Below are positions 1 through 64,000 of a stretch of 64,000 nt of DNA, piece after piece. The stretch covers positions 144,389 to 208,388 of the forward strand of contig DASXVJ010000023.1 of assembly GCA_036504335.1 (NCBI GenBank), written 5' to 3'. Positions within the stretch are counted from its first letter, which is position 1. Every line of letters starts with the position of its first letter. Origin of the DNA: Thermoanaerobaculia bacterium. Its GTDB lineage: Bacteria; Acidobacteriota; Thermoanaerobaculia; UBA5066. The notes below the pieces were generated by a model. That model was not told the origin of the DNA. It did not search any database and worked only from the letters and a program-made list of their open reading frames with translations. A program made the position numbers and the translations under genes.

Positions 1-617
1 GCCCCGCCCGAGTTGCCGGGGTTGATCGCGGCGTCGGTCTGGAGGAAGTCGGAGTAGTTGCGGCCCGACTCGCCTTTCACCGTGCGGTGGACGGCCGAGA
101 CGATGCCCGTCGTGACGGTGTTGGAAAGCCCGAACGGGTTTCCGATCGCGATGACGGTCTCGCCGATCATGAGGTCCGACGTCGTGCCGAGCGCGGCAGC
201 CTTCAGGCCCTTCGGGTCGACGCTCAGGACCGCGAGGTCGTTGTCCGCGTCGGCGCCCTCGAGCTTCGCTTCCAGCTCGCGGCCGTCCGACGTCGTGACC
301 CAGATGCGCGAAGCGCCCGAGATCACGTGGTCGTTCGTCACGACGACGCCGGGCGCGATCACGACGCCCGAGCCGAGCGACTCGCTGCGCGACGTGCGCG
401 GGCGGGTCTCGCCCCCGAAGAAGAGGTCGACCGGACTGCGCCGCTGCTGGACGACGCGCTCGGCCGAGATGTTCACGACCGACGGGCTGATCTTCTCGAT
501 CGCGGCGACGATCGGGGTCCGGCGCTCCTCGCGCCCCGCTGCCTCAAGGGGCATCGAGACCGCGAGCGCGGCGAAGGCGAAAGCGAGGCGGGTTGACTTC
601 ATTTTCAGTCGTTTCAT
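1..617 (-). CDS. htrA: HtrA/DegP-family trypsin-like serine protease, N-terminal part (3' end runs off the window start)
   Basis: Reverse-strand translation gives MKRLKMKSTRLAFAFAALAV... (signal peptide) ...VTNDHVISGA...GNPFGLSNTVTTGIVSAV...DAAINPGNSGG, which includes the catalytic-Ser motif GNSGG. ATG at 617 (alternative 602). Absent from the ORF track because it has no stop inside the window. Confidence 0.8.
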   Translation of the reverse strand, partial: MKRLKMKSTRLAFAFAALAVSMPLEAAGREERRTPIVAAIEKISPSVVNISAERVVQQRRSPVDLFFGGETRPRTSRSESLGSGVVIAPGVVVTNDHVISGASRIWVTTSDGRELEAKLEGADADNDLAVLSVDPKGLKAAALGTTSDLMIGETVIAIGNPFGLSNTVTTGIVSAVHRTVKGESGRNYSDFLQTDAAINPGNSGG

Positions 618-645
618 AATTAAGTCGATATACCGGAAAGGAATT

Positions 646-1065
646 TTAAGTATTCTCAACACTCGGCAGAAGAAAGCGGTCCAGGCGCTCGTCGAACTCG
701 TCTATCGCGCGGGTCCGGACGTGCCGTCGGGCCAGCTCGCGACGTGGCTGGACCTCTCGCGCGACTCGGTCCACCAGCTGCTCCTGCCTCTCGTGAGGAA
801 CGGCTGGGTGGCGGCGGGCCGCGGGCGCAACGGCGGCTACCGGGCGACGCCGGTGGCGCCCGGCGTGACCGTCCTTTCCGTCGTGTCGCTCTATTCGCGC
901 GAGGGCCGCGACCCCACGCCCGACGACCCGGCCGCGCCGCGGTTCATCCGCAACCTCGACCAGCGGGCGTCCGAGCGCTATCGGCAATATCTTTCCTCCG
1001 TGACGGTGGGGGGCCTCGTCGCCGAGGTCCGCGCCGAGCGCGAGGAGCCCACCTACTCGATCTGA
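646..1065 (+). CDS. Rrf2-family transcriptional regulator (CymR/IscR-like); start codon uncertain
   Basis: The C-terminal two-thirds of frame 58..1065 reads ...KAVQALVELVYRAG..LATWLDLSRDSVHQLLLPLVRNGWVAAGRGRNGGYRATP, matching the Rrf2 wHTH and GxGGGY motif. There is no in-frame ATG/GTG/TTG near the expected N-terminus (ILNTRQKKAVQAL aligns with MRLTTKGRYAVTAM). Possible AUU start at 652, or a sequence error. Confidence 0.6.
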   Translation, partial: LSILNTRQKKAVQALVELVYRAGPDVPSGQLATWLDLSRDSVHQLLLPLVRNGWVAAGRGRNGGYRATPVAPGVTVLSVVSLYSREGRDPTPDDPAAPRFIRNLDQRASERYRQYLSSVTVGGLVAEVRAEREEPTYSI

Positions 1066-1131
1066 CCCTCTCGATCCGACTCTAGCAAGGCGCGCGCCCC
1101 GCCGCTGCGGCGCGGCGACAGAGGAAAGCAC

Positions 1132-2097
1132 ATGAAGATCGCATCGGACATCACGAAACTCGTCGGCGGAACGCCGCTCGTCCGCCTGAACCGCGTCACC
1201 GCGGGCATCGCCTCCGGCGCGACGGTCGGCGCGAAGCTCGAGTTCTTCAACCCGGCCCACTCCGTGAAGGACCGCATCGGCGTCGCGATGATCGAGGCGC
1301 TCGAGAAGCAGGGAAAGATCGCGCCGGGCAAGTCCGTCCTCATCGAGCCGACGTCGGGCAACACGGGGATCGGCCTCGCGTTCGTCGCGGCGGCCAAGGG
1401 GTACCGCCTCATCCTGACGATGCCCGAGACGATGTCGATCGAGCGGCGCAAGGTCCTGAAGCTCCTCGGGGCGGAGGTCATCCTGACGCCCGGCCCGCTC
1501 GGGATGAAGGGCGCGATCGCGAAGGCGCAGGAGCTGCTCGCCGAGTACGGCGCGAACGGGGTCCAGCCGCAGCAGTTCGAGAACCCCGCGAATCCGGCGA
1601 TCCACGAGGCCACGACGGCCGTCGAGCTCTGGAACGACACGGAAGGGAAGATGGACATCTTCGTCGCCGGTGTCGGGACGGGGGGCACCATGACGGGCGT
1701 CGGCCGGTACTGGAAGCCGAAGAAGCCGGCGGTCCGGCTCATCGCGGTCGAGCCGACGGCGTCCCCGGTCATTTCCGGGGGCGCGCCCGGCCCGCACAAG
1801 ATCCAGGGCATCGGCGCGGGCTTCATCCCGAAGAACCTCGACACGACGCTCGTGGACGAGACGTTCCAGGTGTCGAACGACCAGTCCTTCGCGATGGCGC
1901 GGCGCCTCGCGAAGGAAGAGGGCATCCTCGGCGGCATCTCGTCGGGCGCCGCGGTCCACGCGGCCGTCGAGATCGCGAAGCGGCCCGAGAGCGCGGGGAA
2001 ACTCATCGTCTGCGTGGTTCCCTCGACGTCCGAGCGCTACATCTCGACGGATCTCTTCAAGGAAGAGGAGGTTCCGTCGGGCGCGGCCGCTATTTAG
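1132..2097 (+). CDS. cysK: Cysteine synthase A (O-acetylserine sulfhydrylase)
   Basis: 321 aa. Carries the PLP-lysine motif SVKDRIG plus [10 protein letters not shown] and GTGGT. GAGGAAAG Shine-Dalgarno 5 nt before the ATG. Directly downstream of the Rrf2 regulator. Confidence 0.95.
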
Positions 2098-2597
2098 GGA
2101 TTGGCAGGGGGCAAACCGGTCCCCGGTTTTCCCCCTGACCCCCTTTCGGGGTTGATCCTGATGGCCTTCGGCTTCGTCTCCTCGCGCTTGGGCAGCTCCA
2201 CCGTGAGGACGCCGTTGTGGAACGACGCGACGATCTTCTCGTTGTCGACGTTCGCGGGAATCGTGAAGGAGCGGACGAACTTTCCGTAGCTCCGCTCGAC
2301 GCGGTGGTAGTTCTCGTCGGCGTTCTCCTTCTCGAACTTGCGCTCGCCTTCGAGCGACAGGATCCCGTCCTCGAAACGCAGCGCGATCTGGTTCTCGTCG
2401 AAGCCGGGCAGCTCGGCCTTGAGAACCGTCTTCTCCTTCGTCTCGAAGATGTCCACGGGCGGCGCCCACGTCCCCGTGAAGAGCTCCTCCTGCTGTTCGC
2501 GCCCGCCGCGGGCGAGGGTGGAGTCGAAGGCGCGGTTCAGGCGGTCCTGAAGCGTCGCGAGGTCGCGGAAGGGGTCGTTCCAGCGGATGACGGGCAT
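2094..2597 (-). CDS. Hsp20/alpha-crystallin small heat-shock protein
   Basis: [25 protein letters not shown]...[11 protein letters not shown] is an alpha-crystallin domain. The track ORF 2094..2723 is trimmed to M43, which is preceded by an AAGGAGGAA Shine-Dalgarno. Lies 19 bp downstream of clpB on the same strand. Confidence 0.9.
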
Positions 2598-2616
2598 GGG
2601 TCTCGTTCCTCCTTCA

Positions 2617-5238
<2,622 letters not shown>

Positions 5239-5247
5239 GACGCCAAG

Positions 5248-5276
5248 AATCTAGTATCTGAGTCTCATGATGTCAA
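5248..5276 (-). promoter_or_regulatory. Sigma-70-type promoter of clpB, leaderless arrangement
   Basis: On the minus strand: TTGACA (5271-5276), a 17-nt spacer, TAGATT (5248-5253), then 9 nt to the clpB ATG (5238). Sits in an AT-rich intergenic region with GAATCTA direct repeats at 5247 and 5281 and overlapping short inverted repeats at 5281-5328. Confidence 0.45.
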
Positions 5277-5367
5277 GTGTGAATCTACAGCAATGACGAA
5301 GATTCATATAAGTCATTTTCTATGAATGGTTAATGGGTCCGATGCCCCGTGCTAGGCTTTCGCGGCG

Positions 5368-7149
5368 ATGAGGCGCCGGGGCGCTGCGGAAGAAGAGAGC
5401 CGGGGCCGCGGGCTTCTTCCATTCATAGGAATCTTCTTCCTCGCTTTGGTCGTCCGTCTCGCGGTTTCCTCCTCACTTTCTTCCCTCGGCCTCTGGCAGA
5501 ACCCGCAGTTCGATGCGCACGAGAACCTCGTCTGGGCGCAGGCGATCGCGGCGGGCGATTTCACGTGGCCGTCGCCTCCCACGCACGGCCCCGCGTACCC
5601 GTTCTTCCTCGCCCTCCTGCTCAAGGTCTTTGGGTCGATGAACGCGGCGCGAATCGCCCAGGCCGCGCTCGCGTCCGTGACGTGCGTTCTCGTCGCGAAG
5701 ACCGGGGAGATTCTCTTTGAAAGGAGTGCGGGGATCGCAGCGGGACTCCTCCTCGCGGTCTCCGGGCCCCTCTCGCTCGTGGACACGAGCTTCTGGGAGG
5801 AGTCGTTCGTCGGCTGCCTTCTTTCATCGGCTCTTCTCCTTCTCGTGAAGAAGAAGACGACGGCCTCGGCGCTGGTCGTCGGCGCTCTTCTCGGCGTCGC
5901 ATGCGCGGCGCGGCCGACTGTGGGGTTGTTCGTTCTCGCGGCCCTCGCCGCCGTCCTCCTCCTCGAGGGATGGGCGCGGCGCGTTCCCGCGGCCCTCGCC
6001 GTCGCGGCGGGCGTGGCGCTCGTCCTCGTGCCGGCGGTCGCCGCCTCCTCGAAGGCTTCAGGCCGCTTCGTCTTCGTCCGCGCGTACGGCGCGGTGAACC
6101 TCTGGCTCGGCAACGACCCGGCTTCCGGAGGCGTGCAGAACGCGCGTCCGAACGGGCCGTGGGACAGGCTCGCGGCCGAACCCGCCCGCGCGGGCGTCCC
6201 GCCCGCGGGCGAGGAGGCGTACTTCACGAGGAAGGCCGTCCGGCGCGCGACGTCGGATCCGGCGGGGCTCGTGCGCGTCGTCGTCTCGAAACTCGGCTGG
6301 CTCACGCAGGCTGAGGAGCCGCGCGACAACCACGCGTTCGCGTTCTTTGCCGGGGGATCGGGGATTCTGAGAATGCTCCCCGGCTTCGGCCTGCTCTTCG
6401 CTCTCGCGGCCGCATCCGTGCTCGCCGCGCCGCCCGTGCGCCGAGTCGCGCTTCCACTCATGTGGATCGCCGCGGCCTCAGTCCCGCCTCTCGTCGCGCT
6501 CGCGGGAATGAGGTATCGGATTCCGATCGTTCCGCCTCTTGCGCTTTTTGCGGGCGCGGGAGCCGCGCTTCTCCTCGAGCGAATCAAGGCGCGCGACCCG
6601 CGGCGGCTCGCGGCGCCGGCTGTCGTCGCGCTCCTTGCGCTTCCTGCGACCCACCTGAGAAGACATTCTCCGTCTCACGTCTTCTCGGAGGAATGGACCC
6701 TTGACGGAAACGCGTGGATGGAGATGAGAAAGTGGGACGAGGCCGAGCGCTCACTGCGTCGCGCCGTCGACGCAGACCCGCAAGCGGCGCTCCCCGTCGA
6801 ATTCGTCGGCCGGCTCCGCCTCGCCCAGGGACGGGCCGTCGAAGCCGCGGGCGCCCTCGAACGATCTCTTCGAATGGACCCCGACTCGCGGTCGGCTCAC
6901 TTCTTTCTGGGACAGGCGCGCGAAGCGCTGCGGCGCTTCCCGGACGCGGCCGCGGCGTACCGCGAGGCGCTTGCGATTTCGCCTGCGTTCTTCCCCGCGC
7001 AATTCCACCTCGGGCGCGCGCTGATCCTCGCGGGAGATCCCGCGGCGGCGGTCCCGGAGCTCGAGAAGGCCGTCGCCCTTCAGCCCTCCGAGCAGCCTCC
7101 GCGCGAGCTCCTCGAGCGGGCGCGCGCCCTCGCCCTCACACCGCGCTGA
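5368..7149 (+). CDS. Membrane glycosyltransferase (GT-C fold, PMT/ArnT-like) with C-terminal TPR repeats
   Basis: 593 aa. The N-terminal roughly 420 aa is polytopic and hydrophobic, resembling dolichyl-phosphate-mannose/ArnT-type transferases. The C-terminal region has TPR-like repeats (NAWMEMRKWDEAERSLRRAV...). Start inferred from the ORF track. Confidence 0.7.
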   Translation: MRRRGAAEEESRGRGLLPFIGIFFLALVVRLAVSSSLSSLGLWQNPQFDAHENLVWAQAIAAGDFTWPSPPTHGPAYPFFLALLLKVFGSMNAARIAQAALASVTCVLVAKTGEILFERSAGIAAGLLLAVSGPLSLVDTSFWEESFVGCLLSSALLLLVKKKTTASALVVGALLGVACAARPTVGLFVLAALAAVLLLEGWARRVPAALAVAAGVALVLVPAVAASSKASGRFVFVRAYGAVNLWLGNDPASGGVQNARPNGPWDRLAAEPARAGVPPAGEEAYFTRKAVRRATSDPAGLVRVVVSKLGWLTQAEEPRDNHAFAFFAGGSGILRMLPGFGLLFALAAASVLAAPPVRRVALPLMWIAAASVPPLVALAGMRYRIPIVPPLALFAGAGAALLLERIKARDPRRLAAPAVVALLALPATHLRRHSPSHVFSEEWTLDGNAWMEMRKWDEAERSLRRAVDADPQAALPVEFVGRLRLAQGRAVEAAGALERSLRMDPDSRSAHFFLGQAREALRRFPDAAAAYREALAISPAFFPAQFHLGRALILAGDPAAAVPELEKAVALQPSEQPPRELLERARALALTPR

Positions 7150-7875
7150 TTACCCGAGCCGGGCGTCCCGCTCGCCGGCCTCGGCGAACCCCTTCGCGCG
7201 AAGCAGGCACGAATCGCACGCGCCGCAAGGCCTTCCCGTGGGCGAAGGGTCGTAACAGGACGTCGTGAGGCCGGGGTCGAGGCCGAGCGCGAGCGCGAGG
7301 CGGACGATGTCCGCCTTCGCGAGCGCGAGGAGCGGCGCGCGGATCGCAAAGCGCCGCCCCTCGTCTCCCGCCTTCGTCCCGAGGTTCGCGACGCGCTCGA
7401 ACGCGCGGAGGAACGCGGGCCGGCAATCCGGGTAGCCCGAGTAGTCGAGCGCGTTCGCGCCGATCACGATCTCGGTCGCGCCCGCGGTCTCGGCCGCGCC
7501 GAGCGCGAACGCGAGAAAGAGCGTGTTGCGCGCGGGGACGTACGTGACGGGGATGCGGGCCTTCCCGAGCGCCTTCTTCGGGACGCGGATGGAGCGGTCC
7601 GTGAGCGCCGAACCGCCGAGTGCGCCGAAGGAGGGGATCGCGATCACGCGGTGCGACGCGACGCGGTAGCGGCGGGCGAGCGAGCGAGCGGCGCGCAGCT
7701 CCACGCGGTGGCGCTGGCCGTAGTCGAAGGAGAGCGCGTGGACTGTCCACCCCCAGCGCGTCACGAGCGCGAGGCAGGTCGCGGAATCGAGGCCGCCGGA
7801 GAGGAGGAGGACGCAGGTCCTCCGCCCCTCGGCCGGCGCGTGGGGTATCGCCGCTGAAATCTTTCTCTTCATCTT
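7150..7875 (-). CDS. queC: 7-cyano-7-deazaguanine synthase
   Basis: Carries the LLSGGLDS PP-loop and the C-terminal Zn motif CxxCxxC...C (CYDPSPTGRPCGACDSC). Start trimmed to MKRKISA.... Confidence 0.9.
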   Translation of the reverse strand, partial: KMKRKISAAIPHAPAEGRRTCVLLLSGGLDSATCLALVTRWGWTVHALSFDYGQRHRVELRAARSLARRYRVASHRVIAIPSFGALGGSALTDRSIRVPKKALGKARIPVTYVPARNTLFLAFALGAAETAGATEIVIGANALDYSGYPDCRPAFLRAFERVANLGTKAGDEGRRFAIRAPLLALAKADIVRLALALGLDPGLTTSCYDPSPTGRPCGACDSCLLRAKGFAEAGERDARLG

Positions 7876-8525
7876 CCTGGAACATCTCCCCAAAGGACCT
7901 TGTGCACCTGGAGGTTCAGCCGCAGTCTTCTCTTCGAGTCGCGCACCCATTCGGCAACCTCGGGGGCGATCCTGGATTCTTTCCCTTCGAAGACGGGCGA
8001 AATCAGGACGGCTTTCGTCTCATCCAGGCGGTGCTTCTCGACGAGCGCTTCGGCCCATTCGAAGTCTTCCCGATCCGCCACGACGAACTTCACCTCGTCC
8101 CTCGGCCCGAGGAGCGCCAGGTTCCCGAGGTCGTTGCGGCTCTCCATGCCCGAGCCGGGGCACTTCACGTCGACAATCTTGATGACGCGCGCGTCCACGC
8201 GACCGACGGGCACGTGGCCGCCCGTCTCGACGAGGACGGTGTAGCCCCGGTCGCAGAGCGCGGACGCGAGCGCGTAGAAGCCCTCCTGCTCGAGCGGCTC
8301 GCCGCCTGTGAGCTCGACGAGCGGTGCCCCGAGGCGATCGACCTCGGAGAGGACCTCGCCTTCGGTCATCTCCGTCCCGCCCGAGAACGCGTACGCGCTG
8401 TCGCACCACGTGCAGCGCAGCGCGCAGCCCGTGAGCCGCACGAACGTGCACGGCAGGCCCGCGAAGGACGACTCGCCCTGCAGGCTGCGGAAGATCTCGG
8501 TGACGAGGAGGGGAGGGGCGGCCAT
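7869..8525 (-). CDS. queE: 7-carboxy-7-deazaguanine synthase (radical SAM)
   Basis: MAAPPLLVTEIFRSLQGESSFAGLPCTFVRLTGCALRCTWCD carries the CxxxCxxC cluster motif. The Arg-rich N-terminal extension of the track ORF (7869..8897) is discarded. Overlaps queC by 7 nt. Confidence 0.9.
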   Translation of the reverse strand: MAAPPLLVTEIFRSLQGESSFAGLPCTFVRLTGCALRCTWCDSAYAFSGGTEMTEGEVLSEVDRLGAPLVELTGGEPLEQEGFYALASALCDRGYTVLVETGGHVPVGRVDARVIKIVDVKCPGSGMESRNDLGNLALLGPRDEVKFVVADREDFEWAEALVEKHRLDETKAVLISPVFEGKESRIAPEVAEWVRDSKRRLRLNLQVHKVLWGDVPGR

Positions 8526-8557
8526 CGCGCGGACGATAGCGCGGCCATAATCGTCCC

Positions 8558-9340
8558 GTGCGGTTGAAGCTCGAGATTGCGTACCTGGGAACCTTCTTCG
8601 AAGGCTGGCAGGTGCAGGCGCCCCGCGAAGGCGGCGAAAAGCCGCGCACGGTCCAGGGCGAATTGGAGATTTCTTTGAATGAAATACTTCAGAGGGAGAT
8701 CCGGGTACACGGCTCCGGCCGCACCGATTCCGGCGTGCACGCGGACGCTCAGGTCGCCCATTTCGACGTTCCCGAGGGTGCGCCCCTCTTACCCTCTCAG
8801 AAAATCCCCCGTGCCCTGAATTCCAGGCTTCCATGGGATGTGCGGGTCCTGTCGGCGTCCGAGGCCTCGCCGGACTTCCACGCCCGCTACTCGGCAAGCG
8901 GCAAGGTCTACGTCTACCGCCTCCGCCGCGGTGACACCCTCCTCCCGCACGGAGGTCTCGTCGAGGCGCTCGCGGGAGAGCCGCTCGACGTCGGCGCGAT
9001 GCGTGCGGCGGCGGACCTTCTCGTCGGGACGCGCGACTTCGCGCCGTTCTCGATCACGGGCTCGGACCCCGGGACGACCGTGCGGACGCTCCGCCGTCTC
9101 GACGTCGCGGAGGACCGCTCGCTCCTCGTGATCACGGCGGAAGGCGACGGCTTCCTGCGCGGCATGGTGCGGCGGCTCGTGGGGACCCTCCGCGACGCGG
9201 GCCGGGGACACATCCGCCCGGACGAGGCTCTCGCCCGCCCGGGCCCGACCGCCGAGGCCCGCGGGCTCACGCTCGCCCGTGTGCTGTACGCGCCGGACGC
9301 GGCGGGGGCGCCGGGGCCGTCCCGGCCGCCCGCGCGATAG
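8558..9340 (+). CDS. truA: tRNA pseudouridine(38-40) synthase
   Basis: Core motif GSGRTDSGVHADAQVAHFDV with catalytic Asp. GTG start. Confidence 0.9.
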   Translation: MRLKLEIAYLGTFFEGWQVQAPREGGEKPRTVQGELEISLNEILQREIRVHGSGRTDSGVHADAQVAHFDVPEGAPLLPSQKIPRALNSRLPWDVRVLSASEASPDFHARYSASGKVYVYRLRRGDTLLPHGGLVEALAGEPLDVGAMRAAADLLVGTRDFAPFSITGSDPGTTVRTLRRLDVAEDRSLLVITAEGDGFLRGMVRRLVGTLRDAGRGHIRPDEALARPGPTAEARGLTLARVLYAPDAAGAPGPSRPPAR

Positions 9341-9373
9341 AATTCGCCGTTCGGGCGCATCCCGCCCGGCTGG

Positions 9374-10195
9374 ATGATCGACAAGGATTCCATCGCCGCC
9401 GCCGGTTCCCCCGATCGAGCCCTGCTCGACGGGCTCGACCTCGCGCGACTGCCCCGGCACGTGGCCGTGATCATGGACGGCAACGGGCGCTGGGCGCGCC
9501 AGCGCCGGCTGCCGCGCGTGGAGGGCCACCGCGCGGGGATCGCCTCCGTGCGGGCCACCGTGGAGACGGCCGCGCGCCTGAAGCTGACCGCGCTGACGCT
9601 CTACGCGTTCTCGACGGAGAACTGGAAGCGGCCGCACCTCGAGGTCGCGACGCTCATGGCGCTCCTCAAGGAGTACCTCAGGCGCGAGCTGAAGACGCTG
9701 CTCGACAACGACATCAGGTTCCGCGTCGTGGGCCGCATGGACGGGCTCGACCCTTCCGTGCAGCGTGAGCTGCAGAGCGCGCTCGACGCGACGGCGCACT
9801 GCAAGGGGATGGTGTTCAACATCGCGCTCAACTACTCCGGGCGCACCGAGCTCGCGGACGCGATGCGGTCGCTCGCCGCCGAGGTGAAGGCCGGACGCCT
9901 GCAGCCCGAGGAGATCGACGAGGCGGCGATCGAGGCGCGCCTCTACACGGCCGGCCTTCCCGACCCGGACCTCCTGATCCGGACGAGCGGCGAGATGCGG
10001 ATCTCGAACTACCTGCTCTGGCAGATCGCCTATTCCGAGATCTACGTGACGCCGGTCCTCTGGCCCGACTTCCGGGCCCGCGATTTCCTCGAGGCGATCG
10101 CGGAGTTCCAGAAGCGCGAGCGGCGGTACGGCGGCGTGCCGGAGACCGAGCCCCTGCGAGAGGACGGCCCGCGCCCGGCGGCGGCCACGCGGTGA
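9374..10195 (+). CDS. uppS: Undecaprenyl-diphosphate synthase
   Basis: Motifs HVAVIMDGNGRWA, LTLYAFSTENWKRP and RTSGEMRISNYLLWQ. Confidence 0.95.
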   Translation: MIDKDSIAAAGSPDRALLDGLDLARLPRHVAVIMDGNGRWARQRRLPRVEGHRAGIASVRATVETAARLKLTALTLYAFSTENWKRPHLEVATLMALLKEYLRRELKTLLDNDIRFRVVGRMDGLDPSVQRELQSALDATAHCKGMVFNIALNYSGRTELADAMRSLAAEVKAGRLQPEEIDEAAIEARLYTAGLPDPDLLIRTSGEMRISNYLLWQIAYSEIYVTPVLWPDFRARDFLEAIAEFQKRERRYGGVPETEPLREDGPRPAAATR

Positions 10196-11010
10196 GGTTC
10201 CAGAGGGAAGTCACGGCCGCCGTTCTCATCCCGGCGGTCCTCGCGGTGCTGGTCTTCGCGCCGACGTGGGCGTTCTCGCTGCTGGTCGCAGCGGCGGCCT
10301 GCGTCGCGCTCCTGGAGTTCTACGCTCTCCTCGCGGCCGCGGGCTGGATCGTGCCCCGCGCCGCGGGGCTCGTCCTCTTCGTGGCGCTCCTCGTTGCCGC
10401 GCACCTCGCCGCGCCCGTCGCCCTGCTCGCGCTCACGGCCGCGACGCTGCTTCTCCTCCCGACGCTCGTGATGTTCGCCTCGCCGGCCGAGGCGCTCTAC
10501 CTCCCGTCGTCGGCGGGCGCCGTCTTCGCGACGCTCTACGTCGCGCTCGGCGGAGCCTCGATCATCGGGCTGCGCGCGCACGGCTGGCAGCCCGTGGTGT
10601 TCCTCCTCGCGGTCGTCTGGGCCGGCGACTCGGCGGCGTACTACGTGGGCCGCCGCTGGGGGAAGCGCAAGCTCGCTCCCGTCGTGAGCCCGAAGAAGAC
10701 GTGGGAAGGCCTCTGGGGCCAGCTCGCAGGCGGGGCGCTCTTCGGGGCGGCCGCGGCGTTCCTGATCTCCCCGGGCGCGCGGGGCGACGCCTCCGTCGCC
10801 CTCGCAGGCGCCGCGTTCGGCCTCGTCGTGTCGGCCACCGCCGTCGTCGGCGATCTCGTGGAGTCGACGTTCAAGCGGAGCGTGCACGTCAAGGACTCCG
10901 GCGGCCTCCTGCCCGGCCACGGCGGCCTCCTCGACCGGCTGGACTCCTTGCTCTACGCTTCGCCCGTGCTGCTCTTCACCCTGACCCTCCTGCCCGGAGG
11001 CCCTCGTTGA
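10192..11010 (+). CDS. cdsA: Phosphatidate cytidylyltransferase
   Basis: Multi-pass membrane protein. CTP_transf_1 signature SxxKRxxxxKDSGxLLPGHGGxLDRxDS near the C-terminus. Confidence 0.9.
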   Translation: MRFQREVTAAVLIPAVLAVLVFAPTWAFSLLVAAAACVALLEFYALLAAAGWIVPRAAGLVLFVALLVAAHLAAPVALLALTAATLLLLPTLVMFASPAEALYLPSSAGAVFATLYVALGGASIIGLRAHGWQPVVFLLAVVWAGDSAAYYVGRRWGKRKLAPVVSPKKTWEGLWGQLAGGALFGAAAAFLISPGARGDASVALAGAAFGLVVSATAVVGDLVESTFKRSVHVKDSGGLLPGHGGLLDRLDSLLYASPVLLFTLTLLPGGPR

Positions 11011-12200
11011 CCGCGAAGAAGCGAATCGCGCTCCTCGGAGCCACGGGCTCGATCGGCGACTCGGCGCTCTCGGTCGTCGCCCACTTCCCCGAGCGCTTCG
11101 AGGTCGTCACGATGTCGGCGGGCTCGAACCTCGAGAAGTTCCTCCCCGCGATCGCGGCCGTGCGGCCGAAGGTCGTCTCCGTGAAGACCCGCGAGGACGC
11201 GGCCCGCGTGCGGCAGGAGTTCCCCGGCATCTCCGTCGGATTCGGCGAACAGGGCCTCGTGGACGTCGCGACGCACCCCGACGCCGACGTCGTCCTCGGC
11301 GGAATCGTCGGCTCGGCGGGCCTCATCCCCGCGTACGAGGCCGTCAAGCTCGGCAAGACGCTCGCGCTCGCGAACAAGGAGACGCTCGTCGTCGCGGGCG
11401 AGCCGCTCATGCGCGCGGCCCGCGCGGCCGGCGCCGCCGTCCTCCCCGTGGACTCGGAGCACTGCGCGCTCCACCAGGCCCTCCGCGCCGGCGCCGCTTC
11501 CGAGGTGAGGCGCCTCGTCCTCACCGCCTCCGGCGGTCCGTTCCGGACGCGGCCGTTCGAGACGTTCTGCGCGATCACGGTCGAGGACGCGCTCCGCCAC
11601 CCGACCTGGAAGATGGGCCCGAAGATCACGATCGACTCGGCGACGATGATGAACAAGGGCCTCGAGGTCATCGAGGCCCGCTGGCTCTTCGACGTCGAGG
11701 TCGAGCGCATCGGCGTCGTGATCCACCCGCAGTCGATCGTCCACTCGATGGTCGAGTACGTGGACGGGTCGGTCCTCGCGCAGATGTCCCCGAACGACAT
11801 GCGCTTCCCGATCCTCTACGCGCTCTGCTACCCCGAGAGGATCGACACGCCCCTGCCGCGCCTCGACCTCGCGGCGCTCGGGACGCTCACGTTCGAGGCG
11901 CTCGACGAGGGGCGTTACCCCGCCGTCCCGCTCGCGTGCGCCGCTCTCAGGACGGGCGGCTCGGCCCCCGCCGTGCTGAACGCGGCGAACGAGGTGGCCG
12001 TCGAGGCGTTCCTCAAGGGGCGGATCCCGTACCTCGGGATCGTCGAGACGGTCGCGCGGGTCCTCGCGCGGCACAAGGTCCTTCCGATTTCCTCCGTCGC
12101 GGCGGCCCTCGAGGCCGACGCATGGTCGCGGCGCGAAGCCGAGACCCTCCTCCCGGCGCTCGAGCGGCCGGCGGCAACCAATCGCGCCGTTCCGGCGTAA
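11007..12200 (+). CDS. dxr: 1-deoxy-D-xylulose-5-phosphate reductoisomerase
   Basis: Read in the frame of track ORF 10266..12200. N-terminus KRIALLGATGSIGDSAL carries the NADPH GxxGxxG motif. TTG start overlaps the cdsA stop (TTGA). Confidence 0.95.
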   Translation: MTAKKRIALLGATGSIGDSALSVVAHFPERFEVVTMSAGSNLEKFLPAIAAVRPKVVSVKTREDAARVRQEFPGISVGFGEQGLVDVATHPDADVVLGGIVGSAGLIPAYEAVKLGKTLALANKETLVVAGEPLMRAARAAGAAVLPVDSEHCALHQALRAGAASEVRRLVLTASGGPFRTRPFETFCAITVEDALRHPTWKMGPKITIDSATMMNKGLEVIEARWLFDVEVERIGVVIHPQSIVHSMVEYVDGSVLAQMSPNDMRFPILYALCYPERIDTPLPRLDLAALGTLTFEALDEGRYPAVPLACAALRTGGSAPAVLNAANEVAVEAFLKGRIPYLGIVETVARVLARHKVLPISSVAAALEADAWSRREAETLLPALERPAATNRAVPA

Positions 12201-12215
12201 TCAACCCGAGGTTTC

Positions 12216-13565
12216 ATGAACATCCCGACAAACGTCCTTGCCCTCGTCTTCGTGCTCTCGTTCCTGATCGTCTTCCACGAGGGCGGGCACTTCGCCGTGG
12301 CGAAGTTCTTCAAGTTCCCGGTCGAGATCTTCTCCCTCGGCTTCGGAAAGCGGCTCTTCGGCTGGAAGCGCAGGGAGACGGACTACCGCGTCTCGCTCAT
12401 CCCGCTCGGCGGCTACGTGAAGGTCGTGGGCCTCGGGCCCGACGAAAGCGACATCGTCGCCGGGGAGCATGCGGCGCCCGCGCAGCCCGGCACGCGCCTG
12501 CAGCGCCTCCTCATCCTCTTCGCCGGTCCCGGCGTGAACCTCGTCTTTGCGGTGCTTCTGACCATGGGTGCGTTCATGATCGGGATCGAGCTGCCGCGTT
12601 ACTTCGAAGAGCGGCCCGTCGTGACGTTTGTCGACCCGGGCAGTCCCGCGGAATCCGCCGGGGTCAAGCCCAACGACCTCATCACCTCACTGTTTGGCAA
12701 GCCGGTGACGACATGGCGCGAGGTGGAGTTGCAGACGGGTCTGGGCTCGCGCCAGAAAATCCCGATCGAAGTGCTTCGTGACGGCCAGACGGTCACGCTG
12801 ACGCTTCAGCCGGAGCCCAAGACCGAAGAGCAGAAGAAGTACGACGTCGGGTTCACGGGTCTGCACGCGGCGGTGCCCGTTTACGTCGGCAGCGTGCTGG
12901 CCGGCTCGCCGTCGGCCAAGGCCGGCCTGAAAGTGGACGACCGGATCGTCTCGGTGGGAGGCCACGAAGTGTCGTGCTTCTCTGCGGTGGTCTGGCGCAT
13001 CGCCCAGGAAGCCCAGGACTTCAAGGAGAAAGGCGCGCGGCCGATCGACATCGGCGTCGAGCGAGAGGGGGCGCGGCTGACCATTCCCGTCACCCCGCGC
13101 GCAGAGGGCGCCGCCTGGAGAATCGGGTTTGGCGCCAAGTTTCTCGACACCGTGAGGCGATCCCTCCCGGTAGGGGCCGCCTTTGAGTCTTCGGTGAGAG
13201 AACTGCGGGATCAGGTTCGCGCCACGGGAACCATTCTCGGCCGGCTCTTCGCATTCAAAGGATCTTTCCGACAGCTCTCGGGCCCGATCGACATCGCCAA
13301 GTTCTCCGGGGAAGCCGCCAGGGCGGGCGTCGCCCCGTTGCTGAGTCTCATGGGCGTCCTCTCGCTGCAGCTCGGCCTCCTGAACCTCCTGCCGATCCCG
13401 CTCCTCGACGGCGGCCAGATCTTCGTGACGCTTCTCGAGGCCGCCGCGCGGCGCGACTTCTCGATCAAGGTCAAGGAGCGCCTCCTGCAGGCCGGGTTCG
13501 CGTTCCTCGTCCTCATCATGGTCACCGTCCTCTACTTCGACGTCATCAAGAACGTCTCGTTCTGA
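12216..13565 (+). CDS. rseP: RIP metalloprotease RseP (site-2 protease)
   Basis: HEGGH zinc motif, PDZ domains, and a C-terminal LDGG motif. Confidence 0.9.
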
Positions 13566-14794
13566 TGCCGCGTCCTCGCACGGTCGGCGTGCCCGTCGGA
13601 GGGATCCAGGTCGGCGGCGGCGCGCCCGTGGTCGTCCAGTCCATGTCGAACACGGACACGGCGGACGTGGACGCCACGGTCAAGCAGGGACTCGAGCTCG
13701 CCGAGGCGGGCTCGGAGCTCGTGCGGATCACGGTGAACGTGGACGAGGCCGCGCAGGCCGTCCCGGAGATCAAGCGGCGCCTCCTCGCCGCCGGCTGCGG
13801 CGTCCCGCTCATCGGGGACTTCCACTACAACGGCCACGTCCTGCTGACGAAGTACCCGGAGATGGCGAGGGCCCTCGACAAGTACCGGATCAACCCGGGC
13901 AACGTCGGAACGGGGAAGCGCCGGGACGAGCAGTTCGCGACGATCTGCGGCGTCGCGCGCGACCTCGGGCGGCCCGTGCGCATCGGCGTGAACGGAGGCT
14001 CGCTGAACCAGGAGCTCGTCATGCAGAAGATGCAGGAAAACACGGACCGGGACCTCGGGAGGACGTCGGAGGAGATCGTCGCCGAGTGCATGGTCCTCTC
14101 CGCGCTCCAGTCCACCGAGCTCGCGCTCGAGTGCGGGCTGAGGAAGGACCAGATCATCATCTCGTGCAAGGTGTCGCGCCCGAGCGACCTCGTCGCGGTG
14201 TACCGCGACCTCGCGGCGAAGACGGACCAGCCGCTGCACCTCGGCCTCACGGAAGCCGGGATGGGGACGAAGGGCCTCGTGTGGTCGTCGGCGGCGATGG
14301 GGATCCTCCTCGCCGAGGGCATCGGCGACACGATCCGCGTGTCGCTCACGCCGCGCCCGGGCGGCGACCGGCGCGAGGAGGTCTACGCGGCGTGCGAGCT
14401 CCTGCAGGCGCTCGGGATCCGGAGCTTCGCGCCGTCCGTCACGGCCTGCCCCGGGTGCGGGCGCACGACGTCGACGACGTTCCAGGAGCTTGCCGAGCGG
14501 ATCCAGGGCTACGTGCGCGAGCGGATGCCCGTCTGGAAGGCGGAGCGCGAGGGCGTCGAGACGATGACGCTCGCCGTGATGGGCTGCATCGTGAACGGGC
14601 CGGGAGAGTCGAAGGCCGCGAACATCGGGATCTCGCTCCCGGGCACGGGCGAAGAGCCGAGCTGCCCCGTGTACGTCGACGGCCAGAAGTTCGCGACGCT
14701 CAAGGGCAACTACGACGAGCTCTCCGCCGCGTTCCGGAAGCTCGTGGACGACTACGTCGAGACGAAGTACCCGCGCAAGGGCGCGTCCTCCTAG
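13565..14794 (+). CDS. ispG: 4-hydroxy-3-methylbut-2-en-1-yl diphosphate synthase
   Basis: 409 aa GcpE family. Cluster Cys residues CPGCGRT...[13 protein letters not shown] overlaps the rseP stop (ATGA). Confidence 0.95.
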
Positions 14795-15768
14795 CGTCCC
14801 GAGTCCCCGGAGAAGCCCTTTCGGTCGAAGTGCGTCTTGAGGCGCCGCGAGAGCGCGAGCTGCTTGGCGTAGTTCAGCGAGTAGACCGCGGCCGGGACGC
14901 CGGCCGCGTTGAAGGGCACGGACGCGAGCGCGATCAGGAAGTGCCGCGCCTTCTGCATCGCCGTGAACTCGGGGTTCTTGAAGTCCACGACGGTCGTGTA
15001 GTACTTCCCGAGCATCTTGTAGACGTCCCCGAGGACGTTTGTGAAGCCCATCTCCGTTCCCCACGACAGGCACTCGCCCTCGCGGACGCAGCCGAGGAAC
15101 TCCCTCCACGTCGCGCCGGGCGCCATCGTGAAGACGCTCGCGACGGGCGGGTACGTGTGTGCGTCCGAGCCGCCGATGAGCGCAAGCGAGCCGCGCTTCT
15201 CCTTGGCGGCCGTCAGGAGATCCTCGACGAGCGCATTGTGCTGGTAGGCCATCGAGCCGTTCTTCACTTCGAAGACGTCGAAGAGCTCGAGCATCTTCGT
15301 GAAGAAATCCTCGGGGGCCTGGCGCATGCGGTAGGACTGGAAGAGGTGGTTCGCCGAGTAGAGGAGGCTTTCCGCGCGGAGGTACTCGACGAGGTCGAAG
15401 ATGTTCCGCCTCTTGACGTTGATGACCTTCCACTGCGCGAGCGTGAGGTCGAAGACGTTGACGTGGATGCGGTGGCCGGTCTTCGGGAAGAACGTCTCGA
15501 TCTCGGCCGAGACGAAGAAGTCGGTGTAGTCCGGGTGGCGGTCCCGGAATTTCAGGCAGCCGTCCACGGTGTCGTGGTCCGTGAACGTGACGAAGTCCAT
15601 GCCGCGCGCTTTCGCGAGGCGGTACGTCTCGTCGGGGTCGTTGTAGGAGTCGCGGGTGTTCCCCGCACGGAAGTACTTGAAGATCGAGGCGTTCGTGTGC
15701 AGGTGAAGGTCCGCCCGGGAGAGGGGGAGCGCGGGAGAGCCCGGATCCGGGGCGGCGGAATCGACCAT
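14791..15768 (-). CDS. PHP-domain metal-dependent phosphoesterase
   Basis: [10 protein letters not shown]...FVTFTDHD...GGSDAH matches PHP (polymerase/histidinol-phosphatase) motifs. Start trimmed to MVDSAAPD. Confidence 0.75.
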
Positions 15769-15834
15769 GGGGCGACGAGTCTCCGCGCCTCTCCGGGGCG
15801 AGTCAAGGAGCCGCGCTCCTGCTAGAGTGCCGCC

Positions 15835-16560
15835 ATGGGAGGGGTCTTCGGAAGAGTGCTGTACGCGCTTGTGCTGGCCGGCGTCCTCGCGACCGCGACC
15901 TGGGTCTCGTTCACGCGCTTCGTCGCGGGCAAGTCCCTCAAGACCCCGAGCTTCGTGAGCCTCACGCCCGACGAGGCGGCCGCCCGCGCCGCCGAGCTCG
16001 GCCTTTCCGTGCAGGTGGACGCGGCGCAGGAGGCGTTCGACGACGCCGTGCCCGCGCACCGCGTCCGCGCGCAGCTCCCGGCGGCCGAGACGGCCGTCAA
16101 GAGCGGCCAGACGATCCGCCTCTTCCTCTCCCTCGGGCCGCGCGCCGTGCGCATGCCCGACCTCACGGGGCTGCCGGCGCGCGCGGCGACGCTCGCGCTG
16201 GCGAAAGCCGGCCTCAAGGAGGCCGCCGTCGCGTCGGCGCGCCTGCCGGGGCCCACCGGCGTCGTCGCCCAGGGCGTCTCGGCGGGCGCGATCGCGGGGC
16301 CGGACACTCCGGTCGACGTTCTCGTGAACCGCGGAGCGTCCGACGTCGCGTGGGTGATGCCGGACCTCATCGGGCGCGACTTCGAGCGGGTCAGGACCGC
16401 CTTCGAGGAGCGCGGCTTCCGGATCGGCGGCGTGAGGAGCCAGGCCTACGAAGGCGCGGCGACCGGCACGATCCTCCGCCAGTTCCCGCTTTCCGGGGCG
16501 CCCGTCACGCGGCGCGACGCACTGAGCTTCGTGATCGCGTCGCCGGAGGCGGCGCCGTGA
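15835..16560 (+). CDS. PASTA-domain protein (membrane-anchored, 3 PASTA repeats)
   Basis: N-terminal transmembrane helix, then three repeats of about 65 aa containing PDLTGL and PDLIGR motifs typical of PASTA. Confidence 0.6.
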   Translation: MGGVFGRVLYALVLAGVLATATWVSFTRFVAGKSLKTPSFVSLTPDEAAARAAELGLSVQVDAAQEAFDDAVPAHRVRAQLPAAETAVKSGQTIRLFLSLGPRAVRMPDLTGLPARAATLALAKAGLKEAAVASARLPGPTGVVAQGVSAGAIAGPDTPVDVLVNRGASDVAWVMPDLIGRDFERVRTAFEERGFRIGGVRSQAYEGAATGTILRQFPLSGAPVTRRDALSFVIASPEAAP

Positions 16561-17237
16561 GCGCGGCGAAGGTCGCCCTCGCCCCGTCGATCCTCTCGGC
16601 GGACTTCGCGCGGCTCGGCGAGGCGGTCGCGGCGTGCGAGGCGGGAGGCGCGGACTGGATCCACTTCGACGTCATGGACGGACACTTCGTTCCGAACCTC
16701 ACGGTCGGGCCGATCGTCCTCGAGGCGCTCGCGAAGGCGACGAAGGTCCCCTTCGACGTCCACCTCATGATCGAGGAGCCGTTCCGGACGCTCGACCAGT
16801 ACCTCGACGCCGGCGCACGGCGCGTCGCGGTCCACGTCGAGGCCGAGCCGAACCTCCATCGGTTCGCCGAGCACGTGCGGAGCCGCGGCGTGTCGCCGGG
16901 GGTCGCCATCAACCCCGGGACGTCGCTCACCTCCCTCGACGAGGCCGTGCGCTTCGTGGACTTCGTCCTCGTGATGTCGGTGAACCCCGGATGGGGCGGT
17001 CAGTCGTTCATTCCCGGGTCCCTCGAACGGGTCGCCCGCCTCGCCGAGTCGATCCGGAGGGCGGGCTCGGCGGCGACGGTCGCCGTGGACGGCGGAGTGG
17101 GCGATGCCAACGCCGGCGCCCTCGCGGCCGCCGGGGCCACGCATCTCGTCGCGGGGGCGTCCGTCTTCGGGGGAGGCGACGTTCCGGCTGCGCTCGCACG
17201 GCTCGCACGGGCGGCCGGCCGCGGGCACGGAGCTTGA
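16557..17237 (+). CDS. rpe: Ribulose-phosphate 3-epimerase
   Basis: Motifs PSILSADFARLGE, HFDVMDGHFVPN and MSVNPGWGGQSFIP. GTG start overlaps the upstream stop (GTGA). Confidence 0.9.
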   Translation: MSAAKVALAPSILSADFARLGEAVAACEAGGADWIHFDVMDGHFVPNLTVGPIVLEALAKATKVPFDVHLMIEEPFRTLDQYLDAGARRVAVHVEAEPNLHRFAEHVRSRGVSPGVAINPGTSLTSLDEAVRFVDFVLVMSVNPGWGGQSFIPGSLERVARLAESIRRAGSAATVAVDGGVGDANAGALAAAGATHLVAGASVFGGGDVPAALARLARAAGRGHGA

Positions 17238-17253
17238 AAGAAACCCCGCCGCC

Positions 17254-18096
17254 GTGCATTCTCCGACGTCCGTGACACCCCTCCCCGTCCTCCCGCGCCG
17301 CCTCCCCGCGCTGATCGCCCTCGCCATCCTCCTCGGAGGCGCGGCGGGCTGCGCGAGCACCGACTCCGCGGCCAAGATGACGCGGGAGCTCCTCTCCATG
17401 CCGAAAGAGGAGGCCTACGCGAAGGGCGAGTCCCTCGTCCAGCAGAAGAAGTACGAGCTCGGGCGGCAGTACCTGCGGTTCGTCGCCGAGAACTACGCGA
17501 ACGACGCGATCGGCAAGCAGGCCGCCCTGCGGCTCGCGGACTCGTTCTTCGACGAGAAGACGCCGCTCGGCTATCTCGAGGCCGGCGTGAGGTACAAGGA
17601 CTTCCGGAACCGCTACCCCTCGCACCCGCGCTCGGACTACGCGCTTTTCCGGCTCGCCCAGTGCTCGGACAAGCAGGCCGAGAGGCCGGACCGCGAGCAG
17701 ACGAACACGCGGACCGCCGCGCTCGCATACCGCGAGCTCGTCCTCGCGTACCCGGATTCGCCGTACGCCACGGAGGGCCGCCTGCGCCTCGGCGCGATGC
17801 GCAACCTCCTCGCCGAGCATGAGTACGTCGTCGGGCATTTCTACGTGAAGCGCCGGGCCTGGCGCGCGGCCAAGGGCCGCATGGACACCGTTCTCGCGTC
17901 CTATCCGGACTACGCGAAGCTGGACAAGGTGCTCTTCGACTCGGGCGTCGCGGAGAACAAGATGGGGCACGAGGACGAGGCCCGGCAGCTCTGGGACCGC
18001 CTCGCGCGGGACTTCCCCTCCAGCCCGCTCGTGAGGAAGGTGCCGCGTCCGGCGGCTGCTCCGTCCGCTCCTCCCGCCAAAGCCGCCGGCGGCTGA
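17254..18096 (+). CDS. bamD: Outer-membrane protein assembly factor BamD (TPR lipoprotein)
   Basis: Lipoprotein signal with lipobox LLGGAAGC. YfiO/BamD-like TPR core. GTG start (alternative 17272). Confidence 0.7.
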   Translation: MHSPTSVTPLPVLPRRLPALIALAILLGGAAGCASTDSAAKMTRELLSMPKEEAYAKGESLVQQKKYELGRQYLRFVAENYANDAIGKQAALRLADSFFDEKTPLGYLEAGVRYKDFRNRYPSHPRSDYALFRLAQCSDKQAERPDREQTNTRTAALAYRELVLAYPDSPYATEGRLRLGAMRNLLAEHEYVVGHFYVKRRAWRAAKGRMDTVLASYPDYAKLDKVLFDSGVAENKMGHEDEARQLWDRLARDFPSSPLVRKVPRPAAAPSAPPAKAAGG

Positions 18097-18220
18097 GCCC
18101 TCGTCCCGCCCCTCGGGTTGACGCAAGCGGCTCCAGCGAATTAAGATACACCGTCCATTCGTCCCCTTTTCGCGCCCCCGTTGTCGATTCGGGGACACGG
18201 GTTTCGAGCAGGAGGTCGTC

Positions 18221-19084
18221 ATGCGTCACCGTCTCGCAGCGCTCTCGGCCGGCGTCCTGATCGCCGTCTCGTTCGCCGCCCGCGCCGACGATGCGCCAAA
18301 GGCGCCCGCCCTGACCGTGCGCGAAGGCGCCGCCCCGGCCGCGCCCCAGTCGCACCTCGAGAAGCTCGGCCGGCCTCCCGCTCCGATCACCGGACCACTG
18401 CCGGTGGGCGCCGAAGTGGACGTCTACTGCTCCGGCTACCTCGGGGACCGCGACGAGGCGTTCGTCGGACGCATCGTGAACGCCGAGAAAGAACGAAACC
18501 AGTCGATGTTCATGGCCGGCGACGTCATCTACATCGACATCGGGGCCGAGAACGGCGTTCAGGCCGGGATGGAGTTCACGATCGTCCGGCCGAGCCGCCT
18601 CGTGAACCGCTGGCGATCCGACCGCGAGGTCCTGGGCCGCATCTACATGACGCCCGGGCGCGTGCGCGTGCTCTGCGCCCAGGAGAGATCCTCCATCACC
18701 GAGATCATCTACTCCTGCAACGAGGTGGAGGTCGGAGACTTCGTCGCGCCCTTCGAGCCGGTCCCGGTGCCGCTCGTGCGCCGCACGCGGCCCACGACGA
18801 TCTGCGACACGCCGAACGGCAAGGCGATCGGCCACGTCGTCGACACGCGGGACGCGGTCACGCCCGTCGGGACGGACACGATCGTGTTCCTCGACCTCGG
18901 CGAACAGGACGGGCTGAACCCCGGCGACTTCCTCACGGTCTACCACCCGTCGACGCAGGCCCAGGGCGTGCGCACGGTGCTGGGCGAAGCGGCGATCCTC
19001 ACGACCCGCACCCGGTCGTCGGTCGCGATCATCACGTCGATGGTCGACTTCATCGCCGTCGGCGACGCCGTCGAAGTCAAGTAA
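18221..19084 (+). CDS. Secreted hypothetical protein with an internal duplicated beta-rich domain
   Basis: Signal peptide MRHRLAALSAGVLIAVSFAARA. Two copies of the motif DxIxIDIG-(A/E)-(E/Q)-(N/D)G-x3-G-x-EFT-(I/V)-x-(R/H)-P. Confidence 0.6.
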   Translation: MRHRLAALSAGVLIAVSFAARADDAPKAPALTVREGAAPAAPQSHLEKLGRPPAPITGPLPVGAEVDVYCSGYLGDRDEAFVGRIVNAEKERNQSMFMAGDVIYIDIGAENGVQAGMEFTIVRPSRLVNRWRSDREVLGRIYMTPGRVRVLCAQERSSITEIIYSCNEVEVGDFVAPFEPVPVPLVRRTRPTTICDTPNGKAIGHVVDTRDAVTPVGTDTIVFLDLGEQDGLNPGDFLTVYHPSTQAQGVRTVLGEAAILTTRTRSSVAIITSMVDFIAVGDAVEVK

Positions 19085-19090
19085 AGCCTC

Positions 19091-19134
19091 TCTTTTCGGC
19101 TCGCTCAGAAAAGACTTGCGGGACGAAAATCCCG
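19091..19134 (+). terminator. Putative tandem hairpins downstream of the secreted protein gene
   Basis: TCTTTTC(19091-97)...GAAAAGA(19108-14) stem, then CGGGA-cgaaaa-TCCCG (19119-19134). The U-tract that follows is weak. Confidence 0.3.
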
Positions 19135-19196
19135 TGATAATTTCCATTTCCCCCAAGCGGCCACAAGGCTTGCAAGTGTGCGGGAGGAACGTGTCT

Positions 19197-19430
19197 GTGA
19201 CGATCGACGGCCAGCTGCAGCGCATCATCGACGAGCTCGTGTCGAAGGGAATTCCGCTCGAGGCCGCCAAGCGGGAATTCGAGAAGAAGTACGTGTCCGC
19301 GGCCGTCATGCGTGCGTCCGGCAACATGGGCCGCGCCGCCAAGTCGCTCGGCATTCACCGCAACACCCTGCGGGCGAAGATCTCCCTCCTGAAGGTCAAG
19401 CCGCCGCTGCGCGGCCGGGACAACAGCTAG
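19197..19430 (+). CDS. Fis-family DNA-binding protein (HTH_8)
   Basis: C-terminal HTH MRASGNMGRAAKSLGIHRNTLRAKI. GTG at 19197 lies 9 nt after a GGAGG Shine-Dalgarno. The 104-aa track ORF is trimmed. Confidence 0.6.
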   Translation: MTIDGQLQRIIDELVSKGIPLEAAKREFEKKYVSAAVMRASGNMGRAAKSLGIHRNTLRAKISLLKVKPPLRGRDNS

Positions 19431-19433
19431 CGC

Positions 19434-20282
19434 CTAGCTGGGGCGCAGCCCGCCGCGCGCCATGGCCTCGAGGCGTGCGACGCGCTCCTCGGTGGGCGGG
19501 TGGGTCGAGAAGAGGCGCGCGAGGCCTCCCGCGAACGGGTTCACGATGAACAGGTGCGCCGTCGCCGGCGAGCCGTCCATCGGGAGCCGCTGCGACGCGG
19601 CCTCCAGCTTGCGGAGCGCCGAGGCGAGCTCGAGAGGCCGCCCCGAGAGCGCCGCACCCGTCTCGTCGGCCCGGAACTCCTTCTGACGGGAGATCATGGC
19701 CTGGACGATCATGGCCGCGATCGGGGCGAAGACGATCGCGAGGATCCCGACGAGGCCGCCGCCGCCTTCGCGGTCGTCCCGCCGCCCGCCGCCCGTCCAC
19801 ATCGCCATCTGGGCCAGGTGCGTGAGCGCGCCGGCCAGCGTCGCGGCGATCGCCCCGAGGAGGATGTCCCGGTTCGTCACGTGGCCGAGCTCGTGGGCGA
19901 GGACCGCCTCCAGCTCGTCGCGGTTCAGGATCTTCAGGATGCCCTCGGTGGCCGCGACGACGGCGTGCCGCGGGTTGCGGCCGGTTGCGAAGGCGTTCGG
20001 GGCGTCCTGCGGGATGACCGCCACGCGCGGCATCGGGACGTTCGCCTTCGCCGCGAGCGACCGGACGACCGCATGGAGCTCGGGCGCTTCCTCTTCCGTC
20101 ACGACACGCGCGCCGGTGCTCGCGAGGACCATCTTGTCCGAGAAGAAGTACGTGAAGAGGTTCATGACGGCCGCGATCACGAGGGCCATGACCGCGCCCT
20201 GCGAGCCGTAGGTGGCCTGCCCGACCGCGACGAGCAGAACCGTCAGAAACGTCATGAGGAAGACGATCTTCAGCGTGTTCAT
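19434..20282 (-). CDS. htpX: Zinc metalloprotease HtpX (M48)
   Basis: HELGH zinc motif and four transmembrane segments. Confidence 0.9.
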   Translation of the reverse strand: MNTLKIVFLMTFLTVLLVAVGQATYGSQGAVMALVIAAVMNLFTYFFSDKMVLASTGARVVTEEEAPELHAVVRSLAAKANVPMPRVAVIPQDAPNAFATGRNPRHAVVAATEGILKILNRDELEAVLAHELGHVTNRDILLGAIAATLAGALTHLAQMAMWTGGGRRDDREGGGGLVGILAIVFAPIAAMIVQAMISRQKEFRADETGAALSGRPLELASALRKLEAASQRLPMDGSPATAHLFIVNPFAGGLARLFSTHPPTEERVARLEAMARGGLRPS

Positions 20283-20341
20283 CGTGCTTCTCCGGACCCC
20301 GGGGTGTGTGCGTCCCGTGAACGGGAGTGAGACGGCCCGCG

Positions 20342-20521
20342 CTACTTGGGCTTGTTCTCGTCGTCCTTCTTGTCGCCGGACTCGCCCTGGCGCATCGCGT
20401 CCTTGAAGTTCTTGATGCCCTCGCCGAGGCCCTTGCCGAGCTGCGGGATCTTCCCCGCGCCGAACACGAGAATCACGATCACGAGGATGACGAGCAGTTC
20501 GGGGAGTCCGAGATTCGGCAC
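20342..20521 (-). CDS. tatA: Sec-independent translocase protein TatA/E
   Basis: Not in the ORF track; translated by hand. (V)[44 protein letters not shown]...KPK is a TM helix plus amphipathic helix. GTG start 5 nt after an AGGAGG Shine-Dalgarno. Confidence 0.8.
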
Positions 20522-20561
20522 GGGTGCCTCCTGAAGGGGTTGATCTTACTCCGGGCGGCGG

Positions 20562-21488
20562 TCAGAGAAACTCGAGGAGCCCCTCGAACGGCCCCCCCGG
20601 GGAGGTGCGGCGGCGGATGACGCGGCGCGCCGTCTCGCGGTGGGGACGGTAGAACGGGCGGCCCTTGAGGAGCATCTTCTCGAACGTCCCGAGGACCTTC
20701 CACGCCCTCTGCAGGAGGACGGCCTCCGACACGGCCCCGGCATCGGCCTCGACGGACGCGCCGGCGCGCTCGAAACGGAGCGACGCCGAGTCGTAATCAG
20801 GGGGCCCGAGACGCAGGTCCTGGAAGTCGATCGGGGCCAGCCGCCCGTCGGCGGTGCGCATGAGGTTGTTCGCGTGGTAGTCCCTGTGAGTCGGCACGGC
20901 GTCGCCGGTCGCCGCGGGGTCGGCGGCGGCCGCCGCGAGCGCGCCCGAGAGTCGGGCCCACTCGGCGGCGCGCGCGGGAGGGAGAGGGTCCTGCCCGTCT
21001 TTCTCGAGGGCCCAGTGGCGGGTGTGCTCGAGCTCGGCTGCGAAGAAGGCCGCGTCGAACGCGGGATTGCGCGTCGCGGCGGCGCGCGCAATCGTGCGGA
21101 TCGGGGTCAGGATCTCCTCGGCTTCGTCGAGGAGGCGGGGCCGGTCCTCGCGCGGGGCGTCCGCGAGGTCCATCGAGAGGTCGCGGTCGCCGAGGTCCTC
21201 GATGAGGGCGGAGCCGAGCTCGGGCGCGTCGTCGACGAGCGCGGGAACCCGCACGCCCGCGTGCGCGAGCGCCGCCCCGATCGCGGCCCAGTTCGCCTGC
21301 GCGGGCGATTCGGGCTGCGGGTACAGGACGACGAGGACGCTGCCGCCGCCCGGCGTCGCCTGGCGGAAGTACCGGCGCGCGCCGACGTCGCCGGCCAGCG
21401 GGACGCTCGGCGGACCGGCCGCGAGGCCGAAGCGTTCCCGCGCGCGCGAAAGGCGCTCGGCCTCTCCGTTCCGGGAGGCCGCCGTCAC
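20562..21488 (-). CDS. Phosphotransferase-family kinase (APH/choline-kinase fold; possibly anomeric sugar kinase)
   Basis: Brenner motif HRDYHANNLM and DFQDLRLGP (DxD). Confidence 0.7.
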   Translation of the reverse strand: MTAASRNGEAERLSRARERFGLAAGPPSVPLAGDVGARRYFRQATPGGGSVLVVLYPQPESPAQANWAAIGAALAHAGVRVPALVDDAPELGSALIEDLGDRDLSMDLADAPREDRPRLLDEAEEILTPIRTIARAAATRNPAFDAAFFAAELEHTRHWALEKDGQDPLPPARAAEWARLSGALAAAAADPAATGDAVPTHRDYHANNLMRTADGRLAPIDFQDLRLGPPDYDSASLRFERAGASVEADAGAVSEAVLLQRAWKVLGTFEKMLLKGRPFYRPHRETARRVIRRRTSPGGPFEGLLEFL

Positions 21489-22195
21489 GGCTTCGGAGCG
21501 GGAGCCGGGGCGGTCGGCGCCGGCGCGGGCGCTTCGTCGAGGAGCTCGACCGACAGGAGCTTCTGGGGGTTGCGCGGCTTGCCGAGCGGCGTGTTCGACG
21601 GATCGGGGTCGGAGGCGGATGCGATTCGGTCCACGACGTCCATCCCCTTCACGACCTCGCCAAACGCGGTGTATTGGTGGTCGAGCGACGGGTAGTCCTT
21701 GAGGACGACGAAGAACTGCGACGAACCGGAGTCCGGCGCCGAGGAGCGGGCCATCGAGACGATGCCGCGCTTGTGGACCGTGTCGTTGAACTCCGGTTTC
21801 AGGGTCACCGGGTTTCCCTTCGCGTCCGTCTTTCCCGCGTTGCCCCAGATGAAGGCGTTCTTCGGGTCCTTCGTGAGGGGGTCGCCGCCCTGCACGACGA
21901 AGTCCTTGATCACGCGGTGAAAGAGGGTCCCGTCGTAGAAGCCGGACCCGGCGAGGTCGACGAAATTCTTCACGTGGTTCGGGGCGCGGTCGTTGAAGAA
22001 ACGGACCGTGAAATCGCCCTGCGAGGTGCGGACGAGCGCGAGCGTGTGCGCGTAGTCACGCGCCTTCGCCGCCGCCTTCGACGGTGCCTTCTTCTTCGGC
22101 TTCGCGGGCGCGGCAGGGGCCGCGGCCGCGGACGCCGCCAGGAGGCCCAGGGCGAGGGCCGCCAGAATCCGGTTGCGCTGCGGTCTGCGGGTCAT
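21485..22195 (-). CDS. Cyclophilin-type peptidyl-prolyl cis-trans isomerase, secreted
   Basis: Signal peptide. Motifs FHRVIKDFVVQGGD and SMARSSAPDSGSSQFFV. Confidence 0.9.
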   Translation of the reverse strand: MTRRPQRNRILAALALGLLAASAAAAPAAPAKPKKKAPSKAAAKARDYAHTLALVRTSQGDFTVRFFNDRAPNHVKNFVDLAGSGFYDGTLFHRVIKDFVVQGGDPLTKDPKNAFIWGNAGKTDAKGNPVTLKPEFNDTVHKRGIVSMARSSAPDSGSSQFFVVLKDYPSLDHQYTAFGEVVKGMDVVDRIASASDPDPSNTPLGKPRNPQKLLSVELLDEAPAPAPTAPAPAPKP

Positions 22196-22254
22196 CGGGC
22201 TGCGTCCTCCTCGTGCCGACGCTCCGCCCTTGCAGGCGAGCGCCGGCAGCCCTG

Positions 22255-22863
22255 ATGATAGCCGCGATGCTGGCCCGGACCTTTCTCAGCCTCGTCGAGA
22301 AGGTCACCGAGGACCTGGACGTCGAGAAGCTCCGGGCCGAGGTGCAGTCGTTCTCGGCGAAGCACGCGGACCTCACGACCCGCGAGAAGGGCGAGCGGCT
22401 CGTCGCGGTCGCCGCCCGCCGCGCGGCCGCCTTCGGCGCCGCCGCGAGCCTGCCGCCGGGATGGCTCTCGCTCGCGACCGTCGCGCCCGAGCTCTCGGCG
22501 GTCCTCGTCCTCCAGAGCCGGCTCATCGTGTCGCTCCACCTTCTTTACGGAGGCCCCATGACGCCCGAGGAGCGGGCGCTCGAGGTGCTTGCGGGGCTCG
22601 CGGCGGGGGCCGGGATGAGCGTCGGGCGGCGCCTGACGACGCGCGCGGCCGAAGAGGTCGCCGCGCGCCTCGTCGTCCGTCTCGCCGGACGCGAGCTCGC
22701 TCACGTCGTTCCGGTCCTCGGAGCGCTCGCAGGCGCGGGCCTCAACTACGTGGCCGTACGCGCCGTCGGACGCGCGGCGCTCGCGCGCATCCAGCGCCTG
22801 CACGGTCCGCCCGAGATCCCCGGGAAGGGAGCCGTTCTCGACGTTTCCGGGCGGGTCGAGTAA
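22255..22863 (+). CDS. Hypothetical protein (EcsC/DUF697-like)
   Basis: Coding-like GC3. Start trimmed to MIAAMLARTF; the N-terminal part of the track ORF is junk. Confidence 0.5.
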   Translation: MIAAMLARTFLSLVEKVTEDLDVEKLRAEVQSFSAKHADLTTREKGERLVAVAARRAAAFGAAASLPPGWLSLATVAPELSAVLVLQSRLIVSLHLLYGGPMTPEERALEVLAGLAAGAGMSVGRRLTTRAAEEVAARLVVRLAGRELAHVVPVLGALAGAGLNYVAVRAVGRAALARIQRLHGPPEIPGKGAVLDVSGRVE

Positions 22864-22960
22864 CGTCGCACGCGGCGCGTGTTAAATTCCCCGCTTCACG
22901 GGCCATCCGTTGAGAATGATTCTCCTCGGGGGCGGGGCCGTGTATCTTCGGAGGATCTAC

Positions 22961-24847
22961 ATGCGGAAGGTGGTCTACAGGTCCATTCGCGGTGCGGCCA
23001 ACACCGCCTGGAACGTGTTCCAGGCCGTGAACCGCCGCGTGCCCGCGCGTTCCTTCCAGCCCTCCTGGTCGCCCGAGCCGCTCCCGAAGAGCCACGAGCG
23101 CACAAAGCCGCCTCTCGGGTTCCCGCGCCGCACGGACTCCCTCTGCCCGACCTGCACCCGGGAGGTCCGCGATGCGATCGTGGGCGGCACGCGTGAGCTC
23201 TCGGAGCTCATCGACGGTCGCCCCGGCGAGATCCCGGCCGACATCGTCCAGCGCGGCAACGAGATCTGGATGGTCAAGACGTGCCCGAAGCACGGCACGT
23301 TCGAGGACCTCATGGCGAGCGACGCGCGCTTCTTCGCACGCCTCGAAGAGAACTTCTTCGGCCGCGACGTGAGGATCGCGAAGGACAAGCTCCACGACCA
23401 CGGCTCCTCCTCGATGCGCTACGGCCGCGGCGCGGTCCTCACGGTGGACCTCACGAACCGCTGCAACATGATGTGCAACCCGTGCTTCATGGACGCCAAC
23501 CAGGTCGGCTACGTGCACGAGCTCGGGTGGGACGACGTCAAGGAGATCCTCGACAACGCCGTCTCGATCAAGCCGCAGCGCCAGATGTCCGTGCAGTTCT
23601 CGGGCGGCGAGCCCACGATCTCGCCGTTCTTCATCGAGGCCACGCGCTACGCCCGCGAGATCGGCTACTTCTCGGTCCAGTGTGCGACGAACGGAATTCG
23701 CTTCGCGCAGGAGCCGGAATTCGCGAAGGCCGCGTACGACGCGGGGCTCCGGCTCGCGTACCTCCAGTTCGACGGCGTCGGAGACGAGGCCAACGAGCAC
23801 CGCGGCGTCGGGAACCTCTACGACGTGAAGCTCCGGGCGCTCGCCAACCTCCACGCGGCGGGGATCGACGTCACGCTCGTCACGACGATCGTGAACGGCG
23901 TCAACGACGACCAGGTCGGCCCGACCCTGAAGTTCGCGATCGAGAACATCGACAAGATCAACGCCCTCTCGTTCCAGCCCGTGTCCTTCACGGGCCGCGA
24001 CGAGGAGATCGACGACGAAACGCGCACGAAGCAGCGCTATACGCTCGCCCATCTCGCGCACGACGTGAAGGACCAGGCCGGCATCGGCGAGCCGATGCGC
24101 GACTGGTTCCCGCTGTCGGCCTCGGGCCCGTTCTCGGACCTGAAAGACCTCCTCGGCGGCCTCGAGGCGCAGTGGGGCTCGCTCAAGTGCGGCTGCCACC
24201 CGAACTGCGGGATCGCGACGATGATGCTCGTGCGCCCGGACACGGGACAGGCCGTGCCCCTGACCCAGATCGTCGACGCGGACCGCCTGCTGCGCGACCT
24301 CACCGTCGTCACGGACGCCGCGCGCGGAAAGTTCCTGACGGTCCTCCAGACGGCGCTCGCTCTCGCGCGCAACATCCGTCCCGAGGGCGTTCCCCACAAC
24401 CTCGGCGTCTGGGAGACGCTCAAGGTCATGGACGGCCACACGGGCAAGGGCATGGGGATCGCGAAACAGGGCCGCTATCCGTGGCGCGTCCTCCTCGTGG
24501 CCGGGATGTGGTTCCAGGACCTCTTCAACTACGACTTCCGGCGGACGGAGATGTGCATCATTCCGTACGGAACGCAGCTCGGCGAGATCTCGTTCTGCGC
24601 GTACAACACCGGCGCGGGATGGCGGAAGATCGTCGAGGAGATGCACCAGAGCGCGACGCTCTCCGAGTGGTACAAGGACAAGGGCCGCCACCCCGTGTAC
24701 GCGCACGGCAAGCGCGTGCCGCTGCCCGCGTTCAACCCGGGGGCGCGCCCGTCGACGCTGCCGGTCTACGAGCCCGCGGCCGCCCGCACGGGCGACCTCC
24801 CGGCCGCCGCGATGCTTCCGAGCTTCGGCGCCGCTTCCGGGAAATAG
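22961..24847 (+). CDS. Radical SAM enzyme with N-terminal Zn-ribbon and C-terminal Cys/His-rich extension (function unknown)
   Basis: CNMMCNPC is a Cx3Cx2C motif in LTVDLTNRCNMMCNPCF. N-terminal CPTC...CPKHG treble-clef. C-terminal CGCHPNCG. GGAGGA Shine-Dalgarno 6 nt upstream of ATG 22961. Confidence 0.8.
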   Translation: MRKVVYRSIRGAANTAWNVFQAVNRRVPARSFQPSWSPEPLPKSHERTKPPLGFPRRTDSLCPTCTREVRDAIVGGTRELSELIDGRPGEIPADIVQRGNEIWMVKTCPKHGTFEDLMASDARFFARLEENFFGRDVRIAKDKLHDHGSSSMRYGRGAVLTVDLTNRCNMMCNPCFMDANQVGYVHELGWDDVKEILDNAVSIKPQRQMSVQFSGGEPTISPFFIEATRYAREIGYFSVQCATNGIRFAQEPEFAKAAYDAGLRLAYLQFDGVGDEANEHRGVGNLYDVKLRALANLHAAGIDVTLVTTIVNGVNDDQVGPTLKFAIENIDKINALSFQPVSFTGRDEEIDDETRTKQRYTLAHLAHDVKDQAGIGEPMRDWFPLSASGPFSDLKDLLGGLEAQWGSLKCGCHPNCGIATMMLVRPDTGQAVPLTQIVDADRLLRDLTVVTDAARGKFLTVLQTALALARNIRPEGVPHNLGVWETLKVMDGHTGKGMGIAKQGRYPWRVLLVAGMWFQDLFNYDFRRTEMCIIPYGTQLGEISFCAYNTGAGWRKIVEEMHQSATLSEWYKDKGRHPVYAHGKRVPLPAFNPGARPSTLPVYEPAAARTGDLPAAAMLPSFGAASGK

Positions 24848-24856
24848 CGCCCGGCC

Positions 24857-25642
24857 TCAGGGCGCGCGGAGAGCCGCCTCGGCGAGCGACGCGAGGCCTG
24901 CGGCCGCCTCGTCCGGCTGCTCGAGCGGAACCATGTGGCCGGCGCCCGGCACGGTCAGGAGCCTCACCCACGGCGCGTGCGCCGCGACGGCCGTCATGGC
25001 CTCCGAGTCGGCGGGCGGGGCGATCGCGTCCTCCTCGCCGACGGCGACGAGGAGAGGCCGGTCCCACGCGGAGAGAACCTCGAAGCCCTCGTCGCGCACG
25101 GCGAGGCCCGCAAGGTCGGCCATGGCCGTTTCGGGCGGCGTCGCGAGAACCATCCGAGTCACGAGGTCCTCGGCCGGCGTTCCCTTCGAGCCGTGGGCGA
25201 GGAGCTTCGGAAGCATCGCGGAGAGCACCGCCTCGATGCCGTCCTTGCGGATGGCCTCGATGGCCGCCTTCCGGCCCGCGCGTCCCGCGGTGTCGTCGGC
25301 GGAGGCCTTCGTGTCGAAGAGAGCGAGGCCACGGAGGCGGCCCTGAAAGCGCGCGCCGTGTCGCTTGATGAGCTCGAAGCAGACGTAGCCGCCCATCGAG
25401 AGCCCCGCGAGGAGGAAGGGCGCGTCGGCCGGCAGCGCCGCTCCGAGGTCGCGCGCGACGTCGTCCGCGAGGAGCGACATCGCGTGCGTGGCGGCGGCGG
25501 GATGCGGCGACCGCCCGCGCCCGCGCAGGTCCGGGGCGAAGACGGACGTGATCGGGCCGAGCCGGCCGTCCGCGGCCCGTTCGGCGAGCGGGTTCCACAT
25601 GCGCCGGTCGAGGGGGTAGCCGTGGAGCGCGACGAGGTGCAT
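24857..25642 (-). CDS. Alpha/beta hydrolase
   Basis: Nucleophile elbow GLSMGG; HGYP oxyanion region. Confidence 0.75.
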   Translation of the reverse strand: MHLVALHGYPLDRRMWNPLAERAADGRLGPITSVFAPDLRGRGRSPHPAAATHAMSLLADDVARDLGAALPADAPFLLAGLSMGGYVCFELIKRHGARFQGRLRGLALFDTKASADDTAGRAGRKAAIEAIRKDGIEAVLSAMLPKLLAHGSKGTPAEDLVTRMVLATPPETAMADLAGLAVRDEGFEVLSAWDRPLLVAVGEEDAIAPPADSEAMTAVAAHAPWVRLLTVPGAGHMVPLEQPDEAAAGLASLAEAALRAP

Positions 25643-25652
25643 GGCGGCCATC

Positions 25653-27110
25653 TTAGCGGCCGGCGGCGGGCACGACCCGCCACTCCGCGTCGCCGGCGTT
25701 TCCGGCCGGCCGTGTCCTCTCCTTCACGAAGGCGTAAACGGCCGTCTCGCGAATACGCTCGACGTCGGCGATCGGCTCACGGAAGAGGATCGGCAGGCCT
25801 GGGCTCGCCGCGAGAGCGTCCACGAGCCGCTCGTTGCCGCGGTCGCGCCTCAGGCAGTACCAGAAGGACGGGTTCACGTAGAAGCGGCCGGGTGCGCCCG
25901 TGCCGGTGAGAGGGTAGAGGTTCTGCAGCGCGCCGTGGACGAGAAGCGTGCCTCCGGCGGGAACGCGCTCTCTCACGAGCGCCGCGGCGGCCCGGCTCGC
26001 CGAGTCGTCCCAGTAGAAGACGGGCCCACCGGCCCGGTCGAGGAGCAACGGCCCCGCGCCGAGCGCGGCGACGGCGAGGAAGACGGCACACGCTGCGGCG
26101 CCGCCGGCGGCCCCGAAAAGGCGAAGAGGTCCGCCCCGGCCTTTCCGGAGCCGGCGGAAGACGACGGGCAGAACGAGGGCGAGCCGGGCGGCCGCGAGCG
26201 CGCCGAGCCCCGTCAGGGCCGCGAGGTGCAGGAGGCCGGGACGCGGCCAGGCCATCCCGACTGCGCCGAGCGCGACCGCCGCGAGCGGCGAGCGCAGACG
26301 GCGCGCCGGCAGCGCCGCGGCAGAGAGGCCGAGCGCGGCGAACGGCACGAAGAGCACGAGCGCCTCGTGCGCGTCCGCCCCGGTGAGCCGGACGGCGATC
26401 TCCCGCGACATCCCGGAGAAGACGGGGTAGATCAGCGTCCAGGCGAGGTGCCGAGTCGTCCGGAACGCAAGGGCCCACGAGAGCGCGAAGCCGAGGTAGG
26501 GAAGAGCGGCCGCTGCGCCGAAGAGAAGCGCGGCGCGCCGCCGGCCGCGCAGAGCGACCCACAGGAGCGCGGCGAGCGCCGCCCACGCCGAGGTCTGTTT
26601 GACGAGGATCCCGGCGCCGAAGACGAGGCCCGCGGCCGCGACGTCGCCGAGCGCACCGGTGCGTTCGTGGCGCTCCAGGAGGAGGACGCCCGCGAGAAGG
26701 AGGGGCGCGAGGAACGGCTCGGGCCAGATCGCGGGACCTTCCGCGTAGACGGTCAGGAGCGCGAGGACGGGGACGCCGAGCGCGAGCGCGGCCCGCGGGC
26801 CCGATCGTGCTCGGCGGTGCGGGCGCGTGCCGAGCACGACGAGGCCGCCCGCCGCCGCCAGCGAGAGGGCCGGGATCGCGCGCAGGACGTTCGGGGTGAA
26901 GCCGAACAGGGCGCCGGCGGCGGCCGTCAGGAGAATCAGGAGAGGCGTGTGCGGAAAGAGGATCCCGTCATAGAGCCTGACGCCGCGCGTCACGAACCAC
27001 GCGGGCGTGACGATCTCCGGCCAGGCCGTGACCGACACGACGAACGGGAGCGCACCCGCGAGAAGGGCCGCGAGCGCGGCGATCGGGGCGGCCGCGCGCG
27101 CCCCTCTCAC
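25653..27110 (-). CDS. Polytopic membrane protein, GT-C-like glycosyltransferase/DUF2029-like
   Basis: Roughly 12 predicted TM helices. GTG start overlaps the stop of the upstream gene (GTGA). Confidence 0.6.
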   Translation of the reverse strand: MRGARAAAPIAALAALLAGALPFVVSVTAWPEIVTPAWFVTRGVRLYDGILFPHTPLLILLTAAAGALFGFTPNVLRAIPALSLAAAGGLVVLGTRPHRRARSGPRAALALGVPVLALLTVYAEGPAIWPEPFLAPLLLAGVLLLERHERTGALGDVAAAGLVFGAGILVKQTSAWAALAALLWVALRGRRRAALLFGAAAALPYLGFALSWALAFRTTRHLAWTLIYPVFSGMSREIAVRLTGADAHEALVLFVPFAALGLSAAALPARRLRSPLAAVALGAVGMAWPRPGLLHLAALTGLGALAAARLALVLPVVFRRLRKGRGGPLRLFGAAGGAAACAVFLAVAALGAGPLLLDRAGGPVFYWDDSASRAAAALVRERVPAGGTLLVHGALQNLYPLTGTGAPGRFYVNPSFWYCLRRDRGNERLVDALAASPGLPILFREPIADVERIRETAVYAFVKERTRPAGNAGDAEWRVVPAAGR

Positions 27111-27484
27111 TCGGGCCGGTACGTCACGCTGTTGCGCGGGCCCTCCCAGACCGTGACCTCTTCGAGCCGCGCGCCGTCCCCGAGGAGCGCCGCCTTCCCG
27201 ATCTCGTCCGCGACCCAGAGCGCGACGTTCTCGGCGCTCGCATTCCTGCGGTCGAACGGCGGCACGGTGTTGAGGTCGCGGTTGTGGAGGCGCGAGGCGA
27301 GCTCTCTGACGAACGCTTCCGTCGGCACGAAGTCGACGGCGAGGCCGTACGGGCCGAGGCGATCGACCGAGAGCGCGACCTCGATCTTCCAGGAGTGGCC
27401 GTGCACGGGCTCGGGGCCGCCGACGTAATCCACGAGATGGTGCGCGGCCTCGAAAGTCGCGTGGCAGCGGACGGTCCAGCGCAT
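27107..27484 (-). CDS. 6-pyruvoyl-tetrahydropterin synthase family protein (QueD-like, catalytic Cys not conserved)
   Basis: FEAAHHL...PVHGHSWKIEV is the PTPS Zn-binding HGH motif. The Cys normally 4 residues before HGH is Pro (GGPEPVHGH). Confidence 0.75.
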   Translation of the reverse strand: MRWTVRCHATFEAAHHLVDYVGGPEPVHGHSWKIEVALSVDRLGPYGLAVDFVPTEAFVRELASRLHNRDLNTVPPFDRRNASAENVALWVADEIGKAALLGDGARLEEVTVWEGPRNSVTYRPE

Positions 27485-27518
27485 GGCCGCCAGTCTACGA
27501 CGCGTGGAACGGCCGCGC

Positions 27519-29174
27519 TCAAACGGTTTCGAGGTAGCGGTGCACGACGCCGACGGCGCCGGAGCCCTCGCCGACGGCCGCGGCGACTCTCTTGCCCGAG
27601 CCCGCGCGCACGTCGCCGGCGGCGAACACTCCCGGAACGCTCGACTCGAAGAGGAACGGGTCCCTCTCGAGCGTCCAGCCGCGGGGCCGCCGGCCCAGGG
27701 GCGTCAGATCGGGCCCGGTCACGACGAAGCCCGCCTCGTCGATCTCGAGGAACCCGGCGACCATCTCGGTCTGCGGCCTTGCACCGATGAAGATGAACAT
27801 CGCCGCCGCGTCGAGCTCGCGCTCGTCCCCCCCGGCGAGGCGGCGGACGACGATCTTCTCGAGCCGGCCGTCGCCCCGAACTGCGCTCACTTCGACGCCC
27901 GGCACGACGTCGATGTTCGGCGTCGCCTCGATCCGGTCGATCAGGTAGCGGGACATCGACTTGGCGAGGGAGTCCGCGCGGACGAGCATCGTGACGCGGC
28001 GCGCGTAGCGGGAGAAGAAGAGGGCTCCCTGGCCGGCCGAGTTCCCCGCGCCGACGACGCACACGTCCCGGCCACGATAGGTCGCGGCCTCGGTCATCGC
28101 CGCACCGTAGTAGACGCCGATCCCGAGGAGCGCCTCGGAGCCGGACGTCTCCAGCTTCCGCACGGCGACGCCTGTGGCCAGGACGACGGCGTAGCAGCTC
28201 ACGTCGGTCCCGTCGGCGAGCCGGGCGACGCGATACGGGTCCTCGCGGCGCAGGCTGACGACCTCCTGGGCGATCACCTCGGCGCCGAAGCGCCGCGCCT
28301 GGGTCGTGGCGCGGCGGGCGAGGTCGGCCCCGGATACGCCCGACGGGAAGCCGAGGTAGTTCTCGATCCTCGAGCTGGTGCCGGCCTGGCCGCCGGGCGC
28401 GCTCTGCTCGACGAGGGCCGTGCGCAGCCCCTCCGACGCTCCGTAGACCGCCGCGGCGAGGCCCGCCGGGCCTCCGCCGACGATCAGCAGGTCGTAGAAA
28501 GGCAGGCGCGCCTTCGTCTGCATCCCGGTCTTCTCCGCGAGCTCGCGGCTCGTCGGAGCGGCCAGGAACGTGCCGTCCGGGAAGAGGACGACGGGGAGCT
28601 TCGTCTCGGCGCCGAACGAGCGGATCAGCTCCCGGGTCGACGGGTCCTGGTCGACGTCGATCCACTGGTAGGGGATCTGGTTGCTCGACAGGAATTCCTT
28701 CACCGCGAAGCTGCGAGGCGACGACTGCGCGCCCGCGACCCGGATCCCTTCGTAGGGAAGGCGCACGTGCGCCGTCCAGTCGGACAGCAGGTCGTCGAGG
28801 ACCGGGTAGAGCCGCTCGGCGGGAGGGTCCCAGGGCTTCAGCAGGTAGTGATCCAGTCCGACGTCGTTGATGCCGGAGATCGCGGCCTGCGTGTCCGCGT
28901 ACGCCGTGAGGAGGACCCGGCGCGACTCGGGGTGAAGCTTGATCGCCTCGCGCAGGAATTCCGTGCCCGACATCATCGGCATCCGCTCGTCGGCGAGGAA
29001 GAGCGCGACCGGAGTTCCGCGCTGCTTGAGCTGGCGGGCGGCCTCGAGCGCTTCGCCCCCGGACACGGCCTTCAGGATGCGGTAGTCGCTCCGGTAGTGC
29101 TGCTTGAGGTCGCGCTCAATGGCGCCGAGCACCTCGGGGTCGTCGTCGACCGTCAGGATCACCGGTTTGGCCAT
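27519..29174 (-). CDS. Response regulator: REC domain fused to a Cys-less glutaredoxin-like linker and a thioredoxin-reductase-like FAD/NAD(P) oxidoreductase lacking the CxxC
   Basis: N-terminal REC (ILTVDDDPEVL...FLADERMPMMSG...LKP). Then GGGPAGLAAAVY (FAD GxGxxG) and VVGAGNSA (NAD). The TrxR CATC position reads YYGAAMTEAA. Confidence 0.8.
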   Translation of the reverse strand: MAKPVILTVDDDPEVLGAIERDLKQHYRSDYRILKAVSGGEALEAARQLKQRGTPVALFLADERMPMMSGTEFLREAIKLHPESRRVLLTAYADTQAAISGINDVGLDHYLLKPWDPPAERLYPVLDDLLSDWTAHVRLPYEGIRVAGAQSSPRSFAVKEFLSSNQIPYQWIDVDQDPSTRELIRSFGAETKLPVVLFPDGTFLAAPTSRELAEKTGMQTKARLPFYDLLIVGGGPAGLAAAVYGASEGLRTALVEQSAPGGQAGTSSRIENYLGFPSGVSGADLARRATTQARRFGAEVIAQEVVSLRREDPYRVARLADGTDVSCYAVVLATGVAVRKLETSGSEALLGIGVYYGAAMTEAATYRGRDVCVVGAGNSAGQGALFFSRYARRVTMLVRADSLAKSMSRYLIDRIEATPNIDVVPGVEVSAVRGDGRLEKIVVRRLAGGDERELDAAAMFIFIGARPQTEMVAGFLEIDEAGFVVTGPDLTPLGRRPRGWTLERDPFLFESSVPGVFAAGDVRAGSGKRVAAAVGEGSGAVGVVHRYLETV

Positions 29175-29177
29175 CCC

Positions 29178-30572
29178 TCAGCCCTTTCCTGCGTCGAGAG
29201 GGAGCGTCACGCGGAACTCGGTGCTCCCGGGGCGCGAGTCGGCCTCGATCTCTCCCTGGTGTTTGCGGACGATGCGCCGCGCGATGTCGAGGCCGAGGCC
29301 GGTGCCCTGGCCGACCGGCTTCGTCGTGAAGAACGGATCGAAGATGCGCTCCCGGATCTCCGGGGGCAATCCAGGCCCGTCGTCGACGACGCGCACGACG
29401 ACGGACGGGCCCTGGCGCGCCGCCGAGACGTCGACGCGGCCCTTGGCCGCGTCGAGCGCGTTGTCGACGAGATTCGCCCACACCTGGTTGAGCTCGCCCC
29501 CGAATCCCGGGATGCGCGGGAGGTCGGCCGGGGCGTCGAGGCTCACGCTCACGGACTTGCCGCGGGCCTTCGCGTTCAGCACGGCGAGCGTGTCGGCCAG
29601 CCCCTGGCGGACGTCCACCGGTTTGGGCATGGTGGCCTGGTCCATGTACGTGAAGCCCTTCACCGCCGCGACGAGATTGTGGATCTTCGTCGCGGAGGCC
29701 TCGATCTCGGACGCCAGCCGGTACGTCCCGCAGCCGGCCACGAGCCAGGGGAGGGTCGCCCGGAGAGCCTCGGCGTCGAGCGCCCCGGCGAGCTCGTCGA
29801 GGGATTCGAGAGTGACCGCGGACTCCGCGAGCGCCTCGGCGGCGGTGACGTCGGCGCCGTGACGCGAGAGCCAGCCGGCGAGGGCGTCTTCACGATCCGC
29901 CTGCTCGATGGGAGAGCGCCCGAACGTCGCGCCGGCCGCGAGCTGGCAGAGATTGCGCGCCCGGTCCACCGAGGCCCGCTGGGCCTCGGTGAGGCGGGCG
30001 GCGCCGAGCGCGCGGGACGCCGTTTCGAGCTCCGACAGCCCGAGCCGGAGTCCCTTGGCGCTCCGGGCGACCGCCGACGCCGGGTTATTCAGCTCGTGCG
30101 CGAGCCCCGCCGCCAGCTTGCCGAGGGAGGACATCCTTTCTTCGTGAAGGTCGCTCGACGTGAACTGGCGGGCGCGGTCGACCATGACGTGCACGAAGAT
30201 CGCGGTGAGGTCGTAGCAGTCGCGAATCAGCTCGGGGATCTCCTTGCGCGGGATCACGAGGATTTCCGTCGGCGCCTCGGCCTTCACGTCGCCCGGCGAC
30301 CCGGCGAGACGCGAGTACGGCAGGACGCCGCTCACGTCACCGCCGCGCCACTCCATGACCTTGTGGGGCCCGGCGCCCCGGTCGACGTAAATCGACAGGT
30401 GGCCCGAGAGGATGATGTAGAGACCCAGCACCGCATTGCCCTTGGCCGAGAGGACGTCTCCGGTCTCCAGCTTGACGAGGTGGCCGCGGGCGGCGAGCCA
30501 GGCGAGCTGGTCGGAAGGGGCGCCGGCGAGCAGCCGGTGCGCGGACAGACGATCGAGGATCGAACTCTCCAT
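29178..30572 (-). CDS. Cytoplasmic sensor histidine kinase with N-terminal cyclic-nucleotide-binding (CAP-like) domain
   Basis: H-box GLAHELNNP, N-box NLVDNALDA, G1 VVDDGPGLP, G2 GTGLGLDI. N-terminal roughly 120 aa has a cNMP-binding fold. No TM segment. Confidence 0.85.
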   Translation of the reverse strand: MESSILDRLSAHRLLAGAPSDQLAWLAARGHLVKLETGDVLSAKGNAVLGLYIILSGHLSIYVDRGAGPHKVMEWRGGDVSGVLPYSRLAGSPGDVKAEAPTEILVIPRKEIPELIRDCYDLTAIFVHVMVDRARQFTSSDLHEERMSSLGKLAAGLAHELNNPASAVARSAKGLRLGLSELETASRALGAARLTEAQRASVDRARNLCQLAAGATFGRSPIEQADREDALAGWLSRHGADVTAAEALAESAVTLESLDELAGALDAEALRATLPWLVAGCGTYRLASEIEASATKIHNLVAAVKGFTYMDQATMPKPVDVRQGLADTLAVLNAKARGKSVSVSLDAPADLPRIPGFGGELNQVWANLVDNALDAAKGRVDVSAARQGPSVVVRVVDDGPGLPPEIRERIFDPFFTTKPVGQGTGLGLDIARRIVRKHQGEIEADSRPGSTEFRVTLPLDAGKG

Positions 30573-30581
30573 GGTGAGAGT

Positions 30582-33227
30582 TTATGCGCCGAGGACGGTT
30601 TCGAGCCGCGTCACGCGCACGGCGTGCTGGCCCTCGGGCGGGACGCCGTATTCTTTCTCGAGGAATTTCTTCGGCGTCGTGGCGGTCGCTCCCATGAGCG
30701 AGAGGCGCTCTTCGCGCGTCTCGCCGTTCGGAAGCGTAAACGCGTAAACGGCCTCCGTCACGGCCCTTCCGAGCGACTTCGCGCCCTTCGGGAGCTCGAC
30801 AGAGGACGTGATCACGAGGCCCGGAGGGAGCCGGTCGTTCACGGCGGAGACGTGGGCGTCCGTCAGCGCGTCGAGGACGTCCACGTCGAAGAGCTCGTGT
30901 TTCGACTCGTGCCCGAGCGGAAGGGCCGGACCCATCGACAGGCGCAGGTGCGGGTTGTAGCCCTCCGTGTAACGCACGGGCGCGCCCGAGGCGCGCAACG
31001 CGCGCTCGAGGACGTCCATCGTGTTGCGGTGCGAGAGGTACCGCGCGTCGCCGAGCTTCTCGAACGAGAGGCGGTACGTCCGCGCGGACTCCGGCACGGG
31101 AGCCGCGACGCCGCTCGCGGGCGAGCGGCGCTCACGCAGCGGGAGAAGATCCGGCGTCGACTTCATGCGGTATGCCGCGCCCTTGGCTTTTTCGGTATAG
31201 GCGGAGGGGAGGGGAAAAGACTCTTCTGCTGAAGAAGAAGAGGGGAGAAGAGTTTCTTCGAGTGATTGTGAGGGCGATGCGCCCGCGCCCTGCGCAGGCG
31301 CGACGGGCAACGCCCCGCCGCCGAGGCTGCCTCTCTTACCTTCTAAGAAATCCGAATCCGAATCCGAAGCAAAATTGAATTCCTTCGGCAGCGGATTCGC
31401 GAGGACGATGTCCTCGCCGTTGCCCGGGACGCCGCAGGCGTAGCAGTGCCCCCACTTGCAGTCGTCCGTGTGCATCTCCTTGAGCGCCTTCTTCCACTCC
31501 ACGACGAGGAAGGGCTTGCGGATGGACGCGTCGACGACGTCCCAGGGGAGCGTCTCCTTGAGGTCCTTGTCGCGGAGGTGGCGGAACTTCGGGACGCCTG
31601 CGGCCTCGAGCGCCTCCGTCCAGCGCTCCCACGAGAAGTGCTCGCTCCACGCGTCGAAGCGTCCGCCCCTCTTCCACACGTCGAGGACGGCGCGGCCCAT
31701 CCGCCGGTCGCCGAGCGAGAGCATCGCCTCGATCTCGGCTTCCTTCGGCTCGTGCCACGTCATCTTCGCTCCCTTGACGGAGCGGAAACGGTCCTTCAGG
31801 TACGCGATCTTCCGCGAGAGGTTCTCGACGCCGTCGAACCCGAACCACTGGAAAGGCGTGAAGCTCTTCGGGATGAAGCAGCCGACCGAGACGTTCACCT
31901 GCGGTCTCACGCCGTGCCTGCGGCCCTGGGCGAGGATGTCCTTCACGAGCGTCACGAGCTCGTCGAGGTCCGGGTCGGTCTCCGTCGGGAGGCCGATCAT
32001 CGTGTAGACCTTGATCATGTCCCAGCCGCGCCCGAAGGCGACGTCGGCGGCCTGGACCATGTCGGCGTTCGTGAACGTCTTGTTGATGACGCGGCGGAGG
32101 CGGTCCGAGCCGGTTTCGGGCGCGAACGTGAAGCCGGACTTGCGCACCTCCGAGACGGCATCCGCGAGCGCGACGGAGAAGGCTTCGGCGCGGAGCGAGG
32201 GGAGGGAGATCGACACCTTCGTCTTCGCGAGCTCGGGCGCGAGGCACGCGACGAGCGGCTCGATCTGCGAGTAGTCCGCCGAGGAGAGCGAGAGGAGCCC
32301 GACCTCGCTCCAGCCCGCCTCGTCGATGAACGCCTTCGTCGCCTTCGCGACGTCGGCGGGGTCCAGCTCGCGCACGGGGCGGTACCAGTAGCCCGCCTGG
32401 CAGAACCGGCAACCCTGCGTGCAGCCGCGCATGATCTCGAGGCCGAGGCGGTCCTGGACGATGTCCACGGACGGGACCATGGGCTTTGCGGGATAGACGT
32501 CGGCCGAGAGCTTCTCCACCCAGACCCGCTTGACCTCTGCGGGAACTCCAGCCGTGTTCGGCGCGTACGCGGCGACACGATCCTCGTCATACGTCACGTC
32601 GTAGAGCGACGGGACGTAGATCCCCGGGCAGGCGGAGAACGCGAGGAGGCGCTCGCGGCGGGGGAGGCCCTTCGTCCGCGCGACGGCCCCGAGGAAAACG
32701 GGCAGCGCTTCCTCCGCGTCGCCGATCAAAAAGGCGTCGAAGAAATCGGCGAGGGGTTCGGGATTCGCGACGCAGGGGCCGCCGCCGATCACGACGGGGT
32801 GCGCGTCGCCGCGGTCCGCCGCGAGGACGGGGATCCCCGCGAGGTCGAGCATGTTCGGGACGTTCGTGTAGTTCATCTCGCTCTGGAGCGAGAGGCCGAA
32901 GACGTCGAAATCGCCCACGGGGGCGAAGGACTCGACGGAGAAGAGCGGGACCTTCTCCCGGCGCAGGACCGCCTCGAAGTCCGTCCACGGCGCGTACGTC
33001 CGCTCGCAGGCCCAGGCCGCGCGGCGGTTCACGATCTCATAGAGGATCTTCGTGCCCGTGTGGCTCATCCCGATCTCGTACGCGTCCGGGAAGCCGAGGC
33101 AGACCGTGACGTCCATCGCGCCGAGATCCTTGCGCACGACGTTCCGCTCCAGGCCGAGATAGCGCCCGGGGCGCTCGACGGCGAGGAGGAACGGCTCGAA
33201 GCGGGGGCGGACGGATGCGTAGCGCAA
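30582..33227 (-). CDS. Fused B12-binding radical SAM protein (TIGR03960-like) and DUF2344/TIGR03936-like C-terminal domain
   Basis: B12-binding N-terminus followed by a CxxxCxxC-type motif (CTQGCRFCQAGYWYRP). Ser/Asp/Glu-rich low-complexity linker. C-terminal DUF2344-like roughly 230 aa. TTG start at 33227 gives LRYASVRPRFEPFLLAVERPGRYLG, matching family N-termini; the upstream 290 aa of the track ORF are junk. Confidence 0.8.
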   Translation of the reverse strand: MRYASVRPRFEPFLLAVERPGRYLGLERNVVRKDLGAMDVTVCLGFPDAYEIGMSHTGTKILYEIVNRRAAWACERTYAPWTDFEAVLRREKVPLFSVESFAPVGDFDVFGLSLQSEMNYTNVPNMLDLAGIPVLAADRGDAHPVVIGGGPCVANPEPLADFFDAFLIGDAEEALPVFLGAVARTKGLPRRERLLAFSACPGIYVPSLYDVTYDEDRVAAYAPNTAGVPAEVKRVWVEKLSADVYPAKPMVPSVDIVQDRLGLEIMRGCTQGCRFCQAGYWYRPVRELDPADVAKATKAFIDEAGWSEVGLLSLSSADYSQIEPLVACLAPELAKTKVSISLPSLRAEAFSVALADAVSEVRKSGFTFAPETGSDRLRRVINKTFTNADMVQAADVAFGRGWDMIKVYTMIGLPTETDPDLDELVTLVKDILAQGRRHGVRPQVNVSVGCFIPKSFTPFQWFGFDGVENLSRKIAYLKDRFRSVKGAKMTWHEPKEAEIEAMLSLGDRRMGRAVLDVWKRGGRFDAWSEHFSWERWTEALEAAGVPKFRHLRDKDLKETLPWDVVDASIRKPFLVVEWKKALKEMHTDDCKWGHCYACGVPGNGEDIVLANPLPKEFNFASDSDSDFLEGKRGSLGGGALPVAPAQGAGASPSQSLEETLLPSSSSAEESFPLPSAYTEKAKGAAYRMKSTPDLLPLRERRSPASGVAAPVPESARTYRLSFEKLGDARYLSHRNTMDVLERALRASGAPVRYTEGYNPHLRLSMGPALPLGHESKHELFDVDVLDALTDAHVSAVNDRLPPGLVITSSVELPKGAKSLGRAVTEAVYAFTLPNGETREERLSLMGATATTPKKFLEKEYGVPPEGQHAVRVTRLETVLGA
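31333..31350. repeat. Copy (18/19) of the low-GC CTCTT(C)ACCTTCTAAGAAA motif
   Basis: ctcttaccttctaagaaa; encodes DFLEGKRG on the minus strand. Confidence 0.5.
31351..31368. repeat. Tandem hexamer (TCCGAA)x3 in the inter-domain linker, encoding SDSDSD
   Basis: Direct reading tccgaatccgaatccgaa. Confidence 0.6.
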
Positions 33228-33286
33228 GCGGGCTCTCCGAACGGGGCAGTCTAGCGGATCACCTGAGACGCTGTCGCGTGGCCGCG

Positions 33287-33919
33287 TCAGGCCGTCTTCA
33301 GGCCGACCGGGCAGGACACGCCCGTGCCGCCGATCCCGCAGTAGCCGTCGGGGTTCTTCGCGAGGTACTGCTGGTGATACTCCTCGGCGTAGTAGAAGGG
33401 CGGAGCGTCGAGGATTTCGGTCGTGATCGCGCCGTAGCCGGCCTCGGCGAGCTTCGCCGCGTACGCGGCCTTCGACGCCTCGGCGGCGGCCTTCTGCTGC
33501 GCGTCGAACGTGTAGATCCCGGAGCGGTACTGCGTGCCGGCGTCGTTGCCCTGGCGCATGCCCTGCGTCGGGTCGTGGCTCTCCCAGAAGATCCTCAGAA
33601 GACTCTCGTACGAGACCTGCGCCGGGTCGAAGGCGACGAGGACGACTTCGTTGTGACCCGTGCGTCCCGTGCACACCTCGCGATACGTCGGGTTCGGCGT
33701 GAGGCCCGCCGCGTACCCCGCCGCCGTCGTGAAGACGCCGGGCGTCTGCCAGAACTTTCTCTCCGCGCCCCAGAAGCAGCCGAGGCCGAAGAGCGCGATC
33801 TTCGTCCCGGCGGGGAACGGCGGCTCGAGCGGGTGCCCGTTGACGAAGTGCTTCGCCGGGACGGCCATCTTCTCCGCGCGTCCGGGGAGCGCATCTTCGG
33901 GGGTCGGCATGCGGAGCAT
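33287..33919 (-). CDS. msrA: Peptide-methionine (S)-S-oxide reductase
   Basis: GLGCFWGAE active site. Start trimmed to [14 protein letters not shown] to align with MsrA N-termini. Confidence 0.9.
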
Positions 33920-34014
33920 CTTTCCGGCGTAGAGCAAGGCCGTCGATTCTGCTCCTCGCGCGCGCGAAGGGGAAGATCCCCCCTCCGGCAAAACCGAACG
34001 TCCCGTTTCCCGCA

Positions 34015-34043
34015 TTGACTCGCCCCGGTGCTCGGCCTAGATT
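34015..34043 (+). promoter_or_regulatory. Sigma-70-type promoter, leaderless arrangement
   Basis: TTGACT (34015-20), 17-nt spacer, TAGATT (34038-43), then 8 nt to ATG 34052. Same geometry and the same -10 hexamer as the clpB promoter. Confidence 0.45.
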
Positions 34044-34051
34044 GCCGACCG

Positions 34052-34441
34052 ATGGCGCTCGACGAGAAACTCCGCGCGTATCTCCGCGAGCTCGGAGCCG
34101 CACTGAACGAGGCCGTGTCCTCGTCCGACAAGGTGCACGAGATTCTCGCGAAGGTGAAGAGCGAGGGCTACGGCGCGTATCTCTGTCTCGACGCGACCGT
34201 CGCGCTCGACAAGCGCGGGCGCCGCTCGTCGGCCGCGCTCCCGTCGATCCGCCGCGGCGGCCTCAACGCGTCGAAGGAAGAGCGGGAAGCGGGCGGCATG
34301 GATACGGCCGTCTTCCAGATCAACGTGAAGGACCTCGGCTTCCTGCGCTCCGTCGGAATCGACCCGACGCGCCCGGTCCGCGCGCGCCGGAATCCGCAGG
34401 CGGCCGTCACGATCCGGTCGACGGTCGCGAAACGCGGCTGA
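34052..34441 (+). CDS. Hypothetical protein (129 aa)
   Basis: High GC3 coding signature. Stop abuts the rlmN start. Confidence 0.45.
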   Translation: MALDEKLRAYLRELGAALNEAVSSSDKVHEILAKVKSEGYGAYLCLDATVALDKRGRRSSAALPSIRRGGLNASKEEREAGGMDTAVFQINVKDLGFLRSVGIDPTRPVRARRNPQAAVTIRSTVAKRG

Positions 34442-34443
34442 CG

Positions 34444-35538
34444 TTGCCCCCGCAGGATCTCCTCGGTCTCACCGCGCTCGACCTCGCGCGCGCCGTGCGC
34501 GACGTGGCGCCGGAGCCGTACCGCGCGGCCCAGATCGCGAAGTGGATCTACGAGCGCCGCGTGGCGAGCTTCGCCGAGATGTCCAACCTGCCGAAGTCGA
34601 TGCGCGAAGCCCTTGCGAAGGATTTCACGATCGGGCTCCCGAAGGTCGTCGCGCGGACCCCGGCGCCGGACGGCACCGAGAAGTTCCTGTTCGAGCTCGC
34701 GGACGGCGCGCGGGTGGAGGCCGTCTACATCGTCGAATCGAAGAAGAAGCCCTCCTGGACGGACCCCGACACGCCGGAAGCAGCGCGCGTCACGATCTGT
34801 CTCTCGTCCCAGGCCGGCTGCGCCGTGGACTGCGCGTTCTGCGTCACGGGCCGCATGGGCGCCGGCCGGAACCTCACGGCCGGGGAGATCGTCGGGCAGT
34901 ACCTCGTGATCGCGCGGGAGAAGGGCTTCGGGCCGCACGAGGCGAACGTGGTCTTCATGGGGATGGGAGAGCCGCTCCTGAACGTCGGAAACGTCAGGCG
35001 CACGCTCGACCTGCTCGAGGAGGAAGTCTCGCCGCGGCGGACGACCGTCTCGACCGCGGGCGTCGTCCCGGGCATCGAGGCGCTTGCCGCGCGCGCGCGC
35101 CGGCCGAACCTCGCGGTCTCCCTCTCGGGCGCGGACGACGAGACACGTTCGAAGCTCATGCCGATCAACCGGACGTACCCGATCGCGGAGCTCTTCGCCG
35201 CCCTCAAGCGCTGGCCGCTCGAGCGCGGGCGGAAGATCACGTTCGAGTGGGTCCTCATCGCGGGTGTGAACGACCGTCCCGAGGACGCCTCGAAGCTCGC
35301 CGCGCTCGTGAGACCTCTCCCGTCGAAGGTGAACCTCATCCCTCTCAACGAGTCGGAGGAGTGGCTGCCGGGGCTCAAGCGCCCGTCCGACGCGACCGTG
35401 GACGCGTTTGCGCGGGCCGTCGCGGCGGGCGGCGTGCCCGTGACGGTGCGCTGGTCGAAGGGCCTGCAGGCGGACGCGGCCTGCGGTCAGCTCAAGGGGC
35501 GTGAGACGCCCCGCCGCCCGGCGCCGCCGGCGCCTTGA
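34444..35538 (+). CDS. rlmN: 23S rRNA (adenine2503-C2)-methyltransferase, radical SAM
   Basis: CLSSQAGCAVDCAFC radical-SAM motif, GMGEPLLN, and the C-terminal Cys in WSKGLQADAACGQL. TTG start; N-terminus aligns with RlmN. Confidence 0.9.
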   Translation: MPPQDLLGLTALDLARAVRDVAPEPYRAAQIAKWIYERRVASFAEMSNLPKSMREALAKDFTIGLPKVVARTPAPDGTEKFLFELADGARVEAVYIVESKKKPSWTDPDTPEAARVTICLSSQAGCAVDCAFCVTGRMGAGRNLTAGEIVGQYLVIAREKGFGPHEANVVFMGMGEPLLNVGNVRRTLDLLEEEVSPRRTTVSTAGVVPGIEALAARARRPNLAVSLSGADDETRSKLMPINRTYPIAELFAALKRWPLERGRKITFEWVLIAGVNDRPEDASKLAALVRPLPSKVNLIPLNESEEWLPGLKRPSDATVDAFARAVAAGGVPVTVRWSKGLQADAACGQLKGRETPRRPAPPAP

Positions 35539-37534
35539 CCGGCGGCGCGGGTGCCGTCCCGAGGTAACGGTCCGTCCACTCGAGCAGCCGCGCGCGGATG
35601 TCCCTCACGTGCCTGGGCTCGGCCGGGCCGTGCGGCTCGCGCGCGTACGTCACCATCTCCACGGGCACGCCGCGCTTTTTCAGCGCGAGGTAAAGCTCGC
35701 GCCCCTGGGCGGGCGGCACGCGCGCGTCCGCCTCGCCGTGGAGGATGAGAGTCGGCGTCTTCGCGTTCTTCACGAACCACATCGGGCTGTGCGCCCTGAG
35801 GACGTCGAAGTCGTCCCACGGCATCGCGGCGAAGTAGCTCTCGATGAACTCGGGGATGTCCGCCGTGTAGTAGAAGCTCCAGAGGTCCGTGACGGGCGCG
35901 CCGGGCGAGACGAACCTGAAGCGGTCCGTGTGCGTGAGGATCCACGACGTCATGAAGCCGCCGTAGCTCCAGCCCATGACGCCCATGCGCGCGGGGTCGA
36001 CGGTTCCCTTCGCCACGAGCATGTCGACGCCCGCCATGAGGTCGAGATAGTCCTTGCCGCCCCAGTCGCGGGCGTTCGCCTTCTTGAACTTCTCGCCGTA
36101 GCCGCTGCTGCCGCGCGGGTTGACCTGGAGGACCGCGATGCCGCGCGCGACGAACGCGTCGATCGGGTAGATCCGCGAGAACGCCGAGTGGCTGAATGCG
36201 AAGCGGCCCGCGGGGCCTCCGTGGATGTTGAGCACGAACGGCAGCTTCACGGCCGGACGGTCGGGCGGCAGGTGGAGGAGGCCCTCGATCGGGAGGCCGT
36301 CGGGTCCCTTCCACGACACGACCTCGACCTTCGGCCGGAGCGCGCCCGCGACGGACGGGTTCGTCGCCGTGAGGCGCCGCGGCGCCGGCTTCGCGTCCGA
36401 CGGCGTGAGGACGTTCACGTCGGGCGGCTCCGCCGCGCTCTGGAGGACGAACGCGAGCGTCTTTCCGTCGCCGGCCGCCGTGAACGAGCCGAGGACGTGC
36501 GGGCCGGAGGTCAACGCCTTCGGAGCGCCGCCCGCGGCGGGCACGGAGAAGAGCTGCGTCGACATCCTCTGTTGCGCCGCGAAGAGAATCGACGCGGAAT
36601 CCGGCGTCCACGCGAAGTCGTCGGCCTCGAGGTCGGCGGCGCGCGTGAGGTTGCGCACGGGCCCGCCCGCCGCGGGAACGACGCAGATCTCGGTGCGGTG
36701 GCCGGGCCAGTCGTTCACGCGCCCGTCGCCGCTGAAGAACGCGACCCACTTCCCGTCGGGCGAGAACGCGGGGCTCGAGTCGGGCCCGGGCCGCTTCACG
36801 AGGTCCGAGGCCTTGCCGTTCTCCTTCGCCTCCCAGACGACGAGATCCGTGTTGAACCCGTCCGGCACCTTCGGCGTCGGCGCCACGGCGCCCACGAGGC
36901 GCGTGCCGTCGGGCGACCAATCGGCGGAGACCACGTGGCCGGAGCCGGAGGAGACGCGGACGACCGTCTTCGCCGCGACGTCCGCGATCCAGAGCGCCGC
37001 CGGTTTGACGTCGTCCCGATCGACGACGTTCGCGTCGTCCTTCTCCTCGCGCTTCTTCTTTTCGTCCGCTGCGGGCGGCACGGCGGCCGTGAAGGCGATC
37101 CGCCTCCCGTCGGGGCTCCACGTGAACGAGGCGACGGGGGAGCCGTGGCTCGTCAGGCGCGAGGCCTCGCCGCCGTTCGGGGCGATGAGCCAGACCTGGC
37201 GCGTCTCCTTTGCGTCCTTTTCGTCGCCGGCACGCCGTTCCGAGAGAAACGCGATCGTCTTCCCGTCCGGGGAGAAGCGCGGCCGCTCGTCGCGCTTCGG
37301 CGAGGCCGTCAGCTTGCGCGAGGCGCTCGTCGCGACGTCCACGAGCCACACGTCCGTGTCGAGGAGGTTCTCCTTGAAGTCCCAGGCGCCGACGACGTAC
37401 GCGACCGACTTCCCGTCGGGCGCGATCTGCGCGTCCGAGACCGTCTTCAACGCGAACAGGTCCGCGGCGGGTGGAGTCTGGGCGAGCGCGAATCCGGAGC
37501 ACGCGAGGACGAAAACGGCGGCGGCACGGCGCAT
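35492..37534 (-). CDS. S9-family serine peptidase (prolyl oligopeptidase/acylaminoacyl-peptidase type) with N-terminal beta-propeller
   Basis: Signal peptide, TolB-like propeller repeats (SPDGK), catalytic GWSYGG. 3' end overlaps rlmN by 47 bp (convergent). Confidence 0.85.
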   Translation of the reverse strand: MRRAAAVFVLACSGFALAQTPPAADLFALKTVSDAQIAPDGKSVAYVVGAWDFKENLLDTDVWLVDVATSASRKLTASPKRDERPRFSPDGKTIAFLSERRAGDEKDAKETRQVWLIAPNGGEASRLTSHGSPVASFTWSPDGRRIAFTAAVPPAADEKKKREEKDDANVVDRDDVKPAALWIADVAAKTVVRVSSGSGHVVSADWSPDGTRLVGAVAPTPKVPDGFNTDLVVWEAKENGKASDLVKRPGPDSSPAFSPDGKWVAFFSGDGRVNDWPGHRTEICVVPAAGGPVRNLTRAADLEADDFAWTPDSASILFAAQQRMSTQLFSVPAAGGAPKALTSGPHVLGSFTAAGDGKTLAFVLQSAAEPPDVNVLTPSDAKPAPRRLTATNPSVAGALRPKVEVVSWKGPDGLPIEGLLHLPPDRPAVKLPFVLNIHGGPAGRFAFSHSAFSRIYPIDAFVARGIAVLQVNPRGSSGYGEKFKKANARDWGGKDYLDLMAGVDMLVAKGTVDPARMGVMGWSYGGFMTSWILTHTDRFRFVSPGAPVTDLWSFYYTADIPEFIESYFAAMPWDDFDVLRAHSPMWFVKNAKTPTLILHGEADARVPPAQGRELYLALKKRGVPVEMVTYAREPHGPAEPRHVRDIRARLLEWTDRYLGTAPAPPVKAPAAPGGGASHAP

Positions 37535-37568
37535 GGAGCCTCCTGCGGACGAAGTGCGACGAAGGGTA

Positions 37569-38330
37569 TCAGGTGGGAAGGCGCACGACGCCGGTGAGAA
37601 TGCGCCCCGCCCCCGGCCCGTCCCGCCGCCACGACGGCAGATCGTGCGCTACGGCGTTGCAGAGGCCGGGCCGGCGGATCCGCGCGGGGTCGAGGCCGCG
37701 GGCGAGCAGCGCCGCCTCGTTGAACGCCGCGACGTCCACGAAGGCCTTGCCGCCCGCGCCGGCCGCGACTGCGCCCTCCGGCGCGGCGCCGTAGGCGTCG
37801 AGGAGCGCCGCGACGACCTCGGGGCCGACCTCGTACCGGTCGCGCGCGATCGAGGGGCCGAAGGCGGCGGAGAGGCCCCGCAGGGCGACGCCGCGGGCCT
37901 CGAGCGCGTCGAGGGCCGCGTCGAGGACGCGGAGCGCCGTGCCCCGCCACCCGGCGTGGATCGCGGCCATCCAGCCCGTCGCGGGATCGGCGAGGACGAT
38001 CGGGACGCAGTCGGCGGAGGCGACGGCGAGGAGGACGTTTGGCTGGCTGGCCGTGAGCACGTCTCCATCTTCGAGGAGGGTGTGCCCGCGCTTGCGCGCG
38101 GGTGCTTCGAAGGTAAGAACACGCGAGCCGTGCACCTGCACGAGCCTCACGACTTCCGCCCCCGGCGCGCCGAGCGCTTCGGCGAGGGCGCGGCCGGCGA
38201 GATCGGGCGAAAGCGATCGGGCTGTCAACGCGCCGCGCGTGAAACCCGCAACGAACCCTGGTGCGCCGGGCAAGGACAGCCGCGAAACCGCGCCGGCCAG
38301 GGTCGTGTGCGCGGCCGGATGCCCATCCAC
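37569..38330 (-). CDS. pgeF: Peptidoglycan editing factor PgeF (YfiH/laccase-domain protein)
   Basis: SADCVPIVL and HAGWRGT motifs of the Cu-oxidase_4/YfiH family. Confidence 0.85.
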   Translation of the reverse strand: MDGHPAAHTTLAGAVSRLSLPGAPGFVAGFTRGALTARSLSPDLAGRALAEALGAPGAEVVRLVQVHGSRVLTFEAPARKRGHTLLEDGDVLTASQPNVLLAVASADCVPIVLADPATGWMAAIHAGWRGTALRVLDAALDALEARGVALRGLSAAFGPSIARDRYEVGPEVVAALLDAYGAAPEGAVAAGAGGKAFVDVAAFNEAALLARGLDPARIRRPGLCNAVAHDLPSWRRDGPGAGRILTGVVRLPT

Positions 38331-38391
38331 GTGTCCATTCTAGGAAATCTTCTTCTTTCTCTTTTCTTTCCCCCTCTAGAATCCCCGCGTC

Positions 38392-38997
38392 TTGAAGAAC
38401 GCGACGCTTCGCCTCCCACGCTCTCTGCGGTCGCCCGCCGCGATCCAGCGCTTCCTCGACGGCCTCCGCTACAACAAGGAGAAGGACGGCGAGACGGCGC
38501 GTTCCCCACGCCGCGTTCTCGAGACGAAAGAGGCGCACTGCTTCGAGGGCGCGCTCTTCGCGGCGGCGGCGCTTCGCCGGCTCGGGCACCCGCCGCTCGT
38601 CGCCCAGCTCCACGCCGTGCGCGACGACGACCACGTCCTCGCGCTCTTCCGGGAGCGGCCCGGCGCGGGGTGCTGGGGCGCGGTCGCGAAGTCGAACTAC
38701 TCGGGCCTGCGCTTCCGCTCGCCGGTCTACCGCTCGCTGCGCGAGCTCGCCATGAGCTACTTCGACAGCTACTACAACCTCGAGGGCGAAAAGAGCCTCC
38801 GGTGCTTCGGGCGGCCCGTCGACCTCGCGCGCTTCGACGCCCGCGGCTGGGAGACGGCGAGAGAAGACCTCTGGGACGTCTCGACGCACGTCGCGACGCG
38901 CCGTTTCACTCCCCTCGTGAGCGCCGCGCAGGCGCGGCGCCTGCCGCCGATGGACCGGCGCCTCTTCGACGCCGGTCTCGTCGGGCGGCGCGTCTAG
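38392..38997 (+). CDS. Hypothetical protein with putative Cys-His-Asp hydrolase triad (transglutaminase/papain-like fold?)
   Basis: 201 aa; EAHCFEGAL...DDHVLALF. TTG start. Overlaps the TBDR 3' end by 4 bp. Confidence 0.5.
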   Translation: MKNATLRLPRSLRSPAAIQRFLDGLRYNKEKDGETARSPRRVLETKEAHCFEGALFAAAALRRLGHPPLVAQLHAVRDDDHVLALFRERPGAGCWGAVAKSNYSGLRFRSPVYRSLRELAMSYFDSYYNLEGEKSLRCFGRPVDLARFDARGWETAREDLWDVSTHVATRRFTPLVSAAQARRLPPMDRRLFDAGLVGRRV

Positions 38998-41645
38998 AAC
39001 CGGTAGCTGGCCCGCGTGTAGGCGAACGTTCCGTTGTACCCGTAAGGGGAGTTGTTCGGGTACCGGTTGATGCCGCTGTTGGAGTTCACGAAGAGGGTCG
39101 AATCCGGCGTCGCATTCCCGAGGTTCTGGGCGCCGATCGCGACGCGGAGATGGCTGAACACCCAGGAGAGCTCGAGGTCGAGGAGCCACTGGGCCGAGAA
39201 CGTCTGGTCGGCGGCCGTGCCCGGGCCGAACGGCGCCTCTCCCGAGCCGTTCGCGATGCCGCAGAACGAGCCGTAGCGCGTGGCGTTGACGACGACGTTC
39301 AGCGGCCCCCTCGTGTAGTCGACCGTCCCCCTCACGACGTCCTTCGGCTGGCCACACTCGAGGCGGCGGACTTCCAGGCGGTCGAAGAGAGTCGTCTGGA
39401 ACGCAGCGAGCTGGGGCGGCGTCGAGGCGATGTTCGTCACGCTCGTCTCCGCGTGCGTCCACGCGGCGAGCAGGCGCACGGCGCCGTTCGATCCCATGTC
39501 GACGCGGTAGTTCGCCGACAGGTCGACGCCGTCCGTGCGCGTGTCGATCGCGTTCGTGAAGAACCGCACGCCGCTCGCGCCGAAGGGCTGGAGGATCGGG
39601 TTCAGAGCCGCGCCCGTGAAGTTGCCCGAGAAGATGATCCGGTCCTTGATCGCGATGTTGAAATAGTCCGCCGTGACGTCGAAGTCATGGCTCGGCGACA
39701 GCACGAGGCCGCCCGCGAAGTTCACGGAGTCCTCCGGCTTCAGGGGCGTTGCGCCGAGAGCCTGGGCGACGCCGCTGTCGACGCGGGCCGTCAGGATGTC
39801 GAACGGCTGGTTGACGCCGTTGATGTTCAGGAAGTTCGTCGAGACGGTCGAGAAGTAGGACTGGTGAAGCGACGGGGCGCGGAAGCCCGTCGACGCCGAG
39901 CCCCGCGCGATGAGCCACGGAAGGACCTCGTAGCGCAGGGTGCCCTTGTAGTTCGTCGAGTTGCCGAAGTCCGTGTAGTGCTCGAAGCGAATCGCCGCGC
40001 CGACGCGGAGCTGCTTCGTGACGTCGGCCTCGGCGTCGGCGTAGAGCGACACGTTGCTGCGGTTCGTGTCGATCTCGTTTGCCGGGCGGAAGCCGGGGAA
40101 AACCTGCGAACCCGGAGGTGCTGCCGAGCCGTCCTGCGCCTTGACGCCGCCGTCGACGTACGAGGCGGGCTCTCCGGCGATCTGCCGGTAGCGCTCGTTG
40201 CGGAACTCTGCGCCGAGGGCGAGGTTCAGCGGCCCGGCGAGGCCGATGGCGAACTGGCGCGTGACGTCGAGGTTCGCGAGAAACTGCCCGAAGACGAGCG
40301 ACCCGGCGTCGAAGGAGGTCTGGTTCGGCGGAATCGCCGGGCCGAGCGACGTGTTGAGGCTGTCCACGACCTTGAAGTCGAACTGGTTGCGCCCGTACTG
40401 GACCGAAGCGTCCCAGAACCAGCGATTCGCGAGGACGCCGCGCACGCCCGCGGTCGCCGAGTAGTCGATCGTCGTCGGCGTGATCTTCGGGAGGAACCCG
40501 TTCGGGTAGATCGTCCGCCAGTTCTGTGCCTGCAGCGCGCGCCGGAAGTTCCCCGCCGAGTCCGCGTAGCGGTGGCTCGCGCCGCCGAAGAGATAGGCGC
40601 TCACCGCGCCGTCCGCGCTCAGGGGCAAGACGCCGTTGAGGAAGCCGAGATAGTCGGTCGTCGCGGGGTCGCCGTAGCGCGTGTCGGGCTGCGTGATCGG
40701 GTCGCGGGAGCCCTGCGCCCGCGGGTCGTCTCCCGCGCGGTTCGTCGCGTTGCGGCGACGGAACTCGCCGGTGACGTTGATCGAGCCCCCGCCGACCGGG
40801 AACCCGCCGCTCGCGTTGAGGTCGAGGACCGATCCGTCGCCATGGGTCGTGATGCCGGTCGTCGCCGTGACGTCGAGCGGCGCCGGGCCGGAGCGCAGCC
40901 CGAGATTCAGAACGCCCGCGATCGCGTCCGAGCCGTACTGCGCGGCGGCGCCGTCCTTCAGGACCTCGATGCGGTCGAGCGCCTGCGCAGGGATCGCGTT
41001 GAGGTCGACGCCGGCCGAGCCGCGTCCGATCGTCCCGTTCACGTTCACGAGCGCGCTGGGGTGGCGCCTCTTTCCGTTCAGGAGCACGAGAAACTGGTCG
41101 GGCCCGAGGCTTCGGATCGAGGCGGGCCGGGTCGTGTCGGTCCCGTCGGAGATCGTCGTGCGCGGGAAGTTGAACGACGGCTCGAGCTTCTCGAGAATCT
41201 GGAACACCTCGCCCGAGCCGCTCGCCTTCTCGATCGCGGACGCGGGAAACACTTCCACGGGGACGGCCTTCTCGACGTCGGCCCCGGCCGCGCGCGAGCC
41301 GACGGTCACCTGAGCGCTCACGCCGAGCGCCATCGCGAAGTCCTGCGCCACGGGCCCGGGCGCGAGCGTGACCTTCGTGGACTTCTCCGCGAGCCCGGGC
41401 GCCGTGACGCGCACGTCCACCGTGCGGCCTTTTCCGATTCCCGCCGGAACACGGATTTCGTAGCGGCCGTTCCGGTCCGCATGGGCCGTGAGCTCGAGGG
41501 CGGGGACGCTCACGGTGGCACCGGGGTACGGCTGCCCGTCCTCCTTCGTGGTGACCCGGCCCGACAGGACGGTTGCGGAGTCCTGGGCCTGAACAGCAGC
41601 GGACCCCAGCAGGAATGCGAACGCGAACGCAAAGAATTGCTTCAT
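38994..41645 (-). CDS. TonB-dependent outer-membrane receptor with N-terminal carboxypeptidase-regulatory-like domain
   Basis: Signal peptide, plug and barrel motifs, C-terminal aromatic residue (…YTRASYRF). GGGAGGA Shine-Dalgarno 7 nt upstream. Confidence 0.85.
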   Translation of the reverse strand: MKQFFAFAFAFLLGSAAVQAQDSATVLSGRVTTKEDGQPYPGATVSVPALELTAHADRNGRYEIRVPAGIGKGRTVDVRVTAPGLAEKSTKVTLAPGPVAQDFAMALGVSAQVTVGSRAAGADVEKAVPVEVFPASAIEKASGSGEVFQILEKLEPSFNFPRTTISDGTDTTRPASIRSLGPDQFLVLLNGKRRHPSALVNVNGTIGRGSAGVDLNAIPAQALDRIEVLKDGAAAQYGSDAIAGVLNLGLRSGPAPLDVTATTGITTHGDGSVLDLNASGGFPVGGGSINVTGEFRRRNATNRAGDDPRAQGSRDPITQPDTRYGDPATTDYLGFLNGVLPLSADGAVSAYLFGGASHRYADSAGNFRRALQAQNWRTIYPNGFLPKITPTTIDYSATAGVRGVLANRWFWDASVQYGRNQFDFKVVDSLNTSLGPAIPPNQTSFDAGSLVFGQFLANLDVTRQFAIGLAGPLNLALGAEFRNERYRQIAGEPASYVDGGVKAQDGSAAPPGSQVFPGFRPANEIDTNRSNVSLYADAEADVTKQLRVGAAIRFEHYTDFGNSTNYKGTLRYEVLPWLIARGSASTGFRAPSLHQSYFSTVSTNFLNINGVNQPFDILTARVDSGVAQALGATPLKPEDSVNFAGGLVLSPSHDFDVTADYFNIAIKDRIIFSGNFTGAALNPILQPFGASGVRFFTNAIDTRTDGVDLSANYRVDMGSNGAVRLLAAWTHAETSVTNIASTPPQLAAFQTTLFDRLEVRRLECGQPKDVVRGTVDYTRGPLNVVVNATRYGSFCGIANGSGEAPFGPGTAADQTFSAQWLLDLELSWVFSHLRVAIGAQNLGNATPDSTLFVNSNSGINRYPNNSPYGYNGTFAYTRASYRF

Positions 41646-41723
41646 GAATCTCTCCTCCCGGAAAGTAAAAAGAGGCCCGGCACCGGATAATTGAAGCGAC
41701 TCTGTCGCAGATAGCGCCGCGGG

Positions 41724-43148
41724 TCAAGGGGCGTGCGGCGCGCCCCCCGCCCCCGCGATCGCGTTCGCGTAGTACCGGAGGAGCGGCAGCTCCGCGGCGA
41801 CGGGCCGGAAGAGACCGCCGTCCGCGAGGACGACGTGCCGGAGCATGAGCGCCCTGAGGCCGACGGACACGGCGTAGTCCTGGTCGCCGCGCGGCACGTG
41901 GACGTATGCGCCCCCGGCTTCGAGAGCGCGCCAGCGGGCGAGGACCTCGGACTTCAGCTCGAGCTCGCTCCACGCCCGCTCCGGCGCGTCGACGAGGACG
42001 CTCGCGACGAGCGAGACGGGCAGGACCGGAATCACGCGCGCGATCCGCTCCATGAGGTCCTTCGCGAGGCCCTCGACGGCGGCGAACCGCGCCTCCCGCG
42101 AGACGGTCCCGAGGTCGAGGTCCTTCCGTGCGAGCCACTCCCGCGTCGACACAGGAGACCCGAAGCTCACGCAGGCATAGCCGAAGCGGCGCCACTCGTT
42201 CGCGATCACGAGGCGCGCGTTGCGCCGGACGAAGCGGAGCGTCTCGGCGAGGGTGTCGGCCGGAGAGGCTTTGCCCTGCGCCGGGGAGCGGTCGAGGAGG
42301 AGCGTGCGGTCTTCGAGGACGCGGTCGTAGTTGACTCCGACCGGGATGAAGACGAGATCGCGCGGACCCTTCGGGTCGAAGCCGCGGAGCATGTAGTCGA
42401 GGAGGCCGAGCTTCGGGGGGCGCAGCGCGCCGTCCTTCGAGAGCCCGCCCTCGGGGTAGACGGCCTGCGGAACGCCGTTCGCCGTGGCCATCGCGACCCA
42501 GCGCTCGAGGACGCGCCGGTAGAGCGGATCCTTCGAGTCGCGCCGCACGAAGTACGCGCCGGTCGCCCGCAGGAATCCCTGGATGGGCCAGATCCGCGCC
42601 CATTCGCCGACGGCGTAGCTGAGAGCCGTCTTCTCGGCCGCCAGGTACGAGAGGAGGAAGTAGTCCATGTTGCTCCGGTGGTTCATGACGAAGACCACCG
42701 TCGAGCCGTCGGGGATCGCCCGCAGGCCGGCGTCGTCCGCCGTGCCGAGGCGCACGCGGTAGAGCGAGCGCGCGACCGCGCGGGCGATCGCGTAACCCGC
42801 GCGAAAGTAGATCCACGCGTTGAAGGCCGGGACGATCTCCCGCGCGTCGCGGTCGACGCGTTTCTGCACTTCGTCGCGGGAGAGGCCCGACTCCTTCGCG
42901 AACGCGTCGGCGGCCTCGAGGACCTTGAGGTCGAAGCGGAGCTGGTCCACGAGAACCTCGCGCTTCGTCATCTTGAACGGCGGGAGGCGCACGGGGAGGC
43001 GCGCGTTCAGCTCGTCGATGACGCGGTTCGCGCGGCGGCGCATCACGGCGCGGGCGGCGGGGCGGAGCAGCCGGTCGAGAACCGCCCAGCCCGCGAGAGA
43101 TGCGAGCAGGACGAAGGCCCAGAGCGGGACTGCGACGGAGGAGGACAT
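41724..43148 (-). CDS. Acyltransferase (PlsC/LPLAT family, HxxxxD) with C-terminal extension
   Basis: Motif VFVMNHRSNMDYFLL (H-x4-D). Confidence 0.7.
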   Translation of the reverse strand: MSSSVAVPLWAFVLLASLAGWAVLDRLLRPAARAVMRRRANRVIDELNARLPVRLPPFKMTKREVLVDQLRFDLKVLEAADAFAKESGLSRDEVQKRVDRDAREIVPAFNAWIYFRAGYAIARAVARSLYRVRLGTADDAGLRAIPDGSTVVFVMNHRSNMDYFLLSYLAAEKTALSYAVGEWARIWPIQGFLRATGAYFVRRDSKDPLYRRVLERWVAMATANGVPQAVYPEGGLSKDGALRPPKLGLLDYMLRGFDPKGPRDLVFIPVGVNYDRVLEDRTLLLDRSPAQGKASPADTLAETLRFVRRNARLVIANEWRRFGYACVSFGSPVSTREWLARKDLDLGTVSREARFAAVEGLAKDLMERIARVIPVLPVSLVASVLVDAPERAWSELELKSEVLARWRALEAGGAYVHVPRGDQDYAVSVGLRALMLRHVVLADGGLFRPVAAELPLLRYYANAIAGAGGAPHAP

Positions 43149-43204
43149 CGGAATTTTCTCCGAAGATTAAGGCATGAGAGCCGAAGCGAGGTCTAATCGC
43201 CTCC

Positions 43205-44296
43205 ATGGAAGCGCGGATTCCATCCTTCGCGGCGCACGCCGTACTCGCCGGGCTCCTCGCGGCGGCCCCCGCCGTGCATGCCCAGATCCTTCCGGCCGAG
43301 CCTGCCTCGGGTCACGCCATTCTCGGAGATTTCCGATTCTCTTCGGGCGAAGTGCTCCCCGACGTCCGGATTTCATACGTGACGTACGGCCGGCGCCTCG
43401 ACGACGGCCGCGGAAAGACCGCGAACGCGGTGCTCGTCCTGCACGGGACGGGCGGCTCGTCGGCGCAGTTCCTCGGGCCGACGTTCGCCGGCGTGCTGTT
43501 CGGCCCCGGCCAGCCGCTCGACGCCTCGCGCTACTACATCGTGATCCCCGACGGGCTCGGCCACGGCGGCTCCTCGAAACCGAGCGACGGCCTGAAGGCG
43601 AAGTTCCCGCGCTACACGTACGACGACATGGTCCGCGCGCAGTACCGGCTCCTGACCGAGAGCCTCGGCGTCACGCACCTGAGGCTCGTGATCGGCACGT
43701 CGATGGGCGGGATGCACACGTGGGCGTGGGGCGAGGCGTATCCGGACTTCATGGACGCGCTCCTGCCGCTCGCGAGCCTGCCGGCGCCGATCGCCGGGCG
43801 CAACCGGATGTGGCGGAAGATGGCGATGGACCTCATCCGCGGGGATCCCGAGTGGAGGGGCGGCGGCTACACGGCGCAGCCGCCGGGCCTCCGCGGCGCG
43901 CTCTCGCTCCTCCTGACGGTCTCGGGCAGCCCGCTCGGCTGGATGCAGCAGGCGCCCGACCGTGTCGCCGCGGACGCGGCCGTGGACAAGTACATGTCGG
44001 AGCGGCTCGCGAAGATGGACGCGAACGACCTCCTCTGGGCGCTCGACGCCTCGCGCGACTACGATCCGTGGCTCGGCCTCGAGAAGATCAAGGCGCCTCT
44101 CCTCGCGATCAACTTCGCGGACGACGCGATCAACCCGCCGGAGCTCGGGATCCTCGAGAAGGGAATCGCGCGCGTGAAGAACGGGCAGGCCGTCGTGTTT
44201 CCGCTCTCGGAGAAGACGCGCGGCCACCAGACGCACACCCTCGCGGACATCTGGAAAACCTACCTGAACGAGCTTCTGGTCCGGTCTCGGCCGTAG
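43205..44296 (+). CDS. Secreted alpha/beta hydrolase (homoserine-acetyltransferase-like fold)
   Basis: Signal peptide. GTSMGG nucleophile elbow. Confidence 0.7.
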   Translation: MEARIPSFAAHAVLAGLLAAAPAVHAQILPAEPASGHAILGDFRFSSGEVLPDVRISYVTYGRRLDDGRGKTANAVLVLHGTGGSSAQFLGPTFAGVLFGPGQPLDASRYYIVIPDGLGHGGSSKPSDGLKAKFPRYTYDDMVRAQYRLLTESLGVTHLRLVIGTSMGGMHTWAWGEAYPDFMDALLPLASLPAPIAGRNRMWRKMAMDLIRGDPEWRGGGYTAQPPGLRGALSLLLTVSGSPLGWMQQAPDRVAADAAVDKYMSERLAKMDANDLLWALDASRDYDPWLGLEKIKAPLLAINFADDAINPPELGILEKGIARVKNGQAVVFPLSEKTRGHQTHTLADIWKTYLNELLVRSRP

Positions 44297-44305
44297 GCGC
44301 GGCCC

Positions 44306-45514
44306 TCAGCGCAGCGCGCGCGCCAGACGCGCCACGCCCTCGGCGAAGACGTCGGGCGGGGGGAGGAGGCTCAGCACGAGCCAGGCCTCGGAGGGGAACT
44401 CGTAGAAGTAGCCGGGGTGGACGAGGACGTCGTGCGTCTCGAGGAGGTCGAGAACGATCTCTTCCTCGGGTCTCACGGCCGGGACCCTCAGGCACGCGGC
44501 CCATCCCGCGGCCACCGGCGCGACCGTGACGGCGCCGCCCGCGGGGAATGCCGTCTTGAGCGCGCGCTCGTTCCTGAGGACGCGCGCCCAGATCGACTCG
44601 ACGGCGCGACGGCTGCCCTCGAGGAGGCGCGGGAGCGCGAGCTGCACGGGCGTCCCGACGGAGAGGTACGCGTCCGCGACCCACTCGAGGCGGCGCAGCG
44701 CATCTTCGAGCGGTCCCGCCGGGCCGTTCGCGAGGATCCAGCCGAGCTTGAGCTGGGGAAGCGCCGCGGACTTCGAGAGGCCGCCGAGCGAAAACACGAG
44801 CGCCTCGCTCCGCACGGCCGCGACCGGCGCGTCGTCGGGGCGGTCCGAGTAGCGGTAGTCGACGAAGACCTCGTCCGAGATCACGGCGAAGCCCTTCTCC
44901 GCCGCGAGCGCGAGGAGCGCGTCGAGCTCGGCGGCGCCGATCGAGCTGCCCGTCGGGTTGTTCGGGTTCACGACGACGACGGCCGCCGTGCGCACACCCG
45001 CCACCGCGAGGCGCGTGACCTCGTGCGCGACGGCCGAGGCGTGCACGCGGAAGCCATCCTCGGCGGCGAGCGGGTAGCGCGCGAGCGTCACGCTCTCGAG
45101 GCCGGCGAGGGCGTCGAGGAGCGGGTACGACGGGGCGGGGACGAGGACCGCGTCGCCGGGGTCGGCGAGGACCTTGAAGAGCCAGCCGTAGGCCTCGCTC
45201 GTCGAGGCGGTGAGGACGAGCCGCTCGGGTGGTGCGAGGACGCCGTGGACGGCCGCGTACCAGTTGCTCACCGCGAGGCGCGCGCGCCGCAAGCCCCGGG
45301 GGTCCGGCTCGTAGACGAGGCCGCGCGGGTCCGCGAGCGGCGCGAGGAGGCCGGCGTCTTCCGGGACGTCGAGGAAGAGGTCGGCGCCGCCCGAACGCAG
45401 GGCGACCGCCGTGGGGTTCGAGACGGTCAGGTCGAGGTGCGGCCGCGCGCGCGCCGCGAGGGCCCGCGTGACGCGGTTCTCCTCGTGGACGGGCGGCAGG
45501 CGCTTCGAGAACAC
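44306..45514 (-). CDS. PLP-dependent aminotransferase, class I/II
   Basis: SLGGLSKSAALPQLKLGW (Schiff-base Lys) and NPNNPTG. Confidence 0.85.
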   Translation of the reverse strand: MFSKRLPPVHEENRVTRALAARARPHLDLTVSNPTAVALRSGGADLFLDVPEDAGLLAPLADPRGLVYEPDPRGLRRARLAVSNWYAAVHGVLAPPERLVLTASTSEAYGWLFKVLADPGDAVLVPAPSYPLLDALAGLESVTLARYPLAAEDGFRVHASAVAHEVTRLAVAGVRTAAVVVVNPNNPTGSSIGAAELDALLALAAEKGFAVISDEVFVDYRYSDRPDDAPVAAVRSEALVFSLGGLSKSAALPQLKLGWILANGPAGPLEDALRRLEWVADAYLSVGTPVQLALPRLLEGSRRAVESIWARVLRNERALKTAFPAGGAVTVAPVAAGWAACLRVPAVRPEEEIVLDLLETHDVLVHPGYFYEFPSEAWLVLSLLPPPDVFAEGVARLARALR

Positions 45515-45520
45515 CGGCCT

Positions 45521-47632
45521 TCAGCGCCCCGCGACGAGGTCTTCCGGCTTCCACGGCGACGGCGGGCCGCCGAGCCACCGGGCGAACCAGTCCAGGTGGG
45601 CCGCGTAGTAGAGAGCCATCTCGAATGCGCTCGGCCAGTGGCCCGCCTTCTCGAAGACGATCAGGCGCGACGGGACGCCGCGGGCCTGGAGGTCCGTGAA
45701 GAACTCGAGCGACTGCGTGTACGGCACGCGGTAGTCCTTCTCGCCGGTGACGACGAGGCACGGCGTCCTGAACGCCGTCACGTACTCCGACGGGCTCTGC
45801 GAGCGGTAGAGGGCCGCGTTCTCCCACGGGGCGCCCCTGAGGTCCCACTGGGGGAACCAGACCTCCTCCGTCGAGGAGTACATCGCGCGCAGGTCGTAGA
45901 CGCCCATCATCGAGGCGAGCGCCTTGAAGCGCGTCGTGTGGCCCTCGAGCCACATCATCGCATAGCCGCCCCACGACCAGCCCATCGCGCCCATGCGGTC
46001 CTTGTCGACGTAGGGGAGCTTCTCGAGCGCGTCCGTCACCTTCTCGACGTCCGTCATCACCTTGCCGTTCCAGTCGCCGGAGATCGCGGACGTGTAGGCC
46101 TGGCCGAAGCCGGTCGAGCCGTGCGGGTTCGGGAACGCGACGACGTAGCCCGCGCCGGGGTAGACCTGCCAGTCGCCGCGGTAGGCGTCCGCCCACTGCT
46201 GCTGCGGCCCGCCGTGGACGTTCAGGATCAGCGGGTACTTCTTCGACGGATCGAAGCCGTGCGGCTTGACGATCCACACGTGGACGGGCTTTCCACCGGC
46301 GCCCGGCACCGTGATCTCCTCGGCCGGGCGGACGTCGACCTCCTTCTCGAAGGCCGCGTTGTGCGTCGTGAGGCGGGTGCCGGCCCCGTCGCCGCCGGAC
46401 GCGACGCCGAGGCGCCACAGCTCGTGGGGGCTCCCGATCCGGCGTCGGGCCGCGACGGCGAACGAGGCGTCGGGCGCGAGCGCCCACGCGTCGATCGCGC
46501 CGACGGACGACACGGCGCGCAGCGCGCCCGTCGCGAGGACGATCTCGAAGAGCGGCGTCCGGCCCTTCACCTCGGCCGTGAAGAAGATCCGCGTCCCGTC
46601 CCTCGAGAACTCGAAGTCGCGGACCGTGTCGTCGAAGGAAGCCGTCAGGTCTCGCTCGGCGCCGGTCGCGCGGTCGCGCAGGACGATCCGGAACCGGTCG
46701 GCCTCGTAACGCGGCGTCGCCTGGCGCTTGAACGCGAGGGATCGGCCGTCCGGCGAGTAGCGGGGCGAACCGTCGAAGCCCTTGTTCGCCGCCGTGACGT
46801 TCTGCGGGGCCGCGAGGGAAGCGACATCGGCCGGCACGCGTACGGTCCAGACGTCCGCGTTCGTCGAAAAGGCCCCGTCGGCATCGCGATTGGACGAAAA
46901 CGCGAGCTCCTTGCCGTCGGGCGAGAGGTCGAAGTCGCGCCCGCCCCCGACCGCGAAGACCGGCGAGTCGAAGTCGCCGGGCGTCAGGTCGCGGATCGCC
47001 TTGCCCGCGTCCGCCTCGGCGAGGTCGAGGACAAGAACGTGCGTGCGCTTGCCGTCCTTCCAGTCGGTCCAGTGCCGGTAGAGAAGGGAATCGGCGAGGT
47101 GGGCCTTGATCTTGTTCGCGTCCCGCGCGTCGGACGCCTTCTTGTTGCATGCCGCGTCGGCGCCGCAGGACGGCGTGACGTCGGCCGCAAACATCAGGAA
47201 GCGGCCATCCCGTGAGAACGCCGGCCCGTCGATCCCGCCGGGGAATCTCGTCTTCTGCTCGGCTTCGCCGCCGCCGAGCGGCAGGAAGAAGACCTGCGGC
47301 TCGCCCGTACGCGTCGAGACGAAAGCGAGCGTCCTTCCGTCGGGGGAGAAGAAGGGATGCTCGTCGCGCGCGTCGCCGGAGGTGAGCGGCCGGGCGTTCG
47401 AGCCGTCGGCGTCGACGCGCCAGAGGGCCACGGTCTTCTTCTTCGCGGCCCAGTCGTTCGTCGTGACGGCGTAGACGATCGTCTTCCCGTCGGGCGAGAT
47501 CGCGGGCTCGCCGACGCCTTTCGTCCTGTAGAGGTCCTCGAGCGTGAACGCGCGGCCGGAGTCGGCGGCGGGGGCGGGGGAGGCGAGAACGGCGAGGAGG
47601 GCGAGGGCGAGGGGCGCGGACCTTTTCGGCAT
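45521..47632 (-). CDS. S9-family serine peptidase with N-terminal beta-propeller (paralog of 35492..37534)
   Basis: Signal peptide, SPDG propeller repeats, catalytic GWSWGG. Confidence 0.85.
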   Translation of the reverse strand: MPKRSAPLALALLAVLASPAPAADSGRAFTLEDLYRTKGVGEPAISPDGKTIVYAVTTNDWAAKKKTVALWRVDADGSNARPLTSGDARDEHPFFSPDGRTLAFVSTRTGEPQVFFLPLGGGEAEQKTRFPGGIDGPAFSRDGRFLMFAADVTPSCGADAACNKKASDARDANKIKAHLADSLLYRHWTDWKDGKRTHVLVLDLAEADAGKAIRDLTPGDFDSPVFAVGGGRDFDLSPDGKELAFSSNRDADGAFSTNADVWTVRVPADVASLAAPQNVTAANKGFDGSPRYSPDGRSLAFKRQATPRYEADRFRIVLRDRATGAERDLTASFDDTVRDFEFSRDGTRIFFTAEVKGRTPLFEIVLATGALRAVSSVGAIDAWALAPDASFAVAARRRIGSPHELWRLGVASGGDGAGTRLTTHNAAFEKEVDVRPAEEITVPGAGGKPVHVWIVKPHGFDPSKKYPLILNVHGGPQQQWADAYRGDWQVYPGAGYVVAFPNPHGSTGFGQAYTSAISGDWNGKVMTDVEKVTDALEKLPYVDKDRMGAMGWSWGGYAMMWLEGHTTRFKALASMMGVYDLRAMYSSTEEVWFPQWDLRGAPWENAALYRSQSPSEYVTAFRTPCLVVTGEKDYRVPYTQSLEFFTDLQARGVPSRLIVFEKAGHWPSAFEMALYYAAHLDWFARWLGGPPSPWKPEDLVAGR

Positions 47633-47670
47633 GCGCCGAGTCTATCGGCCCGCGCCCTTCGTCGGCAGCC

Positions 47671-48159
47671 TCAGCTCGTGAGGCCGTCGCGCTTCTTGAG
47701 GATTTCGTCGAGGAACCAGCGGTTCTTCTGGTGCACCTGGACGAGGCGCGTGTAGAGGTCGGCGGTGCCGATGTCGCCGGCGTCCGTTGCGACCTCGGCG
47801 TCCGTGTGCATCTCGGCGATGATGACGTCGAGGGCCGCGCGGGCCTCGGTGAGCATCTCGCGCATCCCGAGCACGCCTTCCGAGGGCTTCACGGTCGCGG
47901 CCGGGAGGTAGTCGGCCGGATCGCCGATCGGGGCGCCGCCGACCATGATCGCGCGCTCGGCGAACTCGTCGATCGCGGCGAACGTCTGCGCGGCCTGCTC
48001 GTCGAGGAGCAGGTGGATGTCGCGGAACAGCGGCCCGTAGCTGAGCCAGTGGTACTTCTTGTAGTTGAGGTAGGCGACGAGGGCGTTCGCCTGCTGACGC
48101 TGGAGCGTCGCGACGACGGCGTCTGCGCCGTGGCCCTTCTTCCTGTTCTTCTTCGGCAT
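47671..48159 (-). CDS. dps: DNA-protection-during-starvation protein (ferritin-like)
   Basis: Dps ferroxidase-centre residues (HW...D...E) in ALVAYLNYKKYHWLSYGPLFRDIHLLLDEQA. Confidence 0.9.
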   Translation of the reverse strand: MPKKNRKKGHGADAVVATLQRQQANALVAYLNYKKYHWLSYGPLFRDIHLLLDEQAAQTFAAIDEFAERAIMVGGAPIGDPADYLPAATVKPSEGVLGMREMLTEARAALDVIIAEMHTDAEVATDAGDIGTADLYTRLVQVHQKNRWFLDEILKKRDGLTS

Positions 48160-48178
48160 TCGGGAACCTCCGATCCTT

Positions 48179-48206
48179 AATTTAGACTAAGTCTAAAGAA
48201 TGTCAA
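48179..48206 (-). promoter_or_regulatory. dps promoter (TTGACA-N16-TAAATT) overlapping a perfect 17-bp palindrome operator candidate
   Basis: Minus strand: TTGACA (48201-06) and TAAATT (48179-84). Palindrome TTTAGACT-A-AGTCTAAA at 48181-48197. GGAGG Shine-Dalgarno at 48167-71. Confidence 0.45.
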
Positions 48207-48254
48207 GCGGGCGGATGCTACATTCCCGCCCCCGACAGGGCAGACAGGAACCCA

Positions 48255-49931
48255 ATGGCCGAACAGTACATCTTCACGATGCAGAACCTGCGGAAGGTGG
48301 TCCCGCCGCAGCGCGAGATTCTCCGCGGCATCTACCTCTCGTTCTTCCCGGGCGCCAAGATCGGCATCCTCGGGCTGAACGGCGCCGGCAAGTCCACCGT
48401 CCTGCGCATCATGGCGGGGCTCGACAAGGAGTTCACGGGCGAGGCGTTTCCGGCCGAGGGGACGCGCATCGGGTTCCTTTCGCAGGACCCGCAGCTCGAC
48501 CCGAAGAAGACCGTCCTCGAGAACGTCGAGGAAGGCGTCGCGCCGGTCAAGAAGCTGCTCGCGCGCTTCGACGAGCTGGGCGAGAAGATGGGCGAGAGCC
48601 TCCCCGACGCCGAGATGGAAAAGGTCATGGCCGAGTACGGGAAGGTGCAGGACGCGATCGAGGCCGCGAACGGCTGGGACCTGGACCGCACGCTCGAGAC
48701 GGCCATGGACGCGCTCCGCTGCCCGCCCCCCGACGCGGACGTCACGAAGATCTCGGGTGGCGAAAGGCGCCGCGTCGCGCTCTGCCGCCTCCTCCTCCAG
48801 AAGAACGACATGCTCCTCCTCGACGAGCCCACGAACCATCTCGACGCCGAGTCCGTCGCGTGGCTCGAGCAGTTCCTCAAGGAGTTTCCGGGCACCGTTG
48901 TCGCCGTCACGCACGACCGCTACTTCCTCGACAACGTCGCGGGCTGGATCCTCGAGCTGGACCGCGGCGCCGGAATCCCGTGGAAGGGCAACTATTCGTC
49001 CTGGCTCGAGCAGAAGGAGGCGCGCCTCGAGATCGAGGAGAAGACCGAGAGCGCGCGCCAGCGCTCGCTCAAGCGCGAGCTCGAGTGGGTGCGCATGGCC
49101 CCGCGCGCGCGCCAGGCCAAGAGCAAGGCGCGCCTCATGGCCTACGAGCAGCTCGTCTCCGAGAGCGGCATCGAGGCGCGGGGCGAGACGAACGAGATCT
49201 ACATCCCGCCCGGTCCGCGCCTCGGAGACGTCGTCGTGCGGGCCGAGCGCGTGAAGAAGTCCTTCGGCGACAAGCTCCTCTTCGACGACCTGAGCTTCGA
49301 CCTGCCGAAGGGCGGCATCGTGGGGGTCATCGGCCCGAACGGCGCCGGCAAGACGACGCTCTTCAAGATGATCATGGGGCTCGAGAAGCCGGACGGCGGA
49401 AGGCTCCAGGTCGGCGAGACCGTCGTCGCGAGCTACGTGGACCAGAACCGCGAGAAGCCCGACGCGAAGAAGACCGTGCACGACGAGCTGTCGGAGGGGA
49501 ACGACCTCGTGATGCTCGGTAAGCGCGAGATGCCGAGCCGCGCGTTCTGTGCGATGTACAACTTCAAGGGCGCCGACCAGCAGAAGCTCGTCGCGAACCT
49601 GTCCGGCGGCGAGATGAACCGCCTCCACCTCGCGCGGACGCTCAAGAGGGGCGGCAATCTCCTCCTCCTCGACGAGCCGACGAACGACCTCGACGTCGAC
49701 ACGCTCCGCGCGCTCGAGGAGGCGCTCCTCTCCTTCGGCGGCTGCGCCGTCGTGATCAGCCACGACCGCTGGTTCCTCGACCGCGTCGCGACGCACATGC
49801 TCGCGTTCGAGGGCGACAGCAAGACCGTCTGGTACGAGGGCAACTACCAGGACTACGAGGCCGACCGCCACAAGCGCCTCGGCGCCGAGGCCGACCGCCC
49901 GCACCGGATCAAGTACAGAAAACTGTCCTAG
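48255..49931 (+). CDS. ettA: Energy-dependent translational throttle protein EttA (ABC-F ATPase)
   Basis: Two ABC cassettes (GLNGAGKST / LSGGERRR and GPNGAGKTT / LSGGEMNR) with an arm/linker between them. Confidence 0.95.
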
Positions 49932-49942
49932 AATCCGGGCGA

Positions 49943-51175
49943 TTGCCTGAGATAGAGATCCGATCGCGATCGAACCGCATCGACGCCCTCGACGTCGTGC
50001 GCGGGCTCGTCATGGTCGTGATGGCGCTCGACCACGTGCGGGCTTACGTCTCGAGCGTCCCGTTCGACCCGGTCGACATGGCGCGCACGTACCCGGCGCT
50101 CTTCACCACGCGCTGGATCACGCACTTCTGCGCGCCCGCGTTCAGCTTCCTCGCGGGGACGGGCGCCTTCCTGTCCCTCTCGAGGGGGAAGACGCCCGAG
50201 AGCCTCGCGTGTTTCCTCGCGAGCCGCGGCCTCTTCCTGATCGCGCTCGAGTTTGTCGTCCTCAGGTTCGTGTGGCTCTTCAACCTCTGGCCCATGGGCT
50301 TTCTCGCGACGCTCTGGTCGCTCGGGATCGCGATGCTCGTCCTCGCACTCCTCGTGCGGATGCGCCTCGGACCGTGGCCGATCGCGGCGGCCGGGGCCGT
50401 CCTCGTCGCGGGGCACAACGCGTTCGATTTCGTCGACAGACTGCCGCTGACGGGCTTCGCCGCTGCCGCCTGGAAGGTCCTCCACGCGGGCGGGATGATC
50501 CCGTTCGGGACGCCGCCGCCCGGGTTCCCGCTGCCCGGACTCTTCACCCTCGAGGTCGGGTATCCGGCGATCCCGTGGCCCGGCGTCATGGCGCTCGGCT
50601 ACGCGTTCGGCGCCGTCCTCGCGAAACCGGGGAAGGAGCGCCGGCGCGTCGTTCTCGCTCTCGGCTTCGCGGCGACCGTCGCGTTCGTCGTCCTGCGCCT
50701 CGCGAACGCTTACGGCGACGCGCGGGCCTGGGCGCCGCAGAGGAGCGCCGCGATGACGCTCGCCGCTTTCCTGAATTGCGAGAAGTACCCGCCGTCGCTG
50801 TGCTTCCTCCTCATGACGCTCGGCCCCGTCCTGATGGTTTTTGCGTGGTGCGACCGGACGCCGGGCCCAGCCGGGCGCGCACTCTCCGTCTATGGGCGCG
50901 TCCCGATGTTCTTCTACGTCGCGCACCTGCCCCTCGTCCACCTCCTCGCCGTCGCCGTCGCGGCCGTGCAGGCGGGCGGTCTCTCGGGGCCTCTCGTGCG
51001 CTGGGCGGCGTTCCAGTCGCCGTCGTTCGTCGTCCCGCCGCCCTCCGGGTTCGGCCTTTCCCTCCCGGGCGTCTACGCGCTCTGGATCGGCGTCGTCCTC
51101 GCGCTCTACGTGCCCTGCGTGCGCTACGGCGCATTCAAGGCGAAGAGCCGCGCGGTCTGGACGACGTACCTCTAG
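49943..51175 (+). CDS. DUF1624/HGSNAT-like acyltransferase-3 family membrane protein
   Basis: RIDALDVVRGLVMVVMALDHV N-terminal motif; about 10 TM helices. Confidence 0.65.
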   Translation: MPEIEIRSRSNRIDALDVVRGLVMVVMALDHVRAYVSSVPFDPVDMARTYPALFTTRWITHFCAPAFSFLAGTGAFLSLSRGKTPESLACFLASRGLFLIALEFVVLRFVWLFNLWPMGFLATLWSLGIAMLVLALLVRMRLGPWPIAAAGAVLVAGHNAFDFVDRLPLTGFAAAAWKVLHAGGMIPFGTPPPGFPLPGLFTLEVGYPAIPWPGVMALGYAFGAVLAKPGKERRRVVLALGFAATVAFVVLRLANAYGDARAWAPQRSAAMTLAAFLNCEKYPPSLCFLLMTLGPVLMVFAWCDRTPGPAGRALSVYGRVPMFFYVAHLPLVHLLAVAVAAVQAGGLSGPLVRWAAFQSPSFVVPPPSGFGLSLPGVYALWIGVVLALYVPCVRYGAFKAKSRAVWTTYL

Positions 51176-51184
51176 CGCGGCCGC

Positions 51185-52087
51185 TCAGCCGGCATTCGAG
51201 ACGGGGCGCAGCGTCCGGAAGAAGCCGCGGACGAGCGTGGACGCGACGTGCGCCCGATAGGCCGCGGTCGAGCGCACGTCGTCGATCGGCGCGATGTCGC
51301 GCTGCACCGCGGCGTCGAGCTGGTCGTCGGGCACGGCGAGCGGGCCCGGCGACACCGCGAGAGCCCGCACGGTGGGAAGCGCCACCGTCACGGGCGCCAC
51401 GGAGCCCATCCCGAGCCCGACCCTCACGCAGCGGCCGCGCTCGTACTCGCCGACCGCCGCGAGGGCGACCTTCGAGATCGACTGCGCCGCGCGCGTCCCG
51501 ACCTTGCGCCAGAGCTGGTGCGCGCCGGACTTCGGCAGGGTGAACTCGACCCGCACGAGGATCTCGTCGGCGGCGCGCGCCGTGCGCCGGTAGCCCGTGA
51601 ACCACTGTCCGATCGGGACGCGCCGCTCGCCGAGCACGCTTGCCAGGACGACGTCCGCGTCGAGCGCCATGAGGGCGGCGCTCCCGTCGGCGGCGGGCGA
51701 CGCGGTCGCCAGGTTTCCGCCGAGCGTTCCACGCGCCTGGATCTGCACGGCGCCGACGTCGCGTGCCATCGCCGTGAGCATCGGAACGCGGCGCGTGAGG
51801 ACGGCGTGATGACGCACCTCGAGGTACGTCGCCGCCGCCCCGATCACGGCCCGCTCGCCCGCGATCTTCACTCCGAGGAGCTCGGGGACGCGCGAGACGT
51901 CGAGGACCAGCGGCAGCTCGCCGCCGAGCGAGAGCGGCGCGAGCCGCTGGGAGACGATCCAGTCGGTGCCGCCCGCGACGAGGACGGTCTCCTCCCCCTT
52001 GCCGGCGCGGCGCGAAAGCGTCGCGCAGGCCTCGGCGAGGGACGCGGGCCGCTCGAAGGCGTGGAGGGGCAGCTCAGCCAGGCTCAC
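51185..52087 (-). CDS. Xanthine-dehydrogenase-family FAD-binding subunit (CoxM/XdhB-like)
   Basis: FAD-binding motifs AGGTDW and GTLGGNLA; CO-dehydrogenase flavoprotein C-terminal domain. Confidence 0.85.
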   Translation of the reverse strand: MSLAELPLHAFERPASLAEACATLSRRAGKGEETVLVAGGTDWIVSQRLAPLSLGGELPLVLDVSRVPELLGVKIAGERAVIGAAATYLEVRHHAVLTRRVPMLTAMARDVGAVQIQARGTLGGNLATASPAADGSAALMALDADVVLASVLGERRVPIGQWFTGYRRTARAADEILVRVEFTLPKSGAHQLWRKVGTRAAQSISKVALAAVGEYERGRCVRVGLGMGSVAPVTVALPTVRALAVSPGPLAVPDDQLDAAVQRDIAPIDDVRSTAAYRAHVASTLVRGFFRTLRPVSNAG

Positions 52088-52550
52088 GCGACGTCCTCTC
52101 CTTCGCGGCGGCTCGCACGGCCTCGACGATGCGCTGGTAGCCGGTGCAGCGGCAGAGGTTGCCCGCGAGCGCCTCGCGGATGTCCGTCTCGCCCGGCTGT
52201 GGAATCGCCGCGAGGAGCGCCTCGGCCGAGACGAGGAAGCCGGGCGTGCAGATCCCGCACTGCGCGCCGCCCTCCTTCACGAACGCCTCCTGGAGGGGCG
52301 AGAGGTGCTCGGGATCGCCGAGGCCTTCGACGGTCGTCACGGCGCGCCCCTCGACCTGTCCGAAGAGGACGAGGCACGCGTTCACGGGGGCGCCGTCGAG
52401 GAGGACGGTGCACGATCCGCACTCGCCTTCGCCGCAGCCCTCTTTCGTGCCCGTCAGGCCGAGCGCCCCGCGCAGGACGTCGAGGAGCCGCGAGGAGGGC
52501 GGCGCGTCGACCGCCGCGGGTCGCCCGTTGAGGACGAAGCGCACGTTCAC
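52074..52550 (-). CDS. Xanthine-dehydrogenase-family [2Fe-2S] subunit (CoxS-like)
   Basis: CGEGECGSC and CGICTPG...CRCTGY cluster motifs. GTG start; the rest of the 711-aa track ORF is an out-of-frame artefact. Confidence 0.85.
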   Translation of the reverse strand: MNVRFVLNGRPAAVDAPPSSRLLDVLRGALGLTGTKEGCGEGECGSCTVLLDGAPVNACLVLFGQVEGRAVTTVEGLGDPEHLSPLQEAFVKEGGAQCGICTPGFLVSAEALLAAIPQPGETDIREALAGNLCRCTGYQRIVEAVRAAAKERTSREPG

Positions 52551-54805
52551 CGCCGGGTCTCCTTCGAGAGCGCGAAGAGCGTCTCGGGCAGGAGCGGGAG
52601 GTCGTCGCAGACGATTCCCGTCGCGTGCTCGACGGCCGCGGCGACCGCGGGCGCGCCGCCGTCCATCGGAATCTCGCCGAGGCCTTTGGCGCCCCCGCCG
52701 GGACCTCTCGAGAACGGGTCCTCGACGAGGAGCGTCGTGAAGCGCGGGGCGTCGAGGATCGTCGGGATCACGTAGTCCGTCAGGCGGGCGTTCACGACGC
52801 GGCCCTCGCGCATCACGAGGTTTTCCTGGAGCGCCCAGCCGATCGCCTGCAGGAGGCCGCCCTCGATCTGGCCCTTGCAGTTGGTCGGGTGAATGGCCCT
52901 GCCGACGTCGTGCGCGCTCCAGAGGCCGAGCACGCTCGTCTCGAACGTGTCGAGGTCCACCTCGACCTCCGCGATCGCGCAGCCCCAGCCGTACACGGGG
53001 TACGCGTCGCCGCGATACGTGGCGTCGTCCCACGCGAGGCCCGGCGGCGGCTCGTACTCCCGCTCCACAGTGACGGTTCCGTGGGCCGCGAGGAGACGGC
53101 GGGCCGCGTCTTCGAACGAGCCGCCCTTCTGCTGGCGTTCTCCCTCGATCTGCGCGAAAAGCGACCGGGCGGCCGCCTCGAGGACGCCGCCCACGATCAT
53201 CACGGTGCGCGACGCGACCGTCGGCCCGGAGTCGGGCACGGCCGCCGTCGACGGCGTGGCGAACTCGACGCGATCCATCGAGACCCAGAGAGCCTCGGCC
53301 GCGATCTGACGGAAGACCGTCTCCGTGCCCTGTCCGATGTCCGTCGAGCCGCCGCGGACGCGGAAGCGGGCCCGGCCCGTCTGCGGGTCCGCCAGGAGGT
53401 CGACCGCGATGCGCGCGCGGTGCGCGAGCTCGCCCGAGCCCGTGAAGCCGGCGCCGTGAAGATAGACGCTCGCGCCGACGCCGCGGGCCTTGCGCGCCGT
53501 CACGGCGCCGGGCGGCGGGAGGCGGAACATGCCGGAGGCCGCCGGCGCAGGTGACGCGCGCCTTTCCTCCCACCGGCTCGCCTTCTTCGCCTCCTCGACG
53601 CAGCGGGCGACGCCGACGGACTCCTTCAGGAACTGGCCGGTCGGCGTCGTGTCCCCGACCCGCAGGAGGTTCTTCTCGCGCAGGAGAAGCGGGTCGAGGC
53701 GCAGCGTGCGCGCGATCCGGTCCATGTGCCGCTCCATGGCCCAGATCGTCTGGGGCGCGCCGAACCCCCGGAAGGCGCCGTTTGGAGGCGTGTTCGTGGC
53801 GACGGCCTGCGCCTCGATCGCGACGTGCTCCCAGCGGTAGGCGCCCGCGGCGTGGAGGGCGCCGCGCGAGAGGACGACGGGCGAGAGCGTCACGTACGCG
53901 CCTCCGTCGAGCACGATCCGGATGGAAGCGGCGCGGAGCGTCCCGTCGCGGTCGCAGCCGGACGTGATCGACACGGAGGACGGGTGGCGCTTCGTCGTCG
54001 CCTCGATGTCCTCCTTGCGGTCGTAGATCATCTTCACGGGCCGGCCGCTCGCCTTCGCGAGGAGAAGGGCGTGCAGCGCGAGGATCGTCGGGTACTCCTC
54101 CTTGCCGCCGAAGCCGCCGCCCGTGACGGCCTGCGTCACGTCGACCCGCTCGTCCGTGAGCCCGAACGTCCGCTTGATCCCCTTGTGGATGTAGTACGGG
54201 CACTGGCACGAGGACAGGACGTGCGCTCCGCCGTCCTCGTCCCAGTGCGCGAGGACGCCCTGCGGCTCGAGGTAGACGTGCTCCTGGTGGGGCGTCGTGT
54301 ACGTCCCCGAGAGCTGGACGGGGCAGGCCGCGATCGCGGCCGCCGCGTCGCCCTTCGCGATGTGGACGGTGCGGAAGACGTTGTCGGACCCGTAGATCTG
54401 CGCGCTGCGGGAGAGCGCGTCCGCCACGGTCAGGACCGGAGGCAGCGGCTCGATGTCGGCCCGGAGGTGCTGGAGAGCGCGTTGGACCCTCAGCCCGTCC
54501 TCGCCCGCGACGAGCGCGAGCGGCTCGCCCGCGTGCCGGACGTCGTCCGCCGCGAGGACGGGCTGGTCCTCCTCGATGAGGGCGACGACGTTCGCGGGGA
54601 CGTTCTCCGCCGTGACGACCGTGAGGCCCGTCCAGTCGAAGGAAGGGTCCTTCGCGATGCCGCGCAGGCGGCCGCGTGCGACCGTCGAGCGCAGCGTGGC
54701 GCCCACCAATGTCCCCGGCACGGCGACGTCGTCGACGTAGCGCGCCCGCCCCGTGACCTTCGCGGGTCCGTCCGGGCGCGGGACGCTGCGGCCGACGAGC
54801 GCCAT
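52547..54805 (-). CDS. Xanthine-dehydrogenase-family molybdopterin-binding large subunit (CoxL/XdhA-like)
   Basis: MALVGRSVPRPDGPAKVTGRARYVDD N-terminus and the aldehyde-oxidase a/b hammerhead and MoCo domains. The 1134-aa track ORF is trimmed to the ATG overlapping the yfcH stop (ATGA). Confidence 0.85.
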   Translation of the reverse strand: MALVGRSVPRPDGPAKVTGRARYVDDVAVPGTLVGATLRSTVARGRLRGIAKDPSFDWTGLTVVTAENVPANVVALIEEDQPVLAADDVRHAGEPLALVAGEDGLRVQRALQHLRADIEPLPPVLTVADALSRSAQIYGSDNVFRTVHIAKGDAAAAIAACPVQLSGTYTTPHQEHVYLEPQGVLAHWDEDGGAHVLSSCQCPYYIHKGIKRTFGLTDERVDVTQAVTGGGFGGKEEYPTILALHALLLAKASGRPVKMIYDRKEDIEATTKRHPSSVSITSGCDRDGTLRAASIRIVLDGGAYVTLSPVVLSRGALHAAGAYRWEHVAIEAQAVATNTPPNGAFRGFGAPQTIWAMERHMDRIARTLRLDPLLLREKNLLRVGDTTPTGQFLKESVGVARCVEEAKKASRWEERRASPAPAASGMFRLPPPGAVTARKARGVGASVYLHGAGFTGSGELAHRARIAVDLLADPQTGRARFRVRGGSTDIGQGTETVFRQIAAEALWVSMDRVEFATPSTAAVPDSGPTVASRTVMIVGGVLEAAARSLFAQIEGERQQKGGSFEDAARRLLAAHGTVTVEREYEPPPGLAWDDATYRGDAYPVYGWGCAIAEVEVDLDTFETSVLGLWSAHDVGRAIHPTNCKGQIEGGLLQAIGWALQENLVMREGRVVNARLTDYVIPTILDAPRFTTLLVEDPFSRGPGGGAKGLGEIPMDGGAPAVAAAVEHATGIVCDDLPLLPETLFALSKETRR

Positions 54806-55710
54806 CAGTCTCCGACGACGTCCTTCAGCGCGGGGAGGACGTCCTTGAAGCGGAACGTGAACCCGAGGCCGAGGGCTTTCCGGGGGACGACGCGCTGGCC
54901 GTCGAGGACGACCGTCGCCATCTCGCCGAGCGCGAGCCGGATCGCGGCGGCGGGGGCCTTCGCGAAGCTCGGGCGGTGGAGCGCGCGGCCGAGAGCGGTC
55001 GCGAAGTCGCGCATCGTGACGGGGTTCGGCGCCGTCGCGTTGACGGGGCCGGCGACCGCGGGGTTCTCGACGGTCCAGAGGTACATCTCGACGAGGTCGG
55101 CCTGGTGAATCCACGACATCCACTGCCGGCCGCTGCCGAGCGGACCGCCGACGAACGCCTTGAACGGCGGGAGCATCTTCGCGAGGGCGCCTCCGCCGGC
55201 GCCGAGGACGACCCCCGTCCGCAGCATCGCGACCCTCGTGCCGAGCGGCTCGAAGGCGCGCGCGGCGGCCTCCCACTCGACGCACAGGCGTGCGAGGAAG
55301 TCGTCGCCGGGGGACGCGCTCTCGTCGAGGATCTCGTCGCCGCGCGGGCCGTAGAAGCCGACCGCCGACGCGTTCACGAGGACCGCGGGCTTCTGCGCGG
55401 CCTTCTCGGCGGCCGCCTTCAGGCGCGCGGCGGCGTTGAGGCGGCTCGTCGCGATGCGCTCCTTGGCCGCGGCGGTCCAGCGCTGGGCGATCGTCTCTCC
55501 GGCGAGGTTCACGAGGGCGCCGGCGCCGTCGACGAAGCCCTCCCACGCCGCGCCTTCCGCCCACGAGACGACGCGGACCTTCGGATGCACGTGGTCGCGC
55601 GAGCGCGACGCGTCGCGTGTGAGGGCGATCACGTCGTGACCCTTCGCGACGAGACGCTCGCACAGCTTCGGCCCGATGAAGCCGGTTCCACCGGTGACGA
55701 TGACGCGCAT
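54805..55710 (-). CDS. yfcH: TIGR01777/YfcH-family NAD-dependent epimerase (DUF1731)
   Basis: VTGGTGFIG Rossmann motif and C-terminal DUF1731. Confidence 0.8.
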   Translation of the reverse strand: MRVIVTGGTGFIGPKLCERLVAKGHDVIALTRDASRSRDHVHPKVRVVSWAEGAAWEGFVDGAGALVNLAGETIAQRWTAAAKERIATSRLNAAARLKAAAEKAAQKPAVLVNASAVGFYGPRGDEILDESASPGDDFLARLCVEWEAAARAFEPLGTRVAMLRTGVVLGAGGGALAKMLPPFKAFVGGPLGSGRQWMSWIHQADLVEMYLWTVENPAVAGPVNATAPNPVTMRDFATALGRALHRPSFAKAPAAAIRLALGEMATVVLDGQRVVPRKALGLGFTFRFKDVLPALKDVVGD

Positions 55711-55775
55711 CCGCTCTCCTTGTCCCCCGATCGTACCGAAATCGGACGGGCCGGGAGCGCCGTATCCTTTCGGGG

Positions 55776-56660
55776 GTGAGAGTTGTCCGCCGAGCCGCCG
55801 CCGCCGGATTCGCCGTCGCGCTTGCCGCGGGGCCAGCGGGCGCGTCCGACGTGGATCCGGTCGAGCTGATCCGGCGGGTCGTGAGGAGCCAGCGGCGAGT
55901 CGAGGCCGTCTTCGAGGGCGTGACGTTCGACCAGCGCGAGGTCCAGATCACGTGGGGGGCGAAGGGCCGCCCGGAGAAGGTCGAATCGCGCCTCTTCTAC
56001 GTCTTCGCCGGCGAGAACGGCGCGGAGGGCTCCCGCGAGCTCGTCGAGGTCGACGGCCGCCCGGCGACGGAGGACGAAAAGAGAAAGGCCGCCGAGCGGG
56101 ACGAAAAGAGCCGGAAGCGGCGCGTCGAGGAGAAGGCCGAGGCGGCGGCGAAGGCCCCGCCGCGCATAGCCGGCGACGAGGACGACCCGCTCGTCGGCTC
56201 GCGCCGGCTCTCGGAGCTCATCGGCCGGTATACGATCCGGCTCGTGGGCGAAGAGGTCATCGAGGGGCGGCTCGCCTACGTCCTCGACTTCTCCCCGAGC
56301 CCCACGGCCCCGGCTCCGAAGGGGCTCGGCGACCGCGCGCTGAACGCCCTCGAGGGCCGCGCCGTGATCGACGCCTCCACGTTCCAGGTCCGGTCGGTCG
56401 AGGCCCGCCTGACCCGGCCCCTGAAGGTCGCCGGGGGCCTCGCCGCGAACGTGAAGGACGCGGACGTGTCGTACACGGGCCAGCCCGCCGGGGGCGGCCT
56501 CTGGTTCCCGTGCGCCGTGGACTTCCGCGTGACCGGCAAGACCGCGCTCTTCTTCCGTCTCGACACGTCGTTCCGGGCGACGTTCACGAACCTGAGGCGT
56601 TTCAACGTCGAAACCGAAACGGACGTCCGCCCGGAGGCGGACGCCGGGAGCACACCATGA
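55776..56660 (+). CDS. Secreted hypothetical protein (LolA-like fold?)
   Basis: Signal peptide AAAGFAVALAAGPAGA. Charged KR/E-rich insert in the middle. GTG start. Confidence 0.5.
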   Translation: MRVVRRAAAAGFAVALAAGPAGASDVDPVELIRRVVRSQRRVEAVFEGVTFDQREVQITWGAKGRPEKVESRLFYVFAGENGAEGSRELVEVDGRPATEDEKRKAAERDEKSRKRRVEEKAEAAAKAPPRIAGDEDDPLVGSRRLSELIGRYTIRLVGEEVIEGRLAYVLDFSPSPTAPAPKGLGDRALNALEGRAVIDASTFQVRSVEARLTRPLKVAGGLAANVKDADVSYTGQPAGGGLWFPCAVDFRVTGKTALFFRLDTSFRATFTNLRRFNVETETDVRPEADAGSTP

Positions 56661-57229
56661 CCCCTTCCCGCCGCCGCTCCGTTCTCCTCGCCGCCGGCGC
56701 ATTCGTCGCCGCCGCCATGGGTTACGCCTACTGGCTCTCGCTCACGCCGGCCACGCACCCGGACCACGACCACGGGATCCTGAACCTCGACGCGGGGGGA
56801 CGCCTCGTCGTCGAGACGCGCGACGGAAAGAGCCGCAACCTCGTCGGAAAGCCGGGCCATGCGCTCGTGCTGCACTTCTTCTCGACGGCGGCGCCCGGCG
56901 CCTCCGACGAGCTCGCGGGAATCTTCCTCCAGCAGGAGGCGCTCAAGGGCGACACGAGCGTCGAGTTCGTCCTCATCGCGCGCGAGAAGGATTTCGCTGC
57001 CCTGGACGCGTGGCTCAAGGAGAAAAGCCTCGTGCCGCCGTTCCCGCAGACGCTCGTGCTCGACCCATCGGGCGACGCGACGATGAAGCTCAACTCGAAG
57101 CGGCCGAGCGAGACGATGTTTTTCGCGGCCGACGGCAAGCTCGCGTCGCAGGCGCGCGGCTCGCTCCGCTGGCCCGACGGCGCCGCCCCGCACCTCGCGA
57201 AGGCGCGGAGCGGCGAGGCGATCGAGTAG
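56657..57229 (+). CDS. Thioredoxin-fold (TlpA/redoxin-like) protein lacking the CxxC motif
   Basis: N-terminal TM anchor. HALVLHFFSTAAPGASDE aligns with the WCxxC region, with Cys replaced by S/A. ATG overlaps the upstream stop (ATGA). Confidence 0.5.
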   Translation: MTPSRRRSVLLAAGAFVAAAMGYAYWLSLTPATHPDHDHGILNLDAGGRLVVETRDGKSRNLVGKPGHALVLHFFSTAAPGASDELAGIFLQQEALKGDTSVEFVLIAREKDFAALDAWLKEKSLVPPFPQTLVLDPSGDATMKLNSKRPSETMFFAADGKLASQARGSLRWPDGAAPHLAKARSGEAIE

Positions 57230-57232
57230 CGG

Positions 57233-57706
57233 CTACTTCTTGGCCGGCGCGGGGTCGTCCGACGCCTGGTCGGAGACGTACTTCCAGGAGCCGTCCTTCT
57301 GCTGGGCGGCGACCGCGCACCACCTCCCGACCTCCGTCGTCGGCGCGCCGCCGGCCTTCGGCACCGTCGTGATCTTGAAGGCACCCCAGCCCGCCGACAC
57401 CTTGCCGGACGACCGGTAGTGGTTGTCCATCACGGCGGCTTCCGTCACCTTGACTTCCTTGAGCCAGCCCGCGTAGGCGTCCGCAATCGCCTTCTTGCCC
57501 TTGATCGCGCCGCTCCCGGGAAGGACGAGGACGGCGTCGTCGGCGTAGAGCGCGGCGCACGCCGCCGCGTCGTTGGCGAGCATCGCCTTCGTCCACGCGC
57601 TGTCCAGGGTCATCAGTCCGTGCCTGGGCGCCTCGTCGGCCGCCAGGGCGGGACCGGCCGCGAGAGCCACGCACGCGAGAAAACACGCCAGGATCGTCTT
57701 CTTCAT
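57233..57706 (-). CDS. Secreted SnoaL/NTF2-like (DUF4440-type) protein
   Basis: Signal peptide. Roughly 130-aa alpha+beta cone fold pattern (LYADDAVLVLPG...GKKAI). Confidence 0.55.
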   Translation of the reverse strand: MKKTILACFLACVALAAGPALAADEAPRHGLMTLDSAWTKAMLANDAAACAALYADDAVLVLPGSGAIKGKKAIADAYAGWLKEVKVTEAAVMDNHYRSSGKVSAGWGAFKITTVPKAGGAPTTEVGRWCAVAAQQKDGSWKYVSDQASDDPAPAKK

Positions 57707-57754
57707 GGATTCTCCTTCCGTCTTCGGTTGGGACGGAGATTCTATCTCAGCGAA
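57707..57754 (-). promoter_or_regulatory. Stem-loop sequestering the Shine-Dalgarno of the SnoaL-like gene
   Basis: Plus strand TCCGTC (57715-20)...GACGGA with a 10-nt loop. The left arm is the reverse complement of the GGAAGGAG Shine-Dalgarno. Confidence 0.3.
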
Positions 57755-58642
57755 TCAGCGTCGCGACTCGCCGAGCGTGATCAGGACGACGGCCCCGACG
57801 ATCACGGCGGCGGCGACGAGCGTCCGCGTCGAGACCGGCTCGGCGGCGAGGAGCCAGCCCAGGAACACGGCGACGACCGGGTTCACGAACGCGTACGTCG
57901 AGACGAGCGCCGGCGAGGCGGCGCGCAGCAGCCAGATGTACGCCGTGAACGCGACGAGCGAGCCGAAGACGACGAGGTAGGCGACGGCCGCGAGCGACCG
58001 GCCCGAGACGAGGGAGGGCGAGAAGCGCGCCCACTCGCCCGCGAACCCGGAGGCGCCGCCGAGGAGGGCGCCGCCCGCGAGCATCTGAAGGGCGGTCGCC
58101 TGGAGCGGCGACGCGGACGGCTGGAAGTGGCGCGAGAGGAGGGAGCCGAGCGCCCACGCGAAGGCCGCGAACAGGACGGCCGCGGCGCCCCCGAGGTCCA
58201 CGCGCTCGCCCCCGAGGCCGGCCGGCCCCACGAGGAGAACGACGCCGATGACCCCGAGCGCGACGCCGAAGAGAGCGCGGCCGGACGGACGCCGCCGCTC
58301 CTGGGGGAGCGTCGCCTGCAGGAGCACGATGAAGAGCGGCTCGACGGCGACGAGGAGGGCCGCGAGGCCGGAGGCGATCCGCAGCTCGGCCCAGACGACG
58401 CCGCCGTTGCCGCAGAGGAGCATGAGCCCGCCGGTCAGGAAGGCCGGGCCGAGGTCGCGAAGGGCGATGCGCGGCGCGCCGCGATATTTCACCCATGCGA
58501 GGAGGAGGCTGCCGGCCACGAGGTACCTCGCCGACGCCATCGTGAACGGCGGAATCGTCTCGAGGGCCCAGCGGATCGCGAGATACGTCGAGCCCCAGAC
58601 GACGTAGATGACGAGGAGCGCGGGGGCGACGCCGCGTTTCAC
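57755..58642 (-). CDS. EamA/DMT-superfamily transporter
   Basis: Ten TM helices in two EamA repeats. Confidence 0.8.
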   Translation of the reverse strand: MKRGVAPALLVIYVVWGSTYLAIRWALETIPPFTMASARYLVAGSLLLAWVKYRGAPRIALRDLGPAFLTGGLMLLCGNGGVVWAELRIASGLAALLVAVEPLFIVLLQATLPQERRRPSGRALFGVALGVIGVVLLVGPAGLGGERVDLGGAAAVLFAAFAWALGSLLSRHFQPSASPLQATALQMLAGGALLGGASGFAGEWARFSPSLVSGRSLAAVAYLVVFGSLVAFTAYIWLLRAASPALVSTYAFVNPVVAVFLGWLLAAEPVSTRTLVAAAVIVGAVVLITLGESRR

Positions 58643-60510
58643 GGGGCGATCATCGCCTCCCAGACCGCGCGGGACATCTTCCGCGCCGCGGCGTTGACGC
58701 GCTCGCGGCCCGTTTCGTTCGCACCGAAGTCGTTCGCGAGGAGGACGAGGACGTACTCCCGCCCGTCCGGCAGGCGGACGACTGCGGCGTCGTGCTGGAC
58801 GGACGAGATCGAGCCCGTCTTGTGCGCGACGACGGCGCCCGACTGCGGGTGCAGGCCGGCCGGAATCTCCTCGTTGAACGTCTGGCCGATCAGGATCTCC
58901 CAGGCCTTCGCCTTCGCGGCCGCCGAGAGCTTCGGCGTCCGGACGACGGCTTCCATGACGGCGCCCATCCCCGCGGCGTCCGTTTCGTTGTTCATGCCCT
59001 TCTCGAACGCCCTGGTGTCCTCGACGCAGCGCCGCACGTGGACGGTCGGCGCCCCGAGCGTGTCCGTGAACCTCTGGACCTCGGCGGGGCCGAGAAGCGT
59101 CAGGAGGATGTTCGTCGCGAGATTCGACGAGCGGACGATCATCTCCCGCGCGAGGAACTCGAGCGTGGCCGTCTTTCCGGCGCGCGCGACCGTCGGACCG
59201 TCGTTGTCCTCGAGGCCGATCGAGAACGGCGAGCCGTCCACGAGGCTCCTGAACTCGTTCTTCACGGGCAGCTCGTCCGCGAGCTTAAGCGACCCCTCGT
59301 CGACTCGCCGGAGCAGCTCGAGGAGGACGGGCGTCTTCATCGTGGACGCGGCGTGCATGACCAGAGAGGGATTCTGCGAAACCGAGAGACCCGTCGAGAG
59401 GTCTTTGAACCAGATGCCGAAGCGCGCCCCGCTGGCGCGAGAGATTTCTTCGAGTGTGGATTCGAGCCGGCGCACCTTCGCGGCGTCGAGACGCGCCCCG
59501 AAGCCCTCTTCACCTTCTAAGAAAGTCTTCTCCTTCTCTTTCTTCAATCTCCTCGCGTACCGGAACAGAGGCTTCAGGAACGGGCTGTCGTAGGGCGTGA
59601 TCTGCACGCCCGGCACGTTGTGCCGCGTGGATTGCAGCACGGTCCCGTCGCCGATCCACATGGCCTCGTGGTCGATCTTGTCCTCGGTGCCGAAGAAGAG
59701 GAGGTCGCCGGGCCGGAGCTTCTCGAACGCGACGGGTACGAGCTGCGGGTCCTGGAACGCCTGCTCGAAGCTGTTGCGCCGAAGGGTGACGCCGTGCTCC
59801 GAGAAGATCCGCGTCATGAGCCCCGAGCAGTCGAAGCCGAGAGGCGTCGTCCCGCCCCACGTGTAGGGCGCGCCGAGGAAGCGCTTGCCGAACGCGATCC
59901 AGTCGGAGGGGGACTTGAGAGGAAGAGAAGACGAAGATTCTTTGAAAGGGAAGATGGAGACGTCGCGCGCGGCGACCCAGCCCCTGCGCCCGTCCGGAAG
60001 AAGCGCCCTCACCCAGGAATACGCGCCGCTGGCCCCGCGCTCTTCACCTTCTAAGAAACCTCCGACTTCCAGCGTCACACCGACCGGAGCCGTGAGAAGC
60101 GGCTTCTGCTTCGTGAACGAGGGCGACGAATAGATGTGCGCGAAGGTCGAAGAAACACGTACCACTTTCGCATGCTGGGGTAGCGCCTGCGCGCCGTCAT
60201 CTCGACGGATCGCCCGTTCAGGAATCCAAGCCACCTCCCCCGCGGCGGTCCTCACTTTCGCAAAGCCGGCCGCGTCCTCGAGGACCGTCACGCGGTCGCC
60301 CAGGATCGCCTGGTCGTCCACGCTCGACGTCTCGTCGGGTCTCACGAAGAGGTCCTGGACCGCCGCGACGACGATGGCCGTCTTCGCAGGTGCGGGTGTC
60401 GCGCCGGGAGATGCGGAGAGAGAGTTTTCTTCGAATGAGAAGAGAAGAAGGGCCGCGGCGAGCGCGCGAATGGCGGAGGTGCGGCGAACGGGGTTTCCTT
60501 CGAGGCGCAT
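58639..60510 (-). CDS. Secreted SH3b-SH3b-NlpC/P60 (YkfC-like) endopeptidase fused to a C-terminal class-A beta-lactamase-like serine hydrolase domain
   Basis: Two SH3b domains. NlpC/P60 catalytic FDCSGLMTRIF...H. C-terminal SxxK (ASTMK), SxN (SSN) and KTG (HKTGS) motifs. Confidence 0.8.
   Translation of the reverse strand: MRLEGNPVRRTSAIRALAAALLLFSFEENSLSASPGATPAPAKTAIVVAAVQDLFVRPDETSSVDDQAILGDRVTVLEDAAGFAKVRTAAGEVAWIPERAIRRDDGAQALPQHAKVVRVSSTFAHIYSSPSFTKQKPLLTAPVGVTLEVGGFLEGEERGASGAYSWVRALLPDGRRGWVAARDVSIFPFKESSSSLPLKSPSDWIAFGKRFLGAPYTWGGTTPLGFDCSGLMTRIFSEHGVTLRRNSFEQAFQDPQLVPVAFEKLRPGDLLFFGTEDKIDHEAMWIGDGTVLQSTRHNVPGVQITPYDSPFLKPLFRYARRLKKEKEKTFLEGEEGFGARLDAAKVRRLESTLEEISRASGARFGIWFKDLSTGLSVSQNPSLVMHAASTMKTPVLLELLRRVDEGSLKLADELPVKNEFRSLVDGSPFSIGLEDNDGPTVARAGKTATLEFLAREMIVRSSNLATNILLTLLGPAEVQRFTDTLGAPTVHVRRCVEDTRAFEKGMNNETDAAGMGAVMEAVVRTPKLSAAAKAKAWEILIGQTFNEEIPAGLHPQSGAVVAHKTGSISSVQHDAAVVRLPDGREYVLVLLANDFGANETGRERVNAAARKMSRAVWEAMIAP
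59506..59524. repeat. Low-GC 19-mer CTCTTCACCTTCTAAGAAA, copy 1
   Basis: Identical to 60030..60048. Encodes TFLEGEEG in the NlpC/P60-to-beta-lactamase linker. Confidence 0.6.
60030..60048. repeat. Low-GC 19-mer CTCTTCACCTTCTAAGAAA, copy 2
   Basis: Identical to 59506..59524. Encodes GFLEGEER between the SH3b domains. Confidence 0.6.
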
Positions 60511-60535
60511 CCCGGGATTCCACCATAATCGCCGC

Positions 60536-61675
60536 ATGACGCAGCCCATTTCCCGCCGCGGACTCATTCTCTCTTCCGCCGCCGCAGCCGCCTCCTCCGC
60601 CCTCCCGGAAGCCCTGTTCGCGGAATCCCCGTCCCGTCCGTCTGCGGCCCCGGTCTCCCTGTCCTACCGCCCGCTCATCCTGAAGCTCGCGCACACGTGG
60701 ACGATCGCCCGCGGCTCGTCGGACGAGAAAAAGAACGGGCTCCTCACGATCACGTCCGAGGGAGTGACGGGCTACGGCGAGGCCGCCGCGAACAAGCGCT
60801 GGGGCCAGAGCTGGGAGACGTCGGAGGCCGCGTACGCGAAGGTGGAAAAGGCCGTCGCCGGCCTGTCGCCGTGGGACCACCTGACGTGGCTCGAAAAGGC
60901 CGAGGCCGCCGCCGGGAACGACCACGAGGTCGTCGCGGCGCTCGACATCGCGCTCTGGGACTGGAAGGGCAAGCGGCTCGGGCGCCCGGTGCACCAGCTC
61001 CTCGGCGTGCCCGCGCACGGGATGCCGGTGACGACGTTTTCGATCGGCATCGACACGGCCGACGTCATGAAGCAGAAGACGAAGGAAGCGGCCGCGTTCC
61101 CGAAGCTCAAGATCAAGATCGGCCTTCCGAGCGACGAGGAGAACATCGCGGCGATCCGCTCGGTCTCGAGCCAGGCGCTCACGGTGGACGCGAACGAGGG
61201 CTGGGCGACGGTCGACGAGGCCCGCAGGAAGATCCTCTGGCTGAACGGCGTCAAGCCGCTCTACCTCGAGCAGCCGATGCCGGCCGCGCTGGACGCCGAG
61301 ATGGTGAAGCTCAAGGGCCTCGCGGCGTACCCCGTCCTCGGCGACGAAGGGGTCCTGACGGCGGCGGACGTCGCGAAGAAGGCGGGCCTCTTCGACGGCG
61401 TCGTCGTGAAGCTCGCGAAGGCGGGCGGCATCACGCGCTCGTGGGAACAGGTCGTCGTCGCGCGCGCCGTGGGCCTGAAGACGATGTGCGGCTGCATGAT
61501 CGAGTCCTCCGTCGGGATCGCCGCGGGCCTCGCGCTGGGCCCGCTCTTCGACTGGCTGGACCTCGACGGGAACCTCCTGCTCGCGAAAGACCCGTTCACG
61601 GGGCTCCGGATCGACAAGGGCGTCTGGGCGATGCCGGAAGGCCCGGGCCTCGGCGTGACGCCGGTTCAGGCCTAG
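60536..61675 (+). CDS. L-Ala-D/L-Glu epimerase (enolase superfamily, YkfB/YcjG-like), Tat signal
   Basis: Twin-arginine signal SRRGLILSSAAAAASSA. MR/MLE fold with KIKIG (Lys) and DANEGW metal ligands. Divergent from the NlpC/P60 gene with about 25 bp between starts. Confidence 0.8.
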   Translation: MTQPISRRGLILSSAAAAASSALPEALFAESPSRPSAAPVSLSYRPLILKLAHTWTIARGSSDEKKNGLLTITSEGVTGYGEAAANKRWGQSWETSEAAYAKVEKAVAGLSPWDHLTWLEKAEAAAGNDHEVVAALDIALWDWKGKRLGRPVHQLLGVPAHGMPVTTFSIGIDTADVMKQKTKEAAAFPKLKIKIGLPSDEENIAAIRSVSSQALTVDANEGWATVDEARRKILWLNGVKPLYLEQPMPAALDAEMVKLKGLAAYPVLGDEGVLTAADVAKKAGLFDGVVVKLAKAGGITRSWEQVVVARAVGLKTMCGCMIESSVGIAAGLALGPLFDWLDLDGNLLLAKDPFTGLRIDKGVWAMPEGPGLGVTPVQA

Positions 61676-62571
61676 GCGGGGAGAACCAGCCGCGGCCGTT
61701 CGCCCGAGCGCGTGCGGCCGCGCGACTTGAGGAGGGCCTGGTCGGCGCGCGCGATCGTCTTCTCGAGGGCCTCGCCGTCCTCCCGCGCCGCCCAGCCCAT
61801 GGAGAACGGGACGATCAGCTCGCGGTCGGCCGTGGCCTGGAGGCGCCGGGCCGCGAACTCCGTCGCCGCCGCGTCGGCCCCGTCGAGCAGGAGGAGGAAC
61901 TCGTCGCCGCCCATACGGACGGCCGTTTCCTCGGCGCGCGTCTGGCGCATGAGGAACCTGGCGACGCGGTTCAGGACGGCGTCGCCCGCCTCGTGGCCGA
62001 ACTCGTCGTTGTACTGCTTGAAGTAGTCGAGGTCGACCATGATGCAGCCCCACGCACCCGAGAAGGACGGATGGGAGCCGCTCGCGTGTCGGCGCTCGAA
62101 CTCGTTCAGGTACCGCCGGTTGAAGCAGCCCGTGAGCGGGTCGCGCAGGCTCTGGTCGAGGAGGCGCTGCTCGAGGAGCTTGCGGTCCGTGATGTCGATC
62201 AGGATGCCGTGAAAGAAGACCTCGCCGGTCGCGGGGTCCTTCGCGCACGTGGCCGAATCGATGACGGTGCGAACCTCGCCTCCGGCGCGGCGGATCTCCA
62301 TCTCGAAGTCGCGGACCACGCCCTCCCGGTGGAGGATCTCGAGCTCGGCCTCGCGGCGCGCGACGTCGACGACGAGGTCCGCGGCCCTGCAGGCCCTGAG
62401 CGCGTCGAGCGACGACACGCCGAACATCGCGAGAAACGCGCGGTTCGCGTCGAGAACGTGTCCGTCGCGGTCCGTGACGTAGATCCCCTCGCGGAGATCC
62501 CGGACGAGGCCGCGCAGCGTCTCGGCGTCGTCGAGACGGGAAAGCCTGCTGGGCATGATGGGCGGGCGCAT
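61672..62571 (-). CDS. PAS-GGDEF diguanylate cyclase
   Basis: PAS domain (IYVTDRDGHVLDANRAF). GGDEF motif RMGGDEFLLLL and RYGGEEF-type site. Confidence 0.8.
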   Translation of the reverse strand: MRPPIMPSRLSRLDDAETLRGLVRDLREGIYVTDRDGHVLDANRAFLAMFGVSSLDALRACRAADLVVDVARREAELEILHREGVVRDFEMEIRRAGGEVRTVIDSATCAKDPATGEVFFHGILIDITDRKLLEQRLLDQSLRDPLTGCFNRRYLNEFERRHASGSHPSFSGAWGCIMVDLDYFKQYNDEFGHEAGDAVLNRVARFLMRQTRAEETAVRMGGDEFLLLLDGADAAATEFAARRLQATADRELIVPFSMGWAAREDGEALEKTIARADQALLKSRGRTRSGERPRLVLPA

Positions 62572-62596
62572 CCTATAAGAGACCGCCCCTCGGAAA

Positions 62597-64000
62597 TCAA
62601 TCCCTTCCGGAAAGGCCCTTTTTTCGCAGGAACTCGGACATTTCGAGTCCGCGGCGGATGACGTCGTTCCACGGAAAGAGGGCGCCCGGGTCGTCCTTGC
62701 GATCCGGAGCGATGTGCTCATGGCCGGCGATCCAGGGTGCGGGGATGTCGAACATCGCCGTCAGGACGCCAACGAGGCGGACGACCGTCTCGATCTGCGC
62801 CGGCGAGAACGGGACCTTGTTCCCGTCGCCGGTGATTTCCACGCCGACCGACGTCCGGTTCAGCGCGAGGCGGCCGTGGAGCGTCGAGGGCCCCGCGTGC
62901 CAGGACCGGTGCTCGAGCGAGACGAACTGGTAGAGGCGGCCGTCGCGCCCGACGAGGAAGTGGGAGGACACGCGGCTCTCGGGCTTCTGGAAGAGCGCGA
63001 TGCACTCCTCGTCCGTGGCCTGTGACGTGTGGTGGAGGATGAGCGCGGAGATCGGCTCGATCTTCGACGGCCGGAACCCTTCCCACCACGAGTTCGGCAT
63101 CGGGATCAGGCACGCGTCGCGCGTCTCGCCGCCCGCGAGCGCCCACGCGTCCCAGAAGCGCCGGTCCGTGTCGCGCCAGACGCGGACGAGGTTCGACGGC
63201 TGCGCCGCCGCGCGCGCCTCGGCGAGCGTCGTCTCCATGCGGGGGACGGCCGGACGCAGCGCGGGAACGGCGGGCGGCTCGGGCGGGAGCGCGACGTCCG
63301 GAAGCGTCTCGGACCACGCGTTCACGACCGCCGCGGCGATCTCGCCCATCGCGCGCGTCGCCTGTGCGGTCGCGCCCTTCTCGTCCGGGATGCGATCGGC
63401 GAACGCGACGAGGACGAACCGGCCCTTCTTCGTCGTGAGGATGCCCGAGTCGTTGCGGACGCCGCCGTAGCTGCCTGTCTTGCCGGCCCAGGTCGAGCTC
63501 TTTTCGTCGAGGAGCAGGCGGGGCAGCCGGTCGCGCGTGTGCTGGACGGCAAGGAGCTTCGCGACGACGCGGTCGGAGGCGGGGTCGAGGAGCGTGCGCG
63601 TCGCGACGCGGCGGTAATACTCGGCGGTCGCGTTCGGCGTCATGACGCCGAGCGGCGCCCATTTTCCCTCGCCCTTCCCGAGGTCCGGGATGCGGCCGAC
63701 GAGGCGGATGTCCGGAAGGCCGAGCTTCGCCATGCGCGCGTTCACGGCGTCCGCGCCGAAGAGGTCGATGAAATGGTTTGCGGACGTGTTGTCGGAGATC
63801 GCGACCATGAGCGAGAGGAGATCGCGGTTCGTGGGCGTGAGGCCGGGGTCGAATTCGTCGAGCATCCCGGAGCCCGCGGCGAGGCTCTTCGCGGAGAGCT
63901 TCCAGCGGTCGGTCAGGTCCAGCGTGCCTTCGGCCTCGCGCGCGGCGGCCTCGGCGAGGAGGGCGATCTTGATGACGCTCGCGGCCTCGAAGGGCTCGGC
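62597..64000 (-). CDS. Class-A beta-lactamase-like domain fused to an AmpD/AmiD-type N-acetylmuramoyl-L-alanine amidase (Amidase_2); 5' end beyond window
   Basis: By-hand extension upstream of the track ORF shows ...FEAASVIKIALL (SxxK); then SDN (ISDNTSAN) and KTG (AGKTGS). The C-terminal half has HHTSQ...ECIALF...HFLVGRDGRLYQFV...HAGPS...GVEI...H, an Amidase_2/PGRP Zn motif. Confidence 0.75.
   Translation of the reverse strand, partial: AEPFEAASVIKIALLAEAAAREAEGTLDLTDRWKLSAKSLAAGSGMLDEFDPGLTPTNRDLLSLMVAISDNTSANHFIDLFGADAVNARMAKLGLPDIRLVGRIPDLGKGEGKWAPLGVMTPNATAEYYRRVATRTLLDPASDRVVAKLLAVQHTRDRLPRLLLDEKSSTWAGKTGSYGGVRNDSGILTTKKGRFVLVAFADRIPDEKGATAQATRAMGEIAAAVVNAWSETLPDVALPPEPPAVPALRPAVPRMETTLAEARAAAQPSNLVRVWRDTDRRFWDAWALAGGETRDACLIPMPNSWWEGFRPSKIEPISALILHHTSQATDEECIALFQKPESRVSSHFLVGRDGRLYQFVSLEHRSWHAGPSTLHGRLALNRTSVGVEITGDGNKVPFSPAQIETVVRLVGVLTAMFDIPAPWIAGHEHIAPDRKDDPGALFPWNDVIRRGLEMSEFLRKKGLSGRD

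Follow-up and report, generated by a model that had tools for sequence, protein, structure and literature searches.

To our knowledge, almost every response regulator characterised so far governs transcription, second-messenger turnover, chemotaxis or protein phosphatases. YumC-type FNRs (PDB 3lzw) have a thioredoxin reductase (TrxR) fold without a CxxC and are active enzymes, transferring electrons from the flavin directly to a protein metal centre. Many CRP/FNR-family domains of the CAP/CNB fold bind ligands other than cyclic nucleotides, among them haem, 2-oxoglutarate and Fe-S clusters. The fusion of a receiver (REC) domain to a thioredoxin reductase is an architecture already present in the response-regulator census of Galperin (PMC5847659). 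Our literature search found no functional study of the resulting family, whether of activity, flavin content, phosphotransfer or ligand binding. Here we analyze a histidine kinase (HK) and response regulator (RR) pair of this kind, encoded in a 64-kb window (the whole stretch of DNA under study). Direct switching of a flavin oxidoreductase by a receiver would tie signalling to redox metabolism without gene expression.

The kinase and response regulator genes

Both genes, and all features described below, lie on the minus strand, and their coordinates and sub-coordinates were checked by translation. The upstream gene (29178..30572, stop codon included) encodes a soluble histidine kinase of 464 aa (AF2 pLDDT 89.8) with Pfam cNMP_binding and HATPase_c domains; the downstream gene (27519..29174, stop codon included) encodes a response regulator of 551 aa (AF2 pLDDT 95.1, pTM 0.90). 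Only 3 nt separate the HK stop codon from the RR start, and the Shine-Dalgarno sequence of the RR, GGAAAGGG, lies within the 3' end of the HK gene. These are real genes rather than chance open reading frames, since each has thousands of homologues (at least 8000 scored candidates per protein); the closest RR homologue among the matches listed, from a Thermoanaerobaculia MAG, is 100% identical. As the initial annotation had proposed, the kinase has no transmembrane sensor: its maximum Kyte-Doolittle 19-residue mean is 1.41, and there is no hydrophobic segment. It is reasonably probable that the two genes form an orthodox two-component pair, cytoplasmic and translationally coupled, with an enzyme-like flavoprotein in place of a DNA-binding domain as its output.

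The kinase and its sensor domain

The first 119 residues of the kinase (30216..30572) make up a sensor domain of the CAP/CNB fold. Pfam cNMP_binding (PF00027) matches aa 33-117 (E 2.3e-8, 34.3 bits against a gathering cut-off of 27.5) and is also matched in 62 of the 66 RR-adjacent orthologous kinases. A profile of the domain retrieves CNB domains of known structure (E 1e-19 to 1e-8), including those of PKG, PKA-R, CRP and Cmr, and among its best solved matches is the haem/NO sensor DNR. In the AF2 model the N-terminus does adopt the CNB fold, with β-barrel strands at aa 31-108 and pLDDT mostly >90, so that the CAP-type domain recognised earlier holds up in both profile and model.

The ligand originally assigned to this domain fares less well. 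The proposal was that cAMP or cGMP bound by the kinase gates phosphorylation of the flavoprotein, giving a pathway from cyclic nucleotide through kinase to oxidoreductase, and both the above-threshold Pfam score and the matches to the PKG, PKA-R, CRP and Cmr domains are in its favour. However, the equivalent of the phosphate-binding cassette, GVLPYSRLAGSPGDVKA (aa 82-98; 30279..30329), located by alignment with CRP and a solved eukaryotic CNB domain, by a motif census and by translation, is degenerate. It has G82-V83 in place of G-E and S92-P93-G94 in place of R-[ST]-A, which replaces both residues that contact the cyclic nucleotide: the Glu that binds the ribose 2'-OH (V83) and the Arg that binds the cyclic phosphate (S92). 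A clade-specific G-x-L-P-x-S-R cassette, invariant within the clade, is shared by the window HK and 30/66 orthologues, and the HMMER alignments to the PKG and PKA domains stop short of the cassette. The canonical GE...R[STNMA]A form is kept in just 7/66 of the RR-adjacent orthologous kinases (for example, GEMALLSSAPRNATVRA in L069), so binding of a cyclic nucleotide may have been a property of the ancestral sensor. Given also that the same fold accommodates haem, 2-oxoglutarate or Fe-S clusters in many CRP/FNR-family domains, and that DNR ranks among the best matches, gating by cyclic nucleotides appears improbable here, and the ligand of the kinase is, judging from its cassette residues, probably neither cAMP nor cGMP. 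Matches to the Pfam family cNMP_binding should not be taken as proof of cyclic-nucleotide signalling.

The kinase would sense through its N-terminal CAP/CNB-fold domain, whose C-helix is predicted to run unbroken into DHp helix 1, the helix with H159. In the model a continuous helix spans aa 120-191 (30000..30215) and carries the H-box LAHELNNP, with the invariant H159 encoded at 30096-30098. DHp helix 2 (aa 267-308; 29649..29774) aligns with the corresponding helices of CckA and ZraS, and the catalytic ATP-binding (CA) domain follows at aa 317-460 (29193..29624), with HATPase_c matching aa 361-460 (E 1.5e-26). The HisKA-type features checked are present, the H-box His in DHp and the N, G1, F and G2 boxes in CA, and H159, N371, D397, G399, G401, F414 and G421-G427 are invariant in kinase alignments A2 and A3. 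PF00512 (HisKA) itself was detected in 21/66 orthologues and not in the window HK, whose DHp carries an insert. This family-specific segment of ~75 aa at the tip of the DHp hairpin (aa 192-266; 29775..29999) is modelled as four helices; aa 175-280 are passed over in PDB alignments, and Pfam searches of the window HK and its orthologues gave no match to the insert. A kinase homologous over the DHp-plus-insert segment (aa 136-320; E 1e-11 to 1e-55) adjoins the RR on the same strand in ~72 of 80 related, REC-type loci. The insert may aid docking of the bulky RR.

The response regulator

The RR comprises a receiver, a glutaredoxin (Grx)-like domain without Cys and a TrxR-like module without CxxC, an architecture that had been read from the translation and that Pfam domains and alignments now bear out. 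The receiver (aa 4-121; 28812..29165) is matched by Response_reg (PF00072) over aa 6-117 (E 6e-13), and its acidic pocket (D10, D11), phospho-acceptor (D62, codon 28989-28991) and Thr/Lys switch (T90, K113) are shared by 78-79 of the 79 orthologues. The catalytic residues of both receiver and kinase are intact and conserved across the orthologue alignments. Phosphorylation of D62 would switch the flavoprotein on or off.

The glutaredoxin/mycoredoxin-like domain (aa 143-216; 28527..28748) is matched by PF00462 over aa 157-198 (E 9e-6) and by the mycoredoxin model TIGR02200 (E 1.7e-7, below the model cut-off). It has a thioredoxin fold with a cis-Pro loop, in which P194 is nearly invariant, and can be aligned along its whole length with the Grx-like part of P0305, a relative with active-site cysteines. 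A CxxC or CxxS active site is missing: not one Cys occurs in aa 140-220, and the WCPDC of P0305, representing the ancestral state, aligns with SSPRS.

The remainder of the protein (aa 225-551; 27522..28502) is a two-domain FAD/NAD(P)H module of the TrxR fold. Pyr_redox_2 (PF07992) spans aa 227-537 (E 6e-36), and the NCBIfam TrxR model TIGR01292 scores 232.3 bits, below its cut-off of 343.45. Among solved structures, TrxRs match at E 1e-47 and FNRs at E 1e-16 to 1e-19, and the best Foldseek superposition of the RR model is on a TrxR in the flavin-reducing (FR) conformation (5mh4, TM 0.95). Both GxGxxG motifs noted initially were confirmed by translation, GGGPAG for FAD (aa 233-238; 28461..28478; invariant in alignment A1) and GAGNSAG, of the GxGxxA/G type, for NAD(P)H (aa 375-381; 28032..28052; G375 and N378 invariant in A1). 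With the residues of both dinucleotide motifs invariant in 108 sequences, binding of both cofactors is likely to have been kept. The NADPH 2'-phosphate motif HRRDGFR (HRRxxxR in TrxRs) reads VRADSLA in the RR; with two of the three Arg lost and only R399 kept, it is uncertain which cofactor is preferred. The family has extremely conserved motifs of its own around the sites for flavin and NAD(P)H, namely YYGA..EA, NSAGQAA, MSxYL and GDVRxGSxKRVA.

When the RR was aligned with the verified sequences of E. coli TrxB and B. subtilis YumC, the CATC disulfide proved to be lost, with GAAMT in its place within GVYYGAAMTEA (aa 353-363; 28086..28118). GVSACAT-CDG of TrxB aligns with this segment, placing C135 at G357 and C138 at T361; Y356, G357 and E362 are invariant in 79 RR orthologues, in which the C135 position is an invariant Gly and the C138 position a Thr/Ser. 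A CxxC elsewhere in the C-terminal domain, which would have pointed to a canonical TrxR, is absent, as it is from the whole 551-aa protein, whose only cysteines are C327 and C372. Among 150 representatives of the family, CATC was seen only in P0305, and a CxxC anywhere in the sequence in five.

We considered whether the RR could nevertheless still reduce disulfides, either with a single non-canonical Cys or with cysteines that a partner provides in trans, such as the Cys-rich zf-UBP protein whose gene adjoins part of the family. In sequence the RR stands nearest to true TrxRs, and C327 occurs in 46/79 orthologues, but this residue is not conserved and matches a Cys of E. coli TrxB outside the active site. 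Set against the missing CxxC, the invariant Gly and the Thr/Ser at the C135 and C138 positions and a TIGR01292 score more than a hundred bits short of the cut-off, this possibility is very improbable.

A module that has lost both CxxC centres would be incapable of dithiol-disulfide exchange. Electrons would most likely pass from NAD(P)H to FAD and directly to a non-disulfide acceptor, for which a small zf-UBP metalloprotein is a candidate, with O2, quinones and metal centres also possible. The RR thereby most likely functions as an NAD(P)H:acceptor flavin oxidoreductase gated by phosphorylation.

Distribution and genomic context of the family

Relatives of the joined Grx-like and TrxR-like core are encoded in at least 594 species genomes, and 3255 clusters (50% identity) match a core query at E <= 1e-30, a count that includes canonical TrxRs. 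The HK-RR pair was found in Acidobacteriota, Gemmatimonadota, Bacteroidota, Chloroflexota, Cyanobacteria, Actinomycetota, Burkholderiales and Planctomycetota (at least eight phyla), and culturable genera with the family include Nostoc, Anabaena, Streptomyces, Micromonospora, Chryseobacterium, Hymenobacter, Dyadobacter and Caballeronia. The pair is not a local oddity; it belongs to a large family across many phyla. The link from signalling to metabolism, called unusual at first sight, is so among characterised systems, but in genomes the pair is widespread and the REC-TrxR architecture had already entered the census cited above.

The annotations of family members appear to be limited to 'FAD-dependent oxidoreductase' and 'thioredoxin reductase'; the latter name is wrong for a protein that lacks the CxxC.

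N-terminal extensions on 104 core cluster representatives contain REC in 53 and a CNB domain in 50. The latter form a sister clade in which the CNB sensor domain is fused directly to the core (P0259, P0269 and 48 other cluster representatives). The CNB domain of P0269 is 52% identical to the sensor of the window HK, LPxSR included. In this clade, switching would be brought about by a ligand that binds the fused CNB domain, in the place of D62 phosphorylation. Stand-alone cores without any sensor domain also exist (P0254, P0271).

A zf-UBP gene (PF02148, E 4e-14) recurs beside 20-34% of family loci. It is present in 16/80 REC-type loci, mostly beside the core gene or just past the adjacent HK, and in 27/80 CNB-type loci, in 25 of which it lies within ~160 bp of the core gene; it was not found in the 64-kb window (tblastn E > 1). 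No other neighbouring gene is conserved across the family loci examined, and the electron acceptor is for that reason a guess.

The lack of a conserved substrate-type gene is also what would be expected if the module were a pseudo-enzyme or redox-sensing adaptor that binds FAD and NAD(P)H without turnover, senses the redox or nucleotide state and exerts its effect through contacts with other proteins, the zf-UBP protein for instance. In that case phosphorylation and the cellular redox state would be integrated by the RR. Both catalytic disulfide centres are gone while fold and nucleotide motifs are kept, the Grx-like domain is conserved though Cys-less, and the RR is modelled in a single FR-like conformation, all of which fit such a role. 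Yet the extreme conservation of YYGA..EA, NSAGQAA, MSxYL and GDVRxGSxKRVA is what one would sooner expect of a working active site, YumC-type FNRs are catalytically active without the CxxC, and some cores stand alone with no sensor domain. We regard the adaptor as a possible but doubtful explanation.

Returning to the flavin oxidoreductase, we suggest, tentatively, that the family may constitute a previously unrecognised class of signal-gated, Cys-free flavoenzymes of the TrxR fold that comes in two forms, a two-component pair and a one-protein CNB fusion, and is spread over at least eight phyla. A CAP-fold sensor with a non-cyclic-nucleotide ligand would control them, and electrons from NAD(P)H would go directly to a dedicated small zf-UBP metalloprotein, O2 or another small acceptor. 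If true, bacteria of at least eight phyla would possess a switchable redox output. Experimental handles are offered by the two placements of the same sensor, on the kinase and on the enzyme itself, by a relative that is redox-active and ancestor-like, and by the recurring zf-UBP partner gene.

Comparison with known systems

The sensor of the window HK shares the β-barrel fold with C-helix of CRP, FNR, DNR and the PKA and PKG CNB domains. It differs from them in its cassette, which has G-x-L-P-x-S-R and lacks the Glu and Arg that contact the nucleotide, and in its output, which is a histidine kinase in place of the HTH or protein kinase of those proteins. The RRs with REC and TrxR in the Galperin census (PMC5847659) have the same domain architecture as ours; the passages of the census that concern them give the architecture only and are silent on Cys loss, partner kinase and function. 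The CNB-core fusions have a homologous Grx-like and Cys-less TrxR-like core, and 41 aligned CNB-type representatives (alignment A5) carry the same conserved core motifs, but they are a one-protein version without HK or REC, with three CA-domain matches in 80 loci.

Low-Mr TrxRs (EC 1.8.1.9; E. coli TrxB, 1cl0 and 1f6m; L. lactis TrxR, 5mh4) are the best matches of the RR in sequence and structure. They have the same two-domain FAD/NAD(P)H fold, and the RR keeps their GxGxxG, GGQ, ATG, GxGxxA and GD motifs. In contrast to them, it has GAAMT for CATC within an invariant YYG motif, a single Arg of HRRxxxR, an insert of ~20 aa ahead of the GD motif, and REC and Cys-less Grx-like domains at its N-terminus.

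With the TrxR-like FNRs (B. subtilis YumC, 3lzw; 3ab1; 2zbw) the RR shares a TrxR fold without CxxC and, with YumC, an aromatic-rich motif at the former disulfide site (NLHYFV in YumC, GVYYGA in the RR). Its similarity to these FNRs is nonetheless far weaker than to the TrxRs. The RR has not retained the HRRD NADPH motif. YumC, which is without sensor or Grx-like domains, runs ~15 residues beyond the RR C-terminus in a flavin-covering extension (...PLHSTSLFENK), whereas the RR ends in ...HRYLETV, aligned with the C-terminus of TrxB. Identity with a YumC-type FNR was rejected on the missing flavin-stacking extension and on the gap in E-values; 'FNR-like', the initial term, is plausible as a description of the chemistry.

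AhpF likewise places N-terminal thioredoxin-fold domain(s) before a TrxR-like module, and Foldseek aligns ~560 columns. It differs in having redox-active CxxC in both parts; the full-length TM to the RR is 0.4, and NCBIfam AhpF models match the RR at E 1e-45 to 1e-55, with scores far below the AhpF cut-offs. P0305 (407 aa, a metagenomic representative) and the RR are 42% identical across 410 aa and share the order of Grx-like and TrxR-like parts and the insert before GD, but P0305 has WCPDC and CATC and neither REC nor CNB. Because this redox-active relative has both disulfide centres, we conclude that they were lost from the window RR, which has shed all four cysteines and gained a receiver.

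Results

The interval flagged in the initial annotation is exactly filled by two open reading frames on the minus strand, encoding a histidine kinase (HK; 30572..29178, 464 aa) and a response regulator (RR; 29174..27519, 551 aa). The sub-coordinates of all their parts were verified by translation. At the junction just the three nucleotides GGG separate the HK stop codon, TGA, from the RR ATG, and the Shine-Dalgarno sequence for RR, GGAAAGGG, sits within the end of the HK gene, an arrangement that makes co-translation of the two almost certain. The G+C content of the window is ~70%, and a metagenome-assembled genome (MAG) of Thermoanaerobaculia (Acidobacteriota) encodes a protein with 100% identity to RR. 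A scan for promoters and terminators between 25500 and 34300 yielded terminator-like sites at chance level and one promoter-like site, on the opposite strand. PADLOC returned no anti-phage defence match for HK or RR, and a role of the pair in such defence was rejected on this basis.

The gene directly upstream of HK, in the same orientation, encodes a B12-binding radical SAM protein (TIGR03960) with a fusion to TIGR03936 (30582 to ~33100, minus strand); its stop falls 9 nt before the HK start, and MsrA is encoded further upstream (33287-34015, minus strand); neither neighbour is conserved in related loci. A 6-pyruvoyl-tetrahydropterin synthase/QueD-like gene (27107-27484, minus strand) starts 34 nt past the RR stop, followed on the same strand by genes for a PMT_2 glycosyltransferase-like membrane protein (25653-27110) and an alpha/beta hydrolase (24857-25651), and none of these three is conserved with the HK/RR pair at related loci. 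Beyond them, a radical SAM gene on the plus strand (22910-24847) has tetraether lipid synthase Tes (NF045702) as its best NCBIfam match (E 2.4e-97; 326.6 bits, under the cut-off of 450), and the presence of a Tes-like enzyme in an Acidobacteriota MAG could be relevant to how bacteria make membrane-spanning (brGDGT-type) lipids.

RR opens with a receiver domain (REC; Response_reg, aa 6-117) whose D10, D11, D62, T90 and K113 are shared by 78-79 of 79 orthologues, identifying it as a response regulator. The receiver is followed by a weak, significant match to glutaredoxin/mycoredoxin at aa 154-215 (PF00462, E 9e-6; TIGR02200, E 1.7e-7) and by Pyr_redox_2 at aa 227-537. The sequences of thioredoxin reductase (TrxR) TrxB from E. 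coli and of YumC from B. subtilis used for comparison were checked and are identical to PDB 1cl0_A and 3lzw_A. In the alignment with TrxB, GVSACAT-CDG corresponds to GVYYGAAMTEA in RR, with C135 replaced by G357, C138 by T361 and the acid D139 by E362; all 79 orthologues have Y356, G357 and E362, and C327 and C372 are the only cysteines of RR. The alignments with TrxB and YumC thus bear out the loss of the CxxC centre proposed at the outset. TrxB HRRDGFR aligns with VRADSLA, so that only R399 is retained, and ~20 residues are inserted ahead of the GD motif. That the reductase fold should still work as a residual disulfide reductase seems very improbable.

The glycine motifs for FAD and NAD(P)H, together with many flanking residues, are invariant across 108 sequences, and the domain matches and alignments agree with the proposed output of a receiver, a Grx-like and a TrxR-like part with both cofactor motifs intact. 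The AlphaFold model of RR (pLDDT 95.1, pTM 0.90) superposes best on TrxRs in the flavin-reducing conformation (5mh4: TM 0.95, rmsd 1.7 Å), compared with a TM of ~0.64 for TrxRs in the other conformation. A TrxR-like module that has lost its redox disulfide might instead be a non-catalytic redox-sensing or adaptor module; this is the main rival to an enzymatic output, and we consider it possible, if rather unlikely.

HK carries a Pfam cNMP_binding domain (aa 33-117, E 2.3e-8, exceeding the gathering score) and HATPase_c (aa 361-460). Two orthologue alignments show its H-box, LAHELNNP with H159, to be invariant, like the N, G1, F and G2 boxes, which places it among HisKA-type kinases. The highest 19-residue hydrophobicity window reaches 1.41, short of a membrane-helix-grade segment, and HK is soluble and, as first annotated, free of a transmembrane sensor. 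In the AlphaFold model, built from an alignment of 86 homologues taken from database sequences (pLDDT 89.8), a β-barrel (aa 31-108) precedes a single unbroken helix running from the sensor C-helix through H159 (aa 120-191), a four-helix insert (aa 192-266; 29775-29999, minus strand), DHp helix 2 (aa 267-308) and a CA domain. The insert, ~75 aa at the tip of DHp, has no Pfam match; PDB kinases align on both sides of it and none across it, and family members throughout share the DHp-plus-insert segment in which it lies. It sits where the receiver usually docks on HisKA kinases and, speculatively, could adapt HK to its bulky RR.

A profile built from 13 close sensor domains matched solved CAP-type (CNB) domains, including those of PKG, PKA-R, DNR, CRP and Cmr, with E-values from 1e-19 to 1e-8; together with the Pfam match and the modelled barrel, this upholds the CAP/CNB fold assigned to the N-terminal domain. 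The fold is present, but the ligand site departs from the canonical one. Alignments with E. coli CRP and a solved eukaryotic CNB domain put V83 in the place of the ribose 2'-OH-binding Glu and S92 in that of the Arg contacting the cyclic phosphate; several HMMER alignments to PKG/PKA domains end short of the phosphate-binding cassette. In place of the canonical cassette the HK clade has an invariant G82-x-L84-P85-x-S87-R88. A census of 66 kinases adjoining an orthologous RR found the G-x-L-P-x-S-R cassette in 30, only the G-E retained in 12 and the canonical GE...R[STNMA]A in 7, the remainder differing again. CNB domains fused to the core (the Grx-like plus Cys-less TrxR-like module of RR) have mostly kept the acidic residue, but not the Arg. 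The gating by cyclic nucleotides claimed in the initial annotation is therefore not supported by the sequence of the window protein, and a pathway gated in this way, which the fold itself and the few canonical cassettes would favour, is improbable. Many domains of the CRP/FNR family bind ligands other than cyclic nucleotides, and HK is best described as a kinase with a CAP-fold sensor.

Searching 1.84 billion cluster representatives with the core retrieved 3255 proteins at E <= 1e-30. Only 5 of the best 150 contain a CxxC at any position, and almost all of the 150 have G[VIL][YFH][YF][GAS] at the old active site. One representative (P0305), which shares 42% identity with the core of the window protein across 410 aa, has retained both motifs, WCPDC in its Grx-like part and CATC in its reductase part, the sole such exception seen among the best 150; its sequence argues that the family is descended from a redox-active Grx-TrxR fusion and has lost both disulfide centres. 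Of 104 representatives with an N-terminal extension, 53 fell into a REC cluster and 50 into a CNB cluster, with checks against Pfam. In a few, EF-hands, SnoaL or an extra CNB domain are also present, and stand-alone cores without a sensor domain also occur. C-terminal EF-hands were detected by Pfam on one Cys-less core (P0323) and an EF-hand-like tail by eye only on another (P0363); P0251 has an N-terminal SnoaL-like domain plus REC, P0243 has REC with a CNB domain at the C terminus, and P0381 ends in a GNAT-like tail, again judged by eye. In P0269 a CNB domain 52% identical to the HK sensor, LPxSR included, is fused straight to the core, so that this core is under the control of one sensor type, by direct fusion in one case and by way of HK and REC in the other. 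Such varied fusions suggest that the Cys-less core may be a general signal-controlled output module.

At least 594 genomes, taken as one per species, encode a relative. The best 80 of these loci, with full-length REC-type proteins 49-70% identical, came from Gemmatimonadota, Acidobacteriota, Bacteroidota, Chloroflexota, Cyanobacteria, Actinomycetota, Burkholderiales and Planctomycetota. In ~72 of the 80, the gene immediately before or after RR, in the same orientation, encodes a kinase. Homology of these kinases to the window HK covers both the DHp-plus-insert segment and their CA domain; 62 of the 66 RR-adjacent kinases have PF00027, and PAS domains replace it in two. Some cyanobacterial and Burkholderiales loci hold two paralogous family kinases near one RR (L017:11204-14146; L033:8717-12336; L039:5068-6522 and 8569-10056).

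All-against-all clustering of ORFs from the 80 REC-type loci and 80 CNB-fusion loci from metagenomes, the latter with essentially no kinase, recovered as recurrent only HK, RR, antisense shadow ORFs and one additional gene, for a zf-UBP protein of ~90 aa (PF02148, E 3.6e-14). It occurs in 16 of the 80 REC-type loci, adjoining the flavoprotein gene or the HK/RR pair, and in 27 of the 80 CNB-type loci, 25 times within ~160 bp of the core gene, across several phyla (L011:10112-10381, L050:8681-8959, L064:8663-8932, L094:2655-2933, L128:8551-8817 and ~38 further loci). No zf-UBP gene was found in the 64-kb window, none of the 150 representatives had zf-UBP fused to the core, and we found no described function for the small bacterial protein.

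Discussion

HK and the receiver are each complete, their genes are translationally coupled, and the pairing is conserved across phyla. On this evidence we favour, with modest confidence, a kinase-controlled flavoprotein, switched by phosphorylation, that passes electrons from NAD(P)H to an acceptor other than a disulfide. The CAP-fold sensor would bind a ligand, its signal would pass along the continuous helix to H159, and phosphotransfer to D62 would alter the activity of the flavoprotein, which would oxidize NAD(P)H and hand electrons from FAD directly to the acceptor. Rubredoxin and ferredoxin reductases belong to the same flavoprotein superfamily as the TrxR-fold module, and by analogy with them the zf-UBP metalloprotein, the only candidate partner from the genomes, may be that acceptor. 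The earlier interpretation thus stands for a soluble CAP-fold kinase with a Cys-less TrxR-fold output and falls for its cyclic-nucleotide gate. The pair, whose mechanism we infer here, is a well-defined target for biochemistry.

The REC-thioredoxin-reductase architecture already appears in the accessible part of a response-regulator census (PMC5847659). This was the only mention found in the accessible full-text literature, which yielded no functional study of REC-TrxR or CNB-TrxR proteins; nor did we find a full-text paper on the family's cysteine loss, its partner kinase or its zf-UBP neighbour. Relatives bear the database names 'FAD-dependent oxidoreductase' and 'thioredoxin reductase (NADPH)', the latter being misleading. 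Membership of RR among YumC-type ferredoxin-NADP reductases was rejected because RR ends where TrxB ends, lacking the C-terminal extension of YumC, and because the similarity is much weaker. A canonical TrxR with CxxC elsewhere was likewise rejected, since C327 and C372 make up its whole complement. In contrast to TrxR, RR has neither CxxC nor the HRR motif and scores 232 bits against the equivalog model TIGR01292, below the curated cut-off of 343; it retains the fold and cofactor motifs, but none of the redox cysteines of TrxR. HK and RR represent a known kind of two-component system, in which the output is an enzyme, and belong to a large, widespread and already catalogued family that is not peculiar to the window.

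Follow-up and report, generated by a model that had tools for sequence, protein, structure and literature searches.

A low-GC 19-mer, CTCTTCACCTTCTAAGAAA, is the core, and the best-conserved part, of a previously undescribed short DNA repeat that is interspersed in, and specific to, the Thermoanaerobaculia (Acidobacteriota). Within the window (the whole 64,000-nucleotide stretch of DNA that was analysed), the 19-mer, of which 7 of 19 bases (37%) are G or C, occurs exactly at 59506-59524 and 60040-60058, with none expected in 100 shuffles. An earlier, sequence-only reading of this DNA, which took chance recurrence to be negligible, is confirmed in its observation; it had placed the first copy correctly and the second, at 60030-60048, 10 nt too low. 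Read 5′ to 3′, one arm of the repeat consists of a purine-rich tail, the core TTTCTTAGAAGG, a more variable TGAAGAG, and then GG; the tail frequently repeats a hexamer, as (GAAGAG)n or (GGATTC)n. The core may resemble the complement of the 3′ end of 16S rRNA. Copies are mostly arranged as convergent inverted doublets, in which the GAAGAG ends of both arms face each other.

An exact-match scan of 596 Gb found the 19-mer at at least 108 loci, where about four chance matches were expected. Among the matches listed, 106 of 108 loci come from 26 Thermoanaerobaculia/Acidobacteriota metagenome-assembled genomes (MAGs), which amount to at least 26 species-level genomes of one class; the other two, outside the lineage, are coincidences of a PurD-type peptide. 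A profile search returned 300 matches against three in a reversed-sequence control, and in 703 kb of DNA outside the exact-match selection it recognises a copy once per 6.7-12 kb. In 701 kb of unbiased DNA, the exact 12-mer core TTTCTTAGAAGG occurs 20 times (around once per 35 kb, with none in the control), accompanied by 58 copies that are one base off and 80 that are two off. All of these densities rest on fragments of 8-22 kb rather than whole genomes, and the figure of hundreds of copies per genome is an extrapolation from them. A full-text literature search for the core sequence returned unrelated eukaryotic primers only, and searches for Thermoanaerobaculia with repeats, and for uptake sequences with Acidobacteria, found nothing relevant. 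The repeat is dispersed through housekeeping genes and ordinary intergenic DNA, not in cassette arrays beside an integrase, and an integron attC site was rejected on these grounds.

The orientation of the arms is strict. Clusters in the order '+-' outnumber those in the order '-+' by 63:1 overall and by 28:1 among clusters not selected by the search, and the resulting layout of purine arm, spacer, and pyrimidine arm reads alike on either strand. Between the arms lie 40-130 nt of unrelated, GC-rich DNA with the GC content normal for the host; the median gap between profile matches is 71 nt, and 19-mers are mostly 42-61 nt apart. For an invertible segment (an inverton, including the intragenic kind), a spacer of 40-60 bp is short for recombinase synapsis. 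Most units adjoin gene ends; doublets are usual between genes and are also found in divergent promoter regions and inside ORFs, where they make up 13 of the 24 clusters.

The window itself holds four doublets, all in '+-' order, and one single copy. Five copies of the repeat lie in one minus-strand gene encoding an SH3-NlpC/P60-beta-lactamase protein (ORF 58639-60567), which, as had been reported, contains both exact copies. The high-coordinate arm of doublet 2 (60036..60073, minus strand, 27.7 bits) includes the 19-mer at 60040-60058, is in the sense orientation of the gene, and contributes GGFLEGEER to a loop of the second SH3b domain; at this site nearly all orthologues have DFLEG(E/K)E, and TTC TTn GAA GGT is kept. 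Its degenerate antisense partner (59920..59960, plus strand) scores only 7.3 bits and encodes FPFKESSSSLP, and the orthologous positions score 15.3 bits in L113 (10597-10621) and 15.5 bits in L115 (10562-10589). The spacer of about 78 nt encodes ancestral strands of SH3b2, and Pfam SH3_YKFC_2nd covers residues 184-206. Doublet 1 pairs the second exact 19-mer (59506-59524), which is extended by a purine-rich tail (59503..59554, minus strand, 27.6 bits) and encodes KKEKEKTFLEGEEG in the linker between NlpC/P60 and beta-lactamase, with a degenerate antisense arm, GCGAGAGATTTCTTCGAGTGTGGATTC (59437..59463, plus strand, 7.3 bits), across a spacer of about 40 nt; the orthologue of this weaker arm in L113 (11146-11177) scores 14.3 bits. 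The single copy (60414..60445, plus strand, 14.8 bits) is antisense, has three mismatches to the 19-mer at 60426-60444, and, together with a pyrimidine-rich tail, encodes LLLFSFEEN, with which the signal peptide ends. Some orthologues do not have it, with L111 lacking nine codons there, and loop lengths in this gene vary.

Doublet 3 fills the linker between the rSAM and DUF2344 domains. One arm (31333..31369, minus strand, 14.6 bits) is the near-exact, one-base-shorter CTCTTACCTTCTAAGAAA at 31333-31350, which had already been recognised as a one-deletion copy, followed by a (GGATTC)3 tail; it encodes SDSDSDFLEGKRG, and the orthologue L017 has the exact 19-mer. The partner (31214..31272, plus strand) is a purine-rich tail with a degenerate copy, GAGAAGAGTTTCTTCGAGTGATTGTGAG, at 31245-31272, which is weak alone at 4.6 bits and is supported by its convergent geometry. 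A GC-rich spacer of 60 nt (31273-31332) completes the linker. The fourth doublet is degenerate and lies in truA. Its first arm (8654..8679, plus strand, 8.9 bits) reads GAG ATT TCT TTG AAT GAA ATA, within ELEISLNEI, and its AT-rich codons are kept in three orthologues. The second (8786..8815, minus strand, 6.8 bits) reads CCC CTC TTA CCC TCT CAG AAA ATC CCC (PLLPSQKIP). The diverged copy previously noted within it at 8786-8804, CTCTTACCCTCTCAGAAAA, is weak alone and is accepted because the orthologue L119 carries the canonical CCCCTCTTACCTTCTAAGAAAATCCCA at the same codons, scoring 17.5 bits. The truA spacer of 107 nt encodes the catalytic GRTDSGVHA segment. Two further putative degenerate copies were found by the profile: an intergenic one, GAAAGAAGAAGATTTCCTAGAA (38338..38359, minus strand, 8.5 bits, E 0.15), and one just upstream of the ORF starting near 43178 (43137..43171, plus strand, 10.1 bits, E 0.05). 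The translations given for the four copies first noticed (FLEGEER, FLEGEEG, FLEGKRG, and PLLPSQK) are accurate; the three minus-strand copies occupy two genes, not three as described, and five degenerate copies in the same genes had been missed (60414-60445, 59920-59960, 59437-59463, 31245-31272, and 8654-8679).

The repeat is shown to act at the nucleic-acid level and to be conserved beyond neutral expectation. At 59506, orthologues keep the DNA but read it as FLEGEE or, in L109/L115, as ISSNGKE by means of two compensating 1-nt indels. In truA, where PLLPSKKIP stands against PSISFEGIR, the effect is the same, and L117 has a frame-shifted version of the arm at 8786..8815. The motif DNA is variously read as FLEGEE, ISSNGKE, SSPSKK, or LHLLRN, and copies lie on either strand, in any of three reading frames, or between genes. 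Its codons are very rare in this genome, with TTA accounting for 0.1% of Leu, GGT for 3.9% of Gly, and GAA for 14.6% of Glu, and within the patches 68% of codons retain A/T at the third position in orthologues, versus 22% outside (p = 5e-10). In a divergent intergenic region compared across three species, the arms are the most conserved blocks. The frame switches, the occurrence on both strands, in three frames, and between genes, the use of the rarest codons, and the enrichment in one lineage all uphold the proposal that this is a DNA-level element and not a selected peptide. Normal codon usage in orthologues and a lack of enrichment had been named as what would count against that proposal; the orthologues keep the abnormal codons and the motif is enriched in the lineage.

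Within genes, the repeat takes whichever frame is open, whether in loops, in linkers, or over compatible ancestral residues that are recoded; coding copies avoid frames with stop codons. The truA arm at 8654..8679 overlies an ancestral helix and adds no length, being ungapped against 1VS3 and 1DJ0, and the truA arms together are ungapped or differ by 3 aa relative to the Thermus and E. coli enzymes. Both arms of the ispE doublet overlie residues of E. coli IspE, including the GHMP motif, and copy 2 in alr overlies the conserved LILEGIYSHF segment. Across truA, ispE, and alr copies 1-3, the difference in length from PDB homologues is 0-3 aa. Arms in these three genes overlie ancestral residues without a change of length, and transposition alone therefore cannot explain them. 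Other coding copies do add residues, as in alr copy 4, which inserts 8-9 aa. Of the three origins first suggested, a mini-insertion fits less well, several coding copies having taken the place of ancestral residues at unchanged length, and upkeep through a recognition site or a conversion-like process fits better. A gene-fusion scar, in which an intergenic doublet is read through, was rejected for the SH3 gene, truA, and ispE, where the spacers encode ancestral domain segments.

The best explanation, for which the prospects appear about even, is that the repeat is a candidate recognition signal, kept by selection or by molecular drive in a REP/BIME-like or uptake-sequence-like manner. The working unit would be the convergent inverted doublet, recognised by sequence-specific host machinery that may read double-stranded DNA, a single-stranded hairpin, or a transcript. 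Selection or molecular drive would keep the repeat up genome-wide, as for REP/BIME elements or DNA-uptake sequences, with coding copies a tolerated by-product; whole doublets are also copied, but this would be a minor route. Several points count against a signal: known uptake sequences are 5-10 times denser, the copies here are very degenerate, the complementarity of the two arms is not clearly maintained, and the paralogous doublets at L098, together with the presence or absence of a whole doublet elsewhere, point to some mobility or duplication.

More tentatively, the Thermoanaerobaculia may possess a previously unknown genome-wide DNA signal system, whose putative machinery favours convergent TTTCTTAGAAGG-type doublets and writes them into housekeeping genes by recoding. 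If so, this machinery could serve DNA uptake or chromosome organisation and topology, or be a hairpin-specific enzyme, and the system would be the first molecular drive of the uptake-signal type outside the Proteobacteria, or else a doublet signal of a new class without a described counterpart. Sequence-specific forces that reshape genomes are known in very few lineages, namely uptake sequences in two proteobacterial families, HIP1 in cyanobacteria, and REP/REPIN elements, for the most part in Proteobacteria. An uncultured acidobacterial class of high GC here exhibits a clear and easily scored signal of this type, so strong that conserved residues of IspE, TruA, and alanine racemase are forced into the rarest codons. 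The motif makes it testable what recognises such sequences and whether selection or drive is responsible for their upkeep. It also accounts for the odd linkers and the patches of low GC seen in these MAGs, can provide segments that form linkers or resemble signal peptides, and is a possible lineage marker in metagenomes.

HIP1 (the highly iterated palindrome of cyanobacteria) is likewise a short, lineage-wide, over-represented word, found in coding regions and conserved beyond expectation. Unlike HIP1, which is an 8-bp GC-rich perfect palindrome occurring singly, the Thermoanaerobaculia motif is an asymmetric, AT-rich word of 12-19 nt in spaced inverted doublets.

A possible, though somewhat doubtful, alternative is a selfish non-autonomous mobile doublet resembling a REPIN, a MITE, or a Rickettsia palindromic element, in which a hairpin unit of around 100 nt is copied in trans, for instance by a Y1/RAYT-type transposase acting on single-stranded hairpins. 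Genic copies would then be in-frame insertions tolerated in loops, and single copies would be decayed doublets. REPINs are REP doublets that form hairpins (Bertels & Rainey 2011, PMC3116915), and the architecture described here is similar in many respects: as with REP, BIME, and REPIN elements, the units are short, number hundreds per genome (here extrapolated), and lie mostly at gene boundaries, whilst the inverted doublets have a preferred spacing, are hairpin-capable, and have spacers less conserved than their arms (PMC3116915). The single copies also resemble decayed doublets, and persistence by vertical descent is long, as in REPINs (PMC3116915). Two paralogous whole doublets at L098 are ~90% identical over the full unit with unrelated flanks, L031 lacks a whole doublet that L107/L100 have, and insertion accounts for part of the coding copies, such as alr copy 4, with loops of the SH3 gene also varying in length. 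Palindromic repeats in frame in unrelated housekeeping genes, at permissive positions, are moreover known from Rickettsia (Ogata et al. 2000, as reviewed in PMC10969869).

Mobility of the whole doublet does not by itself account for the truA, ispE, and alr arms, which replace ancestral residues without changing length and flank ancestral catalytic segments. According to the account in PMC10969869, Rickettsia palindromic elements insert as whole units of 100-150 bp with conserved interiors and add a peptide segment, whereas many Thermoanaerobaculia arms overwrite ancestral residues without added length and enclose host sequence. Spacers are similar between orthologous loci only, and those of non-orthologous copies are unrelated even within one genome, the exception being L098a/b, which also match L064; orthologous spacers match in the same orientation only, bar one palindromic terminator, in the few species pairs compared. 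Unlike in REPINs, the whole doublet is not the shared unit, its unrelated spacers can consist of ancestral coding DNA, many copies lie within ORFs, and the arm sequence is common to at least 26 species-level genomes of a class. The arms are conserved well beyond spacer and flanks. Nor do they resemble REP sequences individually, as they are low in GC, not self-palindromic, and without a palindromic core of their own, and the fold predicted for one arm plus its tail is no better than those of shuffled controls (z from -0.04 to -0.8). No target-site duplication is visible at the one empty site examined, which, with the unrelated interiors, also separates these inverted arms from MITEs; a MITE or small RNA with a conserved interior was rejected, the spacers being unrelated and no more structured than shuffled sequence. 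In 0.86 Mb of fragments, a tblastn search with E. coli YafM found no RAYT gene flanked by the repeat; the only Y1-like ORF, at L070, is bracketed by an unrelated 19-bp inverted repeat.

A strict DNA uptake signal of the kind found in Neisseriaceae (DUS) and Pasteurellaceae (USS) is unlikely. Competent cells would prefer DNA carrying the motif and recombination would spread motif-improving mutations, so that copies would build up in permissive places and, near the ends of genes, as inverted pairs. In keeping with this, the motif, among the matches listed, is restricted to one clade and common to many of its species, and single copies take both orientations about equally (68 versus 64). As with DUS and USS, it is a clade-specific motif over-represented on both strands, which accumulates in situ at permissive or compatible codons in stop-free frames, is conserved at the DNA level, and often forms inverted pairs between genes (PMC2817400, bioRxiv 10.1101/2025.10.24.684340). 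Known uptake sequences, however, are counted at 1,471, 765, and 1,892 in genomes of roughly 2 Mb, or ~1 per kb, in the figures given by PMC2817400; the Thermoanaerobaculia repeat, at ~1 per 7-12 kb with an exact core once per 35 kb, is around ten times less dense and much more degenerate. Convergent doublets with spacers of 40-130 nt within ORFs (13/24 clusters) do not follow from recognition of a lone site, and doublets also lie in divergent promoter regions and so are not only terminators. The purine-rich microsatellite tails of the arms are a further difference from DUS and USS.

Quite improbable is an RNA-level hairpin with a host function, be it termination, the stabilising or processing of mRNA, or a pause in translation; the arms would pair in the transcript, and the convergent order would yield the same hairpin from either strand. 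In nearly all doublets, 10-18 bp of pairing are predicted between the arms, and with the strict '+-' order their polarity is the same on both strands. Most units lie against gene ends, and some spacers contain canonical terminator hairpins (L022, L051, and L060). Arm-to-arm complementarity is not clearly maintained, however: transversions are the commonest difference between arms (96, against 77 transitions), so pairing is not visibly selected and a hairpin-reading mechanism is not demonstrated, although G.U-compatible differences on the sense strand are weakly in excess (47 vs 30). Spacers show no structure beyond that of shuffled sequence, and Rfam yielded no family for ten doublet-rich loci. 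An intrinsic terminator is not supported, as the arms are not U-runs, the L117 doublet goes uncalled in a simple terminator scan, and a role as terminators would hardly explain why strong hairpins lie within housekeeping ORFs and in a divergent promoter region.

A selected FLEGEE peptide, or a chance product of low-complexity coding, can be dismissed as highly improbable, given that the same DNA is read in differing frames in the SH3 gene and truA, that copies are intergenic, that the rarest codons are both used and conserved, and that shuffles expect none, even though DFLEG(E/K)E persists in nearly all orthologues at 60040. EEFLEGEE is, for its part, a genuine peptide of PurD-type ATP-grasp proteins, and it explains both matches outside the lineage as well as the one 19-mer match among viral contigs, on a contig of 42% GC (L037, L041, and L116).

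The repeat is established as a class-wide, interspersed element at the level of DNA, whose working unit is the convergent doublet: two facing arms around a spacer, each arm comprising a purine-rich tail, a low-GC 19-mer core, and GG. In the window, CTCTTCACCTTCTAAGAAA matches exactly twice, at 59506–59524 and 60040–60058, with none expected by chance (100 dinucleotide-preserving shuffles); the sequence-only reading had correctly reported two copies but placed the second 10 nt away. Both lie inside ORF 58639–60567(−), which encodes an SH3b/NlpC-P60/class-A beta-lactamase-like protein, and read TTC TTA GAA GGT GAA GAG (FLEGEE) on its coding strand. Window GC is 70%, and in 21 confident genes TTA accounts for just 0.1% of Leu, GGT for 3.9% of Gly, and GAA for 14.6% of Glu codons, making the codon choice of the 19-mer extraordinary. 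The same reading's third copy (CTCTTACCTTCTAAGAAA, 31333–31350, encoding FLEGKRG) in the radical-SAM/DUF2344 linker of ORF 30582–34103(−) and its diverged truA copy (8786–8804, PLLPSQK, on the opposite strand of its gene) were both recovered.

The SH3-NlpC/P60-beta-lactamase gene contains five low-GC patches (60414–60445, 60036–60073, 59920–59960, 59503–59554, and 59437–59463), every one a copy, with orientation alternating from each to the next; its weak copies score 14–15 bits against the copy-derived profile at equivalent orthologue positions. The linker holds a complete doublet (31214–31272, a 60-nt spacer, and 31333–31369) and truA a degenerate one (8654–8679 and 8786–8815); in total, the window contains four doublets, all convergent, and one single copy. 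Weak profile matches at 5696–5721, 5831–5843, 7856–7875, 38338–38359, and 43137–43171, some of them convergent about 110 nt apart, may be decayed copies. A protein on a 357-kb Thermoanaerobaculia MAG contig shares 100% identity with the product of the window's own gene.

Oriented as TTTCTTAGAAGGTGAAGAG, copies possess two consistent flanks: a purine-rich 5′ flank of around 20 nt, in which a hexamer is often repeated, as in (GAAGAG)n or (GGATTC)n, and a 3′ flank starting GG(G/C). Convergent pairs outnumber the opposite order by 58 to 6 among fuzzy matches within 400 nt, by 63 to 1 among profile matches within 200 nt, and by 28 to 1 among the latter in clusters without any exact copy. The gap between 19-mers is mostly 42–61 nt, with a tail to around 160 nt; spacers are as GC-rich as the rest of the genome, and those of non-orthologous copies are unrelated. 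In predicted folds, the two arms of a doublet pair through 10–18 bp, a lone arm forms no hairpin of its own, and spacers exhibit no structure above shuffled sequence. Of 124 single copies, 78 adjoin coding sequence on their tail side, whichever strand the gene is on; the opposite side has no codon periodicity, and its GC content falls at +60 to +160, which would fit a degenerate partner at that position. Units occur between tandem, convergent, and divergent genes, and 24 clusters, 13 of them doublets, lie inside single ORFs.

An exact 19-mer scan of one genome per species in GTDB (596 Gb) returned at least 108 loci; among the matches listed, 106 fall in Thermoanaerobaculia- or Acidobacteriota-labelled assemblies (26 in all), one 3.67-Mb contig carrying as many as 11. 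The remaining two listed loci, from an Aquifex MAG and an unclassified MAG (L037 and L041), are AT-rich and encode PurD-type EEFLEGEE, an ATP-grasp peptide that looks PurD-like; the single viral match (L116, also AT-rich, on a 42% GC contig) encodes only FLEGEE. These three are coincidences of peptide and composition, outside the repeat family. A profile built from copies (−20 to +6 around the 19-mer; threshold at least 10 bits) finds 300 matches in 0.86 Mb, whereas the reversed sequence yields 3. Counting only DNA more than 400 nt from selected copies, 105 matches remain in 703 kb, an average of one every 6.7 kb (one every 12 kb at 14 bits). Within an unbiased 701 kb, the 12-mer core TTTCTTAGAAGG is found without mismatch 20 times (0 in the control), with one mismatch 58 times (4), and with two 80 times (26).

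That the element is constrained as DNA and not as a selected peptide, as first proposed from the sequence, is borne out by frame shifts between orthologues and by retention of A/T at third positions. At site 59506, the window's GAGAAGAC-TTTCTTAGAA-GGTGAAGAG is read as KT-FLEGEE, and GAGAAGA-TTTCTTCGAATGG(T/G)AAAGAG in two orthologues (L109 and L115) as K-ISSNGKE: one DNA in two frames, via two compensating 1-nt indels. In truA, orthologue L119 carries the canonical CCCCTCTTACCTTCTAAGAAAATCCCA (PLLPSKKIP); in orthologue L117 that DNA is displaced by one base and reads PSISFEGIR. The canonical motif contains a stop codon in three of six frames; the open ones (FLEGEE, SSPSKK, and LHLLRN) all occur inside ORFs, and a TTCGAA variant opens the others. 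In a codon alignment of eight orthologues (69%–86% protein identity), A/T third positions are kept at 68% inside the five patches and 22% outside (Mann-Whitney p = 5e-10). Arms are also the best-conserved blocks of a divergent intergenic region common to three species.

Many coding copies are not insertions. The left truA arm (ELEISLNEI) aligns ungapped with GELERALPGIG in the Thermus protein and EKLEKALSQVA in that of E. coli; the right arm falls on IPVEKVPEALN, and the spacer between them codes for the catalytic segment GRTDSGVHA. In ispE, in three species, the exact 19-mer (IDFLEGEEG) falls on ISIELRDDG of E. coli IspE, and an antisense arm about 120–130 nt downstream (ATT CAC CTT TCT AAG ARA ATC CCC, IHLSK(K/R)IP) coincides with ISIDKRLPVGGG, the GHMP-kinase motif. 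In alanine racemase, AAG ATT TTC CTC GAA GGT GTA TTC overlies conserved LILEGIYSHF, two more copies differ from homologues by 0–3 residues, and one (SSPSKKSSS) is a loop insertion of 8–9 residues. Arms over ancestral residues in these three genes imply that whole convergent doublets can arise by recoding at compatible sites.

Some observations point to copying: in locus L098, two doublets 2 kb apart flank an S9 peptidase gene and are around 90% identical across the whole unit of about 100 nt, with unrelated flanks, and a doublet in L107 and L100 is missing from the orthologous L031 spacer, with no clear target-site duplication visible there. Separately, L070 encodes a 320-aa IS200/Y1-transposase-like ORF (5707–6687), which has the HUH motif GNHYHLLLE and a long extension at its C-terminus. 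Perfect 19-bp inverted repeats of its own, GGTCTGTGTTATGTGTTAT, lie on both sides of it; they have no relation to the motif and occur nowhere else among 115 loci.

The favoured reading, to which we give even chances, is a recognition signal that selection or drive would keep in place, REP/BIME-like in architecture and uptake-sequence-like in how it behaves within coding sequence. In-situ accumulation and confinement to one clade, both published properties of uptake signals (PMC2817400; bioRxiv 10.1101/2025.10.24.684340), would follow from a single-site signal of that kind; the low density and the rule of doublets within ORFs would not. Inter-arm differences of 96 transversions versus 77 transitions, and a sense-strand G.U excess of only 47 versus 30, weaken the case for a purely structural RNA hairpin. 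Transposition alone, whether of REPIN, MITE, or RPE type, fails to account for arms that overwrite ancestral codons, for spacers that are unrelated, or for the conservation of the arms. Literature searches found no mention of the sequence in bacteria and no description of such repeats or uptake sequences in Thermoanaerobaculia, and no Rfam family matches; a new mechanism behind the repeat is less likely than not but a genuine prospect. Apart from four missing bases, the core CTTAGAA..GGTGA may resemble the complement of a bacterial 16S rRNA 3′ end together with the first bases of the adjoining spacer (TCACCTCCTTTCTAAG).

The outer tails consist of hexamer microsatellites that vary in length (window 31351–31369; L008, L054, and L064), including (GGATTC)3 read as SDSDSD in the window and GAA runs of up to nine elsewhere, which suggests replication slippage beside the arms. 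At 60414–60450 in the window and 4435–4566 in L098, antisense copies have a pyrimidine-rich tail that is translated into runs of Leu, Phe, and Ser, and these make up the hydrophobic core or the end of predicted signal peptides (in the window gene, LLLFSFEEN). Signal-peptide-like or linker segments may be supplied by the repeat. Around 300 N-terminal codons (33200–34103) of the mechanical ORF 30582–34103(−) have a non-coding-looking translation and its Pfam matches start near 33050; the true radical-SAM gene probably starts at about 33100–33200.

Follow-up and report, generated by a model that had tools for sequence, protein, structure and literature searches.

Among the closest described counterparts of the locus analyzed here is the YkfA-YkfB-YkfC pathway of Bacillus subtilis and Bacillus cereus, in which a YkfC-type cysteine peptidase is found beside a YkfB-type dipeptide epimerase. 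The YkfC subfamily is marked by two residues, Tyr118 in the SH3b1 domain and Asp256 in the NlpC/P60 domain, which bind the free L-Ala amine of the substrate (Xu et al., 2010; PMC2954226). Signal peptides are absent from the YkfB proteins of Bacillus, and the ykfB-ykfC linkage has previously been noted in Acidobacteria (PMC2954226). The cytoplasmic recycling route of Escherichia coli (AmpG, AmpD, LdcA, MpaA, YcjG, and PepD) follows the same logic as the cluster described below, from an amidase to cleavage of the gamma-D-Glu-mDAP bond and then to an epimerase. Two further points of comparison are the periplasmic lipoprotein amidases AmiD of E. coli and AmpDh2 of Pseudomonas aeruginosa (Amidase_2 family) and PBP-A of Thermosynechococcus elongatus (Tll2115; 2j7v), which is a DD-carboxy/endopeptidase (PMC11189452).

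In this work, we analyzed a window (a stretch of DNA of 64,000 nucleotides) from an uncultured soil/sediment acidobacterium, represented by a Thermoanaerobaculia MAG (Acidobacteriota). Near its end lies a variant of this known pathway in which two of the proteins are uncharacterised but genuine fusions with domains of the penicillin-binding type. Our main reading, to which we assign a probability of roughly 0.55, is that these genes form an extracytoplasmic module that dismantles peptidoglycan stem peptides and is conserved in Thermoanaerobaculia and Holophagales. It builds on observed features, namely the domains present, catalytic motifs that are intact, export signals, synteny kept among relatives, and a phyletic range that is narrow. 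The genes and domains named in the preliminary description were all recovered by open reading frames and a Pfam domain scan, and are as follows.

57755..58642 (-): EamA-family transporter; 4-bp overlap between its start and the g1 stop
58639..60510 (-): g1, 623-aa exported SH3b-SH3b-NlpC/P60 protein (YkfC-like) fused to Beta-lactamase2
60400..60510 (-): g1 Sec-type signal peptide (MRLEGNPVRRTSAIRALAAALLLFSF...SLSA), assigned by inspection of the sequence
60208..60351 (-): g1 SH3b1 (Pfam SH3_16, dipeptidyl-peptidase SH3)
59560..59874 (-): g1 NlpC/P60 catalytic domain with Cys228, His281, and Gln293 (P0001 numbering)
58738..59418 (-): g1 Beta-lactamase2 domain
60536..61675 (+): g2, 379-aa dipeptide epimerase with a Tat signal (enolase superfamily, MLE subgroup)
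60536..60622 (+): g2 twin-arginine signal peptide (MTQPISRRGLILSSAAAAASSALPEALFA), with the SRR motif in 19/19 orthologues
61672..62571 (-): g3, PAS-GGDEF diguanylate cyclase with the GGDEF motif intact; same strand as g4 and downstream of it
62597..64000 (-): g4, lipoprotein with Beta-lactamase2 and Amidase_2 domains; runs past the window end
63401..63997 (-): g4 Beta-lactamase2 domain with SVIK, SDN, a GRIPD loop, and KTG
62684..63055 (-): g4 Amidase_2 domain (AmiD/AmpDh2-like)

The start of g1 was taken as in P0001, a 100% identical protein from the same MAG contig; the open frame runs on to 60567. The window end removes the first ~86 residues of g4, which on the source contig (L001) encodes a 553-aa lipoprotein with the lipobox LSS-C and would start at ~64258. 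Because of the overlap between the transporter start and the g1 stop, these two genes are probably in one operon, and the transporter is kept downstream of g1 in Thermoanaerobaculia loci.

The product of g1 has Pfam matches to SH3_16 (E 2e-9), NLPC_P60 (2e-20), and Beta-lactamase2 (3.8e-46). The second SH3b has a weak match (SH3_YKFC_2nd, E 0.0019) and is included in the alignment of residues 81-340 with B. cereus YkfC (3h41; 260 residues, E 1e-26). The two analyses bear out the proposed domain order of SH3b-SH3b-NlpC/P60 with a C-terminal beta-lactamase-like domain. The SH3b1-SH3b2-NlpC/P60 architecture is common to the YkfC subfamily, and g1 also matches its catalytic Cys-His-polar triad and its Tyr226, Trp228, Asp237, Arg255, and Ser257. 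Among 118 homologues of g1, Cys228, His281, and Gln293 are invariant, as are the motifs PYTWGG, FDCSG, and R-x-S. However, g1 has Glu92 at the Tyr118 position and Asn246 at the Asp256 position, and its identification as a YkfC orthologue was rejected for lack of both subfamily-defining residues. The same replacements are found in close homologues (Glu in 115/118 and Asn in 117/118); four distant fusion proteins retain Tyr and Asp, and a fifth (P0241) has Thr and Asn. Given the absence of this pair, the substrate of g1 may differ from that of YkfC. The hydrophobic N-terminus is kept in the orthologues of g1, one of which (L016) has a lipobox instead.

The product of g2 carries MR_MLE_N/C domains, and its best solved relatives are the Bacteroides thetaiotaomicron epimerase (3iji; 5.7e-61) and E. 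coli YcjG (3e-30). With 3h41 as the best solved relative of the N-terminal half of g1 and an L-Ala-D/L-Glu epimerase as that of g2, the suggested YkfC/YkfB-type pairing was supported. The epimerase hallmarks are present, namely the KxK and Lys acid/base residues, the Asp/Glu/Asp metal ligands, and the DxD motif, and the segments LKIKIG, VDANEGW, LEQP, GDE, KLAKAGG, and DLDG are kept in comparison with 3iji and 1jpd. The TIARGSS segment of g2 is aligned with VIARGSR of YcjG, and the IARGS Arg is thus shared, like the KxK, metal ligands, and DxD, with YcjG and the Bacteroides enzyme (3iji/3ijl/3ijq). In YcjG, this Arg lies in the 20s loop and binds the Glu side chain. Two features set g2 apart from the solved epimerases. 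First, it scores below the NCBI equivalog cut-offs (PRK15129, 125 bits vs 343), its best NCBIfam match being the N-acetyl-D-Glu racemase DgcA (193 bits vs a cut-off of 400). Second, it has a 41-residue Tat extension in which the twin-arginine motif ISRRGLIL leads into a hydrophobic stretch and an AxA-like cleavage site, and SRR-x-L-[IL] is present in 19/19 orthologues examined. This conservation favors the predicted Tat export of the epimerase, as had been proposed.

Each of g1 and g4 contains a beta-lactamase-like domain in which, as previously noticed, the SxxK, SxN, and KTG motifs are intact. These are S389-T-M-K392 (ASTMK), S461-S-N463 (SSN, not SDN), and K564-T-G566 in g1, which also has H573-D574 and a loop R494-C-V-E497-D498; those of g4 (Pfam Beta-lactamase2, 1.7e-45) are SVIK, SDN, and KTG. 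The identity between the two domains is only 28%, and the two fusions are therefore independent, in agreement with the original proposal; the domains also belong to different subclades and have different nearest structures. For g1, the nearest characterised relative is PBP-A (70 bits vs 46 for the best beta-lactamase), whereas the best match of g4 is the uncharacterised 4ewf. The g1 domain and PBP-A have in common the class-A-like fold, the SxxK/SxN/KTG motifs, and the lack of Glu166, with Leu158 at the aligned position in PBP-A. They differ in that PBP-A is a stand-alone protein, confined to cyanobacteria, whose SxN motif is SDN and whose omega loop is short, whereas the g1 domain is fused and acidobacterial, and its clade is marked by SSN, by an invariant RGVED in a longer loop, and by an HD pair that follows KTG. 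By these comparisons, the fused domains are candidate DD-carboxypeptidases or DD-endopeptidases.

The intact motifs would also fit genuine beta-lactamases, which would provide antibiotic defence beside periplasmic cell-wall turnover enzymes. Many class-A beta-lactamases are among the matches to g1 and g4, and the omega loop of the g1-type clade is near class-A length (15 residues in g1). This loop has a Glu-Asp pair (RGVED) one residue past the Glu166 position, with E at aligned position 167 in 101/122 representatives and D following it in 121/122. The g1-type clade may thus use a shifted general base and have real beta-lactamase or other hydrolase chemistry. An AlphaFold2 model of g1 (mean pLDDT 50.4, pTM 0.44; from a 48-sequence alignment at 71-86% identity to g1) was too poor for a fold search and for reading the active-site geometry or the direction of Glu497. 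However, the class-A Glu166 position is aligned with Val in g1 and Ile in g4, no Glu is aligned there in either domain, and the NCBIfam bla_class_A scores (103.8 bits for g1 and 75.3 bits for g4) are well below the cut-off of 200. The nearest characterised relative of the g1 domain being a PBP, and the repeated fusions of its clade to amidases, NamZ, M14, and D-Ala-D-Ala dipeptidase pointing to peptide substrates, we regard a role as true beta-lactamases as distinctly improbable.

These other fusions of the g1-type clade include Amidase_3, NamZ, Peptidase_M14, D-Ala-D-Ala dipeptidase, and class-C-type domains. Partnership with cell-wall enzymes is, for this beta-lactamase-like clade, a theme that extends beyond the two cases described here, and it ties the clade, by association, to the processing of cell-wall fragments. 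Proteins of this clade carry the JGI label "beta-lactamase class A". Another role for such domains would be non-hydrolytic, either tethering substrates that end in D-Ala-D-Ala or sensing beta-lactams, and thereby controlling the partner hydrolase. Penicillin-binding folds act as sensors in BlaR/MecR, and a signaling gene (PAS-GGDEF) is kept in the cluster. However, the full catalytic set (Ser, Lys, Ser-x-Asn, and Lys-Thr-Gly) is invariant across >100 homologues and 122 clade representatives, which is typical of active enzymes, and no transmembrane signaling domain is attached. We consider this regulatory role highly improbable, and favor PBP-type peptidases.

The second fusion was described as joining such a domain to an AmiD/AmpD-type amidase, and this was upheld. 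The Amidase_2 domain of g4 (Pfam E 1.2e-29) aligns best with AmpDh2 (4bj4) and AmiD (2bh7), with E 2e-19, and its zinc ligands (His, His, and Asp) and catalytic Glu and Lys are intact. The residues H409/H410, E474, H513, K521, and D523 are kept in at least 100 of 101 homologues, and the lipobox L-[SA]-[SAG]-C is kept in orthologues. In common with AmiD and AmpDh2, g4 has the lipoprotein signal and the zinc and catalytic residues. It differs from them in the additional N-terminal Beta-lactamase2 domain and in that Pfam found no C-terminal PG_binding domain, the Amidase_2 match stopping 28 residues short of the C-terminus.

MAGs of Thermoanaerobaculia and Holophagales were the only source in which the full-length fusions were found, and the epimerase is always their neighbor. 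Each fusion architecture occurs in >100 clusters (90% identity) drawn from many independent samples. The possibility that the fusions are mis-assemblies or read-through gene calls was rejected, as the architecture is shared by >100 independent clusters and contigs. Neither a characterised enzyme nor a publication was found for either fusion, which is in line with the suggestion that the architectures are undescribed in reference model organisms, within incomplete literature coverage. The searches on fusion architectures, PF13354 biology, and Tat-exported dipeptide epimerases returned no description of the fusions, which at such coverage is weak evidence, and beta-lactamase is not among the partners listed in a broad review of the architectures of cell-wall hydrolases.

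The g2 and g1 genes form a divergent pair in every locus with upstream DNA available, and g4, the PAS-GGDEF gene, and a NagX-like gene usually adjoin this pair. The PAS-GGDEF protein mentioned in the preliminary description is encoded by g3; its gene is kept in the cluster across relatives and is predicted to be co-transcribed with g4. Six loci of relatives have, next to the cluster, genes for MurQ (324 bits, above its cut-off of 168), a sugar kinase of the BadF type, and a NagA-like protein; homologues of these three were not found within the window and are not adjacent to the cluster in the source genome. This synteny, together with that of the NagX-like gene, reinforces the peptidoglycan role first suggested for the cluster. 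The Holophagales clusters are also linked to a putative outer-membrane beta-barrel that carries a CarboxypepD_reg domain. Because export signals are kept in all three enzymes (the g1 signal peptide, the g2 Tat motif, and the g4 lipobox), the cluster is predicted to serve periplasmic catabolism or salvage, unlike the cytoplasmic route of B. subtilis and E. coli.

The predicted location of every enzyme in the cell-envelope compartment would also suit autolysins that remodel the cell's own sacculus in growth or division, instead of acting on released or foreign fragments. AmiD/AmpDh2-type amidases are able to act on polymeric peptidoglycan, and the co-transcription of a diguanylate cyclase with g4 is compatible with such a function. 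However, sacculus remodeling has no use for a dipeptide epimerase, and the conserved linkage to the MurQ/NagA/kinase catabolic genes and, in Holophagales, to the outer-membrane beta-barrel argues for catabolism. Furthermore, SH3b1 occludes the active site in the YkfC-type architecture, which admits free peptides alone (PMC2954226). Sacculus remodeling is therefore quite unlikely in our view, and stem-peptide catabolism is preferred.

In the pathway that we propose, the lipoprotein g4 would act as an AmiD/AmpDh2-type zinc amidase that frees stem peptides from the MurNAc of muropeptides. The YkfC-like cysteine peptidase of g1 would then cleave the gamma-D-Glu-diamino-acid bond of the freed peptides to give L-Ala-D-Glu, which the Tat-exported epimerase g2 would convert to L-Ala-L-Glu, a dipeptide manageable by ordinary peptidases and transporters. 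The class-A-like domains of g1 and g4 would be PBP-type, D-Ala-specific DD-carboxypeptidases and/or DD-endopeptidases, stripping terminal D-Ala or opening D-Ala-mDAP cross-links. By such trimming, both pentapeptides and dimers joined by cross-links would become substrates of the partner domains. The sugars would pass to MurQ, the kinase, and NagA, whose genes adjoin the cluster in many relatives but lie elsewhere in the source genome. All of the enzymatic activities are inferred, as are the sequence of the steps and the purpose of salvage or foraging. Compared with E. coli recycling, all steps are predicted to occur outside the cytoplasmic membrane, the gamma-D-Glu cleavage is by an NlpC/P60 rather than an M14 enzyme, and two steps are on bifunctional fusions. 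Compared with the Bacillus Ykf pathway, the cluster lacks YkfA (S66), g1 has an additional serine-hydrolase domain and Glu/Asn in place of Tyr118/Asp256, and the epimerase is predicted to be Tat-exported.

No S66 enzyme (YkfA/LdcA type) is encoded in the conserved cluster, and the fused serine-hydrolase domains could instead be LD-carboxypeptidases that convert tetrapeptides to tripeptides in its place. We know of no enzyme of the class-A-like fold that cleaves an L-D bond, which counts against this idea. The signature of the clade (SSN, RGVED, and HD) is unlike PBP-A or beta-lactamases and compatible with a new specificity, and the YkfA step comes before YkfC in B. subtilis (PMC2954226). However, PBP-A, the characterised protein that comes nearest, acts as a DD-peptidase, and both domains, being from different subclades, would need to have gained the same unusual specificity. 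We consider LD-carboxypeptidases unlikely, and DD-peptidases remain our preferred assignment. A broader reading, which we put forward tentatively as a possibility below even odds, is that the g1 domain represents a large uncharacterised class-A-like clade (SxxK/SSN/RGVED/KTG/HD) that trims stem peptides, possibly with a novel specificity such as that of an LD-carboxypeptidase. Together with the Tat-exported epimerase, this would amount to fully periplasmic stem-peptide catabolism in Acidobacteria that feed on cell-wall debris, maybe wired to c-di-GMP through the PAS-GGDEF protein.

If the main reading is true, stem peptides would be fully dismantled outside the cytoplasm, including the D-to-L epimerisation that has hitherto been described for cytoplasmic enzymes only. 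A physiological substrate could also be assigned to a sizeable clade, related to the class-A beta-lactamases, that lies between PBPs and beta-lactamases. This would bear on the evolution of beta-lactamases and on the counts of "beta-lactamase" genes in soil resistome surveys. For the abundant uncultured Acidobacteriota, the cluster would provide a route for the use of bacterial necromass.

The end of the window encodes two proteins, g1 and g4, in which a class-A beta-lactamase-like domain is fused to a cell-wall hydrolase, together with an epimerase (g2) and a PAS-GGDEF protein (g3). P0001, a database protein 100% identical to g1, is encoded on a contig of 357 kb from a Thermoanaerobaculia MAG (Acidobacteriota). 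This contig (L001; window coordinate = 70511 - L001 coordinate) was used to read beyond the window end, where the first ~86 residues of g4 fall. The features are:

58639-60510, minus strand: g1, 623 aa, with SH3_16, NLPC_P60 (E = 2e-20) and Beta-lactamase2 (E = 3.8e-46) in Pfam
60208-60351 and 59560-59874: segments of g1 with Glu92 and Asn246, respectively
58639-58642: 4-bp overlap of the g1 stop with the start of an EamA transporter gene
60536-61675, plus strand: g2, 379 aa, with MR_MLE_N and MR_MLE_C domains
61672-62571, minus strand: g3, PAS-GGDEF protein
62597 to ~64258, minus strand: g4, with Beta-lactamase2 (1.7e-45) and Amidase_2 (1.2e-29)
~64390-65475 (L001 5036-6121), just past the window end: NagX-like 361-aa membrane protein, divergent from and upstream of g4
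~49943-51175: second HGSNAT-type gene

Read on L001, the full g4 open frame has 553 aa and an N-terminus with a lipobox (LFSLSS|C). In NCBIfam the 361-aa membrane protein resembles NagX (137 bits, below the cut-off), and it matched no Pfam family. The genes are packed very tightly: g1 and g2 diverge from starts only 25 bp apart (60511-60535), so each promoter must sit within the neighbouring gene, and the stops of the convergent genes g2 and g3 share 4 bp (61672-61675). Genome G+C around the region is 70-74%, and within g1 (59000-60500) it falls to 0.64-0.65 compared with 0.70-0.74 in the flanks.

The N-terminal half of g1 aligns with B. cereus YkfC (3h41) over 260 residues that span both SH3b domains and the peptidase (E = 1e-26). 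Cys228, His281, Gln293, and most substrate-site residues of g1 are invariant in 118 homologues. The YkfC subfamily is defined by the pair Tyr118 and Asp256 (Xu et al., PMC2954226), whereas the g1 pocket has Glu92 and Asn246 at these positions, as do close homologues (Glu in 115/118, Asn in 117/118). For this reason, g1 was rejected as a YkfC orthologue and is named YkfC-like. The preliminary description had likened g1 and g2 to the ykfC/ykfB pair of B. subtilis; this holds for the adjoining of a YkfC-like protein and an epimerase, but not for the signature residues. Tyr and Asp are kept in four distant fusion proteins (38-47% identity), and the Holophagales-type representative of the fusion has Thr/Asn. 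The replacements of Tyr118 by Glu and of Asp256 by Asn appear to be correlated, a swap that may have shifted the acidic group to the opposite wall of the S2 pocket.

Both beta-lactamase-like domains keep the SxxK, SxN, and KTG motifs (STMK/SSN/KTG in g1, SVIK/SDN/KTG in g4). They share 28% identity and differ in their nearest solved structures, namely PBP-A of Thermosynechococcus for g1 (70 bits vs 46 for the best true beta-lactamase) and the uncharacterised 4ewf for g4 (96 bits). The two fusions are therefore independent events, and the class-A-like assignment and independent origin claimed from the sequence were both borne out. In an alignment with PBP-A and TEM-1, the position of Glu166, the general base of class-A beta-lactamases, is Val in g1, Ile in g4, and Leu158 in PBP-A. 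PBP-A, a DD-carboxy/endopeptidase, has no such glutamate in its omega loop (PMC11189452). The NCBIfam class-A scores, 104 bits for g1 and 75 bits for g4, fall far short of the cut-off of 200.

Directly after the Glu166 position, g1 has Glu-Asp. The clade of the g1 domain (122 representatives among the top matches, at 50% identity) has the signature SxxK/SSN/R-G-V-E-D/KTG/H-D, with the E of RGVED in 101/122 and the D in 121/122. This Glu may act as a shifted general base, on which the structure model of g1 (mean pLDDT 50) is too poor to judge. Stand-alone class-A-like proteins of ~300 aa (P0255-P0390) with SSN/RGVED/KTG/HD make this a large clade, and none of them appears to be functionally characterised. 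The uncharacterised Veillonella structure 4hes has the HD pair in common with the clade, but not the Glu.

Among the best 150 representatives of the g1-type domain, many are stand-alone relatives of ~300 aa (36-46% identity). Fusion partners in this set are Peptidase_M14 (four, two of which match MpaA faintly), class-C-type Beta-lactamase domains (three), and one each of an AstE/AspA-type domain, Amidase_3, the exo-muramidase NamZ, a D-Ala-D-Ala dipeptidase (DdpX-like, 114 bits), Peptidase S9, Peptidase M1, an amidohydrolase, and a phosphodiesterase. Most of these partners handle cell-wall fragments or peptides, which supports, by association, a peptide-trimming role for the clade. Given the several partner types, fusion of a beta-lactamase-like domain to cell-wall hydrolases is a recurrent design that is not peculiar to this locus.

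For the amidase half of g4, AmpDh2 and AmiD are the nearest relatives (E = 2e-19), and the zinc and catalytic residues are kept in 100 or more of 101 homologues, in agreement with the AmpD/AmiD type first proposed. In two related MAGs (L004, 6336-7905; L007, 4260-5796), the Beta-lactamase2 and Amidase_2 halves of the g4 orthologues lie in separate frames as overlapping gene calls; P0230 is the 327-aa first half of a split orthologue with a nonsense tail. Either the gene has truly split in these MAGs, or both carry the same sequencing frameshift in the Pro-rich linker. The closest relatives of g2 are the Bacteroides thetaiotaomicron dipeptide epimerase (3iji, E = 5.7e-61) and then E. coli YcjG (3e-30), and g2 retains the KxK motif, metal ligands, DxD motif, and IARGS arginine. 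A dipeptide substrate is only probable, because g2 scores under the NCBI equivalog cut-offs and its top NCBIfam match is the related racemase DgcA.

A twin-arginine motif is present in 19/19 g2 orthologues, consistent with the Tat export initially noted. The g4 lipobox is conserved in orthologues, as is the g1 signal peptide (replaced by a lipobox in one). From these export signals, g1, g2, and g4 are all predicted to function outside the cytoplasmic membrane. The recycling route of E. coli, in contrast, is cytoplasmic. The predicted export of g2 also sets it apart from the Bacillus YkfB epimerases, which lack signal peptides (PMC2954226).

Synteny was compared by tblastn across 21 loci. The divergent g2/g1 pair was found at all loci having upstream DNA, g4 and a PAS-GGDEF gene usually adjoin, and the 361-aa NagX-like gene occurs in almost all related loci. 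In six loci (L003, 4291-6991; L004; L007; L012; L014; L016), the cluster runs on into genes for a BadF-type sugar kinase, a MurQ etherase (324 bits, cut-off 168), and a NagA-like deacetylase, which in a Holophagales genome (L003) follow the gene for a predicted outer-membrane beta-barrel protein carrying a CarboxypepD_reg domain. A homologue search found no kinase, MurQ, or NagA genes beside the cluster or in the window in the genome studied here, and its closest relatives (L005 and L006) likewise lack them beside the cluster. In Thermoanaerobaculia and Holophagales alike, a PAS-GGDEF gene directly adjoins g4 and shares its strand; here it is downstream (61672-62571), and the Holophagales gene (L003 8199-10004) is larger, non-orthologous, and upstream of g4 with a 4-bp overlap.

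In a word-indexed search, the g1 architecture came up in over 120 clusters with identities of 69% or higher, which their sources label just "serine hydrolase" or "beta-lactamase class A". When 1.84 billion representatives were scanned exhaustively with HMMER, the full architecture appeared in only ~5 clusters at 50% identity, with identities down to 40%. A genome scan (one genome per species, 185,579 species), which took two NlpC/P60 peptide patterns as seeds, ranked full-length matches first and is not a formal census, gave 15 near-full-length loci and two cut by a contig end among the matches listed. All 17 are Acidobacteriota MAGs (Thermoanaerobaculia and Holophagales), and the remaining listed matches cover the NlpC/P60 region alone. 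The g4 architecture gave 149 matches, and all of those with a source name are from Acidobacteriota. Both architectures thus remain phyletically narrow.

We consider extracytoplasmic processing of stem peptides slightly favored (probability about 0.55). The g4 amidase would release stem peptides from muropeptides, the fused PBP-like domains would take off terminal D-Ala, open 4-3 cross-links, or both, the g1 NlpC/P60 domain would liberate L-Ala-D-Glu, and g2 would convert this to L-Ala-L-Glu. The products would be imported, perhaps through the co-transcribed EamA protein, with the sugars passing to MurQ and NagA. Which bond the serine-hydrolase domains cut is more doubtful than this overall picture. 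Less probable rival readings are that the fused domains are LD-carboxypeptidases standing in for YkfA, true beta-lactamases, or non-catalytic modules, or that the cluster serves autolytic remodelling. The literature search, with incomplete coverage that makes it weak evidence, found no description of these fusions or of a Tat-exported dipeptide epimerase. The enzyme families and the logic of the pathway are established. The novelty lies in the two fusions, in a route predicted to be exported throughout, epimerase included, in the changed YkfC pocket, and in the conserved diguanylate cyclase link, which suggests a conserved tie of c-di-GMP signalling to the processing of cell-wall fragments.
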